From assembly GCA_963765865.1 (NCBI GenBank), contig CAVXYE010000007.1, positions 277,923 to 341,922 of the forward strand: a stretch of 64,000 bases of DNA. The letters run 5' to 3'. This document shows, piece by piece, positions 1 to 64,000 of the stretch (its first letter is position 1; every line of letters starts with the position of its first letter). Made by a program: the position numbers and the translations under genes. The stretch comes from an uncultured Actinomycetes bacterium (GTDB taxonomy: Bacteria > Actinomycetota > UBA4738 > HRBIN12). Below the pieces are notes generated by a model, which made no database searches, was not told the DNA's origin, and saw only the letters and a program-made list of their open reading frames with translations.

Positions 1-795
1 CTTGATCGCGAGGGCGATCCGAGCGACCGATTGCGCGACCAGCAGCCCGAGGATCAAGCCGACCGTCGGCCCGACCTCGCCCTCCGGCGAACCCGATCCC
101 AACGGGAGGATGACGAGGATCACGATCAACGTGACCAGCGCAGCGCTCACGATGTCGGCCCACCACGCGACCCGCCGTCGCTCGAACCGGTCGATGAACA
201 CCCCGACGAACGGCGACAGGAACGTATAGGGGATGTAGAGCGCGAGGACGACCTTGAGGAGGTAGTCCGCCGACGGCGCCACCGAGATGTCGAAGCCCTT
301 CTCGCCGCCGAACACCAACGCTTTGAAGATGGCTCCCTGGACGACACCCTGGCCGGCCTGCGCCAGGAACTGGTAGCCCATCAGGACGGAGTAGTCGCGG
401 TTCGAGAAGACCGCGAACAGGTTGTTGAAGAATCCGCCGAACGCTTCGAGCAGACGGCGCAGCCAGGCATCGCCCAGCCGGAGCGCCGCGCCGAGGCCGA
501 TCGCGACCGCGACCACGGCCCACCCCTTCCCCGTCGAGAGGGGTCCGCGCCAGATCGCGAGGGTTCCGATCCCGGCGAGCATGATGAGCACGACGGAGAG
601 CCCGGGGATCAGCGCGAACCGATCGATCGTCGACTCGAGCCCGAACCAGCGCCCGGCGAGCCAGCCGGGCACGACCAGGAGCAGCGCGAGGATCGCGATG
701 ACGAGCAGCGTGTGCGGCAGGTTGGCGAGCGGGCCCGGGTGGTTCACGAGGGACTCGACGGTGGCGTTCGCGACGGTGTTCGCCTGCGCGACCAC
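1..795 (-). CDS. MFS-type transporter, N-terminal ~265 aa (gene continues past window start)
   Basis: Not in the supplied ORF track, because its stop lies off-window. Manual reverse-strand translation of the frame with codons at 1-3, 4-6... gives a hydrophobic multi-helix protein. It carries an MFS motif-A-like loop GVFIDRFERRRV and has strongly GC-biased third positions. The start is uncertain: in-frame GTG candidates at 747, 795 and 840. Confidence 0.45.
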   Translation of the reverse strand, partial: MVAQANTVANATVESLVNHPGPLANLPHTLLVIAILALLLVVPGWLAGRWFGLESTIDRFALIPGLSVVLIMLAGIGTLAIWRGPLSTGKGWAVVAVAIGLGAALRLGDAWLRRLLEAFGGFFNNLFAVFSNRDYSVLMGYQFLAQAGQGVVQGAIFKALVFGGEKGFDISVAPSADYLLKVVLALYIPYTFLSPFVGVFIDRFERRRVAWWADIVSAALVTLIVILVILPLGSGSPEGEVGPTVGLILGLLVAQSVARIALAIK

Positions 796-874
796 GTCGG
801 GCGGCGGCGACCACAGCCCCGGCTCCTTGACGACGACCACGTCGGGACCGATCGCGACCCCGTGCGCGAGCGCG

Positions 875-2746
875 TCATCGATGCGGCTGCTGCCGCGATG
901 CCTCGGTGCAGGTCTCGACGCCGTTGCACAGCCCGCCGTAGTACTCGCGGACGATGAACACCGCCGGCGGGTATGGATAGGTCTGCTCACGCAGCTGGAG
1001 CTCTTCGAAATGGCTCTCGGCCGCTCGGTCATAGCCGATGCTCCCGTGCGTGCTGGTGGTCACCCGGTCGGCGAGGAAGTTCTCCAATGAACCGAGGTAG
1101 GTCGCCTGGTACTTCGCCGAGGAACCGGGGAGCCCCGTTCGGAAGACGTTCGTGTAGGTCTTGGCCCACCCGTACGCCGTGTTGGTATGGGTCGCGGGAT
1201 CGTCCTCGTCGTCGTCGTTCACGATCAGGACGAGCGGTCGCACGCCCGCGGCTTCGGCCACGACGTCGACGGCGGCGAGGGAGCCGCGGACGGACTCGTC
1301 GGGATACTGGTTCGCCGCGCTGACCCAGCGGTGCTGGACGCCGTCGATCAGCAGGAAGCCCAAGGAGCCGAGGACCAGCGCGGACGCAGCGGCGACGGCG
1401 ACGATCCGGCGGGTCTGGTCGCTCCGGACGAGCGCGACCCCCGCGAGGCCCGCGATCGCGGCGACGGCGGCCACACCGAACGCCCACGGAGCGATCTGCG
1501 GTTCCGTCAGCTTCGCCGCGTCCACGAGCCACGCGACCACGACGATCCCGGCGACCACCGCGAAACCCCGGAGGAGCGACCGGCGGTCCCGCTGGGTTCG
1601 CGCCCACCAGATCAGCGCGAAGGCCCCGAGACCCACGAGCGCCATCGGCGCGGCGGTGGCGTTCATGAACCGGTAGTAGGGGACGACCGGGGAGTTCGGA
1701 TCTCCGGAGACCTGGGTGCCGGCGCCGAGCACGACCGACGCGATCCCGAGCAGCGGGAACAGCCACCAGCTCGCGGTGACGTCGAAGGTATCCGCGGGGA
1801 GCCGGCGGCGTCGCGCGAGCAGGATCGTCGACCCGATCGCCAGCGCGATGAACGGCACCACGATCACGGGCTGCATCGAGCCGATCCATTCGAGCAGTCG
1901 GTCGACGAAGAACGCCTTCGTGTACGGAGGTGGGAGGGCCGCTTCCTTGAGGCTGGCCGTGGTTCCCCAGATGCCGACGACCCAGCTGGCAAGTCCCACG
2001 AACATGCCGAGCCCGACCGAGAACAGCATCGGCCCGTCGGATCGGAGGGCTTCCCCGAGACGGAACCGGCTCGTCACGAAGTGGAACCCGAACACCGCCA
2101 GGAGCGTCGCGCCGAAGAGCACGCAGGTCGTTGGGTGGGTGAACGCGGCCGCGATCCCGATCAGGAAGAGCGCGGTTCGTGCGCCCCATGACGTCCGCGC
2201 TGCGCCGAGGAACGCCAGCATCAGGCTCAACAGGAAGAGCACGGTGATGTTGTCGAGGTAGCCGACGTAGGGCGTGGTGAGGAACAGCGCCACCGTTGCG
2301 AGCAGCATCGTGAGGAAGGCGACCGGATCCTTCCGGCTCCGCGCCGCGCCGGCCCCCAACGCGAGCCCCGTCAGGATGGGCACGCCGAGCATCAGGAGCT
2401 TGGCCATCGAGTAGGTGTCGATGCCGGCGACGCGCTGCAAGAGGGCACCCTCGAGCGGAACGGTCACCCGGTAGCCGCCCGAGAACAATCCGTCCGGTCC
2501 CCAGTCCCCGACGACGGAACCCGGATCGTCCTCCATCACGACGTTCGCCCGCCACGTGTACCAAGCGGGGTCACGGGTCGGTGCCGCCAGCGACGGGTCG
2601 GCGACGAACCGCCAGCCCAACACGCTCAGCATGAGGAGGGTGGCGGCGGCGAGGACCCACCAGGATCCGAGGCGGGCCGCGGCGACCGGCGGGCGGAGCC
2701 CGCCGGTCGCCGAGGCCGGGCTCACCTGTCGGTCGGTCGAGGTCAT
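875..2746 (-). CDS. Large polytopic membrane protein, putative GT-C-fold glycosyltransferase (ArnT/PMT/DUF2029-like) with a C-terminal extracytoplasmic domain
   Basis: ORF 875..3085, trimmed to the internal ATG at 2746 (MTSTDRQ...). This removes a 113-aa R/S-rich junk extension. About 12 predicted TM helices. The first loop carries acidic EDD/DPAWY motifs typical of GT-C enzymes. A ~200-aa soluble C-terminal domain follows. Confidence 0.55.
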   Translation of the reverse strand: MTSTDRQVSPASATGGLRPPVAAARLGSWWVLAAATLLMLSVLGWRFVADPSLAAPTRDPAWYTWRANVVMEDDPGSVVGDWGPDGLFSGGYRVTVPLEGALLQRVAGIDTYSMAKLLMLGVPILTGLALGAGAARSRKDPVAFLTMLLATVALFLTTPYVGYLDNITVLFLLSLMLAFLGAARTSWGARTALFLIGIAAAFTHPTTCVLFGATLLAVFGFHFVTSRFRLGEALRSDGPMLFSVGLGMFVGLASWVVGIWGTTASLKEAALPPPYTKAFFVDRLLEWIGSMQPVIVVPFIALAIGSTILLARRRRLPADTFDVTASWWLFPLLGIASVVLGAGTQVSGDPNSPVVPYYRFMNATAAPMALVGLGAFALIWWARTQRDRRSLLRGFAVVAGIVVVAWLVDAAKLTEPQIAPWAFGVAAVAAIAGLAGVALVRSDQTRRIVAVAAASALVLGSLGFLLIDGVQHRWVSAANQYPDESVRGSLAAVDVVAEAAGVRPLVLIVNDDDEDDPATHTNTAYGWAKTYTNVFRTGLPGSSAKYQATYLGSLENFLADRVTTSTHGSIGYDRAAESHFEELQLREQTYPYPPAVFIVREYYGGLCNGVETCTEASRQQPHR

Positions 2747-2840
2747 GGGTTCTCCGGTCGGGACTCTGCGCACGCCCACGGGCGGCGGGACGCCGACCGC
2801 GGGCGAGTGTACAGCCCGACCTCTCGCGTCACGCCTTCGC

Positions 2841-3647
2841 TCAGTCCTTCCAGGGATCGACGGCGGGCCGGGGCCGGCGAGACGGAGGCGGAGGCGGCGG
2901 TCGTCGTCGGAGGAACCAGACCGCCCCGAGCAGGACCAGCGCCGCGAGGATCGCGACGACGATCGAGCCGTTGCGCGTGCCGGTCGAACGAGACGGAGGC
3001 GCGGTCGCGCCGACCGGCGACTGACCGACCGCGAAGAACCCGAGGCGGCCGACCGCCGCGTGCACGGACTGTTGGGCGATCGCATCGTCGCTCTGGATCG
3101 CGGACCACGACCGCTCGTCCGTGGACCGGAGGATCGTGTCCGTGAACCCCACGCCCTGGAAGAGCAGCGGGTACACGAGCCCGAGCTCCCCCCGGGTGCG
3201 GAGATCGCCCACGGACGCGCCGCTCGGCTCGTACGTCGCCGTCACCCCGATCACGTTGCCGGCGATCTGCACGCCGGCGGGAAGGGTCGCGTCGGGCTTC
3301 GGGGCGAGGGGGGTCATGACGAGCTGCACCTGGGTGTCCTGCCCGTGGGGGGCGATGGCACCCTGCCCCAGCGCGAGGCTCGCCTGGAAATCCCGGGTCG
3401 AGAACACGGTGGCTGCCGACCCCTTGGTGGGGTCCAGCGCGATCATCGAACGGCCGGCACTGGGGGGTTTGTTCGTCGAGGCGAGCGCGGGGGGAGGGGC
3501 CACCCACCGGTACAGCGGCGGCGGCGCCAGCCCGTCGAGGATGGGACGACGCGACGCGGGCCCCAGCGAACCACTCACCACCGCGCCGACGAGGTAGGCG
3601 AGACACAGCGCCGCGCCGGCGACGGCGGCACGCCGGCGCGCGCTCAC
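2841..3647 (-). CDS. Hypothetical bitopic membrane protein (N-terminal signal-anchor, central soluble domain, C-terminal TM helix, Pro-rich tail)
   Basis: Protein-like part of ORF 2841..3911. The GTG start at 3647 forms a GTGA overlap with the stop of the upstream SBP gene (3644-3646). Shows N-terminal AAVAGAALCLAYLVGAVVSG, C-terminal IVVAILAALVLLGAVWFL, then RRRPPPPPPSRRPRP. Confidence 0.5.
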   Translation of the reverse strand: MSARRRAAVAGAALCLAYLVGAVVSGSLGPASRRPILDGLAPPPLYRWVAPPPALASTNKPPSAGRSMIALDPTKGSAATVFSTRDFQASLALGQGAIAPHGQDTQVQLVMTPLAPKPDATLPAGVQIAGNVIGVTATYEPSGASVGDLRTRGELGLVYPLLFQGVGFTDTILRSTDERSWSAIQSDDAIAQQSVHAAVGRLGFFAVGQSPVGATAPPSRSTGTRNGSIVVAILAALVLLGAVWFLRRRPPPPPPSRRPRPAVDPWKD

Positions 3648-4891
3648 GGCTCGATCCGGATCGCGGCGATCGGTGCGGTCGCGAACCGCTGCGGCCACAC
3701 CACCGCCCGCACCCCGGGGCGAACCCATTCCCAGATCACGCTCATCGCTCGGAGGTTGGCGCCGGGGTCCGGGGACCCCGGCGGCGCGAACGCGAGACCG
3801 CTGCCGTTCGGGAGCTCGCCGATCGGCACCCGCATCCGGAGCGCCGCGGCGGCGGCGGCCTCGGGTGTCATCTGATCCGCGGCGGGAAGCACCATGTGGA
3901 ACAGCGCCCACGCCGCGGAGAACCCGGCGAGTGCCGCCGCGCTCATCTCCTGGTGGTAGCGGCCCTCGTACGCGGTTGACGCGCGGTCGAGCAGCACCCG
4001 ACCCGAAGGGGTCAGACCCGCCGGATCGACGTATTCGCTGTCGAGCTTGTCGGAGGAGAACAGCCCGACCGCCTCGCGGCCGAGCGCCGCACCGAACGCC
4101 GGCATGCAGTAGCTCGACGACGTCCCGATGTTGGTGATGAGCCGCAGCCCCTGCCGCACCATCTCCCGGCGGAGCGCGATCCCGTCGCGGACGTACGCCG
4201 AGACGAACAGGACGTCGGGGTGCACCCTCGCGATCCGCCGGATGACCGCGCGGGCATCCAAGTGGGCCGCGTCATAGACGAAGCGGCCGACGAAGGGCAG
4301 CCCCAGCGATCTGATGCGGGCGATCGCGCCGTCGGCGACGGCGCTCCCGTACACGTCGTCCACGTTCGCCACGGCGAACCGCAACGAACGGGGGGATCGG
4401 CGGAGCATCGGGAGCAGCTGCCGATCCACGAACGAGATCGCATCGCTCCCGAGCAGTTCCCCGCTCGGCGCAACCCGGAAGAACAGCTTGCCGCCGCTGG
4501 AGGGGGACGAGGACCCGACCGCGCCCGTCTCCCAGAACAGGACGTCTCGCCGGGCGGCCTCCGCGGCGGCCGGTTGCGAGATCGTGCTCCCGTAGCTCCC
4601 GAGGATGAAGCGGATCCCTTGATCGGCGAGGTTGTCCACGGCGCCCGGGGCGGCATCGCCACCGGCGACATCCAACGGAGCGAGCTCGATCGGTCGCCCG
4701 CCGATCCCCCCGTCGGCGTTCACCAGATCGGTCGCGAGCGAGACACCGCGGAACTCGTCCCGTCCCCCGGGGCCTTGGGAACCACTGAGGGGGTAGATCG
4801 CACCGACCCGGATCGGCTCCGGGCCCCTCGAGCACGAGACGCCGCCGGCGAGCAGCGAGGAGACCGCCAGTACCGCGAGCGCCCTTCTCAT
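3644..4891 (-). CDS. Leu/Ile/Val-binding-protein family (type I periplasmic binding fold) solute-binding lipoprotein; orphan, with no cognate permease or ATPase nearby
   Basis: ORF 3644..5203, trimmed to the ATG at 4891 (MRRALAVLAVSSLLAGGVSCS...). Signal peptide ends at a Cys (lipobox-like). GAIYPLSG... matches Peripla_BP_6 / LivJ-like proteins. ATGA overlap with the upstream CPBP gene. Confidence 0.75.
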   Translation of the reverse strand: MRRALAVLAVSSLLAGGVSCSRGPEPIRVGAIYPLSGSQGPGGRDEFRGVSLATDLVNADGGIGGRPIELAPLDVAGGDAAPGAVDNLADQGIRFILGSYGSTISQPAAAEAARRDVLFWETGAVGSSSPSSGGKLFFRVAPSGELLGSDAISFVDRQLLPMLRRSPRSLRFAVANVDDVYGSAVADGAIARIRSLGLPFVGRFVYDAAHLDARAVIRRIARVHPDVLFVSAYVRDGIALRREMVRQGLRLITNIGTSSSYCMPAFGAALGREAVGLFSSDKLDSEYVDPAGLTPSGRVLLDRASTAYEGRYHQEMSAAALAGFSAAWALFHMVLPAADQMTPEAAAAAALRMRVPIGELPNGSGLAFAPPGSPDPGANLRAMSVIWEWVRPGVRAVVWPQRFATAPIAAIRIEP

Positions 4892-5466
4892 CGGAGGACG
4901 GCGACGAGGTTCGCAACGACGTGCGTCGTCGCGGGCGCGCCCCACCCCCCCGATGCCCATCGCTGCCACGACAACAGGAGCCCGGCTCCGAGGTCGACCC
5001 AGAAGACCGCCGGACCGTAGATCGGAACGTGGAGCGCCGCGAACAGGAGCGCGGACCCGCCGATCGCGATCGCCGCCCCGAACCGCACGAGCCCGCCGTA
5101 GACGAGCCGCCGGAAGAACAGCTCCTCCGACACGGCGGCGAGCGAGTTGAGCAGCAGGACCTCCGGGCCGTGCGGGACGGGGAAGCCGGGGCCGACGAGC
5201 CACGCCGCGAAGGCGATCGCGGCCACCCCCGTTGCCGTGACGATGAAGGGCGAGAGCGATGATGCATCACCCCGCGTGACCGTGGCCGCCAGCGAGGCCG
5301 AGCCCAGCACCACGTACAGCGCGGCGAACACGCCCACGGTCACGGGGAGACCGATGAACGAGGTGCGGACGAGCAGCAACGCCGAGCCGGCGATCACCGC
5401 GAGGACCATCGCCAGGTCGGCGTCGGTCGCTCGCGACCGACGCGCGTGGACCGACACCGCGATCAA
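4888..5466 (-). CDS. CPBP family intramembrane metalloprotease (CAAX protease / Abi domain)
   Basis: Shows the EELFFRRLVYGG and FAALH motifs in a polytopic membrane protein. TTG start at 5466 overlaps the stop of the lipoprotein gene (TTGA). An alternative ATG lies at 5409. Confidence 0.7.
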   Translation of the reverse strand: MIAVSVHARRSRATDADLAMVLAVIAGSALLLVRTSFIGLPVTVGVFAALYVVLGSASLAATVTRGDASSLSPFIVTATGVAAIAFAAWLVGPGFPVPHGPEVLLLNSLAAVSEELFFRRLVYGGLVRFGAAIAIGGSALLFAALHVPIYGPAVFWVDLGAGLLLSWQRWASGGWGAPATTHVVANLVAVLR

Positions 5467-5879
5467 TGCTTCACCTCGAACGCGACCTGGGCGATGACGC
5501 GCGGGTCGAACGGAAGGTGGTCGGAGGCGACGAACTCCACGCGCAACACGTGCAGGCCGGGTTGGACGGCCGTGAGCTTGGCGCTGGTGGAGAAGTTCAT
5601 CGATTCGATCTGATCGTCGAGGTACAGATGGAGATGCCCTTGATCGGGCGTGATGTTGGTGGTCGTCACCGGGACGATCGTGGCGTTCTCCAGCCGGACC
5701 TTCACGTCGACGACCGATCCGTGGACCACCTCACCGTCGGTCGGCGTCACGATCTGGACCTTGGCAGGACTGCTCGGCCTGGCGCCCGGGAGGGAGTCCG
5801 AGGCGCTGGTCGCCGACGAGCACGCGGCGCAGAGCACGAAGAGCACCAGCCACCCGACGACCGGTCGACGATCAGCCAC
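5463..5879 (-). CDS. Secreted (lipo)protein with a beta-sandwich-like domain; His-rich HLHLYLDD motif, possible metal binding
   Basis: Protein-like C-terminal 138 aa of ORF 5463..6032. Signal peptide RRPVVGWLVLFVLCAACSS. Putative GTG start at 5879, overlapping the Fur stop by 8 nt. The start is uncertain. Confidence 0.5.
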   Translation of the reverse strand: MADRRPVVGWLVLFVLCAACSSATSASDSLPGARPSSPAKVQIVTPTDGEVVHGSVVDVKVRLENATIVPVTTTNITPDQGHLHLYLDDQIESMNFSTSAKLTAVQPGLHVLRVEFVASDHLPFDPRVIAQVAFEVKH

Positions 5880-6336
5880 GGAGCGTATCGGCCCCCACCT
5901 CCGCGGCGCAATCGGCGCAGAGCCCGAGCAGGTCCAACCGGTGGGAGACTCGAGCGAACCCCGCACGCTTCGCGATCCGGTCGAGCGTTCGTTCGAGCGT
6001 TCGCTCGAGCTCCTCGGGAACGTCCACATCACGCATCTTGCCGCATCGCGAACAGACGAGGTGGTGGTGGTGGCCGATCAGGTCCTCGGCCAGCTCGTAC
6101 CGCCCGAACTCCTCATCCGTCACCAGCCGGCGCACCACCCCGGCCTGCTCGAGCGCGGCGAGGTTCCGGTAGACCGAGCTCTGTTTGAGACCGGAGCCGC
6201 CCGCGAGGATGTCCGGGATCGACACGGGGCTCCCCGCGTCGGCGAGCAGCTCGATCAATCGCCGACGTTGCGTCGTGTACCGCTGGCCGGCTGACCGGAG
6301 CCTCGCCGTCGCGGTCGCGTCGAGGTCGAAGCTCAT
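5872..6336 (-). CDS. Fur family transcriptional regulator (Fur/Zur/PerR-like)
   Basis: 154 aa. HTH-like N-terminus, HHHHLVCSRCGK...CADC with two CxxC pairs. ATG at 6336 with a strong SD (GGAGAGGAAcacggATG). ATGA overlap with the upstream GT4 stop. Confidence 0.85.
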   Translation of the reverse strand: MSFDLDATATARLRSAGQRYTTQRRRLIELLADAGSPVSIPDILAGGSGLKQSSVYRNLAALEQAGVVRRLVTDEEFGRYELAEDLIGHHHHLVCSRCGKMRDVDVPEELERTLERTLDRIAKRAGFARVSHRLDLLGLCADCAAEVGADTLRG

Positions 6337-7595
6337 CCGTGTTCCTCTCCGCGGAGCTCGAACAACGCCTCCGGGTACCGGACGCCGAGGCCGCGAGCTG
6401 CGTGCCGCGGGCCGAGGCCCGCGGGACGCAGCCCGCGCGCCCACCGCGCGATCGCGTTCCGGACGGGATCGGCGCGGAGCGCGACCAGGTCGTCGATCGC
6501 CTCCAGGTACACCGCAGCGGTCGTCGCGGGCGCCAGCGCATCGCGCGCGTACGCCCCCGCACGGTCGCCGATCGCCGCTCGACCCTGCGGGTCGCCGGCG
6601 AGTCGATCGATGACGTCCGCGAGCTCTTCCGGATCGGGCCGTCCCGGCCCGATCCGGACCACGACGTCGTCGGGGACCTCGAGGTACGTGCCGACGCCGC
6701 TCACGATCGTGGGCGTTCCCACCTGGAGGGCTCGCACGAGCGAGCCGCTGGACTCGCCCCGGTGCGGATACCGGAGGTTGACCAGGATGTCGAAGGCGCT
6801 CAGCCACGCGAGGAACTCGTCGTCGGCGACATCCGCGAAGACACGTACCCGCCCCCCGACGCCGGCGTCGCGGATCGCGGCGTCGACGTCCCACCCACCT
6901 CGTCGTCCGACGAGGACGAGCCGGACGGTCGAACGGACGTGTGCGAGCGCTTCGAGGAGCTGCGGGATCCCCTTCGTGGCGTTGAGGTCGCCCGCGACCC
7001 CGACCACGACCTCATCGGGACCTGCCACGCCGGCACGAAGCTCGTGCCCGCGGACCCGAGCACGCTCGATGTCCGCTTCCCGCTCAACGGTGGGGTGCGG
7101 CGCCACGAGGACGGGCGTCAGGCATCCGACCCGGTCGAGGTAGCTCTTCGCGAAGCCCGAATGGACGATGACGGCACGTGCGCGTCGAACGAGTTGCGCG
7201 CACCAAGGGACCCCGAGCGGATCGTCGTGATCCGCTCCCCTCGGCGTCGCGGCGATCGCTTCCTGGCGCGCGGGCGCGGCGAGCGGGCTCCTCACCTCGC
7301 CGAGGCCCCAGATCAGACCGTCGACCGCGAGGTCGTGGAGCACCACCACCCCCGGATGCCAGACCGACAGTGCGTAGATGTCGCCGTGGAACTCCACGTT
7401 GTTGCCGATCTGGTAGATGCCGACGTCGGCTGCGCGGACGCGCGCGCCGGCGTCGGGTTCGAACGGCGACACCGGATCGATCATGTGTCCGGACGCCGCG
7501 TCGATGTGGTCGAGCCCCTCGAGGACGGACGCCGCGTACGTCGCGATCCCGGTCTTCGCCGGAGGGAGCGGCGAGACGAACGCGACCGTCGCCAT
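6333..7595 (-). CDS. Glycosyltransferase family 4 (GT-B, Glycos_transf_1)
   Basis: 420 aa. C-terminal Glycos_transf_1 signature (RGESSGSLVRALQVGTPTIVSGVGTYLEV). 1-bp TGATG overlap with the upstream GT4. Confidence 0.8.
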   Translation of the reverse strand: MATVAFVSPLPPAKTGIATYAASVLEGLDHIDAASGHMIDPVSPFEPDAGARVRAADVGIYQIGNNVEFHGDIYALSVWHPGVVVLHDLAVDGLIWGLGEVRSPLAAPARQEAIAATPRGADHDDPLGVPWCAQLVRRARAVIVHSGFAKSYLDRVGCLTPVLVAPHPTVEREADIERARVRGHELRAGVAGPDEVVVGVAGDLNATKGIPQLLEALAHVRSTVRLVLVGRRGGWDVDAAIRDAGVGGRVRVFADVADDEFLAWLSAFDILVNLRYPHRGESSGSLVRALQVGTPTIVSGVGTYLEVPDDVVVRIGPGRPDPEELADVIDRLAGDPQGRAAIGDRAGAYARDALAPATTAAVYLEAIDDLVALRADPVRNAIARWARGLRPAGLGPRHAARGLGVRYPEALFELRGEEHG

Positions 7596-8647
7596 CAGCC
7601 GAGGAGACGGCGGACGACGCCGGGCCAGTCGGGCATCTTCTCGGCGACGAACGTTCGGCCGGCCGCGCCCAGACGTTCCCCTCGCGCGCGATCGTGGAAG
7701 AGCTCGTCGAACGCCGCCGCGATCTGCTCGGGCTCCGGCTCCACGATGACCCCGGTCTCCTCGTTCCGAGCGAACTCGAGCGGGCCACCGGAGTCCGTGG
7801 TCACGATGACGGGCCGGCCCGCGGCCATCGCCTCGATCGTCACGTAGCCGTAGTCCTCCTCATAGGGACCGAAGTAGACGCCCAGCGCGTCGCGATAGAG
7901 CTCGATCAACTCGTCGTCCGATACGCCGACGCGGATCTCGACGCGATCGGCCAGCCGCGCGTCCGCGATGCGCGTCCGGATCTTCTCGAGCTCGGTTCCC
8001 GACCCGACGAGCAACAACCGGACGTCCGACCGCACGTGCTGCATCGCATCGACGGCAAGCGCCTGCCGTTTCAGGGGGTCGAATCGGCTGGGGAACAGGA
8101 GGTAATCGCCTCCACCGTCACCGGGATCACGAGCCAACAGACGCTCGGTGAGATCGGAGCGATGGTAGAGGACCTCGCCGCGCACCCCGAGGGATCGCTC
8201 GAGCCGGCCCTTCACGTTCTCGGAATTCGTGAAGATCCGTTCGGCCTCCCCGAACGCGAGACGGTCGGAGGCGACCACCAGATCCCGGATCGCCGATCCG
8301 TCGGGAGCTTTGGAGAGATCGCCGAAGCCCGGATGACCCCACAGCTCATAGGCCGTGCGTTGCTGGTGGATGAGCCAGATGATCTTGCGCGGATGGTTGA
8401 CCAGGTATGCGGGAAACTTCATCGCGACGACGAGGTCGATGGACATCCCGTTGGCTTCGCGCAGATCGAGGCTCCGCCAGAGCCCCATCTGGTGCACCAG
8501 CTCCGAGGGTGGTGCCCACTGGAACGGGATCGTGGCGATCTCGGCCTCGTGACCGGCCTCGCGCAAGGCGCGGATCAATCCGTTGGCGTGCGTTTCGGCG
8601 CCGCCGGACATGAACGGGGGCTGGGGATGGCACACGAGGATCCGCAT
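7595..8647 (-). CDS. Glycosyltransferase family 4 (GT-B)
   Basis: 350 aa. EDYGYVTIEAMAAGRPVIVT...GG..E signature. 1-bp overlap with the upstream methyltransferase stop. Confidence 0.8.
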   Translation of the reverse strand: MRILVCHPQPPFMSGGAETHANGLIRALREAGHEAEIATIPFQWAPPSELVHQMGLWRSLDLREANGMSIDLVVAMKFPAYLVNHPRKIIWLIHQQRTAYELWGHPGFGDLSKAPDGSAIRDLVVASDRLAFGEAERIFTNSENVKGRLERSLGVRGEVLYHRSDLTERLLARDPGDGGGDYLLFPSRFDPLKRQALAVDAMQHVRSDVRLLLVGSGTELEKIRTRIADARLADRVEIRVGVSDDELIELYRDALGVYFGPYEEDYGYVTIEAMAAGRPVIVTTDSGGPLEFARNEETGVIVEPEPEQIAAAFDELFHDRARGERLGAAGRTFVAEKMPDWPGVVRRLLG

Positions 8648-9876
8648 CAGGGCTTCCTCGCGATCAGGGCGTAGTCCTGGGGTCGTTCGTCCTCGTCGGC
8701 GTTCATCAAACGAACCTCGGCCGAATCGAAGCCGGCGAAGCCGGCCATCACGCGGAGCGTCTCGGGGTTCGCGGGCCAGGTGTGGGTGATGTCACCGAAG
8801 AACCATCTGGCGAGCGCATCCACGTTCAGAGGGTAGATGGTCTCCACGACCAGGGCCCCGCCCGGGGCGAGCGCTCGTTGCGCATATTGCAGGAGCGGGA
8901 GCCAGGACGCCGGCGGAAGGTGTTCGACGACCTGGATCGCGCTCATCGCCGCCGGAGCCTCTCCCTCGTACGTGAGCAGGAAGTCGGGCAACGTCCCTTC
9001 GACGGCATCGATGCCACGCTCCTCGCACGTCGCGACGGCCTGCGCCGAGATATCCATGCCGAGCACCCGCCAGCCCCATCCCTGGAGCAGCGCGAGGAAC
9101 TGGCCCTCCCCGCATCCCAGATCGAGCCACAGCGGCGTACCTCCGTGTTGCGTCCGCAGCTGATCGGCGAGATCCCGATACTGGAGCAGCTTCTGCTCGA
9201 TCGACTCCTGCGAGCCGCGGAGCGCGGCTTCGAACCTCCAGTAGAACGCGTCCGGCAGGGCGGCCTCGGGATGGGGGGCCGGTGCCGCCGCGGCTGCCGG
9301 CGTGGATGCGGGCGCCGAACCGGTCACGCCGCCCGCCGACGCGAGCCGTCGGGACAACGCTTCGAGCTCTGAAGCCGCCGATCCGATCCGAACATCGTGT
9401 TCGTGGGCGACGGTCTGCGATGCCCGTAACGCCGTTCGGACCTCGTCCCACGCCGCCTCGGCCCGGCGAAGATCGGACCGGAGTTCCTGGAGCTCCGACG
9501 TGAGGCCGGCGATCTCCTGGCGGGCCGCCTCGAGCTCCCGGGACGTCTCGAGTCCGAGCAGCGCCAGGTCGGCGCCGATCCGGTCGTACCGGCGCATCAA
9601 CGGACGGAGCAACCGGAAGGTGAGCCGCTTGATCCTCCGCTTCAGCGGGCGACCCATCTGGAGGATCTGATCGTCCGGGAGCGGTCGGGAAGCGTGATCG
9701 CGACGAAGCGTCGCCTCCAGCTCCCCCCAGCGGATCGCGAGGTCCGACGTTCCGTCGGCCGATCGGGATCCCGGCGACGAACCGGACACGGGTGGCGCCG
9801 CCCAGTACAGCTCGCGGGCGAGTGAATCGGCGGCGGTCTCCTCCGTCGTCGACGTCCGTGCCTCGTCGCCCGTCAC
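8647..9876 (-). CDS. Class I SAM-dependent methyltransferase with an N-terminal coiled-coil region (WbdD-like architecture)
   Basis: Motif I LDLGCGEGQF and C-terminal Rossmann fold. About 150 aa of heptad-like LE/AR-rich sequence before the MT domain. GTG start at 9876, 4 nt after the mutY stop. Confidence 0.65.
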   Translation of the reverse strand: MTGDEARTSTTEETAADSLARELYWAAPPVSGSSPGSRSADGTSDLAIRWGELEATLRRDHASRPLPDDQILQMGRPLKRRIKRLTFRLLRPLMRRYDRIGADLALLGLETSRELEAARQEIAGLTSELQELRSDLRRAEAAWDEVRTALRASQTVAHEHDVRIGSAASELEALSRRLASAGGVTGSAPASTPAAAAAPAPHPEAALPDAFYWRFEAALRGSQESIEQKLLQYRDLADQLRTQHGGTPLWLDLGCGEGQFLALLQGWGWRVLGMDISAQAVATCEERGIDAVEGTLPDFLLTYEGEAPAAMSAIQVVEHLPPASWLPLLQYAQRALAPGGALVVETIYPLNVDALARWFFGDITHTWPANPETLRVMAGFAGFDSAEVRLMNADEDERPQDYALIARKP

Positions 9877-9880
9877 GAGC

Positions 9881-10834
9881 TCATCCCTCCGGTCGGGTGG
9901 CGGCCGAAAGGCTAAACGAATCGGAAGACCGACCGGGTTCGCGGTTCGAACGCTCCGACGGGTGGTTCACGGGAAGGCGGAACGAGCGGCCACGCCGCTC
10001 GACGATCCCGTCGCGGACGAGTCCGGTGACCGCCGACCCGACGCGATCGGCTCCGAACCCCGTCGCCGCGGCCAAGCCCAAGAGACCTGCCGACGGCCGC
10101 TCACGCAACACCGCCACGATCCGCCCGCGGACCTGACGGTTCGATCCCTCGAAGGGCGACTGCTTGGGGGCGACGGCCGACCTCCCGGGCCTGCCGGCGC
10201 TGCGGAACCGGCACCACGGCTCGAGCGGACACACATCGCATCGAGGCGTCGGGCGGCACACCTCGCGCCCGAGGTCCATCATCGCCTGGTTCCAGGTCGC
10301 GGGGTCACGCCGATCGAGCAGGACCCGAGCGGCCGCCGCGATCCGAGGACCGTCACGTTCCTCCGGCTCGCGACCGAGCACGACACGCGACGCTACCCGA
10401 CGAACGTTGACGTCCATCGCGACGACCGGCCGGCCGAACGCGATCGCTGCGACGGCCGACGCGGTATAGGGACCGACCCCCGGGAGCTGCTGGAGCGCTC
10501 CCGGATCGTCCGGCACCTCTCCACCGTGGACCCGGACGATGGTTCGAGCGGCCTCCTGCAGGGCGACGGCACGCCGGTGATACCCGAGCCCGGACCATGC
10601 GCGGAGCACGTCGGCCGGCGCCGCGGCCGCGAGGCTCGATACGTTCGGGAACCGCCGGAGGAACCGATCGAAGGCCGCAGCGACGCGGGCGGCCTGCGTC
10701 TGCTGCAGCATCACCTCGCTGACGAGGACCGCGTAGGGACCGATCCCGTCCCGGCGCCAGGGGTACCCCTCGCGCCGCGGGCGATACCAGGCGCGCAGCG
10801 CTCGTCGAAGGGGGCTAGGCTCAAGAGCGGTCAT
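9881..10834 (-). CDS. mutY: A/G-specific adenine DNA glycosylase (MutY; HhH-GPD superfamily with 4Fe-4S loop)
   Basis: ORF 9881..11065, trimmed to the ATG at 10834 by alignment to the MutY N-terminus (LRAWY..PWR..PY.VLVSEVMLQQTQ). Shows HhH motif LPGVGPYTA and CRPTPRCDVCPLEPWC. Confidence 0.8.
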   Translation of the reverse strand: MTALEPSPLRRALRAWYRPRREGYPWRRDGIGPYAVLVSEVMLQQTQAARVAAAFDRFLRRFPNVSSLAAAAPADVLRAWSGLGYHRRAVALQEAARTIVRVHGGEVPDDPGALQQLPGVGPYTASAVAAIAFGRPVVAMDVNVRRVASRVVLGREPEERDGPRIAAAARVLLDRRDPATWNQAMMDLGREVCRPTPRCDVCPLEPWCRFRSAGRPGRSAVAPKQSPFEGSNRQVRGRIVAVLRERPSAGLLGLAAATGFGADRVGSAVTGLVRDGIVERRGRSFRLPVNHPSERSNREPGRSSDSFSLSAATRPEG

Positions 10835-11195
10835 GCCGGCCATCCGCGAGCTCATGAGCATCGATCTCATCTCGGTCCCGCCCACGGCGACCGTCGCCGA
10901 GGCCGCCCAGGTGATGAGCCTCCAGCACGTCGGCGCTGCCCTCGTGATCGACGGTGAGGACCTGGTCGGCATCTTCACGGAGCGGGACATCGTGCGGGCG
11001 CTTGCCGCGGAGCACGACGCGGCAACCCATGAGGTCGGGGAGTGGATGACCAAGGACCCGGTCACCTTGGACGCCGACGCGTCCGCTCAGGAAACGCTCG
11101 CGCTGATGCTGGCCAAGGGGTTCCGTCATGTCCCCGTGACGGAGACCGGGCTGCTCGTCGGCATCGTGTCGATGCGTGATCTCTCCATCCGATGA
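10833..11195 (+). CDS. CBS domain pair protein
   Basis: 120 aa. Two CBS repeats (ELMSIDLISV...GIFTERDIVRAL; EWMTKDPVTL...GIVSMRDL). ATG at 10833 overlaps the divergent mutY ATG. Confidence 0.7.
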   Translation: MPAIRELMSIDLISVPPTATVAEAAQVMSLQHVGAALVIDGEDLVGIFTERDIVRALAAEHDAATHEVGEWMTKDPVTLDADASAQETLALMLAKGFRHVPVTETGLLVGIVSMRDLSIR

Positions 11196-11229
11196 CGGGC
11201 GGCTCCGTTGCCGGCCCGTGACGCCGTTG

Positions 11230-11412
11230 CTAGAAGCCGGCCCGAGACTCGGAGTTGATCATGGCTGTGACGACCTCTTGGAGCGCCGCGTGGACGGCGC
11301 GGAAGATGTCCGCCACCTGGTCCGGCGTCGCCGTCGCGGCCGAGCCTCTGGCCGCCATCGCCGTGATGTCGCATGCCTTGTCGAACACGTGCCAGTCGCT
11401 CTCGCGGGACAT
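11230..11412 (-). CDS. Small hypothetical protein (60 aa)
   Basis: Strong RBS (GAGGAGGAAcatccgATG). About 90% GC at third positions. The antisense ORF 11255..11470(+) is compositionally poor. Confidence 0.5.
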   Translation of the reverse strand: MSRESDWHVFDKACDITAMAARGSAATATPDQVADIFRAVHAALQEVVTAMINSESRAGF

Positions 11413-11513
11413 CGGATGTTCCTCCTCGTGGTTCCGCTCGTGGATGGGAGATCCTCGCCACCCAGGCTAGCCGAAGAGCATGGACATCGAAGTCGAGGAC
11501 CTCGAACGATGTC

Positions 11514-11536
11514 GGAACCGCCTTCGGCCGTTCGTC
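11514..11536 (+). promoter_or_regulatory. Candidate ECF-type promoter (GGAAC-N14-CGTC) upstream of the yciI-like/sigma operon
   Basis: GGAACcgccttcggccgttCGTCaa lies about 50 nt upstream of the ATG at 11588. The spacing is slightly short of the canonical 16-17 nt. Confidence 0.25.
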
Positions 11537-11587
11537 AACTAGGGTGAACGGGCGGCATCAGGCCGGCCTCGGCCCAGGAGGGTGTGC

Positions 11588-11935
11588 ATGAAGTATGCGT
11601 TGTTGATCTACGCGGACGAGAAGGCGTGGGCGTCGGTCCCACACGATGAGCAGCACGCGATCTACGAGGAGTACGACAAGTTCGCGAACGAGCTCGTCGA
11701 GCGCGGCGTGATGCGCGGCGGCGACCAGCTCGCGGACAGCCCGGCCGCCACCACCGTCCGCGTGCGGGACGGCCAGCAGCTCGTCACCGATGGTCCGTTC
11801 GCGGAGACGAAGGAGCAGCTCGGCGGCTACTTCCTGGTTGAGGTCGACGACCTCGACACCGCGATCGAGCTCGCGGGCAAGCTCCCGGGGGCGCGGCACG
11901 GCTCCGTGGAGGTGCGCCCCATCATCGAGGGATGA
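11588..11935 (+). CDS. YciI-like (YCII-related/DGPF domain) protein
   Basis: MKYALLIY...DGPFAETKEQLGGYFLVEVDDLDTAIELAGKLP. ATG at 11588 with SD AGGAGGG. ATGA overlap with the sigma gene. Confidence 0.8.
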   Translation: MKYALLIYADEKAWASVPHDEQHAIYEEYDKFANELVERGVMRGGDQLADSPAATTVRVRDGQQLVTDGPFAETKEQLGGYFLVEVDDLDTAIELAGKLPGARHGSVEVRPIIEG

Positions 11936-13152
11936 CCGACGCGCTCGGAGCCCTCGAGCGATCCTTCCGGCAGGGCTCCGGGCGGGCGGTGGCGGCCCTG
12001 ATCCGGGTCACGGGGGACTTCGACCTCGCCGAGGAGGCGGTCCAGGACGCGTTCGAGGTCGCGCTGCGCACCTGGCCGAGCCGCGGCGTGCCGGACAACC
12101 CTGAGGCATGGATCGTGACGACCGCGCGCAACCGCGCGATCGACAAGCTCCGGCGTGAGCGCGTCGGCCGGGCGAAGACCGAGGCCGCCGCGCAGATCGC
12201 CGAGCTGGAGACCATCGGAGCCGACGTGCAGGAGATCCCGGACGACCGCCTCCGGCTCCTCTTCACGTGTTGCCATCCGGCCCTCGCGATGGACGCCCGG
12301 GTCGCGCTGACGCTCCGAACGGTCGCGGGGCTGTCGACCCGCGAGATCGCGCGGGCATTCCTCGTTCCGGAGCCGACCCTCGGGCAACGTCTCACCCGCG
12401 CGAAGCGCAAGATCCGCGACGCCGCGATCCCGTACCGCGTGCCGCCGAGGGAGCTCCTGCCGGAACGTCTCGACGGCGTGCTCGCCGTTCTGTACCTGGT
12501 CTTCAACGAGGGATACGCCGCGACCCAGGGCGAGCTGCTTCGAGCCGAGATGGGCGACGAGGCGATCCGGCTGGCCCGGCTCGTCGATCGGCTCCTCCCG
12601 GGGGACGAGGACGTTCGCGCCCTGCTCGCGCTGATGCTGCTCCAGCACGCCCGTCGCGCCGCTCGAACCGACGGGGCGGGCGACCTCGTCCTGCTCGAGG
12701 ACCAGGACCGCTCCCGATGGGATCACGTCATGATCGACGAGGGGCTGTCGTTGCTGTCCGAGGCCGCGCGGCGCCCGGGCGCCTATCGCGTGCAGGCCGA
12801 GATCGCCGCGTGTCACGCCCGGGCGCCGCGCCCCGAAGACACTGACTGGCCCGAGATCGCGACCCTGTACGGCCGTTTGGCGACGCTCCAGCCGTCGCCG
12901 GTCGTCGAGCTCAATCGGGCGGCCGCCGTCGCGATGGCCGACGGGCCCGAGACCGGGCTGCGGATGCTCGTGCCGCTCCAAGCCGACCTGGATCGCTATC
13001 ACCTGTTCCATTCCGCCAAGGCCGATCTGCTCCGTCGCGCCGGGCGGACCGACGACGCGGTCGAGGCGTACCGGCGGGCGCTCGACCTGACGACGAATGA
13101 CGCCGAACGTCGCTTCTTGGAGCGACGGCTGACTGCGCTGCAGCGAGCCTGA
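11932..13152 (+). CDS. ECF-type RNA polymerase sigma factor with a long C-terminal extension (sigma-24-like / DUF6596-type)
   Basis: Sigma-70 region 2 (PEAWIVTTARNRAIDKLRRER) and region 4 (LSTREIARAFLVPEPTLGQRLTRAKRKIR), plus a ~230-aa helical C-terminal domain. This is the classic pairing with YciI-like genes. Confidence 0.8.
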   Translation: MTDALGALERSFRQGSGRAVAALIRVTGDFDLAEEAVQDAFEVALRTWPSRGVPDNPEAWIVTTARNRAIDKLRRERVGRAKTEAAAQIAELETIGADVQEIPDDRLRLLFTCCHPALAMDARVALTLRTVAGLSTREIARAFLVPEPTLGQRLTRAKRKIRDAAIPYRVPPRELLPERLDGVLAVLYLVFNEGYAATQGELLRAEMGDEAIRLARLVDRLLPGDEDVRALLALMLLQHARRAARTDGAGDLVLLEDQDRSRWDHVMIDEGLSLLSEAARRPGAYRVQAEIAACHARAPRPEDTDWPEIATLYGRLATLQPSPVVELNRAAAVAMADGPETGLRMLVPLQADLDRYHLFHSAKADLLRRAGRTDDAVEAYRRALDLTTNDAERRFLERRLTALQRA

Positions 13153-13207
13153 ACTCCGCCTCACGCTCCGGACCACGTCCGATGCGTGGCGTAGCATCGT
13201 CGGCGCG

Positions 13208-14635
13208 ATGCTCTTCCCCACGACGGACTTCGCGATCTTCTTCTGCCTGGTCTTCCTGGGCCACTGGTGGCTGAACCACAACCCGCGGTTGTGGAAGCCC
13301 TTCATGATCGCCGCGAGCTACGTCTTCTACGGCTGGTGGAACTGGCGATACGTGTTCCTCCTCGCCGCTGTCTCCCTCATCACCCAGATCGCGGCGATCG
13401 CCATCGACCGCCAACGAGAGCCGAGGCGCCGGTCGGTCGCCTTGGCGCTCGGCGTCGCCGCGACGATCGCACCCCTCCTGTACTTCAAGTACTACGGCTT
13501 CTTCACCGTCAACGTCGCGAACGCCGCCACGACGTTCGGGCTGCACGTCGCCCCGCCGCTGATCCAGGTCGTGCTGCCGGTGGGGGTCTCCTTCTACACC
13601 TTCATGGCGATCGCCTACATCGTGGACATCTACCGCGGCGACTTCGAGGTCGCGAGCTGGGTCGACCTGTACCTCTACCTGTCCTTCTTCCCGCACCTGG
13701 TCGCCGGGCCGATCGTTCGTCCCAACGAGCTCATCCCGCAGCTCGACGTGCGGCGCGACCCCAGACACATCGACGTCGCAGGGGCGATGTGGCTGATCCT
13801 CGGCGGGTTGTTCAAGAAGGTGGTGATCGCCAACTATCTGGCGGGAGCGATCGTCGATCCCGTGTTCGGCGACCCTGCTCGGCACAGCTCGCCGGAAGCG
13901 ATCGTCGCGATCGTGGCCTACGCGGTCCAGATCTACTGCGACTTCAGTGGGTACACGGACATCGCGATCGGGATCGCGAAGTTGCTCGGGTTCCGATTCC
14001 CCCAGAACTTCGACCGCCCGTACAGCGCGCGCTCCGTCCAGGAGTTCTGGCGCCGCTGGCACATGACGCTCTCCCGGTGGCTGCGCGATTACCTCTACAT
14101 CCCGCTCGGGGGGAACCGGAAGGGAACGACGCGCACCTACGTCAACCTGATGATCACGATGCTCCTCGGCGGTCTGTGGCACGGCGCGGCCTGGCACTTC
14201 GTCGTGTGGGGGGGCTTGCACGGCGTGTACCTCGCGGTGGGCCACTGGAAGGACGGCAAGCGCGAGGCGGGGCAGCTCGCGGAACCCCCGGAGACGGCGC
14301 TCGTCCGCGGGATGCAGCAGCTCGCGACGTTCACGCTCGTGTGCATCGCGTGGACGCTCTTCCGAGCGGATTCCGTCGCGACCGCCCTCTCGTTGCTCGC
14401 GCGCACCGTGACCGCCTGGGGGCTGCCCTCACCGCTCGTCACCGCCCCTGTCCTGCTGGCCATCTCCGCCGGGCTCGTGACGCAGTTCCTTCCCCATCGG
14501 CCCGCGGAACGACTCAAGGTGGCTCTCTCGCGGCTGCGCCCGGTCCCGCTGGGGGTGACCGTCGCGGTCGTACTCTTCCTGATCACGACGCTCGGACCCC
14601 GCGGCGTCGCGCCGTTCATCTACTTCCAGTTCTGA
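13208..14635 (+). CDS. MBOAT family membrane-bound O-acyltransferase (AlgI/DltB-like)
   Basis: 475 aa, polytopic. Conserved MBOAT core (FWRRWHMTLSRWLRDYLYIPLGGNR...GLWHGAAW) with the catalytic His. Confidence 0.85.
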   Translation: MLFPTTDFAIFFCLVFLGHWWLNHNPRLWKPFMIAASYVFYGWWNWRYVFLLAAVSLITQIAAIAIDRQREPRRRSVALALGVAATIAPLLYFKYYGFFTVNVANAATTFGLHVAPPLIQVVLPVGVSFYTFMAIAYIVDIYRGDFEVASWVDLYLYLSFFPHLVAGPIVRPNELIPQLDVRRDPRHIDVAGAMWLILGGLFKKVVIANYLAGAIVDPVFGDPARHSSPEAIVAIVAYAVQIYCDFSGYTDIAIGIAKLLGFRFPQNFDRPYSARSVQEFWRRWHMTLSRWLRDYLYIPLGGNRKGTTRTYVNLMITMLLGGLWHGAAWHFVVWGGLHGVYLAVGHWKDGKREAGQLAEPPETALVRGMQQLATFTLVCIAWTLFRADSVATALSLLARTVTAWGLPSPLVTAPVLLAISAGLVTQFLPHRPAERLKVALSRLRPVPLGVTVAVVLFLITTLGPRGVAPFIYFQF

Positions 14636-14636
14636 G

Positions 14637-15698
14637 ATGACCACCGACACCCAGGAACGCACGACGACGCGTGAGCGGCCCGAGAACCCCGGCGACGGTT
14701 TGCCTCCGGGCCGCCGGGGCATGCCCGCCGGGCGGGTCCTCGTGGTGCTCCTCCTCGGGCTCCTCCTGTGGAGCCTGCTGTACGCGCCCGAGCTGAAGCG
14801 ATCGTCGGAGGCGCAGCCGGACGGTCTCCGGCGGACGGTCTCGCTCGCCGTCTTGGACCCGGTCGTGTGGGTGGAGGACCGCGTCGGCCTCGCGAGGCTG
14901 ATCGACAACGCCACCCAGGCGCTCGGTCGCCACCCGAACGAGGCGGTCGGGGGCGGCATCGACGTCGACCCGCTGCCGAGCGTTCCCGCGCCGGCACACC
15001 CCGTCGGACATCCGCAACGAGACACGAAGATCCGTGTGCCCACCGTCGCCAAGCCGTTGCGCGTGGTCGTCGTCGGGGACTCGCTGGCGCAGGGCATCGG
15101 GTCCTTCGCCGAGCGCGTATTCAAGCCGTCGCTCGTCGACGTCATCAAGCAAGGGCGCATCTCCACCGGGCTCGCTCGCCCCGACTACTTCAACTGGCCG
15201 GCACAGATGCGGACCATCGTCGATCGCTCTCGTCCCGACCTGACGATCGTGATGCTCGGCGAGAACGACGCCCAATCCCTGGTGACGCCGGCCGGCCAGG
15301 TGGTAGCCCAGATCGGCACCGGGGATTTCCCTCCCGCCTACGAACAGCGGGTCCGTGCATTCGCGAGCCTCGCGACGTCGGAGGGCGGCCACGTGATCTG
15401 GGTCGGGCTCCCCAACCCACGCGACTCGCGGCGCTGGGATTTCATCGAGCGACAGAACGGCGCCTTCCAGGCGGTCGCCGACGAGCTCCCGAACGTGTCG
15501 TTCTTCGACACGTGGAGCACGTTCGCCGCGCCGGGCGGCGGCTACACCGCGTATTACCACGACGGCAAACACCTCACGCTCGTGCGTGCTGATGATGGTG
15601 TGCACTTCAACGCCGACGGATACACGATCTTGATGCGGTTGGTCGCCCAGTTCGCGACGGATCAGTTCCGGTTGGATCCCAAGACCTACGAGGGATGA
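14637..15698 (+). CDS. SGNH/GDSL hydrolase-fold protein with an N-terminal membrane anchor (AlgJ/DltD/PatB-like O-acyl transfer partner)
   Basis: TM helix RVLVVLLLGLLLWSLL. Block I VVVVGDSLAQG and block V DGVHFNADGY. Starts 1 nt after the MBOAT stop. Confidence 0.75.
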   Translation: MTTDTQERTTTRERPENPGDGLPPGRRGMPAGRVLVVLLLGLLLWSLLYAPELKRSSEAQPDGLRRTVSLAVLDPVVWVEDRVGLARLIDNATQALGRHPNEAVGGGIDVDPLPSVPAPAHPVGHPQRDTKIRVPTVAKPLRVVVVGDSLAQGIGSFAERVFKPSLVDVIKQGRISTGLARPDYFNWPAQMRTIVDRSRPDLTIVMLGENDAQSLVTPAGQVVAQIGTGDFPPAYEQRVRAFASLATSEGGHVIWVGLPNPRDSRRWDFIERQNGAFQAVADELPNVSFFDTWSTFAAPGGGYTAYYHDGKHLTLVRADDGVHFNADGYTILMRLVAQFATDQFRLDPKTYEG

Positions 15699-16222
15699 CG
15701 GGCGGATCCGTCGGTGAGCTCCTTCACGACGTACGTGCACACCCCTGCCACGGGAAGGGCCATCCCTTCGTCCGTCTCGAGCCGAGCAGCCTGTACGAAC
15801 GGTCCGTGCGCGAACACGTACCCGAGCCGCCGGTAGAGCGAGCGCGCCGGCGCGGAGTCGTCCTCGACGCCAACGCCCAGCCCCAGCCGGGCGAAGCCCG
15901 CCGAGCGCGTCTCGCGCTCGGCTGCGGCGACGAGCGCCGTCGCGATCCCGCGACGGCGCCGGGCGGCCGCGACCCCGAGGTCCCGGATCTCCGGGCATCC
16001 CTCGCGATAGGCGGACGGCGACCACTCCGGGTGACCGGGGAACACCACCATCGCCTTGCCCGCAGGCTCGTCTCCCACCCAGGCGACCAGCTGCACGGCG
16101 AGGCCGCGCTGCTGGAACGCGAGCCGCTTGGCGTACTCGGTGGTGTTCCAGGCCGGCATGCCGGCCTGGAACGGCGCGAGGTCCGCCGGCGCGAGCCGGC
16201 GGACCTCCACCGACGCGGTCAC
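15686..16222 (-). CDS. GNAT family N-acetyltransferase
   Basis: C-terminal 178 aa of ORF 15686..16807. The GTG at 16222 forms a GTGA overlap with the TrpB2 stop. Acetyl-CoA motif [15 protein letters not shown]. Convergent 13-bp overlap with the SGNH gene. Confidence 0.65.
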
Positions 16223-17607
16223 CCGCCGAGCGAGGGTGCGTCCGGGAGGTCGGCCAGCGCGGCATCCTCCGCGGCTGGATCGAACTCGAAGTCCGGCAGC
16301 CGGCCGTTGAGGTAGTCGTCGTAGGCCTGCATGTCGAAGTAGCCGTGCCCCGACAGGTTGACCAGGATCACGCGCTCCTCGTCGGCCTCGCGCGCTGCGT
16401 CGGCCTCTTCGATCACGGCCTTCAGCCCGTGCGCGGACTCCGGCGCGGGGATGATCCCCTCGGCGTGCGCGAATCGGATCGCGGCGTCGAACACCTCGTT
16501 CTGGGTGTACGCGCGCGCCTCCATGTGGCCGTGCCGCACCAACAGCGAAAGCGACGGCGAGTCGCCGTGATAGCGGAGACCCCCGGCGTGCACGGGCGCC
16601 GGAACGAACGTGTGCCCGAGCGTGTACATCGGCAGCAGCGGCGTCATCCCGGCCGCGTCGGCGAGGTCGTACGCGAACACGCCTTTCGTCAAGGTCGGGC
16701 ATGCCGCCGGCTCGGTCGCGATGAACCTGGTCTGGGTGCGCCCGGCCAACCGATCCGCGATGAACGGGTAGGCGAGCCCGGCGTAGCTGGAGCCGCCGCC
16801 CACGCACCCGATCACGACGTGCGGGTCGCTCTCACCGGCGAGCTTCATCTGCTCCTTCGCCTCGAGCCCGATCACCGTCTGGTGCAGCAGGACGTGATTC
16901 AACACCGAGCCGAGCGAGTACTTCACCGCGCCGTTCGACGTGGCCGCCACCTCGACCGCCTCGCTGATCGCGATGCCGAGCGACCCGGTCGAGTCGGGAT
17001 GGGCCTCGAGGATCGCCTTGCCGGCCTGGGTGGTCGGCGACGGGGACGGGATCACCTCGGCGCCGAAGGTCTCCATGAAGATCCGGCGGTACGGCTTCTG
17101 CTCGTACGAGGCCTTCACCATGAAGACCTGGCATCCGATCCCGAAGAACGAGCACGCCATCGAGAGGGCAGAGCCCCACTGCCCGGCGCCCGTCTCGGTC
17201 GCGATCCGCTTCGTGCCGGCTTCCTTGTTGTAGAACGCCTGAGCGACCGCGGTGTTCGGCTTGTGCGAACCGGCCGGCGAGACCCCCTCGTACTTGTAGT
17301 AGATCCGGGCCGGCGTCTGCAGCGCCTGCTCCAGGCGAACGGCGCGATGCAGTGGCGAAGGCCGCCAGAGCCGGTACACGTCGAGGATGCCGCCGGGGAT
17401 GTCGATCCACTCCTCGGTCGCGACCTCCTGCATGATCAGCGCCTCGGGGAACAGCGGCGCCAGCAGGTCGGGCGTGACGGGTTCCTTCGTTCCGGGGTGC
17501 AGCGGCGGCAGCGGTTGGATCCCCGCCTGCACGAGCGAAGGCATGATGTTGAACCACGCGGTCGGCATGCGTTCCTGCGACAGGTCGAACCGGGTGGGCT
17601 CCATCAT
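16219..17607 (-). CDS. TrpB2-type tryptophan synthase beta-like PLP-dependent enzyme
   Basis: ORF 16219..17901, trimmed to ATG-ATG at 17607 (SD AGGAGGtcgccacATG). [17 protein letters not shown] (PLP lysine) is characteristic of TrpB2. Confidence 0.8.
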
Positions 17608-17671
17608 GTGGCGACCTCCTGTGGGACGAGCGCCGAGCCTACCGCCCCGCCGGTCGGCGAGGGAAGCCGAC

Positions 17672-17998
17672 CTAGCCGACCGGTTCGGCCGAGATCTCGA
17701 CCCAACCGTCGACCTCGCGGGCGGTGAACACGGCCAGTGGATCGCGCGCCGGGCCCTCGAGCGGCTCGCCGGTCTCGGCGTCGAACACGCTCTCGCACGC
17801 CGCGCAGAGGAGCCGATCGGATCGATCGTCGAACGAGCCGTCGGCGAGCGCGCACCCCTGGCCCGTGCAGGTCTCGCTGACGGCGAACAGCCGTCGCTCA
17901 TCGTGCGTCACGACGACGCGGCCCGCCGGGACGTCGTAGGCGCGAAGCTCACCCTCCGGGATCTCCGCGAGCGCGCCGACCCGGACGAACTCCGTCAT
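17672..17998 (-). CDS. Rieske-like/NirD-like small ferredoxin-fold protein with Cys in place of the His ligands (CTGQGC...CAAC)
   Basis: 108 aa ([23 protein letters not shown]...). Spacing matches the Rieske CxH...CxxH boxes, but both His are replaced. ATG at 17998 overlaps the upstream stop. Confidence 0.55.
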
Positions 17999-18660
17999 CA
18001 GGCGCCTCGGAGCGCCGAGTACACACGCTGCACGACCGTCACGGTCCCGAGGACGGAAAGGAGCACGAGCACCGGCAGCATCGCGCCGGGGATCACCAAC
18101 CCGATGATCAGCGCGAGCACGCGCTCGAGCCGCTGGAACAACCCGTCGCTCAAGAGGACCCCGGCCGCCTCCGCCTCGGCGCGGATATGGCTGACCACGA
18201 GGCTCACGACGAGCGTGATCAACGCGAGCGCCGCCTCCAGGCTCTTGCCATCGGCCGCCAGACGCCAGAACAAGCAGGAGAACAGGATCATGTCGGAGAC
18301 GCGGTCGAGCACGGAGTCCATGAACGCACCGGCCCGCTTGGCCTCGCCCCGGTGTCGGGCGACCGACCCGTCGAAGACGTCGGACGCGCCGGCGAGGATG
18401 AGGACGCCTCCGGCGGCCAACCACGCCCCGGTCACGATCAGCACGCCCGTGACGACGTTCAACGCGAGGGACAGCAGGGTCAGTTGCCACGGCCGGACAC
18501 CCGTCCAGATGAGGAACGCGAGGATCCCTCGGTACGGCCACGCGAAGACGCGCTGCATCGCGCCACCGGCCGCGCTCTCGTTCTTCCTCGGTGCGGGCAG
18601 GTCGCGCACGCGCGGCGCTTCCCGGACCGGTTGCCCGCGATCTCGCCCGTGGACCGTCAT
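17998..18660 (-). CDS. CDP-alcohol phosphatidyltransferase family protein (PgsA/PssA-like)
   Basis: DGSVARHRGEAKRAGAFMDSVLDRVSD matches D-G-x2-A-R-x8-G-x3-D-x3-D. Start is uncertain: ATG at 18660, 7 nt after the greA stop, or ATG at 18558. Confidence 0.65.
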   Translation of the reverse strand: MTVHGRDRGQPVREAPRVRDLPAPRKNESAAGGAMQRVFAWPYRGILAFLIWTGVRPWQLTLLSLALNVVTGVLIVTGAWLAAGGVLILAGASDVFDGSVARHRGEAKRAGAFMDSVLDRVSDMILFSCLFWRLAADGKSLEAALALITLVVSLVVSHIRAEAEAAGVLLSDGLFQRLERVLALIIGLVIPGAMLPVLVLLSVLGTVTVVQRVYSALRGA

Positions 18661-18667
18661 GACCGGC

Positions 18668-19204
18668 TCAGCCGGAGATCGGCTCGAACGAGACAACCCG
18701 GTAGCGGAAGGTTCCTCCCGGAGCCTCGTAGGAGACCTCGTCTCCTTCGGATGCGCCCATGAGCGCCGAACCGAAGGGCGACGAGGTCGTGACGGTCCGT
18801 GCTCCGGGCGCCTTCTCCTCGGCGTGTTCCGCCAACAGGTAGGTCTCGTCCTCGTCTTCGAGATCGAGCGGCTTCACGGTGACGATCATGCCGGGACCGA
18901 CCTCGTCCGCGGAAGCGGGCGCCTCAACGATCTCGGGGTCCCGCAGCATCGCCTGGATGTTGCGGATGCGCGCCTCCATGAGTCCCTGCTCGTTCTTCGC
19001 GGCGTCGTACTCGGCGTTCTCGCGGATGTCGCCGTGCTCGCGCGCGGCCTTGATGCGTTCGGCGATCGTGTCACGGCCGGAGATCGTGAGCTCCTCCAGC
19101 TCCGAACGGAGCCGGGTGTAGGCGTCTAACGTCAGCGTCGCCGTCGGCTCCTGGCCGGCGGGGCGCGGTGGACGATTGCGCAGCTCCTCGGGGAGTTCGG
19201 CCAT
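18668..19204 (-). CDS. greA: Transcription elongation factor GreA
   Basis: N-terminal coiled coil (TLDAYTRLRSELEEL...) and C-terminal FKBP-like domain (GMIVTVKPLDLEDEDETY...SPFGSALMGASEGDEV). Confidence 0.9.
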   Translation of the reverse strand: MAELPEELRNRPPRPAGQEPTATLTLDAYTRLRSELEELTISGRDTIAERIKAAREHGDIRENAEYDAAKNEQGLMEARIRNIQAMLRDPEIVEAPASADEVGPGMIVTVKPLDLEDEDETYLLAEHAEEKAPGARTVTTSSPFGSALMGASEGDEVSYEAPGGTFRYRVVSFEPISG

Positions 19205-19228
19205 CCGCCAGAGTCTAGCCAGCAGCGT

Positions 19229-21319
19229 CTAGCCAGGTGCGAAGGGTGCGTCCTGCGGGGCCGGCGCGTCGCCCGAGGGGAGCCAGACCAGGAACGATGC
19301 CCCGCCGCCATCCCGCTCCTCGGCCCAGGCCTTGCCCCCGTGCAGCTCCGCGAACCGCGCCACGAGCGTGAGTCCGATCCCGGAGCCGGGAGCATGCGTT
19401 GCGGCGTTCACCCCTCGTTCGAAGGCGCCGAAGACACGTTCGCGGTCCTCGGGCAGGAGCCCCGGACCATCGTCCTCGATCGCCAGGATCGCGCCGCCGT
19501 CGCCGGGCTGGACCCGGACCCAGATGTGAGCGTCGGGGGGCGTGTGCCGGGCCGCGTTCACCAGCAGGTTCTCGACGATCCGCTCGACCTTGGGGACATC
19601 GATCGCGACCGTTGTCGTGATCGCGTCGACGGTCACCACTCGGTCGGCGACCGCATCCGATTCGGCGACCACGTTCCGTACCACGTCGGCGAGGTCGACG
19701 GTCGCCCGCTGGGGTTCCAAGAGGCCCTGCGAAAGCCGGTCGAGGTCCAACAGATCCGTCACGAGTCGCAGCAGCTTGCGCGCGTTGCCGGCGATCCGGC
19801 GGACGAGGTCCCGCTGGACCTCCGGGTCGAGCTCGACGTCCTCACGCTCCAGCGTCAGCGCGCTCCCGAGCAAGGTGGTGAGCGGTGTTCGCAGGTCGTG
19901 CGAGACGGCCTGCAGGAACGTGTTCTTCAGCTCATCGAGCGAACGGAGGCGGGCGGAGGCCTCGCGCTCGATGTCCAATGCGCGAGCGAGGTCCTCCTCC
20001 GCTTGCTTCAAGGTCGTGATGTCGAACATCACGCCCGACCAGAAACGGGGTTCGCCGTTCTCGTCGCGCACGACCTGGGCTTGGTCGAGGACCCAGACGA
20101 CCCGGGTGTCGGGGCGGTACATCCGGTATTCGATCGAGAACGGCTCGAGCGTGCGTTCGGTGCGCTCGTCCTCCGCGTTCACGCGTTCCCGGTCGTCGGG
20201 ATGCACGAGCTCGAACCACATGCGCCGGGTCATGAACTCGTCGGGAGTGACCCCGAGCATCTGTTCGATGCCCGGGCTCGTGTACAGCGGGACGTAGTCC
20301 TCCCCGATCACGTTCACGTAGACCACGGCGGGGATCTGCTCGACCAGCGTCCGATAGAGCTCTTCGGTCTCGCGCAGGCTCCGCTCCGTCTGCTGCCGAT
20401 GGATGGCGGCCCCGAGCGTTCCGGCGGCCGCGCGGAGGGCGTCGATCTCGGCGCTCGTCCATCCGCGCTCGTGTTCGCAATCGTCGAACCCGATCGAGCC
20501 CCACCACTCCTTCCCGGCGAACACGGGCATGTCGAGGAGCGAGACGATCCCCTGCGACGCGAAGTCGTCCTTCGTTGCCGGGGGAAGGTCGGCGACGTTC
20601 ACCATCCAGGGCTCGCCGCGGCCGAGCGCTGCGCGCCATTCGTCCTGGGAGGGATCGAAGGCTTGGTCGATCGTCGCGGGGTTCCCGATCTGAGGCTCCA
20701 CGCCCGGTGCGCACCACTCGAAGCGATTGGTCGACCCGCGCTCACCGCTCGACAGCACCACGTTCTCGAACACGTGCGCACGCGACACCGCCGCTCCCTG
20801 CCCGAGCCGTCGCAGGACCTCATCGATCGCGTCCTCCCAACGGTCGGCCTGCAGGAACAACTGTGCCGCCGCGCCGATCGTTTCGAGGATCGCATCGCGC
20901 CGACCGAGCGCCAGCTCCTGCCGGACGGCCGCCGAGGCGTCCGTGAACGACGCGATCAGGTGCGGCTCACCGTTCAGCTCCGTGAGTCCGACCGCCATCC
21001 GGGCGACCGCGTCGCGCCCGTCGGGCAGCCGATAGTGGATCCGGGTGACGAGATCCCTCGCGTCACGCTCGTCGAGCGCGGCGACCTCGCGGAGCACGGT
21101 CGCCGCGTCCGTCGCGTCGATCAGGCCGATCTCATCGGGCCGTCGCCCGAGGAGATCGGCCAACGACCGGCCGCTCGCACGTTCGAAGGCCGGATTCGCA
21201 GCAACGAAGGTCAGATCGTGCATCCGAAGGACGCACATCGACGACGGGTGATCGCGGAACGTGGCCTCGTAGACCTGGCCGAGTGACTCTCTCGTGCGGG
21301 CATCCTTCATCACGGCCAC
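19229..21319 (-). CDS. Sensor histidine kinase with PAS-GAF-PAS input domains (HisKA + HATPase_c); no adjacent response regulator
   Basis: 696 aa. H-box LQAVSHDLRTPLT and G-boxes IEDDGPGL, GSGIGL. Confidence 0.85.
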   Translation of the reverse strand: MAVMKDARTRESLGQVYEATFRDHPSSMCVLRMHDLTFVAANPAFERASGRSLADLLGRRPDEIGLIDATDAATVLREVAALDERDARDLVTRIHYRLPDGRDAVARMAVGLTELNGEPHLIASFTDASAAVRQELALGRRDAILETIGAAAQLFLQADRWEDAIDEVLRRLGQGAAVSRAHVFENVVLSSGERGSTNRFEWCAPGVEPQIGNPATIDQAFDPSQDEWRAALGRGEPWMVNVADLPPATKDDFASQGIVSLLDMPVFAGKEWWGSIGFDDCEHERGWTSAEIDALRAAAGTLGAAIHRQQTERSLRETEELYRTLVEQIPAVVYVNVIGEDYVPLYTSPGIEQMLGVTPDEFMTRRMWFELVHPDDRERVNAEDERTERTLEPFSIEYRMYRPDTRVVWVLDQAQVVRDENGEPRFWSGVMFDITTLKQAEEDLARALDIEREASARLRSLDELKNTFLQAVSHDLRTPLTTLLGSALTLEREDVELDPEVQRDLVRRIAGNARKLLRLVTDLLDLDRLSQGLLEPQRATVDLADVVRNVVAESDAVADRVVTVDAITTTVAIDVPKVERIVENLLVNAARHTPPDAHIWVRVQPGDGGAILAIEDDGPGLLPEDRERVFGAFERGVNAATHAPGSGIGLTLVARFAELHGGKAWAEERDGGGASFLVWLPSGDAPAPQDAPFAPG

Positions 21320-21371
21320 GCCCCCGGGAGCTCCATCGGATGCATCGTAGACCCGACGCCGCCGCGCAGGA

Positions 21372-22340
21372 TCAGCCGAGCGTCGCCTTGAGCACGCGGC
21401 ATGCGCGAAGGGTCACCCACTTGCTGGGACCTCGGCCGGGATCAACGTCCGTCCACAGCCTCCCGCGGTACGGATGCTCGTTCCGCCATCGACCCTCCGG
21501 ATCCTGCTTCGACAACACGAGCTCGATCGCGTGACCCAGCCGGGGATCCTTCGCACGACCGAGCTCCGCCAGCACCTCGAGGTTCTGCAGCGCGTCGGCC
21601 ACGTAGCCGGACGGGAAGCCGAACCGGAACCAGTTTCCGCTGACCGCGGTGTCGGTCGGGTAGTCGGCGATCGCCGGGTCACGGGAGAGCAAGAGCTCGA
21701 CCCCGGCGCCGATCGCGGCGCGGACGACGCGCGTCCGCCGCCTCGGCGGGATCGCCGCCAACCCCCGAAGCGCCTTGATCGCGCCCCAGGCGCACGGCTC
21801 GGCACCGTTGATCCCGCACCGGAATCCTGGTCCCGCCGTGGCCCAGCGGTAGTAGCCGTCGAACCGCTCACCCGTGATCGAGCGCGCCTGCCAGTCGACG
21901 GACGCACGCACCGAAGGATCGTCCAGGAGGCCGAAGTCGATCAGGGCGCGCAGGATGTTGCCGTTGAGGCAATGCACCACGCCGCCGTCGCTGTTGCTCC
22001 AGCCGAACCCTCCGTTCGGAGCCTGCGTGTGCTCAAGGACGTATCGGCACGCACGGCGGACGCGGCGGTCACGAGGATCGGCGCCCATCTGGTCGAGGAA
22101 CATCAGGGACCAGACCGTGCCCGTGTACTTCGGCCCGTACCCCGGCCCCGGCTTCACCCAGTACCCCGGCGCCTCCTGACCGTCGAGGATCGACGAGATG
22201 GGCGGCACGCGCATCGCCGCGGCGCGCGCACGCCGGACCGATGGAGCATCGGCAGGTTCGTCGAGGAGCTCGCGCAGCGCCAGATGACGGATCGCGGGGT
22301 CCCCTCGCTCGAGCAGCCACGGGAGCGGGTCGCCGCGCAA
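21372..22340 (-). CDS. Small alpha/alpha-toroid protein with terpene-cyclase/prenyltransferase-type QW-like repeats
   Basis: 322 aa. QEAPGYW, APNGGFGWSN and QDPEGRW repeats. Confidence 0.5.
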   Translation of the reverse strand: MRGDPLPWLLERGDPAIRHLALRELLDEPADAPSVRRARAAAMRVPPISSILDGQEAPGYWVKPGPGYGPKYTGTVWSLMFLDQMGADPRDRRVRRACRYVLEHTQAPNGGFGWSNSDGGVVHCLNGNILRALIDFGLLDDPSVRASVDWQARSITGERFDGYYRWATAGPGFRCGINGAEPCAWGAIKALRGLAAIPPRRRTRVVRAAIGAGVELLLSRDPAIADYPTDTAVSGNWFRFGFPSGYVADALQNLEVLAELGRAKDPRLGHAIELVLSKQDPEGRWRNEHPYRGRLWTDVDPGRGPSKWVTLRACRVLKATLG

Positions 22341-22367
22341 CGGGCGCTGCCACGCATCCAGCGCGAG

Positions 22368-23798
22368 TCACTCCTCGTTGAAGTAGATGTTCTTCACTTC
22401 GGTGTACAGGGCGGCCGCGTGCATGCCCATCTCCCGGCCGAACCCGCTCTGCTTGTAGCCCCCGAACGGCGCCTCGGTGAGGACGCTGCTCGAGGAGTTC
22501 ACGCTCAGCACGCCGGTCCGGACCCCTTTCGCCACGCGGATCGCGCGACCGATGTCACGGGTCCAGATCGAGCCCGACAACCCGTAGGGAGAGTCGTTCG
22601 CGATCCGGATGGCCTCGTCCTCGGTATCGAACGGGATCATGGCCACCACGGGACCGAAGATCTCCTCGCGGGCGACGCGCCACGCGTTGTCGACGTCGGC
22701 GAGCACGCACGGGCGGAGGAAGTACCCGGCGCCGTCCGGGACCTCGCCCCCGGTGACGAGCTTCGCGCCCTCCTGCACACCGACCTCGATGTAGTCCAGG
22801 GACGTCTGCCGCTGGCCCTGGCTGATGAGCGGACCCATCTCGGTCGCCTCCTCCAGCGGGGGACCGACGCGGATCGCCTCGGTCCGCTCCGCGAACCGGG
22901 AGATGAACTCGTCGTACAGCGGTCGCTGGATCAGCTGACGCGATCTGGCGCAGCAGTCCTGCCCCGCGTTGTCGAAGACCGACCAGAGGGAGCTCTCGAC
23001 GCACGCATCGAGGTCGGCGTCGGCGAACACGACGTTCGCCGACTTGCCACCGAGCTCGAGCGACACGCGGGTGATGTTGTCCGCCGCCGCCTGCATCACC
23101 CTCGTGCCGACCTCGGTCGAGCCCGTGAACGAGATCTTCGCCACACGCGGGTCGGCGATCAGCGCGCTCCCCGTCGTCGAGCCGGGACCCGGCAGGACGC
23201 TGAGCGTCCCCTCGGGAAGGCCGGCCTCGGTGAGGATGTCGGCAACGGCAAGGATGGTGAGCGGCGTCTGCGAGGCCGGCTTCACGATCGCGGTGTTCCC
23301 ACACGCGAGCGCCGGCGCGATCTTCCAGCTGGCGATGACGGTCGGGAAGTTCCAGGGCGCGATCAGCACACAGACGCCGACCGGCTCGCGAAGCGTCACG
23401 TCCAGACCGGGTGGCACGACCGGGATCGTTTCGCCGAAGATCTTGTTCGCGGCACCGCCCCAGTACTCGTACACGTTCGCGACGAGGTCGATCTCGGCAC
23501 GGGCGGCGCTGATGGGCTTCCCCACGTTCCGCGCCTCGAGGCGGGCGAGCTCTTCCTGACGCTCGCGGATCAGGAAGGATGCCCGCGTCAGGACGCGGCC
23601 GCGCGCGCGTGCCGCCATGCGCGGCCACGCGCCCTCGTCGAACGCGCGCGCGGCGACACCGACGGCCCGTCGCGCGTCCTCGGGGCCCGCTTCGGCGACC
23701 TCCCAAGCGGGCTCGCCGGTCGCCGGCTCGACGACCTTCGTGGTCGCTCCTTCCGCGGCGCCGACGCGCTCGCCCCCCAGCATCAGCAGCTCCGTCAT
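22368..23798 (-). CDS. NAD(P)-dependent aldehyde dehydrogenase
   Basis: 476 aa. [12 protein letters not shown] (catalytic Glu region), GQDCCARSR (catalytic Cys), FTGSTEVG. Confidence 0.9.
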
Positions 23799-23957
23799 CG
23801 TTCGTTCCCTTCGTTCGCCGGCATCTCAGACCGTGTTCGCCCGTGACCACGTCGCTCGCGACGCTCTCGGCCTCCCCGACCGTACCGTAGGCTGGCGCGG
23901 GTCTGCTGCCCAGGGCTGCCCACGCCGCGGCCCGATGCCATCGCCGAGGGAGGGTGC

Positions 23958-24725
23958 ATGCGTCTCGAAGGCAAGGTCGCACTGATCACGGGCGGCGGCA
24001 GCGGGATGGGCAAGGTCGCCTCGGAGCTCTTCGCCCGGGAGGGCGCCAGCGTGGTCCTGACCGATGTGAACGACGAGGCGGGGCGGGCGACCGCGTCGGC
24101 GATCGGGAACGATGCGCACTACGTCCACGCGGACGTCTCGCGCGAGGCCGACGCGCAGGCGATGGTGGCGGACGCGGTGGAGCGCTTCGGACGGCTCGAC
24201 GTGCTCTACAACAACGCCGGGGTGATGCTGCCCGACGATGGATCGGTCGACACCACCGACGAGACCATCTGGGACACCACCCTTGCGGTCAACGTCAAGG
24301 GCGTCGCCTTCGGGTGCAAGTACGGGATCCCGGCGATGCTCGGCAACGGCGGAGGCTCGATCATCAACGTCGCGTCCTTCGTCGCGTGGATGGGCGCGGC
24401 GACGTCGCAGACCGCGTACACCGCCTCGAAGGGCGCGGTGCTGGCGATGACGCGCGAGATCGCCGTGGAGTACGCCCGCCGGGGTATCCGCTGCAACGCC
24501 TTGTGTCCCGGACCGATCGAGACGCCGCTCCTGATGCAACTCCTGTCGGACGAGCAGAAGCGGCAACGCCGGTTCGTCCACATCCCGATGGGACGGCTGG
24601 GTCGGGCCGAAGAGCTGGCGAAGGCCGCGCTGTTCCTCGCGAGCGACGACTCCAGCTTCATGACCGGCGCCTCGCTGATCGTCGACGGCGGCATCACCGC
24701 CGCGTACGTAACCCCGGAGGACTGA
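23958..24725 (+). CDS. SDR family oxidoreductase
   Basis: TGGGSGMG Rossmann motif, NNAG, catalytic YTASK. Confidence 0.9.
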   Translation: MRLEGKVALITGGGSGMGKVASELFAREGASVVLTDVNDEAGRATASAIGNDAHYVHADVSREADAQAMVADAVERFGRLDVLYNNAGVMLPDDGSVDTTDETIWDTTLAVNVKGVAFGCKYGIPAMLGNGGGSIINVASFVAWMGAATSQTAYTASKGAVLAMTREIAVEYARRGIRCNALCPGPIETPLLMQLLSDEQKRQRRFVHIPMGRLGRAEELAKAALFLASDDSSFMTGASLIVDGGITAAYVTPED

Positions 24726-25805
24726 ATGACGGTGGACGAAGTCGTATCGGATCGTGACGGGTTCGCGGAGCGGGTCTTCGCCTCGTCGCTCGGCTACTTC
24801 GACATCCTGTCGATCCATCTCGGCCTGCGCCTCGGTCTGTATCGCGCGCTCGCGGACGGCGGCGCGATGACGTCGGACGAGCTGGCGAGCGCGGCCGGCA
24901 TCGACGAGCGCTACGCGCGGGAATGGCTCGAACAACAGGCGACGCGAGCGATCCTCCTCGCCGATCGCGGTGCCGAACCGACCCGGTTCACGCTTCCGCC
25001 CGGGCACGCCGAGGTCCTCCTCGACGGCGACTCGCTGTCGTTCCTGGGCGCGAGCGTCGGCCAACTGATGAGCCTCCCGACCGCGTTCCACGCGGTCGAG
25101 GAAGCGTTCCGCACGGGGGGCGGCGTCCCGTACGACGCGTACGGGAAGGAGAGCGTGGAGGGCCAGGGCGCGAGCAACCGTCCGACCTTCCTCACGACGC
25201 TCCCGAACGAGTGGCTGCCGGCGATCGACGCGATCCACGACCGCCTCTCGGCTGGACCCGCGCGGGTCGTCGACGTCGGCTGCGGCACCGGGTGGTCGTC
25301 GATCGCGATCGCGCGCGCGTACCCGTCGGTCGAGGTCGACGGGTTCGATGCGGATGACACCTCGATCCGGATGGCTCGCGATCATGCGCTCGAGGCGGGG
25401 ATCGCCGACCGCGTCCGCTTCCATCGTGCGGATGCCGCGGAGCTGACCAGCCAGGGACCGTTCGACGTCGCAACGGCGTTCGAATGCATCCACGACATGG
25501 CGCGACCCGTCGAGGTGCTCGGCGCCGTTCGGGAGGCCCTCGTGGATGACGGGGCGATGCTGGTCGTCGACGAGCGCACGAAGGATGCGTTCTCGGGCGA
25601 GCCCGACGACCGCGAGGCGTACTTCTACGGCTGGAGCGTGTTCGACTGCCTCCCGACCGGCATGTACGAACAACCGTCGGCGGGAACGGGCACGGTGATG
25701 CGGGCGTCGACGCTCCAGCGCTATGCGAACGAGGCCGGCTTCACGAGGTTCGACGTACTCCCGATCGAGCACGACGCCTTCCGGTTGTACCTGCTGCGCC
25801 CATAG
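24726..25805 (+). CDS. Class I SAM-dependent methyltransferase with an N-terminal dimerisation/winged-helix domain (O-MT family-2-like)
   Basis: VVDVGCGTGWSSIAIA motif I. Starts directly after the SDR stop. Confidence 0.75.
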   Translation: MTVDEVVSDRDGFAERVFASSLGYFDILSIHLGLRLGLYRALADGGAMTSDELASAAGIDERYAREWLEQQATRAILLADRGAEPTRFTLPPGHAEVLLDGDSLSFLGASVGQLMSLPTAFHAVEEAFRTGGGVPYDAYGKESVEGQGASNRPTFLTTLPNEWLPAIDAIHDRLSAGPARVVDVGCGTGWSSIAIARAYPSVEVDGFDADDTSIRMARDHALEAGIADRVRFHRADAAELTSQGPFDVATAFECIHDMARPVEVLGAVREALVDDGAMLVVDERTKDAFSGEPDDREAYFYGWSVFDCLPTGMYEQPSAGTGTVMRASTLQRYANEAGFTRFDVLPIEHDAFRLYLLRP

Positions 25806-25837
25806 AGGGCAGCCGTCGATCCGTTCGCCGCGGGCCG

Positions 25838-27343
25838 TCAGGCGTTGAAGACCGGGCGGAGCGCTTCGTACACACTGCGATAGCGACCGTACGCGTCCTC
25901 GTACAGCTCGCTCGTCTCGGGGTTCGGCTCATGCACATCCGGCCGGTAGGAGACGAAGGCCTCGACCGCATCCACGATCGAGGCCCGTACGCCGGACGCG
26001 ACCGCCGCGAGGATCGCCGCGCCGGTCGCCGTCGTTTCGATGGAGGTGGGAACCCGGACGGGGAGGCCGGTGACGTCCGCTTTGATCTGCCGCCACAGCG
26101 GGCCCTTGGCCCCGCCCCCCACGATCGTCAGCCGTGCCACGTCGAGTCCGGCGTTCTTCATCGCGTCGAGGATGTCCCGGAGGGCGAACGCGCTTCCCTC
26201 CAGGATCGCACGCGTCATGTGGTCGCGGGTGTGCGCGAGCGTCAGCCCGTAGAAGACCCCCCGGGCGGCGCCGTTCCATTCCGGTGCCATCGCGCCCTGC
26301 ATGCACGGGAGGAAGACCAATCCTTCCGAGCCCGCCTCGACGTGCCCGGCCTCCCGCGACAGGAAGTCGTACGCGTCCCCCAGTCCGACCGACTCCGCGT
26401 CCCGTTCGATCGGGGCGAACTGGTCCCGCCACCATCGCAGGTTGCCGCCGGAGACGAACCCCGGGTTCTCGAGCAGCCAGACGTCGGGGTCGGCGTGGGG
26501 GTGGCATTCGACGAGCATCGTCGGATCCTCGCGCGGCTCCGCGCTCGCGGCGCATACCGGCTCGGCCGTTCCGACGACGTCACAGACCTCACCCGGAGCG
26601 AACACGCCCGCCCCGAGGGTCGCGGCCATCTCATCGCCGCATCCGACCGCGACCACGGTGGAAGGCTCGAGTCCGGTTGCCTCGGCGAACGCGGGCGTGA
26701 TCCCGGCGATCGCCGCCGTCCCCTCGACGACCGGGGGCAACAGGTCCGGGTCGATGTCGACGGCGTCGAGGACCTCCTTGGACCACTCACGCGTCCGAGG
26801 ATCCAGCAAGGCGAGGGACGAGGCGTTCGAGTAGTCGACGCGAAGCTCGCCGGTGGCGTGTCGGAGCACGTAGGAGCCGGGCGGCATCAGATGCGTCGTC
26901 GCCTTCCATGAAGCGGGCTCCTCGTCGCGGATCCAGAGGGCCTTGAACACGGCGTGGGACGAATCGAGGTTCGCACCGACGGCTCGGTAGAAGGCCGACG
27001 GGGCGATGCGTTCGGCGACCGCCGCCGCCTGGGCTTCCGCCCGCCGATCCATCCAGATCATCGCGGGGCGCACCGGGCGACCCGCCGCGTCGCAGGCGAC
27101 CATGCCGTCGAGCTGTGATCCGAAGGAGAGGCCGGCGATCGCCGCCGCGCCGCCGGGACAGAGCTCGATCAGCCTGCGGCACGCCTGTTCGACCCCGGTC
27201 GACCACGCGTCGGGGTCCTGCTCGGCCCACCCCGGCTGCGGGAAGGACAGGTCGTACGGCTCGTACGCCGATCCGACGAGCGTGCCGTCGGCGTCGTAGA
27301 GGGCGCCGTTCGTCCCCTGGCTCCCCACATCGCAACCGATCAC
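25838..27343 (-). CDS. FGGY family carbohydrate kinase
   Basis: MIGCDVGSQGTNGALYD N-terminal motif, C-terminal FGGY_C (GGGAKGPLWRQIKADVTGLPV). Confidence 0.85.
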   Translation of the reverse strand: MIGCDVGSQGTNGALYDADGTLVGSAYEPYDLSFPQPGWAEQDPDAWSTGVEQACRRLIELCPGGAAAIAGLSFGSQLDGMVACDAAGRPVRPAMIWMDRRAEAQAAAVAERIAPSAFYRAVGANLDSSHAVFKALWIRDEEPASWKATTHLMPPGSYVLRHATGELRVDYSNASSLALLDPRTREWSKEVLDAVDIDPDLLPPVVEGTAAIAGITPAFAEATGLEPSTVVAVGCGDEMAATLGAGVFAPGEVCDVVGTAEPVCAASAEPREDPTMLVECHPHADPDVWLLENPGFVSGGNLRWWRDQFAPIERDAESVGLGDAYDFLSREAGHVEAGSEGLVFLPCMQGAMAPEWNGAARGVFYGLTLAHTRDHMTRAILEGSAFALRDILDAMKNAGLDVARLTIVGGGAKGPLWRQIKADVTGLPVRVPTSIETTATGAAILAAVASGVRASIVDAVEAFVSYRPDVHEPNPETSELYEDAYGRYRSVYEALRPVFNA

Positions 27344-27354
27344 GAACGGTCCGC

Positions 27355-28410
27355 TCAGGGGAGGATCACCATCTTCAATCCTGTCCCCGACCGGATCGTC
27401 TCGAACGCTTCCGCGATCTTGTCCAACGGGAATCGATGCGTGACCACGCGCGCGAGGTCATCCTGACGGCGATCGAGATAGTCCATCGTGATGCGGTACT
27501 GGCGGTGCGTGGCGCCGTAGGCGCCGAGGATCGAGAGCTCCTTGTAATGCAGCTCGTTCATGTCGAGCGGACTGACCGGGTCGTGCTTCGGGAGTCCGGC
27601 GAAGTAGACGACCTTCGCCCGCTTCGATGCCATCTCCAACGCGGCCTGCTGTCCCGCCTTCGCCGGCGCCGCGACGCTGATCCGCTCCGCACCGGCGCCG
27701 TCCGTCCGGGCCAGCAAGTCGCCGACGCCGTTGTCGTCTCCGGCGACCCACGCGTCGTCGATCAGATGACCGACCGCATCGGTCGCGACCTTCAATCGTT
27801 CCGCGGAGACGTCGGTCATGTAGACGCGGGACGCGCCGCGATCGCGCGCCATGACGGCCTGCCAACAGCCGATCGGCCCGGTGCCGATGATCATGACGGC
27901 GTCCCCGAGTCGCACGTCGAGCTGCTCGATCCCGTTCAGGGCGCACGCGAACGGATCGGCGACGGTCGCGAGGTCGGAGGGAAGTTCCGGTGGAAGGCCG
28001 ATCAGGTTCTTCGTCGCGATCGGTGGCACCGCCGCGTACTCGGCGTACGCGCCCGGATACGGGTCGTAGCCGTACAAGAGATGGTGTTCGCACAGGTTCT
28101 GGAAACCTTCGACGCACCAGCGGCACGTTCCGCAGGTGAGGATCGATCCGAGGAAGACGCGATCACCGAGCGAAACGTCGGACGGGAGTTGCGCCTGGGG
28201 GCCGACGCTCTCGAGGACGCCGACCGGTTCGTGACCGAGCTGCCACGGGGGCGGAGCCTTCGGATCCCCGTTGAAGAAGGTGCGGGCGTCCGTGCCGCAG
28301 ATGCCGCAGGCCTCGACGCGAAGGACCGCGCCGGCAGGATCGAGCTCCGGAGGCGCCACATCCTCGCGGACCTCCACGGCGTCGACCGCCGTCATGAAGG
28401 CTGCGCGCAT
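27355..28410 (-). CDS. Zn-dependent alcohol/polyol dehydrogenase (MDR family)
   Basis: GHEPVG (Zn ligand), structural-Zn Cys cluster CGTCRWC, GTGPIG NAD motif. ATG at 28410 with a 1-bp overlap on the aldolase stop. Confidence 0.85.
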   Translation of the reverse strand: MRAAFMTAVDAVEVREDVAPPELDPAGAVLRVEACGICGTDARTFFNGDPKAPPPWQLGHEPVGVLESVGPQAQLPSDVSLGDRVFLGSILTCGTCRWCVEGFQNLCEHHLLYGYDPYPGAYAEYAAVPPIATKNLIGLPPELPSDLATVADPFACALNGIEQLDVRLGDAVMIIGTGPIGCWQAVMARDRGASRVYMTDVSAERLKVATDAVGHLIDDAWVAGDDNGVGDLLARTDGAGAERISVAAPAKAGQQAALEMASKRAKVVYFAGLPKHDPVSPLDMNELHYKELSILGAYGATHRQYRITMDYLDRRQDDLARVVTHRFPLDKIAEAFETIRSGTGLKMVILP

Positions 28411-29237
28411 CACCCGTCCTCGTCGCTCATGGCCTGCAGGGCCTTCGCCGCGGTCCACCGCTCACGGATGACCCGCGCGAGGGCCCGGGTGATCGCCTCG
28501 GGCCGCGTGTGCATGAAGATGTTCCTCCCGACGGAGCACCCGATCGCCCCCGCTTCCATGGCCTGTTCCATCCGGTGGAGCAGCTCCGCATCTTCCAGCC
28601 GCGATCCCCCGGCAAGGACGACCGGAACGCCGCTCGCAGCCTCGACGCACCTCGCGAACGACTCTTGATCCCCCGGCCAGTTCGTCTTGACGATGTCGGC
28701 CCCCAGCTCCGCACACAGGCGGACGTTCCGGCGCAGGTACTCGAAGCCGTACTGCTGCTTGAGCGCCTCGACCGTCGCGTACGTGGTCGGGAACTCGGCC
28801 TCGGCGATGAACGGCATGCCGAGGGCGGCGCATTCGCGCCCGACCGTGGAAAGGATGTCGACCATGCCGGCCTCGGTGTCTCCTCCGAGGGCGGTGAACA
28901 GCACGACCGCATCGGCGCCCAGGATCAGCGCTTCCTCGACGTCGGCGATCTGCACGATCTCCGGACGGTCACCGCCGGGTCCCGCACTCGCCGACAGCAG
29001 CAGCGCCAGCGACGTCGTCGGAGCGAACGCCTCCTGAGCGACGCGGATCATGCCCTTGCTCATCATGATGACGTTCGCGCCGCCGGCGACCGCCTCTCGG
29101 GTCCGCGCTTCGATGTCGGCGAGTGGCTCGAGGAACGTCGGCGACGTCATCCCGTGGTCCAGCGCGCAGATCACCGACACACCGTCGGGATCGATCACCC
29201 GCTTGAGCCGCATCGCCTTCCCGACGTTCGCCGTCAT
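28410..29237 (-). CDS. Class I (DhnA/FbaB-type) aldolase family protein
   Basis: 275 aa TIM-barrel aldolase of the DeoC/FbaB superfamily. ATGA overlap with the GntR stop. Confidence 0.75.
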   Translation of the reverse strand: MTANVGKAMRLKRVIDPDGVSVICALDHGMTSPTFLEPLADIEARTREAVAGGANVIMMSKGMIRVAQEAFAPTTSLALLLSASAGPGGDRPEIVQIADVEEALILGADAVVLFTALGGDTEAGMVDILSTVGRECAALGMPFIAEAEFPTTYATVEALKQQYGFEYLRRNVRLCAELGADIVKTNWPGDQESFARCVEAASGVPVVLAGGSRLEDAELLHRMEQAMEAGAIGCSVGRNIFMHTRPEAITRALARVIRERWTAAKALQAMSDEDG

Positions 29238-29965
29238 GGGATCCTCCTTCCCGGTCCGCGACGGACCACCGTGAACTCGAACGCCTCGGCGAGGTGGTGC
29301 TCCTCGGAGAGGAGCACGGGGTCGCCGAGCTGATCGAAATCGATCTGACGGAGGAAGAGCGTCGGTACCCCCGGCTTCCCCTTCAGGAGCTTCGCGAGCG
29401 CTCGATCGCTGACCGTGGGCTCGATCGTCACGATACCGTTCGCGACGGCGTGACCGACCCGTTCGAGCACGTCGTACAGCGACCCGTCGACCGGCATGCT
29501 CGCGACGTCGCTCGCGGCGACGCGGGACGTCGAGACGAGATCGCGGGAGAACACGACGGGTCGGCCGTCCGCGGTTCGGACCCGCTCCAGGACGACGATC
29601 GGATCCCCGACCACCAGATCGAGGTCCCCGGCCACCTGTTCGGACGCGGCCTCGGTATGCACGGCGATCTGCATCGTGCCGGCGCGCATCCCCGCCGCTC
29701 GGATCGCCTCGGTGACGCCGAAGTTCACGTCCAGGTTGTTCCTGAGCCGAGGTCGTCGCGTGGCGTAGGTCCCCGCACCGCGGGTCCTGGTGACGAACCC
29801 GTCCTCCTCGAGGGAACGCAGCGCTTCTCGGAGGGTCGCTCTGGATACCCCGAGCTCTTCGGCGAGGTCGGGCTCGGCCGGGAGCTTCGCGCCTGGGGCG
29901 ACCCGACCGGAGGCGATCCGGGCCGCGAGCTCCTCACGGACCCTGAACGAGAGTCTCTTCTTCAC
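29234..29965 (-). CDS. GntR family transcriptional regulator (HutC subfamily, UTRA effector domain)
   Basis: C-terminal 243 aa of ORF 29234..31606. GTG at 29965 with SD AAGGAGGG. wHTH LPAEPDLAEELGVSRATLREALRSLEEDGFV. Confidence 0.8.
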   Translation of the reverse strand: MKKRLSFRVREELAARIASGRVAPGAKLPAEPDLAEELGVSRATLREALRSLEEDGFVTRTRGAGTYATRRPRLRNNLDVNFGVTEAIRAAGMRAGTMQIAVHTEAASEQVAGDLDLVVGDPIVVLERVRTADGRPVVFSRDLVSTSRVAASDVASMPVDGSLYDVLERVGHAVANGIVTIEPTVSDRALAKLLKGKPGVPTLFLRQIDFDQLGDPVLLSEEHHLAEAFEFTVVRRGPGRRIP

Positions 29966-29994
29966 CCGCCCTCCTTGCGCCGACCGAGGGTAGC

Positions 29995-30007
29995 TTTGTC
30001 TGACAAA
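29995..30007. promoter_or_regulatory. Perfect palindrome TTTGTC-T-GACAAA (GntR-type GT-N-AC operator candidate)
   Basis: Lies 30 nt upstream of the gntR GTG, in the divergent region. Confidence 0.45.
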
Positions 30008-30029
30008 TAACGTCAAACCGGGCGCCGGC

Positions 30030-30347
30030 GTGGGCCACCGTCGGCGTAGGCTGTGGGGGGTGGACACGCTGCTCGCTGTCGGTGGTCCCCGGCTCGATGC
30101 GCTCGGCGGTGGATGGGACGCCTGGCCGATCGTCGGGATCGTGATCGCCCTCTGGATCGGACGGCGCATCCTGCGGATCTCATGGGGTGCGCCGCTCCTC
30201 ATCGCCGCGCTCGTAGCCAGCCTTGCCTTGCCGCCCGCGATCCACGCGTGGGGGGTCGTGACGACCGCTGGGGTCATCTTGGTGCTGACGATCGCTCTCC
30301 TCGTCGGGCGTGCGAGCGGTTCTGCCAAACGGAACCGCGCCGTTTGA
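30030..30347 (+). CDS. Small hypothetical membrane protein (about 105 aa, 3 TM helices)
   Basis: GC-biased third positions. Bracketed by the two operator-like palindromes; the stop codon lies inside the second one. Start uncertain (GTG at 30030). Confidence 0.35.
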   Translation: MGHRRRRLWGVDTLLAVGGPRLDALGGGWDAWPIVGIVIALWIGRRILRISWGAPLLIAALVASLALPPAIHAWGVVTTAGVILVLTIALLVGRASGSAKRNRAV

Positions 30348-30355
30348 CAGACAAA
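30343..30355. promoter_or_regulatory. Second, imperfect copy of the operator-like site (TTTGAC-A-GACAAA)
   Basis: Shares the 15-nt core GCTTTGTCTG(A/T)CAAA with the first site, in opposite orientation. Lies 58 nt upstream of the permease ATG. Confidence 0.4.
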
Positions 30356-30412
30356 GCACGATGTGGCTCCATACCCGCCGAGAGCCCGGCTGCGGTGAGA
30401 GAGGAGGGGCCG

Positions 30413-32074
30413 ATGTCGGAACGCAAGGTCGGGTCCGTCACCTACCAGGAGGTCGGTGAGGACTACTTCAAGCAGCGCGGCCTCCGGCGTCACGCCGGCG
30501 TGGTGTCGCTGTGGGCGCTCGGGGTCGGCGCCGTCATCTCCGGCGAGTACTACGGCTGGAACTTCGGCCTCAGCACCGGTGGTTTCGGGGGCCTGCTCCT
30601 CGCCGGCGTCGTGATGGCCGTCATGTATTACGGCCTCGTCTACTCGATCGCCGAGATGTCGCCCGCCCTGCCCCACACCGGCGGCGCCTACTCGTTCGCG
30701 CGTTCGGCGATGGGACCGTGGGGCGGATTCCTCACCGGCTTGGCCGAGAACATGGAGTACGTGATCACACCCGCGGTCGTCGCAGGGGCGATGGCCCTGT
30801 TGATGCAGACGATCGTCACGGGCCTGTTCGACGTCGGTGGGACCTTCGTTGACGGGAAGCTCACGGACATCGCGTGGTGGAACAGCCTGCCGGTGTGGAT
30901 GGCCGTGTTCTACGTCATCTTCGTGTGGATCAACATCGTCGGGATCGAAGCCACGATGCGATTCACCGTCACGATCACCGTGCTCTCGATCGCGGTGCTC
31001 GTCTTCTTCTTCCTCGCGACGATCTTCTCCGGCAAGTTCGACTCGAGCTTCTGGACGAACATCCCGAAGGATTGGGACGGAGAGTCCGCGTTGCTCGCCG
31101 GGGGCGGTGGACCATTCCTGCCGTTCGGCATCGCCGGGATCTTCAAGGCGCTTCCGTTCGCGATCTGGTTCTTCCTCGCCATCGAGGAGGTACCGCTCGC
31201 GGCCGAGGAGTCGATGGATCCCCGGCGCGACGTCCCGAAGGGGTCGGTGCTGGCGATGCACACCTTGTTGATCGCCGCCATCCTGACCCTGTTCCTCAAC
31301 ACCGGTCTGCCGGAGGGGGCCGGCTTCTACGGCTCGTCCGCGTTCCCGCTCCTGGACGGGTTCACGGCGATCTTCGGAACGGGAAAGGTGACCTACCTCC
31401 TCGGGTTGCTGTTCATGATCGGGTTGATCGCGAGCTTCTTCACGATCATCTTCGCCTATGGTCGGAACACGTTCTCCCTGTCGCGGGCCGGCTACTTCCC
31501 GAAGTTCTTGTCGGTGACGCACGGGGAGCGGAAGACCCCGCACGTCGCCCTGATCGCAGGCGCCATCGTCGGGTACGCGGTCGCGGTACTCGTCTACATC
31601 CTCCAAGAGAAGGCGCTGGGCGCGAAGATCGTCGCGGCCTTGCTGAACATGGCCGTCTTCGCCGCGGTGATCTCGTACATCTTCCAGATGACGTCGTTCG
31701 TGGTCCTCCGGAGGAAGCTGCCGAACATCGAGCGACCGTATCGGAGTCGTTGGGGGATCCCCGGGGCGGTCATCGCGGGGGCCTTGGCCGCGACCGCCCT
31801 GGTCGCGATCTTCTTGAACGACGCGTATCGACCCGGCGTCTATGGGGTCGCGATCTACTACGTCCTCGGGGTCTTGTACTTCGCGATCGCGGGACGGAAC
31901 CGCCTCGTGCTTTCACCGGAGGAGGAGTTCGCGCTCACGCAGGGTTCACGCGGCATCCCGGGCCAGGAGGGCTACGTGACCACGGCCGCCGAACAGGAGG
32001 CGATCCTCGGTGGTGGTACGGCGAGCGCACCCCCGCCCACGTCACCTCCACCGATGTCACCGCCGTCCGAGTAG
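30413..32074 (+). CDS. APC superfamily amino acid/amine permease
   Basis: ORF 30053..32074, trimmed to the ATG at 30413 (SD GAGAGGAGGGG). 12 TM helices. C-terminal Pro-rich tail. Confidence 0.85.
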   Translation: MSERKVGSVTYQEVGEDYFKQRGLRRHAGVVSLWALGVGAVISGEYYGWNFGLSTGGFGGLLLAGVVMAVMYYGLVYSIAEMSPALPHTGGAYSFARSAMGPWGGFLTGLAENMEYVITPAVVAGAMALLMQTIVTGLFDVGGTFVDGKLTDIAWWNSLPVWMAVFYVIFVWINIVGIEATMRFTVTITVLSIAVLVFFFLATIFSGKFDSSFWTNIPKDWDGESALLAGGGGPFLPFGIAGIFKALPFAIWFFLAIEEVPLAAEESMDPRRDVPKGSVLAMHTLLIAAILTLFLNTGLPEGAGFYGSSAFPLLDGFTAIFGTGKVTYLLGLLFMIGLIASFFTIIFAYGRNTFSLSRAGYFPKFLSVTHGERKTPHVALIAGAIVGYAVAVLVYILQEKALGAKIVAALLNMAVFAAVISYIFQMTSFVVLRRKLPNIERPYRSRWGIPGAVIAGALAATALVAIFLNDAYRPGVYGVAIYYVLGVLYFAIAGRNRLVLSPEEEFALTQGSRGIPGQEGYVTTAAEQEAILGGGTASAPPPTSPPPMSPPSE

Positions 32075-32142
32075 TCCCGACCCATCGCGGGGCGGCGGGC
32101 GATCCGCCCGCCGCCCCGCGACCGTGACGGCGAGGAGGCGAG

Positions 32143-33525
32143 ATGCAGCGGCAGGGGATGCTCACCATCGAGGAGCTCCAGGAGCTCGCCCGGAACAACC
32201 GGATCGACACCGTCCTCTGCATGTTCACCGACCTCCAGGGCCGGTACATGGGCAAGCGGGTGCTCCCGGACTTCTTCATCGAGGAGATCTTGGGCGCGGA
32301 AGGCCTGCACGCCTGTCTGTACCTGCTGGCGATCGACATGGAGATGGAGCCGCTCCCCGGGTACCGGTACGCCAGCTGGGAGACCGGCTACGGCGACTTC
32401 CGGATGATCCCGGATCTCACGACCCTCCGCTGGTGCCCGTGGATCGACAAGACCGCGATGGTGCTCTGCGACATCGCCGACGAGGACACGAGCGAGCCGG
32501 TCGCCGTCGCTCCTCGCCAGATCCTGAAGGACCAGATCGCGAAGGCCGCCGCCCAGGGGTATCAGGTCAAGACCGGGTCGGAGCTCGAGTTCTACCTCTT
32601 CAAGGACTCGTTCGACGATCTGGCGGAGCGCGCCTACCGAGATCCACGGCCGAGCTCCCCGTACATCATGGACTACCACATGCTGCAGACCACGAAAGAC
32701 GAGTGGTTCATCCGCCAGGTCCGCAACCACATGCGCGGTGCCGGTGTCCCGATCGAATTCTCCAAGGGGGAGTTCGGCAAGGGCCAGCACGAGATCAACA
32801 TCACCTACTCGGACGCGCTGTCGAACGCCGACCATCACGCGATCTACAAGCACGGTGCGAAGGAGATCGCCGCGCTCAGCGGCGTGGCGCTCACGTTCAT
32901 GGCGAAGTGGACGATGGCCGAGGCCGGTTCCTCGTGCCACCTCCATTCCAGCGTGTGGGACGTGGACGGTTCGGAGTCGCTCATGTGGGGCGGCGACACG
33001 CCGCCCCACATGAGCGACACCTTCCGGTGGTACCTGGGCGGCCTGATGACCACCGCGCGCGAGATGGCCTGGATGTACGCGCCCTTCGTCAACTCCTACA
33101 AGCGCTACCAGCTGGGATCGTGGGCACCGACCGCGATCGTGTGGAGCCGCGACAACCGCACGTGCGGGTTCCGCACGGTCGGCGAGCACACGGGGTTCCG
33201 CGTGGAATGCCGGTTGCCGGGCGCCGACGCGAACCCGTACCTCGCCTTCGCCGCCACGATCGCGAGCGGGATGTGGGGGATCCGCAACAAGGTGGAACCA
33301 CCGGAGATGTTCCACGGCAACGCCTACGAGGCCAAGGACGTCCCCCGTGTCCCGACCTCGTTGCACGAGGCGGTCGAGACGTTCCGCGGATCGACGGTCG
33401 CACGCGAGGCGTTCGGGGACTTCGTGTTCGAGCACCTGTTGAACACGGCCGAACAGGAACAGATCATCTTCGACAACACGTGCGTGACCGACTGGGAGCT
33501 GGCCCGGTACTTCGAGCGCGGGTGA
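32143..33525 (+). CDS. Glutamine synthetase family protein (GlnA3/PuuA-like gamma-glutamyl-amine ligase)
   Basis: 460 aa. GS catalytic-domain motifs (KGEFGKGQHEIN, SGMWGIRNK). Confidence 0.85.
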   Translation: MQRQGMLTIEELQELARNNRIDTVLCMFTDLQGRYMGKRVLPDFFIEEILGAEGLHACLYLLAIDMEMEPLPGYRYASWETGYGDFRMIPDLTTLRWCPWIDKTAMVLCDIADEDTSEPVAVAPRQILKDQIAKAAAQGYQVKTGSELEFYLFKDSFDDLAERAYRDPRPSSPYIMDYHMLQTTKDEWFIRQVRNHMRGAGVPIEFSKGEFGKGQHEINITYSDALSNADHHAIYKHGAKEIAALSGVALTFMAKWTMAEAGSSCHLHSSVWDVDGSESLMWGGDTPPHMSDTFRWYLGGLMTTAREMAWMYAPFVNSYKRYQLGSWAPTAIVWSRDNRTCGFRTVGEHTGFRVECRLPGADANPYLAFAATIASGMWGIRNKVEPPEMFHGNAYEAKDVPRVPTSLHEAVETFRGSTVAREAFGDFVFEHLLNTAEQEQIIFDNTCVTDWELARYFERG

Positions 33526-33530
33526 GCGCG

Positions 33531-34575
33531 ATGGCAGACCTGAACGTCATCCCGTACCGACCTGAGCGGAGCGACTACGCGTGGACGTTCGGTGGCGCCG
33601 ATCCGGTGATGACGGTGAAGCCCGGGGACGTGCTCGAGCTCTGGACGGATGACTGCTTCACGGGACTCGTCAGCACCGTCGACGACCTGGCGTCGGAGAA
33701 GATCACGTTCCCGTTCCTGAACCCGCAGACGGGACCGTTCTTCGTCGAGGGGGCGGAGCCCGGCGACACGCTGGCGTTGCATCTCGTCTCCCTCGAACCC
33801 GCGAGGGACTGGGGCGTCTCGACGACCTTCCCGCTGTTCGGCGCGCTCACCTCGACCCTCGCGACGGTGACGCTGCAGGATCCGCTCGAGGAGCTCGTCT
33901 GGATCTACGAGGTGGACGCGACGCGGCGCACCGTCCGCTACGAAGCCCGGCGCAGCGACCACACCGTCGAGCTCCCGCTCGAGCCGATGCACGGCACGGT
34001 GGGCGTGGCGCCGGCCAACCTCGAGGCGCGCTCGGCACTGGTTCCCGGCCCGCACGGCGGCAACATGGACACGCCGGAGATGCGCGCGGGCACCACGTGT
34101 TACCTCGGCGTCAACGTTCCGGGCGCGCTGTTCTCGATCGGAGACGGCCATTACCGCCAGGGTGAGGGCGAGACGTGTGGCGTGGCCGTCGAAGGAGCGA
34201 TGGAGACCACGTTGATCGTCGATCTGATCAAGGGCCGCCAGACGCCCTGGCCGCGCTTGGAGGACGAGACCTACATCATGTCGACGGGTTCCGCGCGCCC
34301 GCTCGAGGATGCGTTCCGGATCGCCCACGGCGACCTGGTCCTGTGGCTCGTCGAGGAGTCCGGCCTGGACAAGCTCGACGCCTACCAGTTGGTGACGCAG
34401 ATCTCGGAGAGCCCCGTCGCGAACGTCTGCGACCCGAACTACACGTTCGTCGCGAAGGCCAGGAAGGAGTACCTCCCGGGTCGCGAGGTATACGGGCAGA
34501 CGCACGGCGGCTCGTGGAGATGGCAGTCGGCGTACCGGCGAGGCCCGAGGGAGCGAACCCGCTCCCTCATCCTGA
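33531..34575 (+). CDS. Acetamidase/formamidase (FmdA_AmdA) family amidase; no in-frame stop, 3' end uncertain
   Basis: MADLNVIPYRPE... is confidently family-like for about 316 aa. After about 34480 the frame becomes R-rich with rare codons and runs without a stop into the permease ATG at 34710. The only stop in the region (TGA at 34573) is in another frame. Confidence 0.55.
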
Positions 34576-34709
34576 CGGAGTACGTCCGAGGATTTCGCCT
34601 CGAGCGACGGCTGGACAGGCCCGCCCTCCGGTGCAACGATTCGCGCGACGTCAGCTGGTGGGGAACGCCCGCTCGACGGGCGCCTCCACCATTCGGGAGG
34701 GGGTGCCGC

Positions 34710-36259
34710 ATGGCAAGCCGAACCGACGAACAGGCGATGATCTCGGAGAAGGTCGCGCCGGTCCTCGTGGCGAGGACGCTCGGGCCGTTCGACCTCGTCG
34801 TGATCTTCGTCGCGATCGTCCTGTTCATCAACAACGCGGCGGGGGTGCAGGCCGCGGGACCGTCGATCTTCGTCTTCTGGATCCTCGCGTTCGCGACGTT
34901 CCTGATCACCGGCGGGTTCATCACCGCGCAGCTCGGCCGGATGTTCCCCGAGGAGGGATCCCTCTACGTGTGGACCCACAAGGTCCTGGGCCCGTTCTGG
35001 GGGTTCTTCGCCGGGTTCGTCGCCTGGTGGCCCGGCCCGATCTCGCTCGTGTTCATCGGGATCCTCGTGGCCAACTTCCTCCAATCGTTCGCGTCGTTCT
35101 TCACGTGCAACGGCGCGCCGTGCGAGATCCTCACGAAGAACTGGCAACTCGGGCTCGTGGTGCTCGCCGTCCTCTGGTTCAGCGCTTCGATGTCGTACCT
35201 GAAGATGCGCGTGACGCAGAACTACGTGAACGTACAGTTCTGGGCGTACGTCTCAGTGATCTTCTTGATCGGCCTCTCCGGCGTGATCTGGCTCCTGAAG
35301 GGGAACCCGTCCTCGACCTCGTTCGCCACGGGGTGGAACCCGTTCCAGGGCGAGCACGCTCGCGCTCGGACTTCCCGCGAACCTGACGTTCTTCTCCTTC
35401 GCGATCCTCGCCCTCCTCGGGATCGAGACGCCCCTGAACATGGGGGTCGAGGTCACGGGCGGCGAGAAGGCGATCAGGACGTTCCTGTTCTGGGGCAGCA
35501 TCATCGTGATGGCCGCCTACCTCTGGGCTACCTGGGGCAACATGGTCGTGATCGAGGCCGGAGGGGCGAACGGCACGACGGGCGGCGCGGAGACCGTCGG
35601 GCTCGCGATCGGCAAGTGGGCGGGAGCGCATCGTCTCGATCGTCATGGCGTGGGTGTTCCTGACCGTGGCGGTCGTCTACAACTACTCCTTCGGCCGACT
35701 GCTGTTCGTGTCCGGGCTGGAGAAGCGCCTCCCCCACCAGTTCGGCAAGGTCAACCGGAACAAGGTACCGGCGAACGCGATCACCTTGCAGACGGCGATC
35801 TCCACGATCCTCGCGATCTTCGTGTTCTTCATCGTGGGACGCGGAGAGGCAGACCCGTATAAGGCCTTCTACGTCCTCTACGCGGGCGTGACGATCGTGT
35901 GGTGCATCTCGACCGCGTTGTTGTTCCTCGACATCTTCTTCGCGAAGCGAGCCGAGCCGGAGCGGTTCGAGCAGGAGCGCCGGATCCCCGTCGGATGGCT
36001 CTTCGTCTGCGGCGCGGTCGGGTTCGTGGTCAACGTCCTGGCGGTGATGTTCATCTTCGTTGGGTCGTGGTACCCGACGGGATTCCCGGTCCTCAAGGTG
36101 TGGAACGAGTGGATGCTCGCGTTCACGGCCGTCTCCGTGATCTCGGGGATCGCGATCTACCTGATCTCGCAGCGCACGCGTCGCGGGAAGACCGACGTGG
36201 AGCTCCTCGGCGAGGGTGCGGCGACCCAGGAGATCGCGGAGGACACGTCCATGGCGTGA
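34710..36259 (+). pseudogene. APC superfamily permease, disrupted by two +1 frameshifts (or sequencing indels) at GGG runs near 35349 and 35623
   Basis: The protein continues across three frames: ...GWNPFQG | ASTLALGLPANLTFFSFAILALLGIETP...AIGKWA | ERIVSIVMAWVFLTV... Confidence 0.7.
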
Positions 36260-36287
36260 CCCGCTTCGACGCACGGAGGGCAGTGAT

Positions 36288-36314
36288 GGGGCCCCGCCCG
36301 AAGGGCGGGGCCCC
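36288..36314. terminator. GC-rich hairpin (12-bp perfect stem, GAA loop) between convergent genes; probable bidirectional terminator without a U-tract
   Basis: GGGGCCCCGCCC-GAA-GGGCGGGGCCCC. Confidence 0.5.
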
Positions 36315-36334
36315 ATCGCATCCGGGAACGTCCC

Positions 36335-37507
36335 TCAGCCGCTCAGGCCGTGCAGGCCTCGACAGCTGTCGCCGAGGATGAGCTCTCCGAGGCGGTGGGC
36401 CTCGTCGACCGCGACGTAGTCGCGGTCGACGAGGCGCCCGAGGACCCGTTGGAGCGCGGCCCGAGCCATCAGGGCCGCGACCCAGAAGCCCTCGGGCTCG
36501 CCCGCCTCATCCGATCCGTACATGATCTTCGCGGCGGGGACGGAGCCCACGATGAGGTCGAGCGCGGGCTCGACCTGTCCCCACCCCCACGGGATGAGCT
36601 CGGAGAGCTCGAGGTAGACGTTCGGCAGGACCGAGGCGATGAACGCCCCCTCCTCGACCCAGGGGAACCCGCTGTGCACCAGCACGACCGGTTGGTGCTG
36701 GACGTCGACCAGCAACGGGAACAACCCCTTGGGCGACGCGTGCTCCAGGTCGATGTCGGGGTCCCCGCCGCCGCAGTGGAAATGGAACGCTCGGTCGTGC
36801 GCCTTGGCGACCGCGAGCGTTCGCCGGATCAGGAAGTCCCTGACCGGTTTCGCGTGCGCCCGCGTCTCGCCCCAGCCGTCGGCGCGCCAGCGCGTGAAGG
36901 CCTCCGCCGCCTCCGACGGCGAGGGATCGCCGACGTCCAGGCCGGTCCGGTACGCGACGATCGACTTGTACGCGACGCAGTTCGGGTCGGAGGCGGCCTC
37001 GGTCGCATCGGCCTCCACGCCGGCGACCAGGTCATCGAACGTCCCTTCGCGTCTCGCGAGGATCCACGGCTCCAGGCGCGCGACGCGGTGCACCGGCACG
37101 CCGATCGTCCCGGCGAACTCCGGCGCGGGGATCGGCGGCTGCGGGTAGCCCTCATCGGCGAGGACCGCCACCACACCGGCCGCATCGAGGAGGCTCTTCG
37201 TGTACGCCACGGGGTCGGCGCGCAACGCGACCTCGCGCGCGGCCGCGACCGCCTCGCGCGTGGGCTCGCACTCGAGGTGACGCGCGAGCCAACGCACGAT
37301 CGTGATCCCCATCACCGTCGAGTCCGTCAGCCGGTCCGCGGTCGGCCACAGCTCCGGATCCAGCCGCGACGACGAGGAGAACGACTCGCCGAGGAAGGTC
37401 GCTCGGGTGTCGAAGCCTTCGGACCCCTTCTCGAGCAAGTCCTCCATGCGATAGGGATGCGTATGCGCGTCGACGATCTGGAGACCCGACAGGTCGACGT
37501 CAGCCAT
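36335..37507 (-). CDS. Amidohydrolase-2 (PF04909-like) metal-dependent TIM-barrel hydrolase
   Basis: 390 aa. N-terminal IVDAHTH metal-binding motif. Confidence 0.75.
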   Translation of the reverse strand: MADVDLSGLQIVDAHTHPYRMEDLLEKGSEGFDTRATFLGESFSSSSRLDPELWPTADRLTDSTVMGITIVRWLARHLECEPTREAVAAAREVALRADPVAYTKSLLDAAGVVAVLADEGYPQPPIPAPEFAGTIGVPVHRVARLEPWILARREGTFDDLVAGVEADATEAASDPNCVAYKSIVAYRTGLDVGDPSPSEAAEAFTRWRADGWGETRAHAKPVRDFLIRRTLAVAKAHDRAFHFHCGGGDPDIDLEHASPKGLFPLLVDVQHQPVVLVHSGFPWVEEGAFIASVLPNVYLELSELIPWGWGQVEPALDLIVGSVPAAKIMYGSDEAGEPEGFWVAALMARAALQRVLGRLVDRDYVAVDEAHRLGELILGDSCRGLHGLSG

Positions 37508-37519
37508 CGAGCCCTCCGC

Positions 37520-38920
37520 TCAATACCGCCATCGATGCGCCCGAACCATGTCGGCCGGATCCATCGCAGCGAACAGGGCGTTCTCGCCGCGTCGGGTCGC
37601 GAGGAACGCGTCGAACAAGACGTCTCCCATCGCGCTTCGGATGACGGTCGATCGTTCGAGCTCGCGGATCGCGGCGCCGAGCGAGGACGGGAGCTGCCGG
37701 ATCCCCAGCGAGCGTCGTCGCGCCGCGGGGATCGCCGCCGGATCGTCGAGGATCGACTCGGGGAGCGCCAGCTCGCGTTCCACGCCGTCGATGCCGGCGG
37801 CGACGATCGCGCCGAGGGCGAGGTACGGGTTGGCCGCGGGATCCATCGACTTCAGCTCGAGGTTCGCCGCGTCCGGGCGGCTCCCGACCATCCCGGTCAC
37901 GAACCGCAGCGCGGCCTCCCGGTTCTCCCGTCCCCAGACGGCCCACGGACCGCTCCATCGGTGTGGCTGGAGCCGCTGGTAGCTCGCGACCGACGGAGCG
38001 GTGATCGCCGTGAGCGCGGGCAGCGATCCCAAGACGCCGGCCGTGAAGGCCTCGGCCTCGCGGGTCATGCCGTCCGGTCCACGGCCGCCGTTGAAGATGT
38101 TGCGACCGCGCCGGTTCCACAGGCTGAGGTGCAGGTGCGCTCCGTTGCCGACGAGCCCCGGGAACACGACCGGGGCGAACGAGGCGACGAACCCGTGGCT
38201 CCGGGCGACGGCGCGGATCGTCTGCCGCAGGACCAGGTTCGTATCGGCGACCGCGATCCCGGTGCCGTGCGGGATCGACACCTCGAGCTGTCCGGTCGAG
38301 TACTCCGGGTGGAACTGCATCACGCCCGTCCCTTGCTCCTCGAGGGCGCGGATCAACGCCGTCGCGAACGGCTCGACCTCGGCGAGGGCGATCGCGCTGT
38401 AGGCCGGCCCCGGGTGTGCGGGCTGCGGATCCTCCTGCGATCCATCCGTGGTCCGATGGCCGAGGAAGAACTCCATCTCGTAGGCGCCGCGCAGCTCGAG
38501 CCCGAAGCCCGCCAGCCGCTCGAGCATCCTCCTCGCGAACGTCCGGGTGCAGGCCGCGTACGGCTCTCCTTCTTGATCGAGCTGGTCGACCGGCGCGATC
38601 GCCCAGCCGGGGCTCGCCGCGAGCGGCGTCGTTGCCGCGGGGTCGGGCATCAGGCGCGTGTCGCCAGCCGGCCCGCCGAGGTCGGGCGACGACGTGATCG
38701 AATCATCGACGAGGAAGACGGAGAACACGGGCGACAGTCCGATCCCGAACCGGACGGCCTCCTCGAAGCGGTGCAGCGGGACGCACTTCACGAGCGTCAC
38801 CCCGGCGTTGTCGACCATCGCGAGCGCCACCATCTCGACGCCGGCGGCGGCGAGTCGCCGCGCCGCCTTCGCGGCAGCGGCGCCCGCGCCGCCACCCGCC
38901 GCTCTCGAACCGCCAGCCAT
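37520..38920 (-). CDS. Glutamine synthetase family protein (gamma-glutamyl ligase paralogue)
   Basis: ORF 37520..39943, trimmed to the ATG at 38920, 5 nt after the TAA of the upstream GS gene. Confidence 0.8.
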   Translation of the reverse strand: MAGGSRAAGGGAGAAAAKAARRLAAAGVEMVALAMVDNAGVTLVKCVPLHRFEEAVRFGIGLSPVFSVFLVDDSITSSPDLGGPAGDTRLMPDPAATTPLAASPGWAIAPVDQLDQEGEPYAACTRTFARRMLERLAGFGLELRGAYEMEFFLGHRTTDGSQEDPQPAHPGPAYSAIALAEVEPFATALIRALEEQGTGVMQFHPEYSTGQLEVSIPHGTGIAVADTNLVLRQTIRAVARSHGFVASFAPVVFPGLVGNGAHLHLSLWNRRGRNIFNGGRGPDGMTREAEAFTAGVLGSLPALTAITAPSVASYQRLQPHRWSGPWAVWGRENREAALRFVTGMVGSRPDAANLELKSMDPAANPYLALGAIVAAGIDGVERELALPESILDDPAAIPAARRRSLGIRQLPSSLGAAIRELERSTVIRSAMGDVLFDAFLATRRGENALFAAMDPADMVRAHRWRY

Positions 38921-38925
38921 CGGGC

Positions 38926-40254
38926 TTAGAACAGCTCCAGGTACTCGGCGCGCTCCCAGTCCGTGACCGAGTCCGTGAACCGGGAAAGCTCGTAGCGCCG
39001 CATGGCCGAGTACACGGTCACGAACTCTTCGCCGAAGAACTCCTTCGTCGCCGGCTCCTGTTCGAGCGCTTCCAGCGACTCCTCGAGCGCGATCGGGAGC
39101 TTCTCGAACGATGGATCCTCCTCGGCCGGGACGCCCGGCGTGGCCGGCTCGGGTGCGGGCAACCCCTCCTCGATGCCGCGCAGCCCCGCCTGGATCAACG
39201 CCGCCCCGACGAGGTAGGGGTTCGACAGCGCCGACGGCGCGCGGTACTCGATGTGCTTGTGCTCCGGGCCGCCGCCTTTCACCCGGACGAGCGCGGAGCG
39301 ATCCTCGAGGCCCCACGAGATGTTCGACGGACTGAACGTATGCGGCCGGCGCCGCCGGAGACAGTTCACGGTCGGAGCGATCACCGCGTCGAACGCGCGC
39401 GCGTACTTCAGGATCCCGGCGATGAACGAGCGACACGTGTCGGTCATCCCGTACGGGTCGTCGGCGTCGCCGAACGCGTTCTTCCCCGAGTCCGCGGAGA
39501 GCAGCGACAGGTGGGTGTGACACCCGCTCCCCGAATGATCCGCCCACGGTTTCGTCATGAACGTCGCGAGGTAGCCGTCCTGCTTCGCGATCTCCTTGAC
39601 CCCGTTCTTGAACGTGAAGGCGTCGTCCGGACCCGCGAGGCCGCGGCCGGGCGCGAAGTTGATCTCCCACTGCGACCCGGCGTACTCGCAGTTCGCGGTG
39701 ATGATGTCCACCCCGACCTTCGGCATCTCCTCGATGATCCGGCGGATCGTCGGGACGTAGTCGTTCCGGACGGTGTTGAAGATGTGATAGCCGTCGAAGA
39801 GCGGCTCGTGGGTGTCCCCCGTCAGGAGATAGAACTCGAACTCCGAGCCCATCAGCGTGTCGAACCCCATCGCACGAGCCTTCTCGAGCGCACGACGGAA
39901 GACGGAGCGAGGGGTCGCCGCCAGCGGCGTCCCGTCGTACCACTGCGCGTCACAGATGAACCTCGCCGTTCGGTCCATCCACGGGATCACCGCGGCCGAG
40001 TCCGGGTCGGGGAACAGCAACTGGTCGCCGTACCCCTTCTTGTCGTGGTACAGGGTGCCCGGGACGACGTCCGATCTCGTGTCGAGGACGCTCGCTCCCC
40101 CGTACATGTTGAGCCCGCGCTCGGCGTAGTCGAACGCGTGGGCGATCGGGATCGTCTTCGATCGCGAGATGCCGTGCATGTCGGGGAGCTCGAAGCGGAC
40201 GAATCCGATCCCGTCCGACTGCCAGCCCCCGAGGATCTCCCTGACGTCGCTCAT
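38926..40254 (-). CDS. Glutamine synthetase family protein (gamma-glutamyl ligase paralogue)
   Basis: ATG at 40254 with SD GGAAGGAGccggcATG. GS beta-grasp and catalytic domains. Confidence 0.85.
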   Translation of the reverse strand: MSDVREILGGWQSDGIGFVRFELPDMHGISRSKTIPIAHAFDYAERGLNMYGGASVLDTRSDVVPGTLYHDKKGYGDQLLFPDPDSAAVIPWMDRTARFICDAQWYDGTPLAATPRSVFRRALEKARAMGFDTLMGSEFEFYLLTGDTHEPLFDGYHIFNTVRNDYVPTIRRIIEEMPKVGVDIITANCEYAGSQWEINFAPGRGLAGPDDAFTFKNGVKEIAKQDGYLATFMTKPWADHSGSGCHTHLSLLSADSGKNAFGDADDPYGMTDTCRSFIAGILKYARAFDAVIAPTVNCLRRRRPHTFSPSNISWGLEDRSALVRVKGGGPEHKHIEYRAPSALSNPYLVGAALIQAGLRGIEEGLPAPEPATPGVPAEEDPSFEKLPIALEESLEALEQEPATKEFFGEEFVTVYSAMRRYELSRFTDSVTDWERAEYLELF

Positions 40255-40321
40255 GCCGGCTCCTTCCGTCCCGCGCAACGGCTCCCGGTGTGGTGGGTAT
40301 ACCTTGACGGCCCATTGGTCC

Positions 40322-40336
40322 GCAACGGGGCGTTGC
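40322..40336. promoter_or_regulatory. Perfect inverted repeat GCAACG-GGG-CGTTGC in the divergent GS/aminotransferase promoter region
   Basis: Lies next to an 8-bp palindrome GGTATACC (40295-40302) and a TTGACG -35-like hexamer. Confidence 0.3.
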
Positions 40337-40397
40337 CCTACGCTAGGCGGAAGGCGGGACCGTGCGGGCAGGCACGGCCCGCGTGAAGGGGAGCCGG

Positions 40398-41774
40398 ATG
40401 GCCGACGCGTCGATCCAGAGCGAGCGAACGCACGTCTTCCCGCTCGAGCTCGGACGGGCCATGCCGGTCATCGCCCGCGGCGACGGCGTCTGGATCGAGG
40501 ACACCGCCGGTCGTCGGTACCTGGACGCGATGAGCGGCGGTTCGATGGCGGCGACGCTCGGCCACGGCCGCCGCGACATCATCGAGGCCGCCCGCGTCCA
40601 GGCCGGGAAGCTCGCCTACGCGCACAACGAACGGCTCACGAACCCGCTCCAGGAACGGCTGGCGAACGAGCTGATCGCGGTCGCTCCGGAAGGGTTCGGT
40701 CGCGTGAAGTTCACGGTCGCCGGAGCGGACGCCATCGAGATGGCGATCCAGCTCGCCCGGAGCTATCACGTCGAGCGAGGCGAGGGCGATCGCTGGCAGG
40801 TGATCTCGCCGGCGCAGGCGTATCACGGCCCCACGATGGAGACCCTCGCCCTCACGGGACGACCCGGGCTGCACGGCCCGTTCGGCCCCTACCTGCCCCA
40901 ACACCTCCATATCCCGCCGAGCACGTGGCGGTTCGACCCGAGCGGCGAAGCGGCGCTCGAGGCTCTCGATCGCGCCCTCGAGCAAGCAGGTCCGGGGAAC
41001 GTCTCCGCGTTCTTCTGCGAGGCGATCAGCGCCGCCGCCCTGCCCGCCTACACCCCGCCACGCCGCTTCTGGGAGGGCCTCGCCGAGCGCCGCGAGCGCT
41101 TCGGCTTCCTCGTGTGCTTCGACGAGGTCGTGACCGGCGTCGGCCGCACGGGGAACTGGTTCGCCGGCGCGGCGACCGCGTGCGTCCCCGACATCATCGC
41201 GACCGCGAAGGGGCTCGGAGCCGGCTACGCGGCGATCGGGGCGGTGCTCGTCCGCGAGCACGTCTACGACGCCGTCGCCGGGGGATCGCGACGCTTCACC
41301 CCCGGGCACACCTGGGACGGGGCCCCGCTCGCAGCGGCGGTCGGTCTCGCGGTGTTGGAGGCGCTGCGGTCGGAGCGGCTCGTGGAACGGGTCCGGGACC
41401 GGGGACCGAGCCTGCGGGATGAGCTCGAACGCGCGCTGGCCGGCATCCCCTTGGTTCGCGAGGTGCGTGGCCACGGCTACCTGCTCGGGGTGGAGTACGT
41501 CGATCCGCGCGACAACACCTCGTTCCTGCCGCGCGAGCTACGGGTCGCCGGACGGATCGACGACGTCGCGTTCGAGCGGGGCCTGATCACCCTGTCCACG
41601 CAACCGACGCGCGACGGCTTCGCGGGGGATCAGTCGTTGTTCGCCCCGGCGTTCACGGCGACGGACGAGGAGCTCGCGGAGATGGTTTCCCGGTTCGCCG
41701 AGGTGGTCGGTCACGTCGCGGAGGACGTCGAGCGAGAGCTCTCGATCCTGTCCACCAGCGGAGGTCCCCGATGA
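40398..41774 (+). CDS. Class III (omega) aminotransferase, PLP-dependent
   Basis: ORF 40362..41774, trimmed to the ATG at 40398. Confidence 0.85.
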   Translation: MADASIQSERTHVFPLELGRAMPVIARGDGVWIEDTAGRRYLDAMSGGSMAATLGHGRRDIIEAARVQAGKLAYAHNERLTNPLQERLANELIAVAPEGFGRVKFTVAGADAIEMAIQLARSYHVERGEGDRWQVISPAQAYHGPTMETLALTGRPGLHGPFGPYLPQHLHIPPSTWRFDPSGEAALEALDRALEQAGPGNVSAFFCEAISAAALPAYTPPRRFWEGLAERRERFGFLVCFDEVVTGVGRTGNWFAGAATACVPDIIATAKGLGAGYAAIGAVLVREHVYDAVAGGSRRFTPGHTWDGAPLAAAVGLAVLEALRSERLVERVRDRGPSLRDELERALAGIPLVREVRGHGYLLGVEYVDPRDNTSFLPRELRVAGRIDDVAFERGLITLSTQPTRDGFAGDQSLFAPAFTATDEELAEMVSRFAEVVGHVAEDVERELSILSTSGGPR

Positions 41775-42499
41775 CCCCTCCCGATGCGACTGCCACCCCG
41801 ATGCGGGCCCTGATCCTCCAGCACGAGGAGCCCACGCCGCCGGGCCTCGTCACCGAGTGGCTCGGTGGCCACGGCGCGAGCGTCGAGACGTTCCGGATCG
41901 ACGTCCACGACCGCGAGGTGGATCCGACCCGCTACGACCTCATCGTGTCGCTGGGGTCGGAGTTCGCCGCGTTCGACGACACGAAGCCGTTCGTCCCCCG
42001 CGAGGCGAGCCTGCTGCGACGAGCGGTGGACGCGGAGGTGCCGGTGCTCGGTCTCTGCTTCGGCGGTCAGATGCTCGCGCGCGTCCTCGGCGGCGAGGTG
42101 TATCGCTCGTCCGACTCGGAGATCGGCTGGCTCCCGGTGAAGAGCACCGACCCCGAGATGGTGCCGGAAGGACCGTGGTTCCAGTGGCACTTCGACACGT
42201 TCGCGCTTCCGCCCGGAGCGACCCTGATGGCCGAGACGGACGTTGGCCCACAGGCCTTCGTGATGGGTCGGAGCCTCGGGCTGCAGTTCCATCCCGAGGT
42301 CACGACCGACATCATGACCGACTGGGTGCGCGAGTACCGCCACGAGCTCGACGCGGACGGCGTGGATCCGGACGCCCTGCTCGAGGAGACGAAGCGACGT
42401 GCCGTGGACAGCAAGCGGATGTCGTTGCGGCTCATGGACTGGTTCCTCCGCGATGTCGCGCGACTCCACCCGGGCCGTTCGCGGGCGACCCTCGGCTGA
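41771..42499 (+). CDS. Class I glutamine amidotransferase-like protein
   Basis: 242 aa. GLCFGGQ catalytic Cys and HPE motif. ATGA overlap with the upstream aminotransferase. Confidence 0.8.
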   Translation: MTPPDATATPMRALILQHEEPTPPGLVTEWLGGHGASVETFRIDVHDREVDPTRYDLIVSLGSEFAAFDDTKPFVPREASLLRRAVDAEVPVLGLCFGGQMLARVLGGEVYRSSDSEIGWLPVKSTDPEMVPEGPWFQWHFDTFALPPGATLMAETDVGPQAFVMGRSLGLQFHPEVTTDIMTDWVREYRHELDADGVDPDALLEETKRRAVDSKRMSLRLMDWFLRDVARLHPGRSRATLG

Positions 42500-42509
42500 G
42501 GAGACGACG

Positions 42510-43866
42510 ATGGAGGGGGCGGTCCGGTCGGAGGACACGAAGGTGTTCCCCCGCTTCCTCGACCTGCCGTACCCGAGCATCGAACGAGGCGACGGGGTCT
42601 GGCTCACCACGACCGACGGCCGGCGCATCCTCGACGCCTGCTCCGGCGGCGCCATGGTCGCGTGTCTGGGACACGGTGTCCCCGCGGTCGTCGCGGCGGC
42701 GGCCGGACAGGCCGAGGCCATCTCGTACTTCTACAACCACCATTTCACGAACGAGCCGCAGGAGCGGCTCGCCGACCGTCTGCTGGAGATCGCGGCCCCG
42801 GAGATGGCGCGGATCCGGTTCGTCTCGGGTGGCTCCGAAGCCAACGAGACGGCGCTACAGCTCGCGCGGCTCTACCACGTGGAGCGAGGCGATGCGGACC
42901 GCTGGCGGGTGATCTCCCCCGCGCAGGCCTACCACGGTTCCACGATGGGAACGCTCGCCCTGAGCGGCCGTCGCACGCTGCAGGAGCCGTACACCCCGTA
43001 CCTCGCGCACCACCTGCACCTCGAGCCATCGACGTGGCGGTTCGACCCGACCGGCGAGGCCGCGCTGCGACGACTCGACGAACTCCTCGACGAGGCCGGG
43101 CCGGAGACGATCGCGGCGTTCTTCTGCGAGCCCGTGAGCGCAGCGGCGTTGCCCGCCTACTCGCCGCCGGAAGCGTTCTGGCGCGGGCTGGACGAGCGGC
43201 GCGCGGAGCACGGCTTCTTGATCTGCTTCGACGAAGTGGTCACCGGGATGGGACGCACCGGGACGTGGCTCGCCGCTCATCAGCTGCCGATCGAGCCCGA
43301 CATCGTGACCGTCGGCAAGGGCCTCGGGGCCGGATACGCGCCACTCGGCGGGGTGTTCTGCAGGCAGGACGTGTACGACGCGATCGATCGCGGGTCGCGC
43401 GAGTTCGACCTGGGGCATACGTGGGACGGCGCCCCGGTGTCGTCCGCCGTCGGCTTGGCGGTCCTCGATCTCCTCGTCGAACGGGCACCTGGTGGAACGG
43501 GTCCACGACCGGGGACCCCGCCTGCGCGACGAGCTCGAAGCGGCGCTCGAAGGCTCCGAGATCGTCAAAGAGGTGCGGGGGCGCGGGTTCCTGCTGGGTG
43601 TGGAGCTCGTCGACCCGCGCGACGGCGAGTCGTTCCTCCCGGTCGAGCTGGACGCGGCGTCGCTCGTGGACGACGCCGCGTTCGAACGTGAGCTCCTCGT
43701 CACGTCGACCCATCCACAGGCCGACGGCTTCGCCGGCGACCAGACGCTCCTCGCTCCCGCGTACACGAGCTCGGACCACGAGCTGGGAGCGATGGTCGAC
43801 CGTTTCGCCGCCACGATCGAGGACGTGGAGGGCGCGATCAAGGACGCCTTGACGAGGACCGCATGA
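42510..43866 (+). CDS. Class III aminotransferase paralogue with an apparent +1 frameshift at a GGG run near 43483-43485
   Basis: Frame 0 reads ...AVLDLLVER then turns to R/G/P junk. Frame +1 continues as HLVERVHDRGPRLRDELEAAL..., colinear with the paralogue at 40398. Confidence 0.7.
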
Positions 43867-45152
43867 GCGCCGGCTCGGGTGAGGAGTTCGTCCTCCTCGG
43901 GATCCCCGACGTCAACGGCTCGATCCGAGGGAAGGCGCTCCGGCCGGATGCGTTCGACTCGGCCGTCAAGCACGGAACGGTGATGACGGACCTGATCCTC
44001 GGGCTCGATCCCGTGGACACGCCCATCACCGACTACGAACGCTTCGGGATCCGGACGGGGGCAGCGGACCTGATCGTTCGCCCGGACGTCGAGACACTCC
44101 GGGATCTGGCGTGGCGGCCGGGCTGGCGTGTCTGCCTGGCCACCCCCAGCTGGCCCGACGGTTCACCGTGCGACTTCGCGACGCGCGAGGTCCTCCGGCG
44201 GGTCCTCGCCGACGCGGAAGATCTGGGGTACGAGGTGATGTCCGCGATCGAGTACGAGATCCGGATCTGGGATGCCCAGGGAAGCCCGACGTCGAGCGGT
44301 ATCAGCTACAGCCTGAACGAGATCGGAGGCTACGACCGATTCCTCGACGAGCTCGTCCGCGCCGTGGAAGGGCTCGGGATCGAGCTCTCCGCGGTCCATA
44401 CCGAGGCGGGCCCGGGCCTGTTGGAGCTCAACCTCGGCGCGCGGCGAGGGCTCGCGGCTGCCGATGACGCCGCCCTCCTGAAGTTCGGGGTCAAGCGGCT
44501 GGCCGCATCGTTGGGCTTGCGCGCCAGTTTCCTGGCGAAGACCGCACCCGGAGAGGAGGGGTCGAGCGGACACGTCCACATGTCGTGGTGGCAGGGCGGA
44601 ACCAGCGCGTTCGCATCCGGCGGCCGCGATGCTGCGATCCCCGCTGTGTTCGGGTCGGCGATCGCCGGCGTCCTGGAACACCTCCCGGCAGCCTCCCTGC
44701 TGTTGAACCCGACGATCAATTCGTACAAGCGCCTCGTTCCCGGATGGTTCGCGCCGATCAACGCGACCTGGGGCTACGACAACCGTTCGTGTGCGGTGCG
44801 CGCGATCCGCTCGGACCGACCGGAGCTCTGGCGGTTCGAGTGCCGTCGGCCCGGCGCCGACGCCAACCCCTACCTGGCGCTCGCCGCGATCGGCGCGTCG
44901 GCGGCGGACGGGATCCGCAAGGGGATCGATCCGCCGGACCCCGTCGTCGGAGACGCGTACGCCAGCGAGCTCCCCGAGCTGCCGTCCTCGCTCGAGTCGG
45001 CCCTCCGGGCCTTCGAGACCGACGACGTGTTGCGGGGGTCGCTGGGGAAGGACTTCGGCGACTACTACGCGACGTCTCGGGGATGGGAGCTCAAGGCCTG
45101 GCGCGAGACGGTCACGGACTGGGAGCGCGCGCGGTACGACCGATCCGTCTAG
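43863..45152 (+). CDS. Glutamine synthetase family protein (fourth paralogue)
   Basis: 429 aa GS catalytic domain. ATGA overlap with the aminotransferase. Confidence 0.85.
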   Translation: MSAGSGEEFVLLGIPDVNGSIRGKALRPDAFDSAVKHGTVMTDLILGLDPVDTPITDYERFGIRTGAADLIVRPDVETLRDLAWRPGWRVCLATPSWPDGSPCDFATREVLRRVLADAEDLGYEVMSAIEYEIRIWDAQGSPTSSGISYSLNEIGGYDRFLDELVRAVEGLGIELSAVHTEAGPGLLELNLGARRGLAAADDAALLKFGVKRLAASLGLRASFLAKTAPGEEGSSGHVHMSWWQGGTSAFASGGRDAAIPAVFGSAIAGVLEHLPAASLLLNPTINSYKRLVPGWFAPINATWGYDNRSCAVRAIRSDRPELWRFECRRPGADANPYLALAAIGASAADGIRKGIDPPDPVVGDAYASELPELPSSLESALRAFETDDVLRGSLGKDFGDYYATSRGWELKAWRETVTDWERARYDRSV

Positions 45153-45164
45153 CGGCCGCGCTCG

Positions 45165-47552
45165 CTACGTGAACGCGCGGATCCCGGTGAGGAGCTGGCC
45201 GATCACGAGGGTGTGGATCTCCTCGGTCCCCTCGTAGGTGAGGACGGACTCGAGGTTCGTCATGTGGCGCATGATCGGGTACTCGAGCGTGATGCCGTTC
45301 GCTCCGAGGACCCCGCGGGACATCCGCGCGATCGCGATGGCCTCACGGGTGTTGTTGAGCTTCCCGAGCGACACCTGTTCGGCGCGGAGCCGGCCCTCCT
45401 CCTTCATCCTGCCGAGCTGGTAGGCGAGGAGCGTGCCCTTCGTCAGCTCGACCGCCATGTCCGTCAGCTTCTTCTGCGTCAGCTGGAACGAGGCGATCGG
45501 CCGGTCGAACTGCACGCGCTCCTTCGCGTAGGTGAGGGCGGTCTCGAAGCACGACCGCGCCGCGCCCATCACTCCCCACACGATCCCGTACCGCGCCTCG
45601 TTGAGGCAGCTCAGCGGGCCGCGCAACCCTTCGACGCCGGGGAGGATCGCGTCCGCGGGGAGCCGCACGTCATCCATCACCAGCTCCGAGGTCACCGAGG
45701 CGCGCAGCGACATCTTCCGGTGGATGTCGGGCGCGCTGAACCCGGGCAGGTCGCACGGCACCAGGAAGCCGCGGATCCCGTCGTCGGTGTTCGCCCAGAC
45801 GACGGCCACGTCGGACACCCCGCCGTTCGTGATCCACATCTTCGTTCCGCTCACGATCCAATCGTCGCCGTCGCGGCGCGCGGTCGTTCGCATGGATCCC
45901 GGATCGCTCCCGCTGTCGGGCTCCGAGAGACCGAAGCAGCCGATCGCGTCCCCGCTCGCCATCCGCGGCAACCAGTGCGCCTTCTGCTCGTCGGAGCCGA
46001 ACGCATGGATCGCGTACATCGCCAGCGCGCTCTGCACGGAGACGAACGATCGCAGCCCGGAGTCGCCGGCCTCGAGCTCCAGCTCGACCAACCCGTAGGC
46101 GACCGCGCCGAGGTCCCCGATCCCCGGCAGCTGCATCCCGAAGAACCCGAGCTCGCCGAGCTCCTTGGCCAGCTCCCGCGCGGGGAACTCGCCGCGTTCG
46201 TACCAGTCGTCGACCTCCGGCAGGATGCGGTCGTGCACCCATTCGCGGGCGAGGTCCCGGATCTGGCGCTCCTCGTCCGAGAGCAGCGCATCCAGGTCCA
46301 GCAGATCCGACGGCTTGAGGTCGCTCATGGCTTCTCCTTGGCGTTCCCGGAGTTCTCCCCTGCCGGGTTCTCCCCTGATGGTCCCACGAGAGACGTCCTT
46401 CTCGCGCGCCCGGCCGAGGACCTCGCCGGTGTGCTCGCCCAGGGACGGCGGCGGCAGGTCGTAGCGGATCGGCGTCAACGACATGCGGAGCGGGTTGGCC
46501 ACCGTGTCGACCTCGATCCCGTCGCGACGCTGAAGCGTCGCGACGGGATCGAGGCCGACCGTCCGGGCGTAGGCGAAGGCCTCGGCCACATCGTGGACGA
46601 CGCCGCACGGGATCCCGTCCCGCCGCAAGAGGTCGACCCAGGAGGCCGCGGACGCGGATCGCAGGCGCGCCTCCAACGCGCCGACGAGCGCGTCCCGGTT
46701 CGTCACCCGATCGCCGTTGGTCGCGAAGCTCGGGTCGTCGGCGAGCGACTCGACGCCCAACGACCGGCAGAGCGTCCGGAACTGCCCGTCGTTGCCCACC
46801 GCGATCACGATGGGCCCGTCGGACGTGGCGAACGTCTCGTAGGGGGCGATGCTCGGGTGCCGATTCCCCATCCGATGGGGGACGACGCCCGCCGTCAGGT
46901 ACCCGCTCGCCTGGTTGACGAGCGAGAACAACGTGGTCGACAGCAGATCGACCTCGACGAGCTGACCCTCGCCGGTCCGTTCACGGTGGCGGAGCGCTGC
47001 CACGATCCCGATCGCCGCGTGCAGACCCGCCATCACGTCCACGAGCGCCACGCCGACCTTCCGAGGCTCGCCCTCGGGATCACCCGTGACGCTCATCAGG
47101 CCGCCGACCGCCTGCGCCAGGAAGTCGTAGCCGGCGACGTCCCCGCGACCGATCCCCAGGATGCTGCAGTACACGACGGCTGGGTTCGAAGCCCGGACCG
47201 CCGGCTCGTCCAGACCGAGGCGGTGCATCACGCCGGGTCGGAAGTTCTCGATCACGACGTCGGCCCGCCGGGCGAGATCCTTGGCGGCGTCCAGGTCCGT
47301 CGGGTCCTTGAGATCGAGGGTCACGCTCCGCTTGTTCCGGTTCAGCCCCAGGTAGTAGCTGGCATCGCCCTCCGGGGACCACGGCGGGCCCCACGCGCGC
47401 GTGTCGTCGCCGCCGTCCGGGTGCTCCACCTTGACGACCTCGGCCCCGAGGTCACCGAGGATCATCGTCGCGAGCGGTCCGGCCAGGACGCGGGAGAAGT
47501 CGGCGACGAGGACGCCGTCGAGAGCGCTCGGTGGTCGAACCTCGTCAGGCAC
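45165..47552 (-). CDS. Single 795-aa reading frame: family III CoA-transferase (CaiB/BaiF, N-terminal ~395 aa) fused in frame to acyl-CoA dehydrogenase (glutaryl-CoA-DH-like, C-terminal 387 aa from the ATG at 46328)
   Basis: No stop in any minus-strand frame between 46329 and 46440. The junction carries a tandem repeat GTTCTCCCCTG x2 and a perfect internal RBS (AAGGAGaagccATG) in front of the ACAD domain. Confidence 0.7.
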   Translation of the reverse strand: MPDEVRPPSALDGVLVADFSRVLAGPLATMILGDLGAEVVKVEHPDGGDDTRAWGPPWSPEGDASYYLGLNRNKRSVTLDLKDPTDLDAAKDLARRADVVIENFRPGVMHRLGLDEPAVRASNPAVVYCSILGIGRGDVAGYDFLAQAVGGLMSVTGDPEGEPRKVGVALVDVMAGLHAAIGIVAALRHRERTGEGQLVEVDLLSTTLFSLVNQASGYLTAGVVPHRMGNRHPSIAPYETFATSDGPIVIAVGNDGQFRTLCRSLGVESLADDPSFATNGDRVTNRDALVGALEARLRSASAASWVDLLRRDGIPCGVVHDVAEAFAYARTVGLDPVATLQRRDGIEVDTVANPLRMSLTPIRYDLPPPSLGEHTGEVLGRAREKDVSRGTIRGEPGRGELRERQGEAMSDLKPSDLLDLDALLSDEERQIRDLAREWVHDRILPEVDDWYERGEFPARELAKELGELGFFGMQLPGIGDLGAVAYGLVELELEAGDSGLRSFVSVQSALAMYAIHAFGSDEQKAHWLPRMASGDAIGCFGLSEPDSGSDPGSMRTTARRDGDDWIVSGTKMWITNGGVSDVAVVWANTDDGIRGFLVPCDLPGFSAPDIHRKMSLRASVTSELVMDDVRLPADAILPGVEGLRGPLSCLNEARYGIVWGVMGAARSCFETALTYAKERVQFDRPIASFQLTQKKLTDMAVELTKGTLLAYQLGRMKEEGRLRAEQVSLGKLNNTREAIAIARMSRGVLGANGITLEYPIMRHMTNLESVLTYEGTEEIHTLVIGQLLTGIRAFT

Positions 47553-47607
47553 GGGTCAGACTGTATCCGTGCGCCCCTCGATGGGGCGTGCCCGGTAGGC
47601 TGCGACG

Positions 47608-48360
47608 GTGAACGTCGTCGTGTGCGCGAAGCTCGTCCCGACCGGCACGCCGACCCTCGGTCCGGATCACCTCGTGGTGCGAAGCGGCGTCGAGGGGATG
47701 CTGGACCCCGGCGACGAGTACGGCTTGGAGCTCGCGCTGCAGCTCACCGAACAGCACGGCGGGGACGTGACCGTCGTCTCGATGGGGCCCGAGGAAGCGG
47801 GACAGGCCCTCCAACGCGCGCTCGCGATGGGCGCTGGCCGCGGGATGCTCGTGAGCGATCCGGCGCTCCGCGGAGCGGACGCGCTCGTGACCGCCCGTGT
47901 CCTCGCCGCGGCGATCGCGACGTATCCCTTCGACCTCGTCGTTGCCGGCGTCGAGTCGACCGACGGGTACACCGGGACGGTGCCGGTGACCGTTGCGGAG
48001 ATCCTCGGGATCGCGAGCGTGACCGCCGTCCGGCGTCTCGAGCCCTCCGACGCAGGGGCCCGCATCGAGCGGATGACCGAGCGCGGATACGACGTCTATG
48101 AGTGCCCGCTCCCCGCCGTCGTGACGGTCACCGCCGGCTCGGTCGAACCGCGGTATCCGAGCCTCAAAGGCATCATGCAGGCGAAGCAGAAGCCGGTCGA
48201 CCGGCCGAGCCTGCAGGACCTCGGACTGTCGGACCTGGCCGCGACACAGACCGTCACCGCGGTGACGGACGCGCCGACCAAGGCCGGCGGCGAGGTCGTG
48301 CACGGTGACGAGGCCGTCGGAAGGATCGCCGACCTCCTCGCCGAGGCGAAGGTGATCTGA
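47608..48360 (+). CDS. etfB: Electron transfer flavoprotein beta subunit
   Basis: 250 aa, MNVVVCAKLVP... GTG start. Confidence 0.9.
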   Translation: MNVVVCAKLVPTGTPTLGPDHLVVRSGVEGMLDPGDEYGLELALQLTEQHGGDVTVVSMGPEEAGQALQRALAMGAGRGMLVSDPALRGADALVTARVLAAAIATYPFDLVVAGVESTDGYTGTVPVTVAEILGIASVTAVRRLEPSDAGARIERMTERGYDVYECPLPAVVTVTAGSVEPRYPSLKGIMQAKQKPVDRPSLQDLGLSDLAATQTVTAVTDAPTKAGGEVVHGDEAVGRIADLLAEAKVI

Positions 48361-48363
48361 ACC

Positions 48364-49326
48364 GTGGCCCGGGCCTGGGTGTACGCGGAGGTCACGCCGG
48401 ATGGCCCGCACCCGGCCGCGCTCGAGCTGCTGACCCACGCCCGGTCGTTCGACGAAGAGCCGGCGGCGATCGCGCTGGGTCCCGGCGCGACCGAGGCGGC
48501 AGCCGAGCTCGGGGCGCACGGCGCCGCCACCGTGTACGCCTCCGACGATCCGGTCTTCACCGAGCATCCCGGGCGGCCGGCCGCCCACGTGCTGGCGGGC
48601 CTGATCGAGGCCGAGACTCCCGACGTCGTCCTGTTCGCGCAGACGTACGACTCGCGTGACGTCGCCGGCCGGCTCCAGGGGAGGATCGGATCGTCCCTCA
48701 TGGGCAACGCCACGAGCATCGCGGATCCGCGACACGCGCGCGCGGAGATCTTCGGCGGCACGAAGATCGTCGACGTCGAGCTCGCCGGGCCGGCGCCGAC
48801 GCTCATCCTCCTGCGGCCGAAGAGCATCGCCGCCGAACCGACGGGTGGCACGGCACGGGTCCTGCCGGTCGACGCCGAGGTGCCCGAGGACGTCCGGGGC
48901 GCGCGGGTCGTGGAGCGCCACGAAGAGACGGCGAGCGGGCCCCGGCTCGAGGACGCGAAGGTGGTCCTGGCCGGGGGGCGCGGATTGGGTGGGCCCGACG
49001 CGTTCGCGATGCTCGACGAGCTGGCGAGCGCGATCGGCGGCGCGGCCGTCGGTGCCTCTCGCGCCGCCGTCGACGCCGGGTGGGTGCCGTACAGCTACCA
49101 GATCGGGCAGACGGGCAAGACCGTCAAGCCCGAGGTCTATCTCGCCGCCGGGATCAGCGGCGCCTTGCAGCACATCGTGGGGATGAAGGGCGCGAAGCGG
49201 ATCGTCGCGATCAACAAGGACGCGGACGCTCCGCTCCTCGCGATGGCCGACCTCGGCGTGGTCGGCGACCTGTTCCAGGTGCTCCCCGCCCTCACGGAGG
49301 AGATCCGCCGACGCAAAGGCTCCTGA
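48364..49326 (+). CDS. etfA: Electron transfer flavoprotein alpha subunit
   Basis: 320 aa. FAD-binding C-terminal domain (AAGISGALQHIVGMKGAKRIVAINKD). Confidence 0.9.
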   Translation: MARAWVYAEVTPDGPHPAALELLTHARSFDEEPAAIALGPGATEAAAELGAHGAATVYASDDPVFTEHPGRPAAHVLAGLIEAETPDVVLFAQTYDSRDVAGRLQGRIGSSLMGNATSIADPRHARAEIFGGTKIVDVELAGPAPTLILLRPKSIAAEPTGGTARVLPVDAEVPEDVRGARVVERHEETASGPRLEDAKVVLAGGRGLGGPDAFAMLDELASAIGGAAVGASRAAVDAGWVPYSYQIGQTGKTVKPEVYLAAGISGALQHIVGMKGAKRIVAINKDADAPLLAMADLGVVGDLFQVLPALTEEIRRRKGS

Positions 49327-49355
49327 GCGCCCTCGCCCTCGCGGCCGTCCTGACC

Positions 49356-51308
49356 GTGGCGGTCACCCTGTTCTGGAAGCGCGCCCGCGCGCGGCTCGAC
49401 GTCCTGCGCGCGGCGCGGCCCGCCGCGCGCACGGACCACCCCGGCGCGCGGGCGCGCCGGGAGCTCTCCCACGTGCTCGGGCAGCGCAAGCTCTTCCAGA
49501 AGGCCGCCCCCGGCGTGATGCACGCGTTCATCTTCTGGGGCTTCCTCGTCCTGTTGCCCACGATCGTCGAGGCGATGCTCGCGGCGATCGACCCCCACTG
49601 GACGCTCCCCTACCTCGGCCACGTGGCGTGGTTCGCGTTCCTCCAGGATCTCTTCGCGATCCTCGTGGTCCTCGGCGTCGCGATCGCGTTCACGATCCGC
49701 AAGGTCCAGCGGCCGGACCGGTTCCGTGGCTCGCACATGGAGGAGGCGGACCGGATCCTGCTCGCGATCCTCGGGATCGTCACGACGTTGTTGCTGTGGA
49801 ACGCGAGCCGGATCGCGCTCGGGTTCGCGGATCATCCCGCCGCCGCGCCGGTCGCCGACGCGCTCTCCGGCCTGTTCGGTGGCGGCCGAGGCACGGAGGT
49901 GGCCGAGCGCGTCCTGGTGTGGTCACACCTGCTGATCGTCTTGGGGTTCCTCACCTACCTGCCGCGGTCGAAGCACCTGCACATCATCACGGCGGCCCCG
50001 AACGTCTATCTCGCGAAGAACCAACCTCGCGGCTACCTCGAGCCGCTCCGGATCGACCTCGAGGGAGCGGATGCGGACGTGCGGCTCGGCGCGTCGGTCG
50101 CGACCGACCTCTCGCGCAAGCAGGTGCTGGATCTCTTCTCGTGCACGGAGTGCGGTCGCTGCCAGGAGGTCTGCCCGGCCTGGGACACGGGGAAGGCGCT
50201 CTCGCCGAAGCTGCTGATCATGGATCTCCGCGACCAGGTGGCGAACGAAGCCCCGCTGATCACCGCGGGCGGCGCGGGGATCGTCGAGCTGCAGCCCCTC
50301 GTCCCGAACGCGGTCGCCGATCAGGTGGTCTGGGACTGCGTGACGTGCGGCGCGTGCGTCCGCGAATGTCCGGTCGACATCGAGCACGTCGACACGATCG
50401 TCGATCTTCGTCGGAACCTCGTGATGGCCGAGTCGCGGTTCCCGCGTGAGGCCGAGGCGATGCTCCGCGGGGTCGAGACGGCCGAGAACCCGTGGGGCCA
50501 GCCGGCGAGCGCGCGCACCGACTGGACGGCTCCCGTCGAGGACATCCGCGTGCTGCAACCGGGCGACCCGGCGCCCGAGGTCCTGTTCTGGGTGGGGTGC
50601 GCGGGTGCTTTCGACGAACGCGCCCAACGGACCACCCAGAGCATCGCTCGGCTGCTGACGGCAGCCGGTGTCGACTTCGCGATCTTGGGACCGCGCGAGC
50701 GGTGCACCGGCGATCCGGCTCGCCGGATGGGCCACGAGTACCTGTTCCAGATGCTGGCGGAGGCCAACGTCGAGACCCTGAACGGCGCGGGCGTGACGAA
50801 GATCGTCGCCAGCTGCGCCCATTGCTTCAATACGCTCGCGAACGAGTATCCCGACTACGGCGGAACGTACGAGGTCGTGCATCACACCGAGCTGCTGTCG
50901 GCGCTGGTGGCCGAGGGGCGGCTCGCCCCGAAGCCTGCCGGTGATGGGGGCTCCGTCACCTACCACGACGCGTGTTACCTCGGCCGCCACAACGGGCGCT
51001 TCGACGCTCCCCGCGACGTGGTCCGCGCCGCCGGCGCCGCAGCGATCGAGATGCCTCGGAACCGCGAGCGCGCCTTCTGCTGCGGCGCCGGCGGCGCCCG
51101 GATGTGGATGGAGGAGACCGAGGGAACGCGCATCAACGACACGCGCTTCGCGGAGGCGAAGGCGACGGGTGCCGACACGGTCGCGACGGCGTGTCCGTAC
51201 TGCTTCGTGATGCTCGACGACGCAGCCAAGGCGGCAGGGTCGGAGGTCCGTGTCGCCGACGTCGCAACGCTCTTGGCCGAAGCCACGCTCTCGGGAGCCA
51301 CCGACTGA
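49356..51308 (+). CDS. Membrane-anchored (Fe-S)-binding oxidoreductase with 4Fe-4S dicluster and CCG domains (EtfD/GlpC/HdrD-like ETF-linked dehydrogenase)
   Basis: N-terminal TM helices. CTECGRCQEVCP and CVTCGACVRECP ferredoxin motifs. Two CCG-type Cys-rich domains. The start is uncertain (GTG at 49356, or CTG at 49323 overlapping the etfA stop). Confidence 0.7.
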   Translation: MAVTLFWKRARARLDVLRAARPAARTDHPGARARRELSHVLGQRKLFQKAAPGVMHAFIFWGFLVLLPTIVEAMLAAIDPHWTLPYLGHVAWFAFLQDLFAILVVLGVAIAFTIRKVQRPDRFRGSHMEEADRILLAILGIVTTLLLWNASRIALGFADHPAAAPVADALSGLFGGGRGTEVAERVLVWSHLLIVLGFLTYLPRSKHLHIITAAPNVYLAKNQPRGYLEPLRIDLEGADADVRLGASVATDLSRKQVLDLFSCTECGRCQEVCPAWDTGKALSPKLLIMDLRDQVANEAPLITAGGAGIVELQPLVPNAVADQVVWDCVTCGACVRECPVDIEHVDTIVDLRRNLVMAESRFPREAEAMLRGVETAENPWGQPASARTDWTAPVEDIRVLQPGDPAPEVLFWVGCAGAFDERAQRTTQSIARLLTAAGVDFAILGPRERCTGDPARRMGHEYLFQMLAEANVETLNGAGVTKIVASCAHCFNTLANEYPDYGGTYEVVHHTELLSALVAEGRLAPKPAGDGGSVTYHDACYLGRHNGRFDAPRDVVRAAGAAAIEMPRNRERAFCCGAGGARMWMEETEGTRINDTRFAEAKATGADTVATACPYCFVMLDDAAKAAGSEVRVADVATLLAEATLSGATD

Positions 51309-51328
51309 GCGGCATTACACTCGCCGGG

Positions 51329-52047
51329 ATGAAGCCGATCCTGCTCGTTCGTTGCGACGCGTTCGAGACCTACGGCGTCGCCCCCTCCGCCCTCGGAGCG
51401 GCGGGAGCGACGACGCGGATCTGGGACGCCACGGACCCCGCCGAGGAACGACCGAACCTCGGAGACGTGTCCGGCGTCGTGCTGTTCGGCAGCACCTCGA
51501 ACGTCGAACAGGCGGACGAGCGACCGTTCATCAAAGAGGTCGCCGATCTGACGCACGAGGCCGTCGAACGCGGCGTGCCGTTCCTCGGCCTGTGCTTCGG
51601 GGCGCAGGTGCTGGCGTGGGCGCTCGGCGCGGACGTGATCAAGGCGCCGGTCCGCGAGCTCGGCTTCGAGCCGATCCGAACGCTCGCTGCGGCGGCCGAT
51701 GACCCGGTGCTCAGCCACTACGCGGACGGCGACCCGGTGTTCCACTGGCACGAGGACACGTTCGAGCTCCCCCGGACGCGACGCTCCTGGCCACCGGTGA
51801 GGCGGTCCCGAATCAGGCCTACCGGGTCGGCGAGACGGCGTGGGCGACCCAGTTCCACGCAGAGGTCGACGCCGTGGAAGCCGAGATGTGGGTCACCGAA
51901 GCGAGCGCCCAGCAGGATCTGGAGGAGGCGTGGGGCAAGTCCCCCGCGCGGGTGCGTGAAGAGATCCGGCTCCACATGGCCGGTCACGAGCGCCGCGGCC
52001 GCGAGACGTTCCGGCGGTTCGTCGAGGTCGCGCGGGAGCGGTCATGA
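51329..52047 (+). CDS. Class I glutamine amidotransferase-like paralogue with an apparent -1 frameshift in a C5 run (51769-51773)
   Basis: Frame 1 reads MKPILLVRCD...HWHEDTFELP. The continuation ...DATLLATGEAVPNQAYRVGETAWATQFHAEVD... is in the -1 frame, colinear with the paralogue at 41771. Confidence 0.6.
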
Positions 52048-53346
52048 CCTACCGCCCGCTCGTCGCGGTCGTCGCGTACCACCTCGGGGACGATCGTGTC
52101 GCCCGCTGGCCCCACGGCGGATACGGCGTCCCCGGCCCGTACATCGAGTGCCTGCGCCGCGCCGGAGCCAGGACGGCGATCGTCTCCCCCGGCGAGGACG
52201 GCGCCCCCGAGGAGCTCCTCGAACCCTTCGATGGGCTCCTCCTCGTGGGCGGCGGCGACATCGATCCGGCCCGATACGGGGGCGATCCCCGCGACGGCCA
52301 CCTGTACGGGGTCGAGCCCGATCGCGATGAGCTGGAGATCCAGCTGCTCCAGGCGGCGGACCGTTTGCGCGTGCCGACGCTCTGCATCTGTCGCGGGATG
52401 CAGGTCATGAACGTGGCGTTCGGGGGCACGTTGCATCCCCACCTGCCCGACCTGCCCGGGATGGTCCAGCACGGCGTCCCGGTCCTCGACACGCAGACCC
52501 TCCACGACATCGGGGTCGAGCACGCGAGCCGGCTGTTCGCGACCACGAAGGTTTCCACGCTGGCGGCGTCCTCGCACCACCATCAGGGGGTCGACCGTGT
52601 CGGGGGCGGACTGCTCGTGTCCGGTCGGACGTCCGACGGCCTCGTGGAGGCGATCGAACGCGACCACGACCTGGACGCCGACTGGGAGCGGTGGATGGTC
52701 GGGGTGCAGTGGCACCCCGAGGACACGGCCAACGACGACCCCGCCCAACAGGCACTCTTCGACGGTCTCGCGCTCCTCGCGAGGGTGCGCGGCTCGAAGG
52801 CCGAGCATCACGGCGTCGGCCGGACGCGCGCGTATTCGATCGTGCAGCCGGACCCGGCCTGGCCGGAGCGTTTCGAGCAGGAAGCCGCTCGCGTCCGGGT
52901 CGCCCTCGGAGCTCAGGTCGTCCGGATCGAGCACATCGGCTCGACCTCGGTCCGGGGGCTTCCGGCCAAGCCCATCATCGACATCTCCGTCGGGCTCGCC
53001 TCGATGGAGCCCCGAGGTGCGTACGTGCCGGCGTTGCGACGGTCTGGGGTACCGAACGGTCTTGGATCCCTGCGACCCCGACCACGAGTTCGCCAGCCTC
53101 GATCTGGACGGCGAGCGGCGCTTCCACGTGCATCTCTGCCTGGCCGGGAGCCGGTTCGAACGCAGGCACCTCGCCTTCCGGGACTGGCTCCGAACGCATC
53201 CGGAGGACGCCGCCGCCTACGGGGAGCTCAAGCGAGAGCTCGCGGCAACGCATCCGAACGACGTCCATACCTACACCGAGGCGAAGACCGGGTTCATCCG
53301 ATCGATCGAAGCGCAGGCGCTCGCCGCCGCCTCCGGAGCGGTCTGA
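52044..53346 (+). CDS. PuuD-like gamma-glutamyl hydrolase (peptidase C26 / class I GATase) fused in frame to a GrpB-family domain; +1 frameshift at a GGGG run (53046-53049) inside the GrpB part
   Basis: The PuuD part (CICRGMQVMN, HHHQGVDRVGGG, WHPE) ends near residue 250. The GrpB N-terminus (YSIVQPDPAWPERF...IEHIGSTSVRGLPAKPIIDI) follows with no start codon of its own. The GrpB C-terminus (LGYRTVLDP...HVHL...) is in the +1 frame (ORF 52597..53346). Confidence 0.55.
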
Positions 53347-53601
53347 GCGGTCGGAGAGAGGACTAGTCAGTTCGGCCCGATACCTGGATAATCCCCGCCA
53401 TCGCACGGGGCGGTGGTCCGGACGGATCACGGCTCCTCGGCACGGGAGGGCACGTATCCACGGTCGAGCGCGCTCGTTGGCGGATGATCTCCGGCGTAGA
53501 CCGGGTCACCAGTCGTGGCACCGATGCGCGGCCGACACCGAACCGATGACCGGGCCGAAGGATAGGCTCACCCTCGGCGTGCGCGACGAGGCTCGGGAAC
53601 G

Positions 53602-54705
53602 GTGAGCGAGATCCGGGTCGTCCACGCCCGCGGAGACGGTTTCTCCCGCGGGATGCAGGTGGGCGCGGAGCTCCAGGACCTGATCCAGGACTCGATCTCC
53701 TTCTACCACCGGTACCTCGACCGACGTGGCGTGTCGTCGGAGCAGCTCCAGGACCTCCTCACGCCCTACCTGCTGGCGGCGGAAACCGCCTACCCGGACA
53801 TGATGAACGTCCTCAAAGGGATGTCGGTCGCGGCGCTCGTTCCCGTCCTCGAGCTGTTCGCGATCAACGCCTTCGAAGAGCTCGAGCCCCTCCTGGAGTC
53901 TCCGGAAGGCGAGCTCCTCTTCCTCCAGAAGAAGGAGGGGTACACCCAGCGTCCCGCGGCTCCCGATCGATGCTCGAGCATCTCGGTCCGGACGCCGGAC
54001 GGGGGAACCCTGCTGGCGCACAACGAGCACTGGCTCGCCGGCGATGCCGGAAACGTCGCCGTGGTCGTGGACCACCCCGCAGACGGACGTGTCTCGGTCG
54101 CGAGCCCCACGGTCGTCTGCTGCCTGCCGGCGGTCGGCGTCAACGGGCACGGGGCCGCGCAGGGGATCGGCTCCCTCACCGCCTCCGACGACGGGGTCGG
54201 CGTGCCTCGGGTCCTGGTCTCGCGGAGCTCCCTCGAGGCGAGGGACCGTCGGGACGCGGTGGCTCGCGGCGCGATGCCCGGGCGGGCCGGCGGCTACGGT
54301 CATGTCTTCGCGTTCGCGGACGGCGACTGCTTCACCCTCGAGACCTCCGGGCGCGAGCACCGGCTGGTCGATGGAGCCGCGCCGCACACGAACCACTACC
54401 GGAGCGACCTGGCCGAGTTGGCCCCCGAGCCGTCGGAGGGCTCGGTCGCACGGTTGCGGCGGCTCCTGGAGCTCGTTGAGGAGGAAGCGCCGACCTCCGC
54501 CGAGGACCTGATGACGATCATGCGCGACCACAGCTCGGCGCCGCAGTCGATCTGCCTGCATCCGGACCCGAACGAGGGCGACGAGGCCTCGGCGGTCATG
54601 TTCTCGATGGTGGCCGACCTGGGAGCGAGACGGATGTGGGTCGCCCTGGGAAACCCCTGCGAGCACGAGTACGAGAGCATCGACATCGCGGAGCTGTCGG
54701 CGTGA
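53602..54705 (+). CDS. Peptidase C45 family (acyl-CoA:6-APA acyltransferase-like, autoproteolytic Ntn) protein
   Basis: 367 aa. Candidate processing site DRCSSISV. GTG start. Confidence 0.7.
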   Translation: MSEIRVVHARGDGFSRGMQVGAELQDLIQDSISFYHRYLDRRGVSSEQLQDLLTPYLLAAETAYPDMMNVLKGMSVAALVPVLELFAINAFEELEPLLESPEGELLFLQKKEGYTQRPAAPDRCSSISVRTPDGGTLLAHNEHWLAGDAGNVAVVVDHPADGRVSVASPTVVCCLPAVGVNGHGAAQGIGSLTASDDGVGVPRVLVSRSSLEARDRRDAVARGAMPGRAGGYGHVFAFADGDCFTLETSGREHRLVDGAAPHTNHYRSDLAELAPEPSEGSVARLRRLLELVEEEAPTSAEDLMTIMRDHSSAPQSICLHPDPNEGDEASAVMFSMVADLGARRMWVALGNPCEHEYESIDIAELSA

Positions 54706-54767
54706 GGGCGCCGGTCGGGTGCCGTGCTGTCGACAGGTCGACCGGCGATAGCTCAGCCGGATGTCTG

Positions 54768-54777
54768 CGTTGCAACG
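54768..54777. promoter_or_regulatory. Perfect 10-bp palindrome CGTTGCAACG upstream of the peptide ABC operon
   Basis: Lies 53 nt upstream of the ATG at 54830. A second imperfect repeat GTCGACAGGTCGAC sits at 54730-54743. Confidence 0.3.
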
Positions 54778-54829
54778 TAAGAACCGTAGAAGCCATGATC
54801 CAGGAGCCCGGGGAGAGAGAGGAGTCGGC

Positions 54830-56746
54830 ATGTTGGACCGCAAGAGGGCAGTGAGAACGCCGCGTCTCGGTTCGACCATCGTGGCCACGTGCATCGTGAT
54901 GGCCACCTTGGTGGGACCCGCGTTCGCACAGTCCACGACACCCTCGGGCAGCGCGACGTCCTCCAGCGGCGCACCGGTCACCTTCACCTTCGCCGACACG
55001 AGCACACCGGACTCACTCAATCCCCTCGTCGGTTACCTGGGGACCGACTACACCCTGTGGGCCATCAACTACGACCTCCCGATCAACTGGAGTACCCAGG
55101 ACTTCAGCCCGGACTTCGACCACTCGTTGGTGACGAGCGTGGACGCGAGCCCCGACGGCCTGACCTCCACGTATCACCTCCGTCCGGGAGTGCTCTGGTC
55201 CGACGGCCAGCCATTCTCCTCAGAGGATGTCGCGTGGACGCTCAACTACTACCTCGATAACAACGTTCCCAACTACTCGTCGGACCTTGCCCTGGTCGAC
55301 AAGGTGACGGCGACCGACCCGAACACGTTCGTCATCACCTCCACCCAGCCGACATCCTTCTATTCCGGCGCGTCGGTCTTCCTGTACGAGTACATCCTCC
55401 CGAAGCACATCTGGAGCAAGTACCAGAACGACTACAACGGTGCTCGTCACGTCACCGATATGGAGACGCTGGGCGTCGGTACGGGCCCGTTCAACTTCAC
55501 GAAGTACGTGAAGGGCCAGTACGTCGAGCTTGACCGCAACCCGAACTATTGGGGCAACGCCGTTGGGCTCACGCCTCAGGTGGACAGGATCATCTACCGC
55601 ATCTACAACAACGAAGACGCCGAAGCCGCGGGGCTGACCAACGGTGAGATCGACTTCGGCTACTTCGACTCGGCGAACATCCTGAACACCCTCAAGACGA
55701 AGCCGGGGATCTCCGCTCGAGGCGCCGTCATCCCGAGCTTCGACGAGATCGGATTCAACACGGGCTCGGCGTATCAGACGGACAAGACGGGCGGGTTCAG
55801 CCCACACGGGGATGGAGCACTCGCGCTGACCGACTACCGCGTGCGGGAAGCGATGCGGATGGCGATCGATAGCCAAACCCTCGTGGACAAGGTGCTTCTC
55901 GGATACGGTTCACCCGGGATATCGCCGGTCCAACCCACCGCAACGACCGGTAACTGGCAACCCGGTCCGAACGACCCGGATCTTTCGTTCAGCATCGCCA
56001 ACGCCAACGCTCTCTTGGATCAGGCCGGGTACACGATGGGGCCGGACAACGTCCGGATCGACCCGAAGTCCGGCAAGCCGCTCGAGTTCCGCTACTACAC
56101 ACGCGAGTCGGACGAGACGACGATCAAGACGGCACCGTACGTCAAGGACTGGCTGTCGCAGATCGGCATCAAGGTCGACGTGCAGACCATCACGAGCGAC
56201 AAGCTGTCGACCTACCAGGTGGCCGGGACCTACGACCTCTACGACTGGGGTTGGTATCCGAACCCCGACCCGAACTACATCCTCGGCATCTTCACCTGTG
56301 CCGAGCGTCCGCCGGATGCCGACACCTACCGGAACAGCGACAGCTACTACTGCAACCCCGCGTACGACAAGCTGTACAAGCAGCAACAGACCGAGATCGA
56401 CCCCGCGAAGCGCGCTGACATCGTTCATCAGATGCAAGCGATCCTCTGGAAGGATTCGCCGTACGTGGTCAAGTGGAACGGCGCGCTGCTGGAGGCGTAC
56501 CGCAGCGACCGGTGGACCGGGTTCCAGCCGCAGCCGACAGGAGATACCGGCGATCTGCTCGCCACGTATGGGCCGCTGTCCTTCGTCAGCGTCCGTCCGA
56601 TCGCAGGAGCCGAAACCGCGGGGAGCTCGGGTTCGAAAGGTCTCTCTGCCGCGGTGTGGATCGGGATCGGGGTCGTGATCGTGCTCATCGTGGGCGCGTT
56701 CGTCGTGGGGCGGCGACGCGGCGTCAGCGACGAGGATCAAGCGTAG
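54830..56746 (+). CDS. ABC transporter substrate-binding protein, family 5 (Opp/Dpp/Nik-type), with N-terminal signal peptide and an unusual C-terminal TM anchor
   Basis: ORF 54761..56746, trimmed to the ATG at 54830 (SD GAGAGGAG). Signal peptide ends at AFAQ. C-terminal ...SSGSKGLSAAVWIGIGVVIVLIVGAFVVGRRRGVSDEDQA. Confidence 0.8.
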   Translation: MLDRKRAVRTPRLGSTIVATCIVMATLVGPAFAQSTTPSGSATSSSGAPVTFTFADTSTPDSLNPLVGYLGTDYTLWAINYDLPINWSTQDFSPDFDHSLVTSVDASPDGLTSTYHLRPGVLWSDGQPFSSEDVAWTLNYYLDNNVPNYSSDLALVDKVTATDPNTFVITSTQPTSFYSGASVFLYEYILPKHIWSKYQNDYNGARHVTDMETLGVGTGPFNFTKYVKGQYVELDRNPNYWGNAVGLTPQVDRIIYRIYNNEDAEAAGLTNGEIDFGYFDSANILNTLKTKPGISARGAVIPSFDEIGFNTGSAYQTDKTGGFSPHGDGALALTDYRVREAMRMAIDSQTLVDKVLLGYGSPGISPVQPTATTGNWQPGPNDPDLSFSIANANALLDQAGYTMGPDNVRIDPKSGKPLEFRYYTRESDETTIKTAPYVKDWLSQIGIKVDVQTITSDKLSTYQVAGTYDLYDWGWYPNPDPNYILGIFTCAERPPDADTYRNSDSYYCNPAYDKLYKQQQTEIDPAKRADIVHQMQAILWKDSPYVVKWNGALLEAYRSDRWTGFQPQPTGDTGDLLATYGPLSFVSVRPIAGAETAGSSGSKGLSAAVWIGIGVVIVLIVGAFVVGRRRGVSDEDQA

Positions 56747-56780
56747 GACTGGACGTCACGAGAAGGCGGGGCAGGCGAGG

Positions 56781-57750
56781 GTGAGCACGCGGAGGTACCT
56801 CTTCTCCAAGATCGCGCAAGCGTTCCTCACCCTCGCCTTCGTCCTGGCGTTCAACTTCTTCCTCTTCCGCGGGCTCGGCGATCCCGTGTCGTTGCTGCTC
56901 CACGGACACGCATCGCTCACCCCGAGCGCGATCGCAGACCTCAAGCAGCAGCTCGGGCTGGACCTTCCCCTCCCGCAACAGTTCCTCCACTACATCAACG
57001 AGACCCTCCACGGGAACCTCGGGTACGCCTACGACGGCACCCCGGTCTCGACCGTCATCGCGTCGAAGGCATGGCCGACGCTGCTGCTCATCGGCCTCTC
57101 GACGATCGCATCGATCGTGATCGGCATCTGGGTCGGGATCAAGCAGGGATGGAAGCGCGGCACCGGGTTCGATCAAAGCATGCTCGGGGTCACGCTGGTC
57201 CTCTACTCGATGCCCGAGTTCTGGTTCGGGCTGCTGATGATCATGCTCTTCGCGGTGACGTTCCAGATCTTCCCCACGGGGGGGATGACGACGCCCGGCG
57301 CCGACTACACGGGCGCTGAAGCACGTCGCCGATGTCATGAATCACATGGCCCTGCCCTTCTTCGTGTTGACGGTTGCGTATCTCGCCGAATACTCCATCA
57401 TCATGCGTTCCTCATTGCTGGAGACGCTCGGGGAGGACTTCATCACGACGGCTCGCTCCAAAGGCATGATGGAGAAGCGGGTCCTCTACCGGCACGCGGT
57501 GCCGAACGCGCTGCTGCCGACGATGACCGTCACGATCCTCTCGCTGGGATTCGTGATCTCGGGGGCGATCACGATCGAGATCATCTTCAGCTGGCCGGGT
57601 CTCGGCCTCGAGACGTACAACGCGATCCTGAACAAGGACTACTCGATGCTCCAGGGGCTGTTCCTGCTGTTCAGTGCCGCCGTGATCTTCGCGAACCTCG
57701 TCGCCGACCTCCTCTACTCGTACCTCGATCCACGAGTGAGAGCGGCGTGA
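56781..57750 (+). CDS. ABC transporter permease (DppB/OppB-like) with an apparent frameshift near 57312-57318
   Basis: Frame 1 reads ...FPTGGMTTPGADYTG. The continuation ALKHVADVMNHMALPFFVLTV...EAA motif region is in ORF 57337..57750. Confidence 0.7.
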
Positions 57751-57751
57751 C

Positions 57752-58717
57752 GTGAAGCCCACCATCGAACGACCGGCGCCGGCGCCCGAGCCCGAGCCGC
57801 TCGGGGACCAGGTCAAGCTGCCGAAGAGCGTGAAGGCGATCGCTCGGACGCGACGGAAGGAAGCGGCCCTTCGCACGTGGCGGCAATATCGGAAGAGCAA
57901 GATGGGCATGGCCGGGCTCGGGATCTTGATCTTCTTCGTCCTGGTGGCCATCTTCGCCCCCGTGCTGGCGAGCAGGTGCGAACTGTCTCCGACGTGCGCG
58001 TCGGGGCCGATCCTTTCACCGCCGTCCTGGCAATACCCGTTGGGGACCGACGACCTGGGTCGTTCCGTCCTCGCCCTCGTGATCTGGGGGTCACGCATCT
58101 CGATCGTCGTCGGACTGGCGGCGACCCTCATCACCGTCGTCATCGGTACGTCGTTCGGTTTGGCCGCCGGCTACTACGGGGGTTGGCGCGAGTCAGGCCT
58201 GATGAGGGTCACCGACTGGTTCCTGGTGATCCCGTTCCTGCCGCTGGCGATCGTGCTCTCCGTGATCCTGACCCCGTCCCTGACGACGGTGATCCTGGTG
58301 ATCGGGATCACGTCGTGGGCGAGCACCGCCCGAGTGGTCCGCGCGCAGGTCCTCTCACTCAAGACGCGCACGTACGTGGAGCGCTCGCGGGCACTCGGCG
58401 CGAGCCACTGGCACCTGATGTCCCGGCACATCTTGCCCAACGTCGGACCCCTCATCTTCGCGAACACGGTCCTGATCGTTGCGGTGGCCATCCTGTCGGA
58501 AACGACGCTCTCCTTCCTCAACCTGGGTCCCGACCCCGCCACGAACATCTCCTGGGGCACGATCCTCGAATTCGCCTTCGGGGGCGGAGCCGCGTTCTCG
58601 AACGACTGGTGGTGGATCGTTCCCCCCGGTGTCGCGGTCGTCCTCGTGGTGCTGGCGTTCACGATGATCGGATACGCGCTCGACGAGATCCTGAACCCCA
58701 AGCTGAGGGCTCGATGA
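57752..58717 (+). CDS. ABC transporter permease (DppC/OppC-like)
   Basis: 321 aa, 6 TM helices. GTG start. Confidence 0.85.
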   Translation: MKPTIERPAPAPEPEPLGDQVKLPKSVKAIARTRRKEAALRTWRQYRKSKMGMAGLGILIFFVLVAIFAPVLASRCELSPTCASGPILSPPSWQYPLGTDDLGRSVLALVIWGSRISIVVGLAATLITVVIGTSFGLAAGYYGGWRESGLMRVTDWFLVIPFLPLAIVLSVILTPSLTTVILVIGITSWASTARVVRAQVLSLKTRTYVERSRALGASHWHLMSRHILPNVGPLIFANTVLIVAVAILSETTLSFLNLGPDPATNISWGTILEFAFGGGAAFSNDWWWIVPPGVAVVLVVLAFTMIGYALDEILNPKLRAR

Positions 58718-59745
58718 GCCTGCTCTCGGTCGATGAACTGCACGTCACGTACCGGACGCAGGGGGGACCCGTACCCGCGGTCCGCGGGGTCGCCTTCGAA
58801 TTGGCGCGCGGGGAGGTGTTGGGGCTCGCCGGTGAATCCGGCTGCGGCAAGTCAACGATCGCCGGCGCGATCCTGCGGCTCTTGCCCAAAGGTACGGACG
58901 TCTCCGGTCGGGTGCTGCTGGACGACCAGAACGTCCTCGAGCTGAAGCCGGGGAAGCTCCGCGCCGTCCGGTGGACGGAAGCTTCGATCGTGTTCCAGGG
59001 GGCGATGCACGCGTTGAATCCCGTGCAGAGGATCGGGGACCAGATCGCAGAACCGATCATCCTGCACGGTCAGGCGGGCGAGCGGGAGGCACTGGTTCGA
59101 GCGGGTTCGCTCCTCGAGCAGGTGGGCCTGCCAGCGAGGCGGTTGCGGGACTATCCGCATGAGCTTTCGGGCGGCCAGCGCCAGCGCGTGATGATCGCGA
59201 TGGCGTTGGCGTGCAGTCCTCGTCTGATCATCGCCGACGAACCCACGACGGCGCTCGACGTCATGGTCCAGGCGCAGGTCTTGCGCCTGCTCAAGGAGCT
59301 TCAGCGCGAGCTCGGGCTGGCCATGATCTTCATCACGCACGACCTCTCGGTCCTGGTTGAGACCTGTGATCGCCTGGCCGTGATGTATGCCGGGAGGATC
59401 ATCGAGGAAGGCGCCGCCGATACCGTCTTCCGGCAACCCGCCCACCCGTACACGCGAGCGCTGTCCGCGGCGTTCCCCGAGATCGGGGACGCTCGCTTCC
59501 GGATGCACCCGGCCGGTCTCCCGGGCGATCCGCCCTATCCCGCCGATCTCCCCACCGGCTGCACGTTCCATCCACGATGCCCCGACGTGTTCGATCCGTG
59601 CTCGACGGTCGATCCGCCACTCTTCGACGTGTCTCCCGGACGTCGAGCCGCCTGCCTCCTCCTCGACGCCGGGCGGGCGTCTCTCCGGACGGCCGCACGG
59701 GCCGACGACAACGACGACGATCTGCCTGCCGAGGGGCAAGGTTGA
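58714..59745 (+). CDS. ABC transporter ATP-binding protein (DppD/OppD-like)
   Basis: Walker [10 protein letters not shown], signature LSGGQRQR, C-terminal oligopeptide_C Cys motif. ATGA overlap. Confidence 0.9.
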
Positions 59746-60782
59746 ACGATCCCGTCGAGGATCCGACCCCTTCGTCGGAGGCGGGGCCCCTCTTGGAGGT
59801 GCGGGACCTCCACGTGTCCTTCACGGGAAGGCTCGGCCTCGGTGCCGGCCTCGTCGGGAAGAAGGCGGCCGTCGCGCGCGCCGTCGATGGCGTGAGCCTG
59901 AGTCTCCAGAAGGGTGAGGTTCTCGCGCTCGCCGGCGAGTCCGGTTGCGGCAAGACGACGGCTGCGCGAGCCATCATGGGCCTGGAGCGACCCCACCAGG
60001 GGGAGATCCTCTACGAGGATGAACCCATCTGGAAGGATCTCCGTGCCTACCGCCGCAAGGTGCAGATGGTGTTCCAGGATCCAACCGGTGCCCTCAACCC
60101 GCGGGAGACGGTCTTCGAATCCGTCGCGGAAGGACTGCGGATCCACCGGGTTCCCGGTGATGAGCGAACGCAGGTCGCGAGGGCACTGTCGAGCGCCGGC
60201 CTGCGGCCCCCCGAACGCTTCTTCCTGAATTACCCGCACGAACTCTCGGGCGGACAACGTCAGCGCGTCGTGATCGCCGGCGCGCTCGTTCTCGAACCGC
60301 ACATGATCGTCGCCGACGAACCGGTCTCGAACCTGGACGCCTCCGTCCGCGGCGAGATCCTGGCGCTCTTGATGGATCTCCGTCGCCGGCTCGGGTTGAC
60401 GATCTTGATCGTGACCCATGATCTGGGGCTCGCGTGGATGGTCGCCGACCGGGTCGCCGTGATGTATCTCGGCAGGGTCGTCGAGATCGGGCCGGCCGAG
60501 GACGTCCTGGTGCATCCCAAGCACCCCTACACGAAGGCGTTGCTCGACGTGGTGCCGGAGGTCGGCGGTGGTGGACGGCCGATCCTGAAGGGAGAGCCGC
60601 CGGACCCAACCAGGATCCCCGCGGGGTGTCGGTTCCACCCGCGGTGCCCGGTCGTCGCGAGCGGCAGGGCGGAGCGGCTCGGCATCCTCGGCCGCTGTAC
60701 GGGCGAAGATCTGGGACTGGAGGAGAAAGCGCCCGGTCACCAGGTCGCCTGCTACCTGACGGAGCTCGGCGAAGAGCCGTAG
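59742..60782 (+). CDS. ABC transporter ATP-binding protein (DppF/OppF-like)
   Basis: Walker [21 protein letters not shown] start at 59742 (TTGA overlap), or GTG at 59754. Confidence 0.85.
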
Positions 60783-60790
60783 CCTCGCGT

Positions 60791-61531
60791 TCAGCCGGTC
60801 GCGGGCGTTCCGCTCGGCTCGGGCAGCTCGTCCTCGGTCTCGGTCCTCTCGTCCTGGTGATCTCCGGACGCCCCGCTGGGTGAGACACCGCCCGCCTCGG
60901 CCTCTTCGGCCTCCTCGCCCTTGAGGACACCGAGGATCGCGGCCATCTCGGCGTCGCCGACGGGAGCGTCGGACCTGACGTTGCTGCCGCGCGCGGATGC
61001 GAGGAGCGAGCGAAGGTTGGACTCGGCCATCTCGGCCCGGCCTTCGAGCTCGCGGGCGCGCTCCGACGCCGAACGCGCGCGGCGCTCGGCCTCGTCCATC
61101 CGCGCCCGAGCGTCCCGGGTCTCCTCGCGGAGCTGCCGCGCCTCGGCGCGGAGCTGCGCGTTCTCCCGGCCGAGCTCGACGACCTTGTCGGCAACCGCCC
61201 GGCCCAGATCGGAGTACGCGGGTGAGCCGCCCGCGGCGCGCTCGCCGCGCGGCTTCGCCGCGCCGCGAGCGCGCCGCGGCCGCCGGCCGATCGATTCCTT
61301 CTCCCCGGCGTCGACGGGACGGGCGTCCAGCAGACGGTAGGAGCCGTTGGCCGGCTCCAGCCGGCGGCGGGCGATCAGCGCACGCACGGCCCTGGCCGTG
61401 GAGAGGGCGTCGGGCAGCCCGAGCGCTCGCCCGATCTCGGCCGGCGTGTCGGTCATCACTTCGCCCACTGCCACACGCTCAACGACTGCAGCAAGGAACG
61501 CATTGGCCCGCTGGAGGCTCTCCTGATTCAT
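60791..61531 (-). CDS. Hypothetical protein with an N-terminal wHTH-like region and a central coiled coil
   Basis: About 246 aa. ENAQLRAEARQLREETRDARARMDEAERRARSASERARELEGRAEMAE heptad-like. Acidic C-terminus. Confidence 0.45.
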   Translation of the reverse strand: MNQESLQRANAFLAAVVERVAVGEVMTDTPAEIGRALGLPDALSTARAVRALIARRRLEPANGSYRLLDARPVDAGEKESIGRRPRRARGAAKPRGERAAGGSPAYSDLGRAVADKVVELGRENAQLRAEARQLREETRDARARMDEAERRARSASERARELEGRAEMAESNLRSLLASARGSNVRSDAPVGDAEMAAILGVLKGEEAEEAEAGGVSPSGASGDHQDERTETEDELPEPSGTPATG

Positions 61532-61589
61532 AGGCGCCAATCATCCACGATTGGACAGCCCAAATACCAGTTGTGCGGCGACGAACCGG

Positions 61590-62189
61590 CTAGCAATCAG
61601 TTGCGCAATCCAGGTAGATCGGCCCGACGCTCGTGAATCGGCCGAGGTCGCCGTCGGGTCGAGCGGCTTTCGTGGGGGCCCCGCCATGGCCGCTCGCGAG
61701 CTGGACCCTGGCGATCAGCAGCGGGATCGTCGCCCTGAACCCCCCCAGGTCCTGCGACCCGGTGGGAACCGCTCCGATCTCCGAGAAGCGAAGGACGAGG
61801 CGACCTCCCGACACCGCGCCGGTGACGGCCAGCGTCACGGTTCGGGTTTGCACCTGCGCCACGGGGAAGTCGCAGCCCCACCCCCGGAGGGCGGCGCGAG
61901 CCTGTCCCTCGGCGGAGCCGTCCGGACGGATCGTGACGCGTCCGGAGGTATGCCAGCGGCTCCGGCAGGAACCCCCGACGTGCAGATCGTGACGCGTCGC
62001 GCTGTTCATCGCCAACGACCATCGCTGGCTCGTCGACGCACCACTCGTCGGCGTCGGGGTCGTCGGTCGCGACCCGGGATCTTCCACGCCCGGCGGGAAG
62101 GGGTTCGTGTGCGCCGCGACGAATGCACCCACTCCGGCGCAGACGCCGAACACGCCCAGCCAGAGCGTCAGCTTCACCCAGCGAGGCAC
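61590..62189 (-). CDS. Hypothetical secreted / membrane-anchored protein
   Basis: 199 aa. Signal-anchor WVKLTLWLGVFGVCAGVGAFVAA. GTG start 9 nt after the vWA stop. Confidence 0.45.
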   Translation of the reverse strand: MPRWVKLTLWLGVFGVCAGVGAFVAAHTNPFPPGVEDPGSRPTTPTPTSGASTSQRWSLAMNSATRHDLHVGGSCRSRWHTSGRVTIRPDGSAEGQARAALRGWGCDFPVAQVQTRTVTLAVTGAVSGGRLVLRFSEIGAVPTGSQDLGGFRATIPLLIARVQLASGHGGAPTKAARPDGDLGRFTSVGPIYLDCATDC

Positions 62190-62198
62190 GACCGGAGC

Positions 62199-63989
62199 CT
62201 AGCGGCTGCGATGACGCACGTAGTCGCGCAGGACGAACTCGCCGACGTTGCGGTCATCCATCAGGAAGACACGCCCGCCGGTTCGCTCGGCGAGCCGCTC
62301 CATGAACCGAGCGAGCCCATCGGAGTCCTCGAGCATGAAGATGTTGAGCGTGACCCCGCTCCGGGACAGGCGCACCGCCTCGGCGAGCGTCAACCGGATC
62401 GTCTCGGGCTCCGGTGGCCAGGCGAAGAAGGCCTGCTCGCCCTCGAGGTGGGCCGTCGGTTCCCCGTCCGTCACCATGATCACCTGACGGGCGGCTCGAG
62501 GATGCTGCGCCAGCAGCCTCCCGGCCATCAGGAACGCGTGTTGCATGTTGGTGCCGTACGTGCGCTCGAAGCCCGGGGTCGCGAGCTCCTCCGGCTGGAG
62601 CCGACGCGCGAAATCGCTGAACCCGATCAGGTAGAGCGTGTCGTGGGGGTAGCGGCCTTCGATCAACGCGTGCAGCGCGAGCGCCATCTTCTTCGCGTGC
62701 ACGAGATGCCCGCGCAAGGGCATCGAGAACGAAAGGTCCAGCAGCAACGCGGTCGCCGTCTCGGTCCGCTCCTCGGCTTCCACCAGCTCGAAGTCGTCGG
62801 GATGGAGCCGGACGACACCCTCGGATGCCGCGCCCCGCGTCACGGCGTTGAACACCGTCCGCTGCACGTCGATCTGCCCGTGGTCGCCGAAGCGCCACGG
62901 TCTCGTCTGCCCGGTGGGCTCGGCGAGCCCGCCCGGGTCCCGCGCCTCGTGCGTCCCCTCGCGGTCGCGCGTCAGACGTTCGAACACGCGCGTGAGCGCG
63001 CGCTCGCCCATCTTCCGCGCTCCACGCGGGGTCAGCTCCAAGCGGCCGTGCCGCCGCTGCACGAGCCCCGCGTCCTCCAGCATCTTCTCGATCTGCTCCA
63101 GCCGGCGGAGATCGCGGACGGCAGGTTCCCCCATCGTGCGCCGGAGCGCCTCCTCGTCGACGTCCTCGAGCGAGGCTCCCGGATACGACCCCTCCAGCGT
63201 CCGATCGAGCTCCTCGTAGTCATGCATCCGCTCGAGCGCGTCCACGGTGGCCGACATCGGCATCGCGTCCTCGCCGACCCCCCAGCCCGGCTCGTCCCAC
63301 CCGGCATCCGGGAAGGCGCCCGAGAGGTTCGACCCGAGCCGGTCGAGCTCGAACGCCAGGTCCATGTCCTGCATCACCTGGTCGACGAGCTGCTGCAACT
63401 CCGCGCGCTGCTCGTCGGAGAGGGACGCCAGGAGCCGCGACATCGCCGCCATCCGTCGGGCCATCTGCTCGAGCAATTCGTCCAGCGTGCGTGGCCGCTC
63501 GGGGAACAGGTCGCCGTACCGTTGCATGAAGTCCTCGAACGCCGGCTGGACGTCCTCACCGCGCTCGCGTCGCTCGAGCATCTCGTTCAGCTCGGCGATC
63601 ATGTCCTTGAACCGAGCGAGTTGCTCGGGATCGATGTTCTGCATGCCTTGCGCGAGCTGCCGGAAGTACGAGCCGAGCACCTGCTCCTTCAGATGCTCCA
63701 TGAGCTCGTCGAACATGCGCTTCGCGTCGGGATCCACGAACCGGTAGTCCTGGAGCTCGCGGATCTGACCGGGGACGTCGGGCGGGAGGGCGTCCAGCGA
63801 AGCCTCACGCATCCGCGCATCGTCTCCCGGCTCGAACGACAGGCGTGAACGCTCGCGATCCAGGATCTCGTCGAGGCGCCGACGGAGCTCCTCCAAAGGA
63901 CCTGCGAGGTTCAACCTCGTCTGCTCCTCGTCGCGCAGCTGCTGGAGCCGGCTGCGGAGCGAGTCGAGACCGCTGAAACGGCCCTGCAT
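62199..63989 (-). CDS. VWA domain-containing protein (CoxE-like, acidic helical N-terminal region); C-terminal part, start probably beyond the window
   Basis: The vWA fold with a MIDAS-like LLLDLSFSM...TDG motif sits in the C-terminal 200 aa. At least 596 aa lie in the window. Confidence 0.65.
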   Translation of the reverse strand: MQGRFSGLDSLRSRLQQLRDEEQTRLNLAGPLEELRRRLDEILDRERSRLSFEPGDDARMREASLDALPPDVPGQIRELQDYRFVDPDAKRMFDELMEHLKEQVLGSYFRQLAQGMQNIDPEQLARFKDMIAELNEMLERRERGEDVQPAFEDFMQRYGDLFPERPRTLDELLEQMARRMAAMSRLLASLSDEQRAELQQLVDQVMQDMDLAFELDRLGSNLSGAFPDAGWDEPGWGVGEDAMPMSATVDALERMHDYEELDRTLEGSYPGASLEDVDEEALRRTMGEPAVRDLRRLEQIEKMLEDAGLVQRRHGRLELTPRGARKMGERALTRVFERLTRDREGTHEARDPGGLAEPTGQTRPWRFGDHGQIDVQRTVFNAVTRGAASEGVVRLHPDDFELVEAEERTETATALLLDLSFSMPLRGHLVHAKKMALALHALIEGRYPHDTLYLIGFSDFARRLQPEELATPGFERTYGTNMQHAFLMAGRLLAQHPRAARQVIMVTDGEPTAHLEGEQAFFAWPPEPETIRLTLAEAVRLSRSGVTLNIFMLEDSDGLARFMERLAERTGGRVFLMDDRNVGEFVLRDYVRHRSR

Positions 63990-64000
63990 GCCGCGCCGCA

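What the first reader, a model, noticed from the sequence alone, without database searches (positions are those of the whole stretch)
35349..57318. Six apparent frameshifts confined to 35-58 kb (five at short G or C homopolymers), versus none in the first 30 kb
Each site interrupts a gene whose protein continues colinearly in another frame. The sites are: 35349 and 35623 (APC permease); 43483-43485 (class III aminotransferase); 51769-51773 (C5 run, GATase); 53046-53049 (GGGG run, GrpB domain); and 57312-57318 (GC dinucleotide, DppB-like permease). Four are +1 G insertions at G-runs, one is a -1 C deletion at a C-run, and one is a GC-repeat slip. The local clustering suggests either a lower-coverage or lower-quality stretch of a draft or metagenome assembly, or a genuinely decaying accessory island (possibly horizontally acquired).
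Basis: seen in the sequence. Interest (0 to 1): 0.55.

Follow-up and report, generated by a model that had tools for sequence, protein, structure and literature searches.

The report
Assembly indel errors, not decaying genes

Summary
All six reported frame breaks exist. In each, the protein continues colinearly in another frame. Comparison with 98-99% identical DNA of the same species from other assemblies changes the details.

- There are nine single-base lesions, not six: +G 885, +G 34543, +G 35358, +G 35628, +C/G 43482, +G 46352, -C 51768, +G/A 53038 and +G 57315.
- One lesion (885) lies in the first 30 kb.
- Only one lesion (C6 to C5 at 51768) is a classic homopolymer error.
- Eight of the nine are seen only in the window. 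The C5 state at 51768 is shared with one other long-read contig.
- Undoing one base at each lesion restores proteins of exactly the relatives' length (347, 515, 440, 379+387, 239, 433 and 322 aa), with no gaps. Identity is 98-99.6% where it was measured against the closest conspecific contig.
- Two conspecific short-read contigs that cover five of the sites are intact there.
- Nearly every conspecific long-read contig (named in the style of the Flye assembler) carries its own different set of 1-bp indels, which break other genes.

This is the pattern of unpolished Nanopore-type consensus error. It does not fit pseudogenisation, a decaying island or programmed frameshifting. The clustering (8 of 9 within 22.8 kb) is modest (post hoc P about 0.01-0.02). 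Its cause, probably a local coverage dip, cannot be tested without reads.

The parts
885..885 (.). Extra G, inside a minus-strand gene. It brings in a stop at 875-877 and splits a 1224-aa MFS-type protein.
   Evidence: L180 lacks this G; the window's 623-aa product sits in a 90% cluster whose other listed members are mostly 1056-1224 aa (JGI/NCBI); with the G removed, window 1-2746 (-) is a 915-codon open fragment, 905/915 identical to L180 and without gaps.
34543..34543 (.). Extra G near the 3' end of the acetamidase/formamidase gene (33531 onward). The stop at 34573-34575 falls out of frame, so the ORF runs on into the permease.
   Evidence: short-read contig L098 and long-read L082 lack the base. 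Removing it gives a 347-aa product ending RGSEPAPSS*, the same length as in L098.
35358..35358 (.). Extra G (CAC[G]CTC) in the APC permease gene (34710-36259).
   Evidence: absent from L081, L082 and short-read L098; the repaired 515-aa protein aligns without gaps to 515-aa homologues (94% identity).
35628..35628 (.). Extra G (GC[G]CAT) in the APC permease gene.
   Evidence: absent from L098, L081 and L082; the invariant W-A-G-A motif is read correctly up to the extra base.
43482..43482 (.). Extra C or G (GAA[C]GGG) in the class III aminotransferase gene (42543-43866).
   Evidence: absent from L081, L082, L087, L088, L089 and L090; the repaired protein is 440 aa, 433/440 identical to L087, with 0 gaps.
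46352..46352 (.). Extra G on the + strand, 7 codons before the stop of the minus-strand CoA-transferase III gene. It fuses that gene with the acyl-CoA dehydrogenase gene (start 46328) into ORF 45165-47552.
   Evidence: the relatives have separate genes of 379 aa and 387 aa that overlap by 4 nt, and all four lack the G; removing it restores the C-terminus GNAKEKP*. CoA_transf_3 and the Acyl-CoA_dh domains lie in one window ORF.
51769..51773 (.). A C5 run where L087, L088, L089 and short-read L179 have C6. This one-base deletion breaks the GATase gene (51329-52047).
   Evidence: L090 (long-read) also has C5, and its GATase is also broken; the repaired protein is 239 aa, 238/239 identical to L087.
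53038..53038 (.). Extra G or A in the GrpB part of the natural Peptidase_C26-GrpB fusion gene (52044-53346).
   Evidence: absent from L087-L090 and short-read L179, all of which keep GGGG; the repaired protein is 433 aa, 431/433 identical; the 433-aa fusion is called intact in L087, L088 and L089; it is also called intact in L179.
57315..57315 (.). Extra G (GGC[G]CTG) in the DppB-like permease gene (56781-57750).
   Evidence: absent from L087-L090 and L178; the repaired protein is 322 aa, 320/322 identical.

Best explanation
The frame breaks are consensus errors of a long-read metagenome assembly that was never polished with short reads. The assembly is most likely Nanopore-only, made with Flye and one round of Medaka. 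Nine single bases are wrong in the window: eight spurious insertions and one lost C in a C6 run. The organism's genes are intact. Eight of the errors fall within 34.5-57.3 kb, probably because read depth or consensus quality dipped there. Shown: the errors are private to the assembly, and the genes are intact once one base is undone. Inferred: the sequencing platform and the reason for the clustering.
For: 1. Source and relatives. Exact window proteins are on record on one 402,615-bp contig (NCBI+ENA). Conspecific contigs with Flye-style names ('contig_N', 24 kb to 1.5 Mb) from sister ENA analyses ERZ250394xx-ERZ250395xx are 98-99% identical.

2. Multiple alignments. Eight of the nine window lesions are absent from every conspecific compared at that site. 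The ninth (C5) is shared only with long-read L090. Nearly every long-read relative has its own private 1-bp indels (0-11 private insertions plus up to 5 private deletions per ~21-kb alignment; L093 has none), mostly insertions. They break different genes, such as aldehyde dehydrogenase, a methyltransferase, glutamine-synthetase-like genes, ETF-alpha, the Fe-S oxidoreductase, the SBP and the amidohydrolase (gene tables).

3. Short-read contigs of the same species.
- L098 (JGI) lacks the window's extra bases at 34543, 35358 and 35628, and has one open frame across the permease.
- L179 (SPAdes) has C6 and lacks the extra base at 53038, with intact genes of 239 aa and 433 aa.
- Eight further short-read contigs (25.7 kb aligned) show no coding indel against the window.

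4. Undoing one base per lesion gives proteins of exactly the relatives' length with zero gaps and no other defect: 433/440, 238/239, 431/433 and 320/322 identical, 515 aa without gaps, 347 aa and 905/915.

5. Genus-level relatives from the Microflora Danica long-read MAG set (L001, L009) are riddled with frame switches. That catalogue is Nanopore-only, assembled with Flye '-meta' and polished with one round of Medaka (PMC12313526). Nanopore bins below about 40-fold coverage need short-read polishing, and residual indels fragment gene calls (PMC9262707).
Against: - No reads, depths or quality values are available, so the error status of each base is inferred from comparison and not observed.
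- The source contig itself could not be fetched. Its platform is inferred from the naming and the company it keeps.
- Most of the window's errors are non-homopolymer insertions, whereas the best-known Nanopore error is homopolymer length.
- At least six of the eight insertions are unambiguously G on the + strand, and none is unambiguously C. This bias is unexplained.
- A few indels recur at the same site in two independent assemblies (51768, 48611, 54488, 55429). These could be systematic error or real polymorphism.
- The clustering is only modestly significant, and its cause is untested.
Confidence: 0.9

Rival explanations
1. The lesions are genuine, very recent pseudogenisation in this strain. 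On this view a catabolic and transport region (34.5-57.3 kb) is being lost under relaxed selection.
For: The lesions are really in the deposited sequence, and eight of the nine cluster in one functional neighbourhood. Two parts of the region (34-36 kb and 54-57 kb) are more divergent between strains.
Against: - None of the eight window-only lesions is shared even with the closest relative, which is 99.1-99.2% identical.
- Each broken gene has a single-base lesion (two in the APC permease gene) and is otherwise 98-99.6% identical to intact orthologues, with no stop codons and no further decay.
- Nearly every other long-read assembly of the species shows the same kind and density of lesion in other genes, while the short-read assemblies show none. 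Taken as biology, that would mean hundreds to thousands of broken genes per genome.
- One more lesion lies far away at 885.
Confidence: 0.06
2. The sites are programmed frameshifts or transcriptional slippage sites, or phase-variable homopolymer switches, so full-length proteins are made or switched on and off on purpose.
For: One site is a C5/C6 run whose length differs between assemblies.
Against: - Conspecifics encode all these proteins in a single frame, so the shift is not conserved.
- Eight of the nine sites have no slippery run or repeat.
- A C6 tract is short for phase variation.
- No shared motif was seen when the flanks were inspected by eye.
Confidence: 0.02
3. The contig is a chimeric or strain-mixed consensus. 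On this view 34.5-57.3 kb was built from a different, rarer strain or from a collapsed mix of strains, and that produced the local indels.
For: The errors are patchy in the window and in its relatives. Strain-variable segments exist at 34-36 kb and 54-57 kb.
Against: Substitution distance from the window to its nearest relative (L081/L087, one contig) is the same, about 5 per kb, on both sides of 34 kb and across 37-53 kb. There is therefore no sign of a switch of backbone strain. This is a variant of the artefact explanation and not a true rival.
Confidence: 0.25

Closest known systems
Residual indel errors in Nanopore-only (Flye + Medaka) metagenome-assembled genomes, which cause frameshifts and fragmented gene calls (PMC9262707; pipeline of PMC12313526)
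   Same: The lesions are single-base indels and nearly all are private to one assembly. They split or fuse otherwise intact genes. They are absent from short-read assemblies of the same species. Their density varies along and between contigs. The closest relatives come from such a catalogue.
   Different: The textbook error is a miscounted homopolymer. Here eight of nine are insertions, mostly outside runs and mostly G on one strand. The platform of the source contig is inferred and not documented here.
Bacterial pseudogenes formed by frameshift (genome decay)
   Same: Reading frames are interrupted by 1-bp indels, and several lie close together.
   Different: There are no shared lesions, no nonsense mutations, no accumulation of substitutions and no loss of synteny. 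The same phenomenon appears at other positions in nearly every long-read assembly of the species, but not in the short-read ones.
Programmed ribosomal frameshifting (for example prfB or dnaX) and contingency-locus phase variation
   Same: A protein continues in another frame. One site is a short C run.
   Different: The shift is not conserved, there is no slippery heptamer or long tract, and relatives encode the proteins in one frame.

Membership tests
Long-read assembly consensus indel error | The indel is private to one assembly and absent from near-identical genomes of the same species. | tested here: met
   Eight of nine lesions are absent from all conspecific contigs compared at that site. 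Seven were checked against three or more contigs. The lesion at 885 was checked against one contig and a protein cluster. The ninth (C5) is shared only with long-read L090.
Long-read assembly consensus indel error | Reverting a single base restores a full-length protein that aligns without gaps and has no other defect. | tested here: met
   Lengths are 515, 440, 379, 239, 433, 322 and 347 aa, plus a 915-aa fragment, all with 0 gaps.
Long-read assembly consensus indel error | Independent short-read assemblies of the same species lack the indels. | tested here: met
   L098 covers 34543, 35358 and 35628. L179 covers 51768 and 53038. The sites at 885, 43482, 46352 and 57315 were checked only against long-read contigs or protein clusters.
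Long-read assembly consensus indel error | Other assemblies made the same way show comparable private indels elsewhere. | tested here: met
   One search gives private indel counts per contig. Searches show different genes fragmented in each contig. One search shows that L001 and L009 are full of frame switches.
Long-read assembly consensus indel error | Reads or quality values show low depth or poor support at the sites, and polishing removes the indels. | not testable with these tools
   No reads or depths are available, and the source contig could not be retrieved.
Genuine pseudogenes / decaying island | Lesions are shared by descent with close relatives, or several independent lesions and excess substitutions occur per gene. 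| tested here: not met
   No lesion is shared with the 99% identical relative. The broken genes are 98-99.6% identical to intact orthologues, with no stops.
Genuine pseudogenes / decaying island | The region is compositionally or syntenically distinct (acquired island). | tested here: not met
   G+C is about 0.70 and GC3 is 0.84-0.93, as in the rest of the window. The gene order is the same in all conspecific contigs.
Programmed frameshift / phase variation | A conserved frame break with a slippery motif or a long simple repeat at the site. | tested here: not met
   Relatives are in frame. Eight of nine sites have no run. The only run is C5/C6.

The most novel reading that the evidence does not exclude
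A minority of the indels are real. The candidates are the length-variable C5/C6 run in the GATase gene (C5 in the window and in L090) and the insertions that recur at identical positions in two independent assemblies (48611 in L088+L089; 54488 and 55429 in L089+L090). These could be genuine frameshift alleles segregating in this soil actinobacterial population. Alternatively they could mark a sequence- or modification-dependent systematic basecalling error that could be catalogued and corrected.
Probability: 0.05. Interest if true: 0.3.

Novelty: not a real feature. Interest (0 to 1): 0.08.

Why it matters
The value is mainly quality control. About 15% of the genes in this window, and roughly a third of those in 34.5-57.3 kb, would be wrongly annotated as split, truncated or fused. 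One example is the false 795-aa CoA-transferase/acyl-CoA dehydrogenase 'fusion'. Another is an acetamidase ORF that runs into the permease. Anyone using this MAG for pseudogene counts, domain-fusion discovery or pathway completeness would be misled. The finding reveals no new biology.

Tried and rejected
- A composition and frame screen alone reproduced the six sites but missed three lesions where a stop or an in-frame neighbour follows at once. Only comparison with relatives found those.
- The look-up of encoding contigs with two window proteins (43863-45149 and 57752-58714) returned nothing, so the source contig and its sample name were not recovered.
- The genome-contig scan gave only genus-level relatives (at most 82% aa identity). 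These helped with synteny and with seeing frame-shifted MFD MAGs, but not with base-level truth.
- I first tried inserting a G after 34506 to repair the acetamidase. That failed. The parsimonious repair is removal of G 34543.
- I looked by eye for a common motif around the insertions in all assemblies and saw none.
- I considered a strain switch in the backbone as the cause of the clustering. Substitution density does not support it.
- I considered a single long read spanning the 23-kb cluster. I dropped the idea because the read N50 in the likely source project is about 6 kb.
- The in-frame stop at 22368-22370 and the frame change at about 30.3 kb were checked and are normal gene boundaries.
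Full report
**Observation**

The window is about 70% G+C, so long spurious ORFs are common. I trained a codon-usage model on 15 long, high-GC3 ORFs and ran a six-frame Viterbi segmentation. Exactly six places appear where the coding signal leaves a frame 213-561 nt before that frame's stop and resumes at once in another frame on the same strand.

Pfam matches to the fragments are colinear:
- AA_permease_2: 2-188 | (90 aa with no match) | 274-424 of 427.
- Aminotran_3: 12-307 | 311-402 of 403.
- GrpB: 3-66 | 69-158 of 159.
- BPD_transp_1: 2-50 | 47-183 of 184.

So the frame breaks are real features of the sequence.

**Finding the same species elsewhere**

Exact look-ups show that the window's proteins are on record on one 402,615-bp contig (NCBI+ENA). 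They sit in 90% clusters with dozens to hundreds of members from soil metagenomes. The source contig itself could not be fetched.

Look-ups of shared exact proteins returned conspecific DNA:
- Long contigs with Flye-style names from ENA analyses ERZ25039464, -532, -560, -561, -567, -575, -578, -579 and -583. These are L081/L087/L178, L082, L088-L090, L092-L094 and L180, at 98.1-99.2% identity.
- Short-read contigs: L083-L086, L091, L095-L097 and L179.
- One more short-read contig from the metagenome scan: L098, a JGI contig 97.3% identical over window 29.5-38.5 kb.

Together these cover the whole window.

**What the alignments show**

Multiple alignments place the causal bases as follows:
- +G 35358 (CAC[G]CTC).
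- +G 35628 (GC[G]CAT).
- +C or +G 43482.
- Loss of one C from a C6 run at 51768.
- +G or +A 53038. This is 8 nt upstream of the GGGG run, which all relatives also have.
- +G 57315 (GGC[G]CTG).

Three further frame-disrupting indels had been missed:
- +G 34543 puts the acetamidase stop out of frame, so its ORF runs into the permease. The repaired product is 347 aa, as in L098.
- +G 46352 lies 7 codons before the CoA-transferase stop. It fuses that gene with the acyl-CoA dehydrogenase into the 795-aa ORF 45165-47552. The relatives have genes of 379 aa and 387 aa that overlap by 4 nt.
- +G 885 cuts to 623 aa a protein whose listed cluster members are mostly 1056-1224 aa. The repaired 915-aa fragment is 905/915 identical to L180 and has no gaps.

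Between 3.2 kb and 34.4 kb the window has no private indel.

The Peptidase_C26-GrpB fusion (433 aa) is natural. The in-frame stop at 22368 and the frame change near 30.3 kb are ordinary gene boundaries.

**Artefact or biology**

Four observations point the same way.

1. Eight of the nine lesions are absent from every conspecific compared at that site, including the contig that is 99.1-99.2% identical. The ninth (C5) is shared only with long-read L090.
2. Undoing one base per lesion gives products of exactly the relatives' length with zero gaps and no further defect. The aminotransferase is 433/440 identical, the GATase 238/239, C26-GrpB 431/433 and DppB 320/322. The APC permease is 515 aa and aligns without gaps to 515-aa homologues.
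3. Short-read contigs are intact at the sites they cover. L098 covers 34543, 35358 and 35628. L179 covers 51768 and 53038. Eight other short-read contigs (25.7 kb aligned) differ from the window by a single intergenic G4/G5 run and by no coding indel.
4. Nearly every long-read conspecific contig has its own private 1-bp indels: 0-11 private insertions plus up to 5 private deletions per ~21-kb alignment. L093 has none. Insertions dominate. They break genes that are intact in the window, such as aldehyde dehydrogenase, a methyltransferase, glutamine-synthetase-like genes, ETF-alpha, the Fe-S oxidoreductase, the SBP and the amidohydrolase.

Read as biology, this would mean hundreds to thousands of broken core genes per genome in long-read assemblies and none in short-read assemblies of the same species. 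Read as consensus error, it is what one expects.

The nearest genus-level genomes (L001, L009) are Microflora Danica long-read MAGs whose genes switch frame every few hundred bases. That catalogue was built from Nanopore reads only, with Flye '-meta -nano-hq' and one round of Medaka (PMC12313526). The same group showed that Nanopore bins below about 40-fold coverage need short-read polishing, and that residual indels fragment gene calls (PMC9262707). That the window comes from this or a similar pipeline is my inference from the contig naming and accession ranges. It is not shown directly.

**The island idea**

G+C and GC3 of 35-58 kb match the rest of the window. Gene order is identical in all conspecific contigs. 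Substitution distance to the nearest relative is about 5 per kb on both sides of 34 kb, with strain-variable peaks only at 34-36 kb and 54-57 kb. Nothing suggests an acquired or decaying island, and nothing suggests a switch of backbone strain.

**Clustering**

With nine lesions, eight lie within 22.8 kb. Simulation gives P = 0.022 for that and P = 0.010 for the 33.7-kb lesion-free stretch. Both tests are post hoc. Relatives are equally patchy. L092 has three indels within 1.5 kb and none in the next 18.7 kb of the alignment. L094 has three within 3.2-8 kb, none for about 16 kb, and then four within 0.7 kb. A local dip in depth or consensus quality is the likely cause, but it cannot be tested without reads.

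**Unexplained details**

- Eight of the nine errors are insertions.
- At least six are unambiguously G on the + strand and none is unambiguously C. Three have the form C[G]C.
- Only one is a classic homopolymer miscount.
- A few indels recur at identical positions in two independent assemblies.

These details may reflect context-dependent basecalling or polishing error. They leave a small chance that a few indels are real alleles.

**Verdict**

This is an ordinary assembly-quality issue of no biological novelty.

Noticed in passing
window 48611, 54488, 55429, 51768, 5444, 5883 (in L088/L089, L089/L090, window/L090, L092/L093): Identical 1-bp indels recur at the same position in two independent long-read assemblies from different samples. 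For example, +G at 48611 splits ETF-alpha in both L088 and L089. These could be systematic context-dependent errors or real shared alleles.
   Followed up: partly
window 885, 34543, 35358, 35628, 46352, 57315 (also 43482, 53038): At least six of the window's eight spurious insertions are unambiguously G on the + strand and none is unambiguously C. Three have the form C[G]C. The other assemblies show no such bias. If G and C were equally likely, the two-sided P would be about 0.03.
   Followed up: partly
window 34000-37000 and 54000-58000: Substitution density against conspecifics rises from about 5 per kb to 13-64 per kb over the acetamidase 3' end and APC permease, and over the SBP and DppB genes. 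These are also the lowest-G+C parts of the window (0.64-0.67). The acetamidase C-terminal tail differs between strains through several compensating indels.
   Followed up: partly
window 30413-54705: The gene content looks like a gamma-glutamylation-type amine/polyamine catabolic cluster. It holds an ethanolamine permease, four glutamine-synthetase-like genes, an acetamidase, an APC permease, an Amidohydro_2 gene, two class III aminotransferases, two GATase/PuuD-like genes and a CoA-transferase III. It also holds an acyl-CoA dehydrogenase, ETF alpha and beta, a CCG-domain Fe-S oxidoreductase and a C45 peptidase. The functional reading rests on my own knowledge of Puu- and GlnA-like pathways and was not tested.
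   Followed up: no
window 52044-53346: A natural 433-aa fusion of a Peptidase_C26 (PuuD-like) domain with a GrpB domain. Gene callers report it intact in L087, L088 and L089 (long-read) and in the short-read contig L179.
   Followed up: partly
window 1-2746 (-): An MFS transporter with an N-terminal extension of about 800 aa that matches no Pfam family. The full protein is 1224 aa in relatives.
   Followed up: no
window 60899-60905; 34604-34605; 32088: Other length differences. There is a 7-nt GGCCTCT segment that the window has and L178 lacks, inside ORF 60791-61540, which is intact in the window. There is a window-private GC dinucleotide in the acetamidase-permease spacer. There is also an intergenic G4 (window) versus G5 (two short-read contigs) run.
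   Followed up: no
L001 (CAVTEH010000003.1) against window 32-61 kb: The genus-level relative keeps the synteny of window 47.6-60.7 kb. It lacks the 33.5-45 kb block at this place and has the acyl-CoA dehydrogenase/ETF block inverted. In several other relatives, an acyl-CoA dehydrogenase paralogue sits next to homologues of window 10-24 kb.
   Followed up: no
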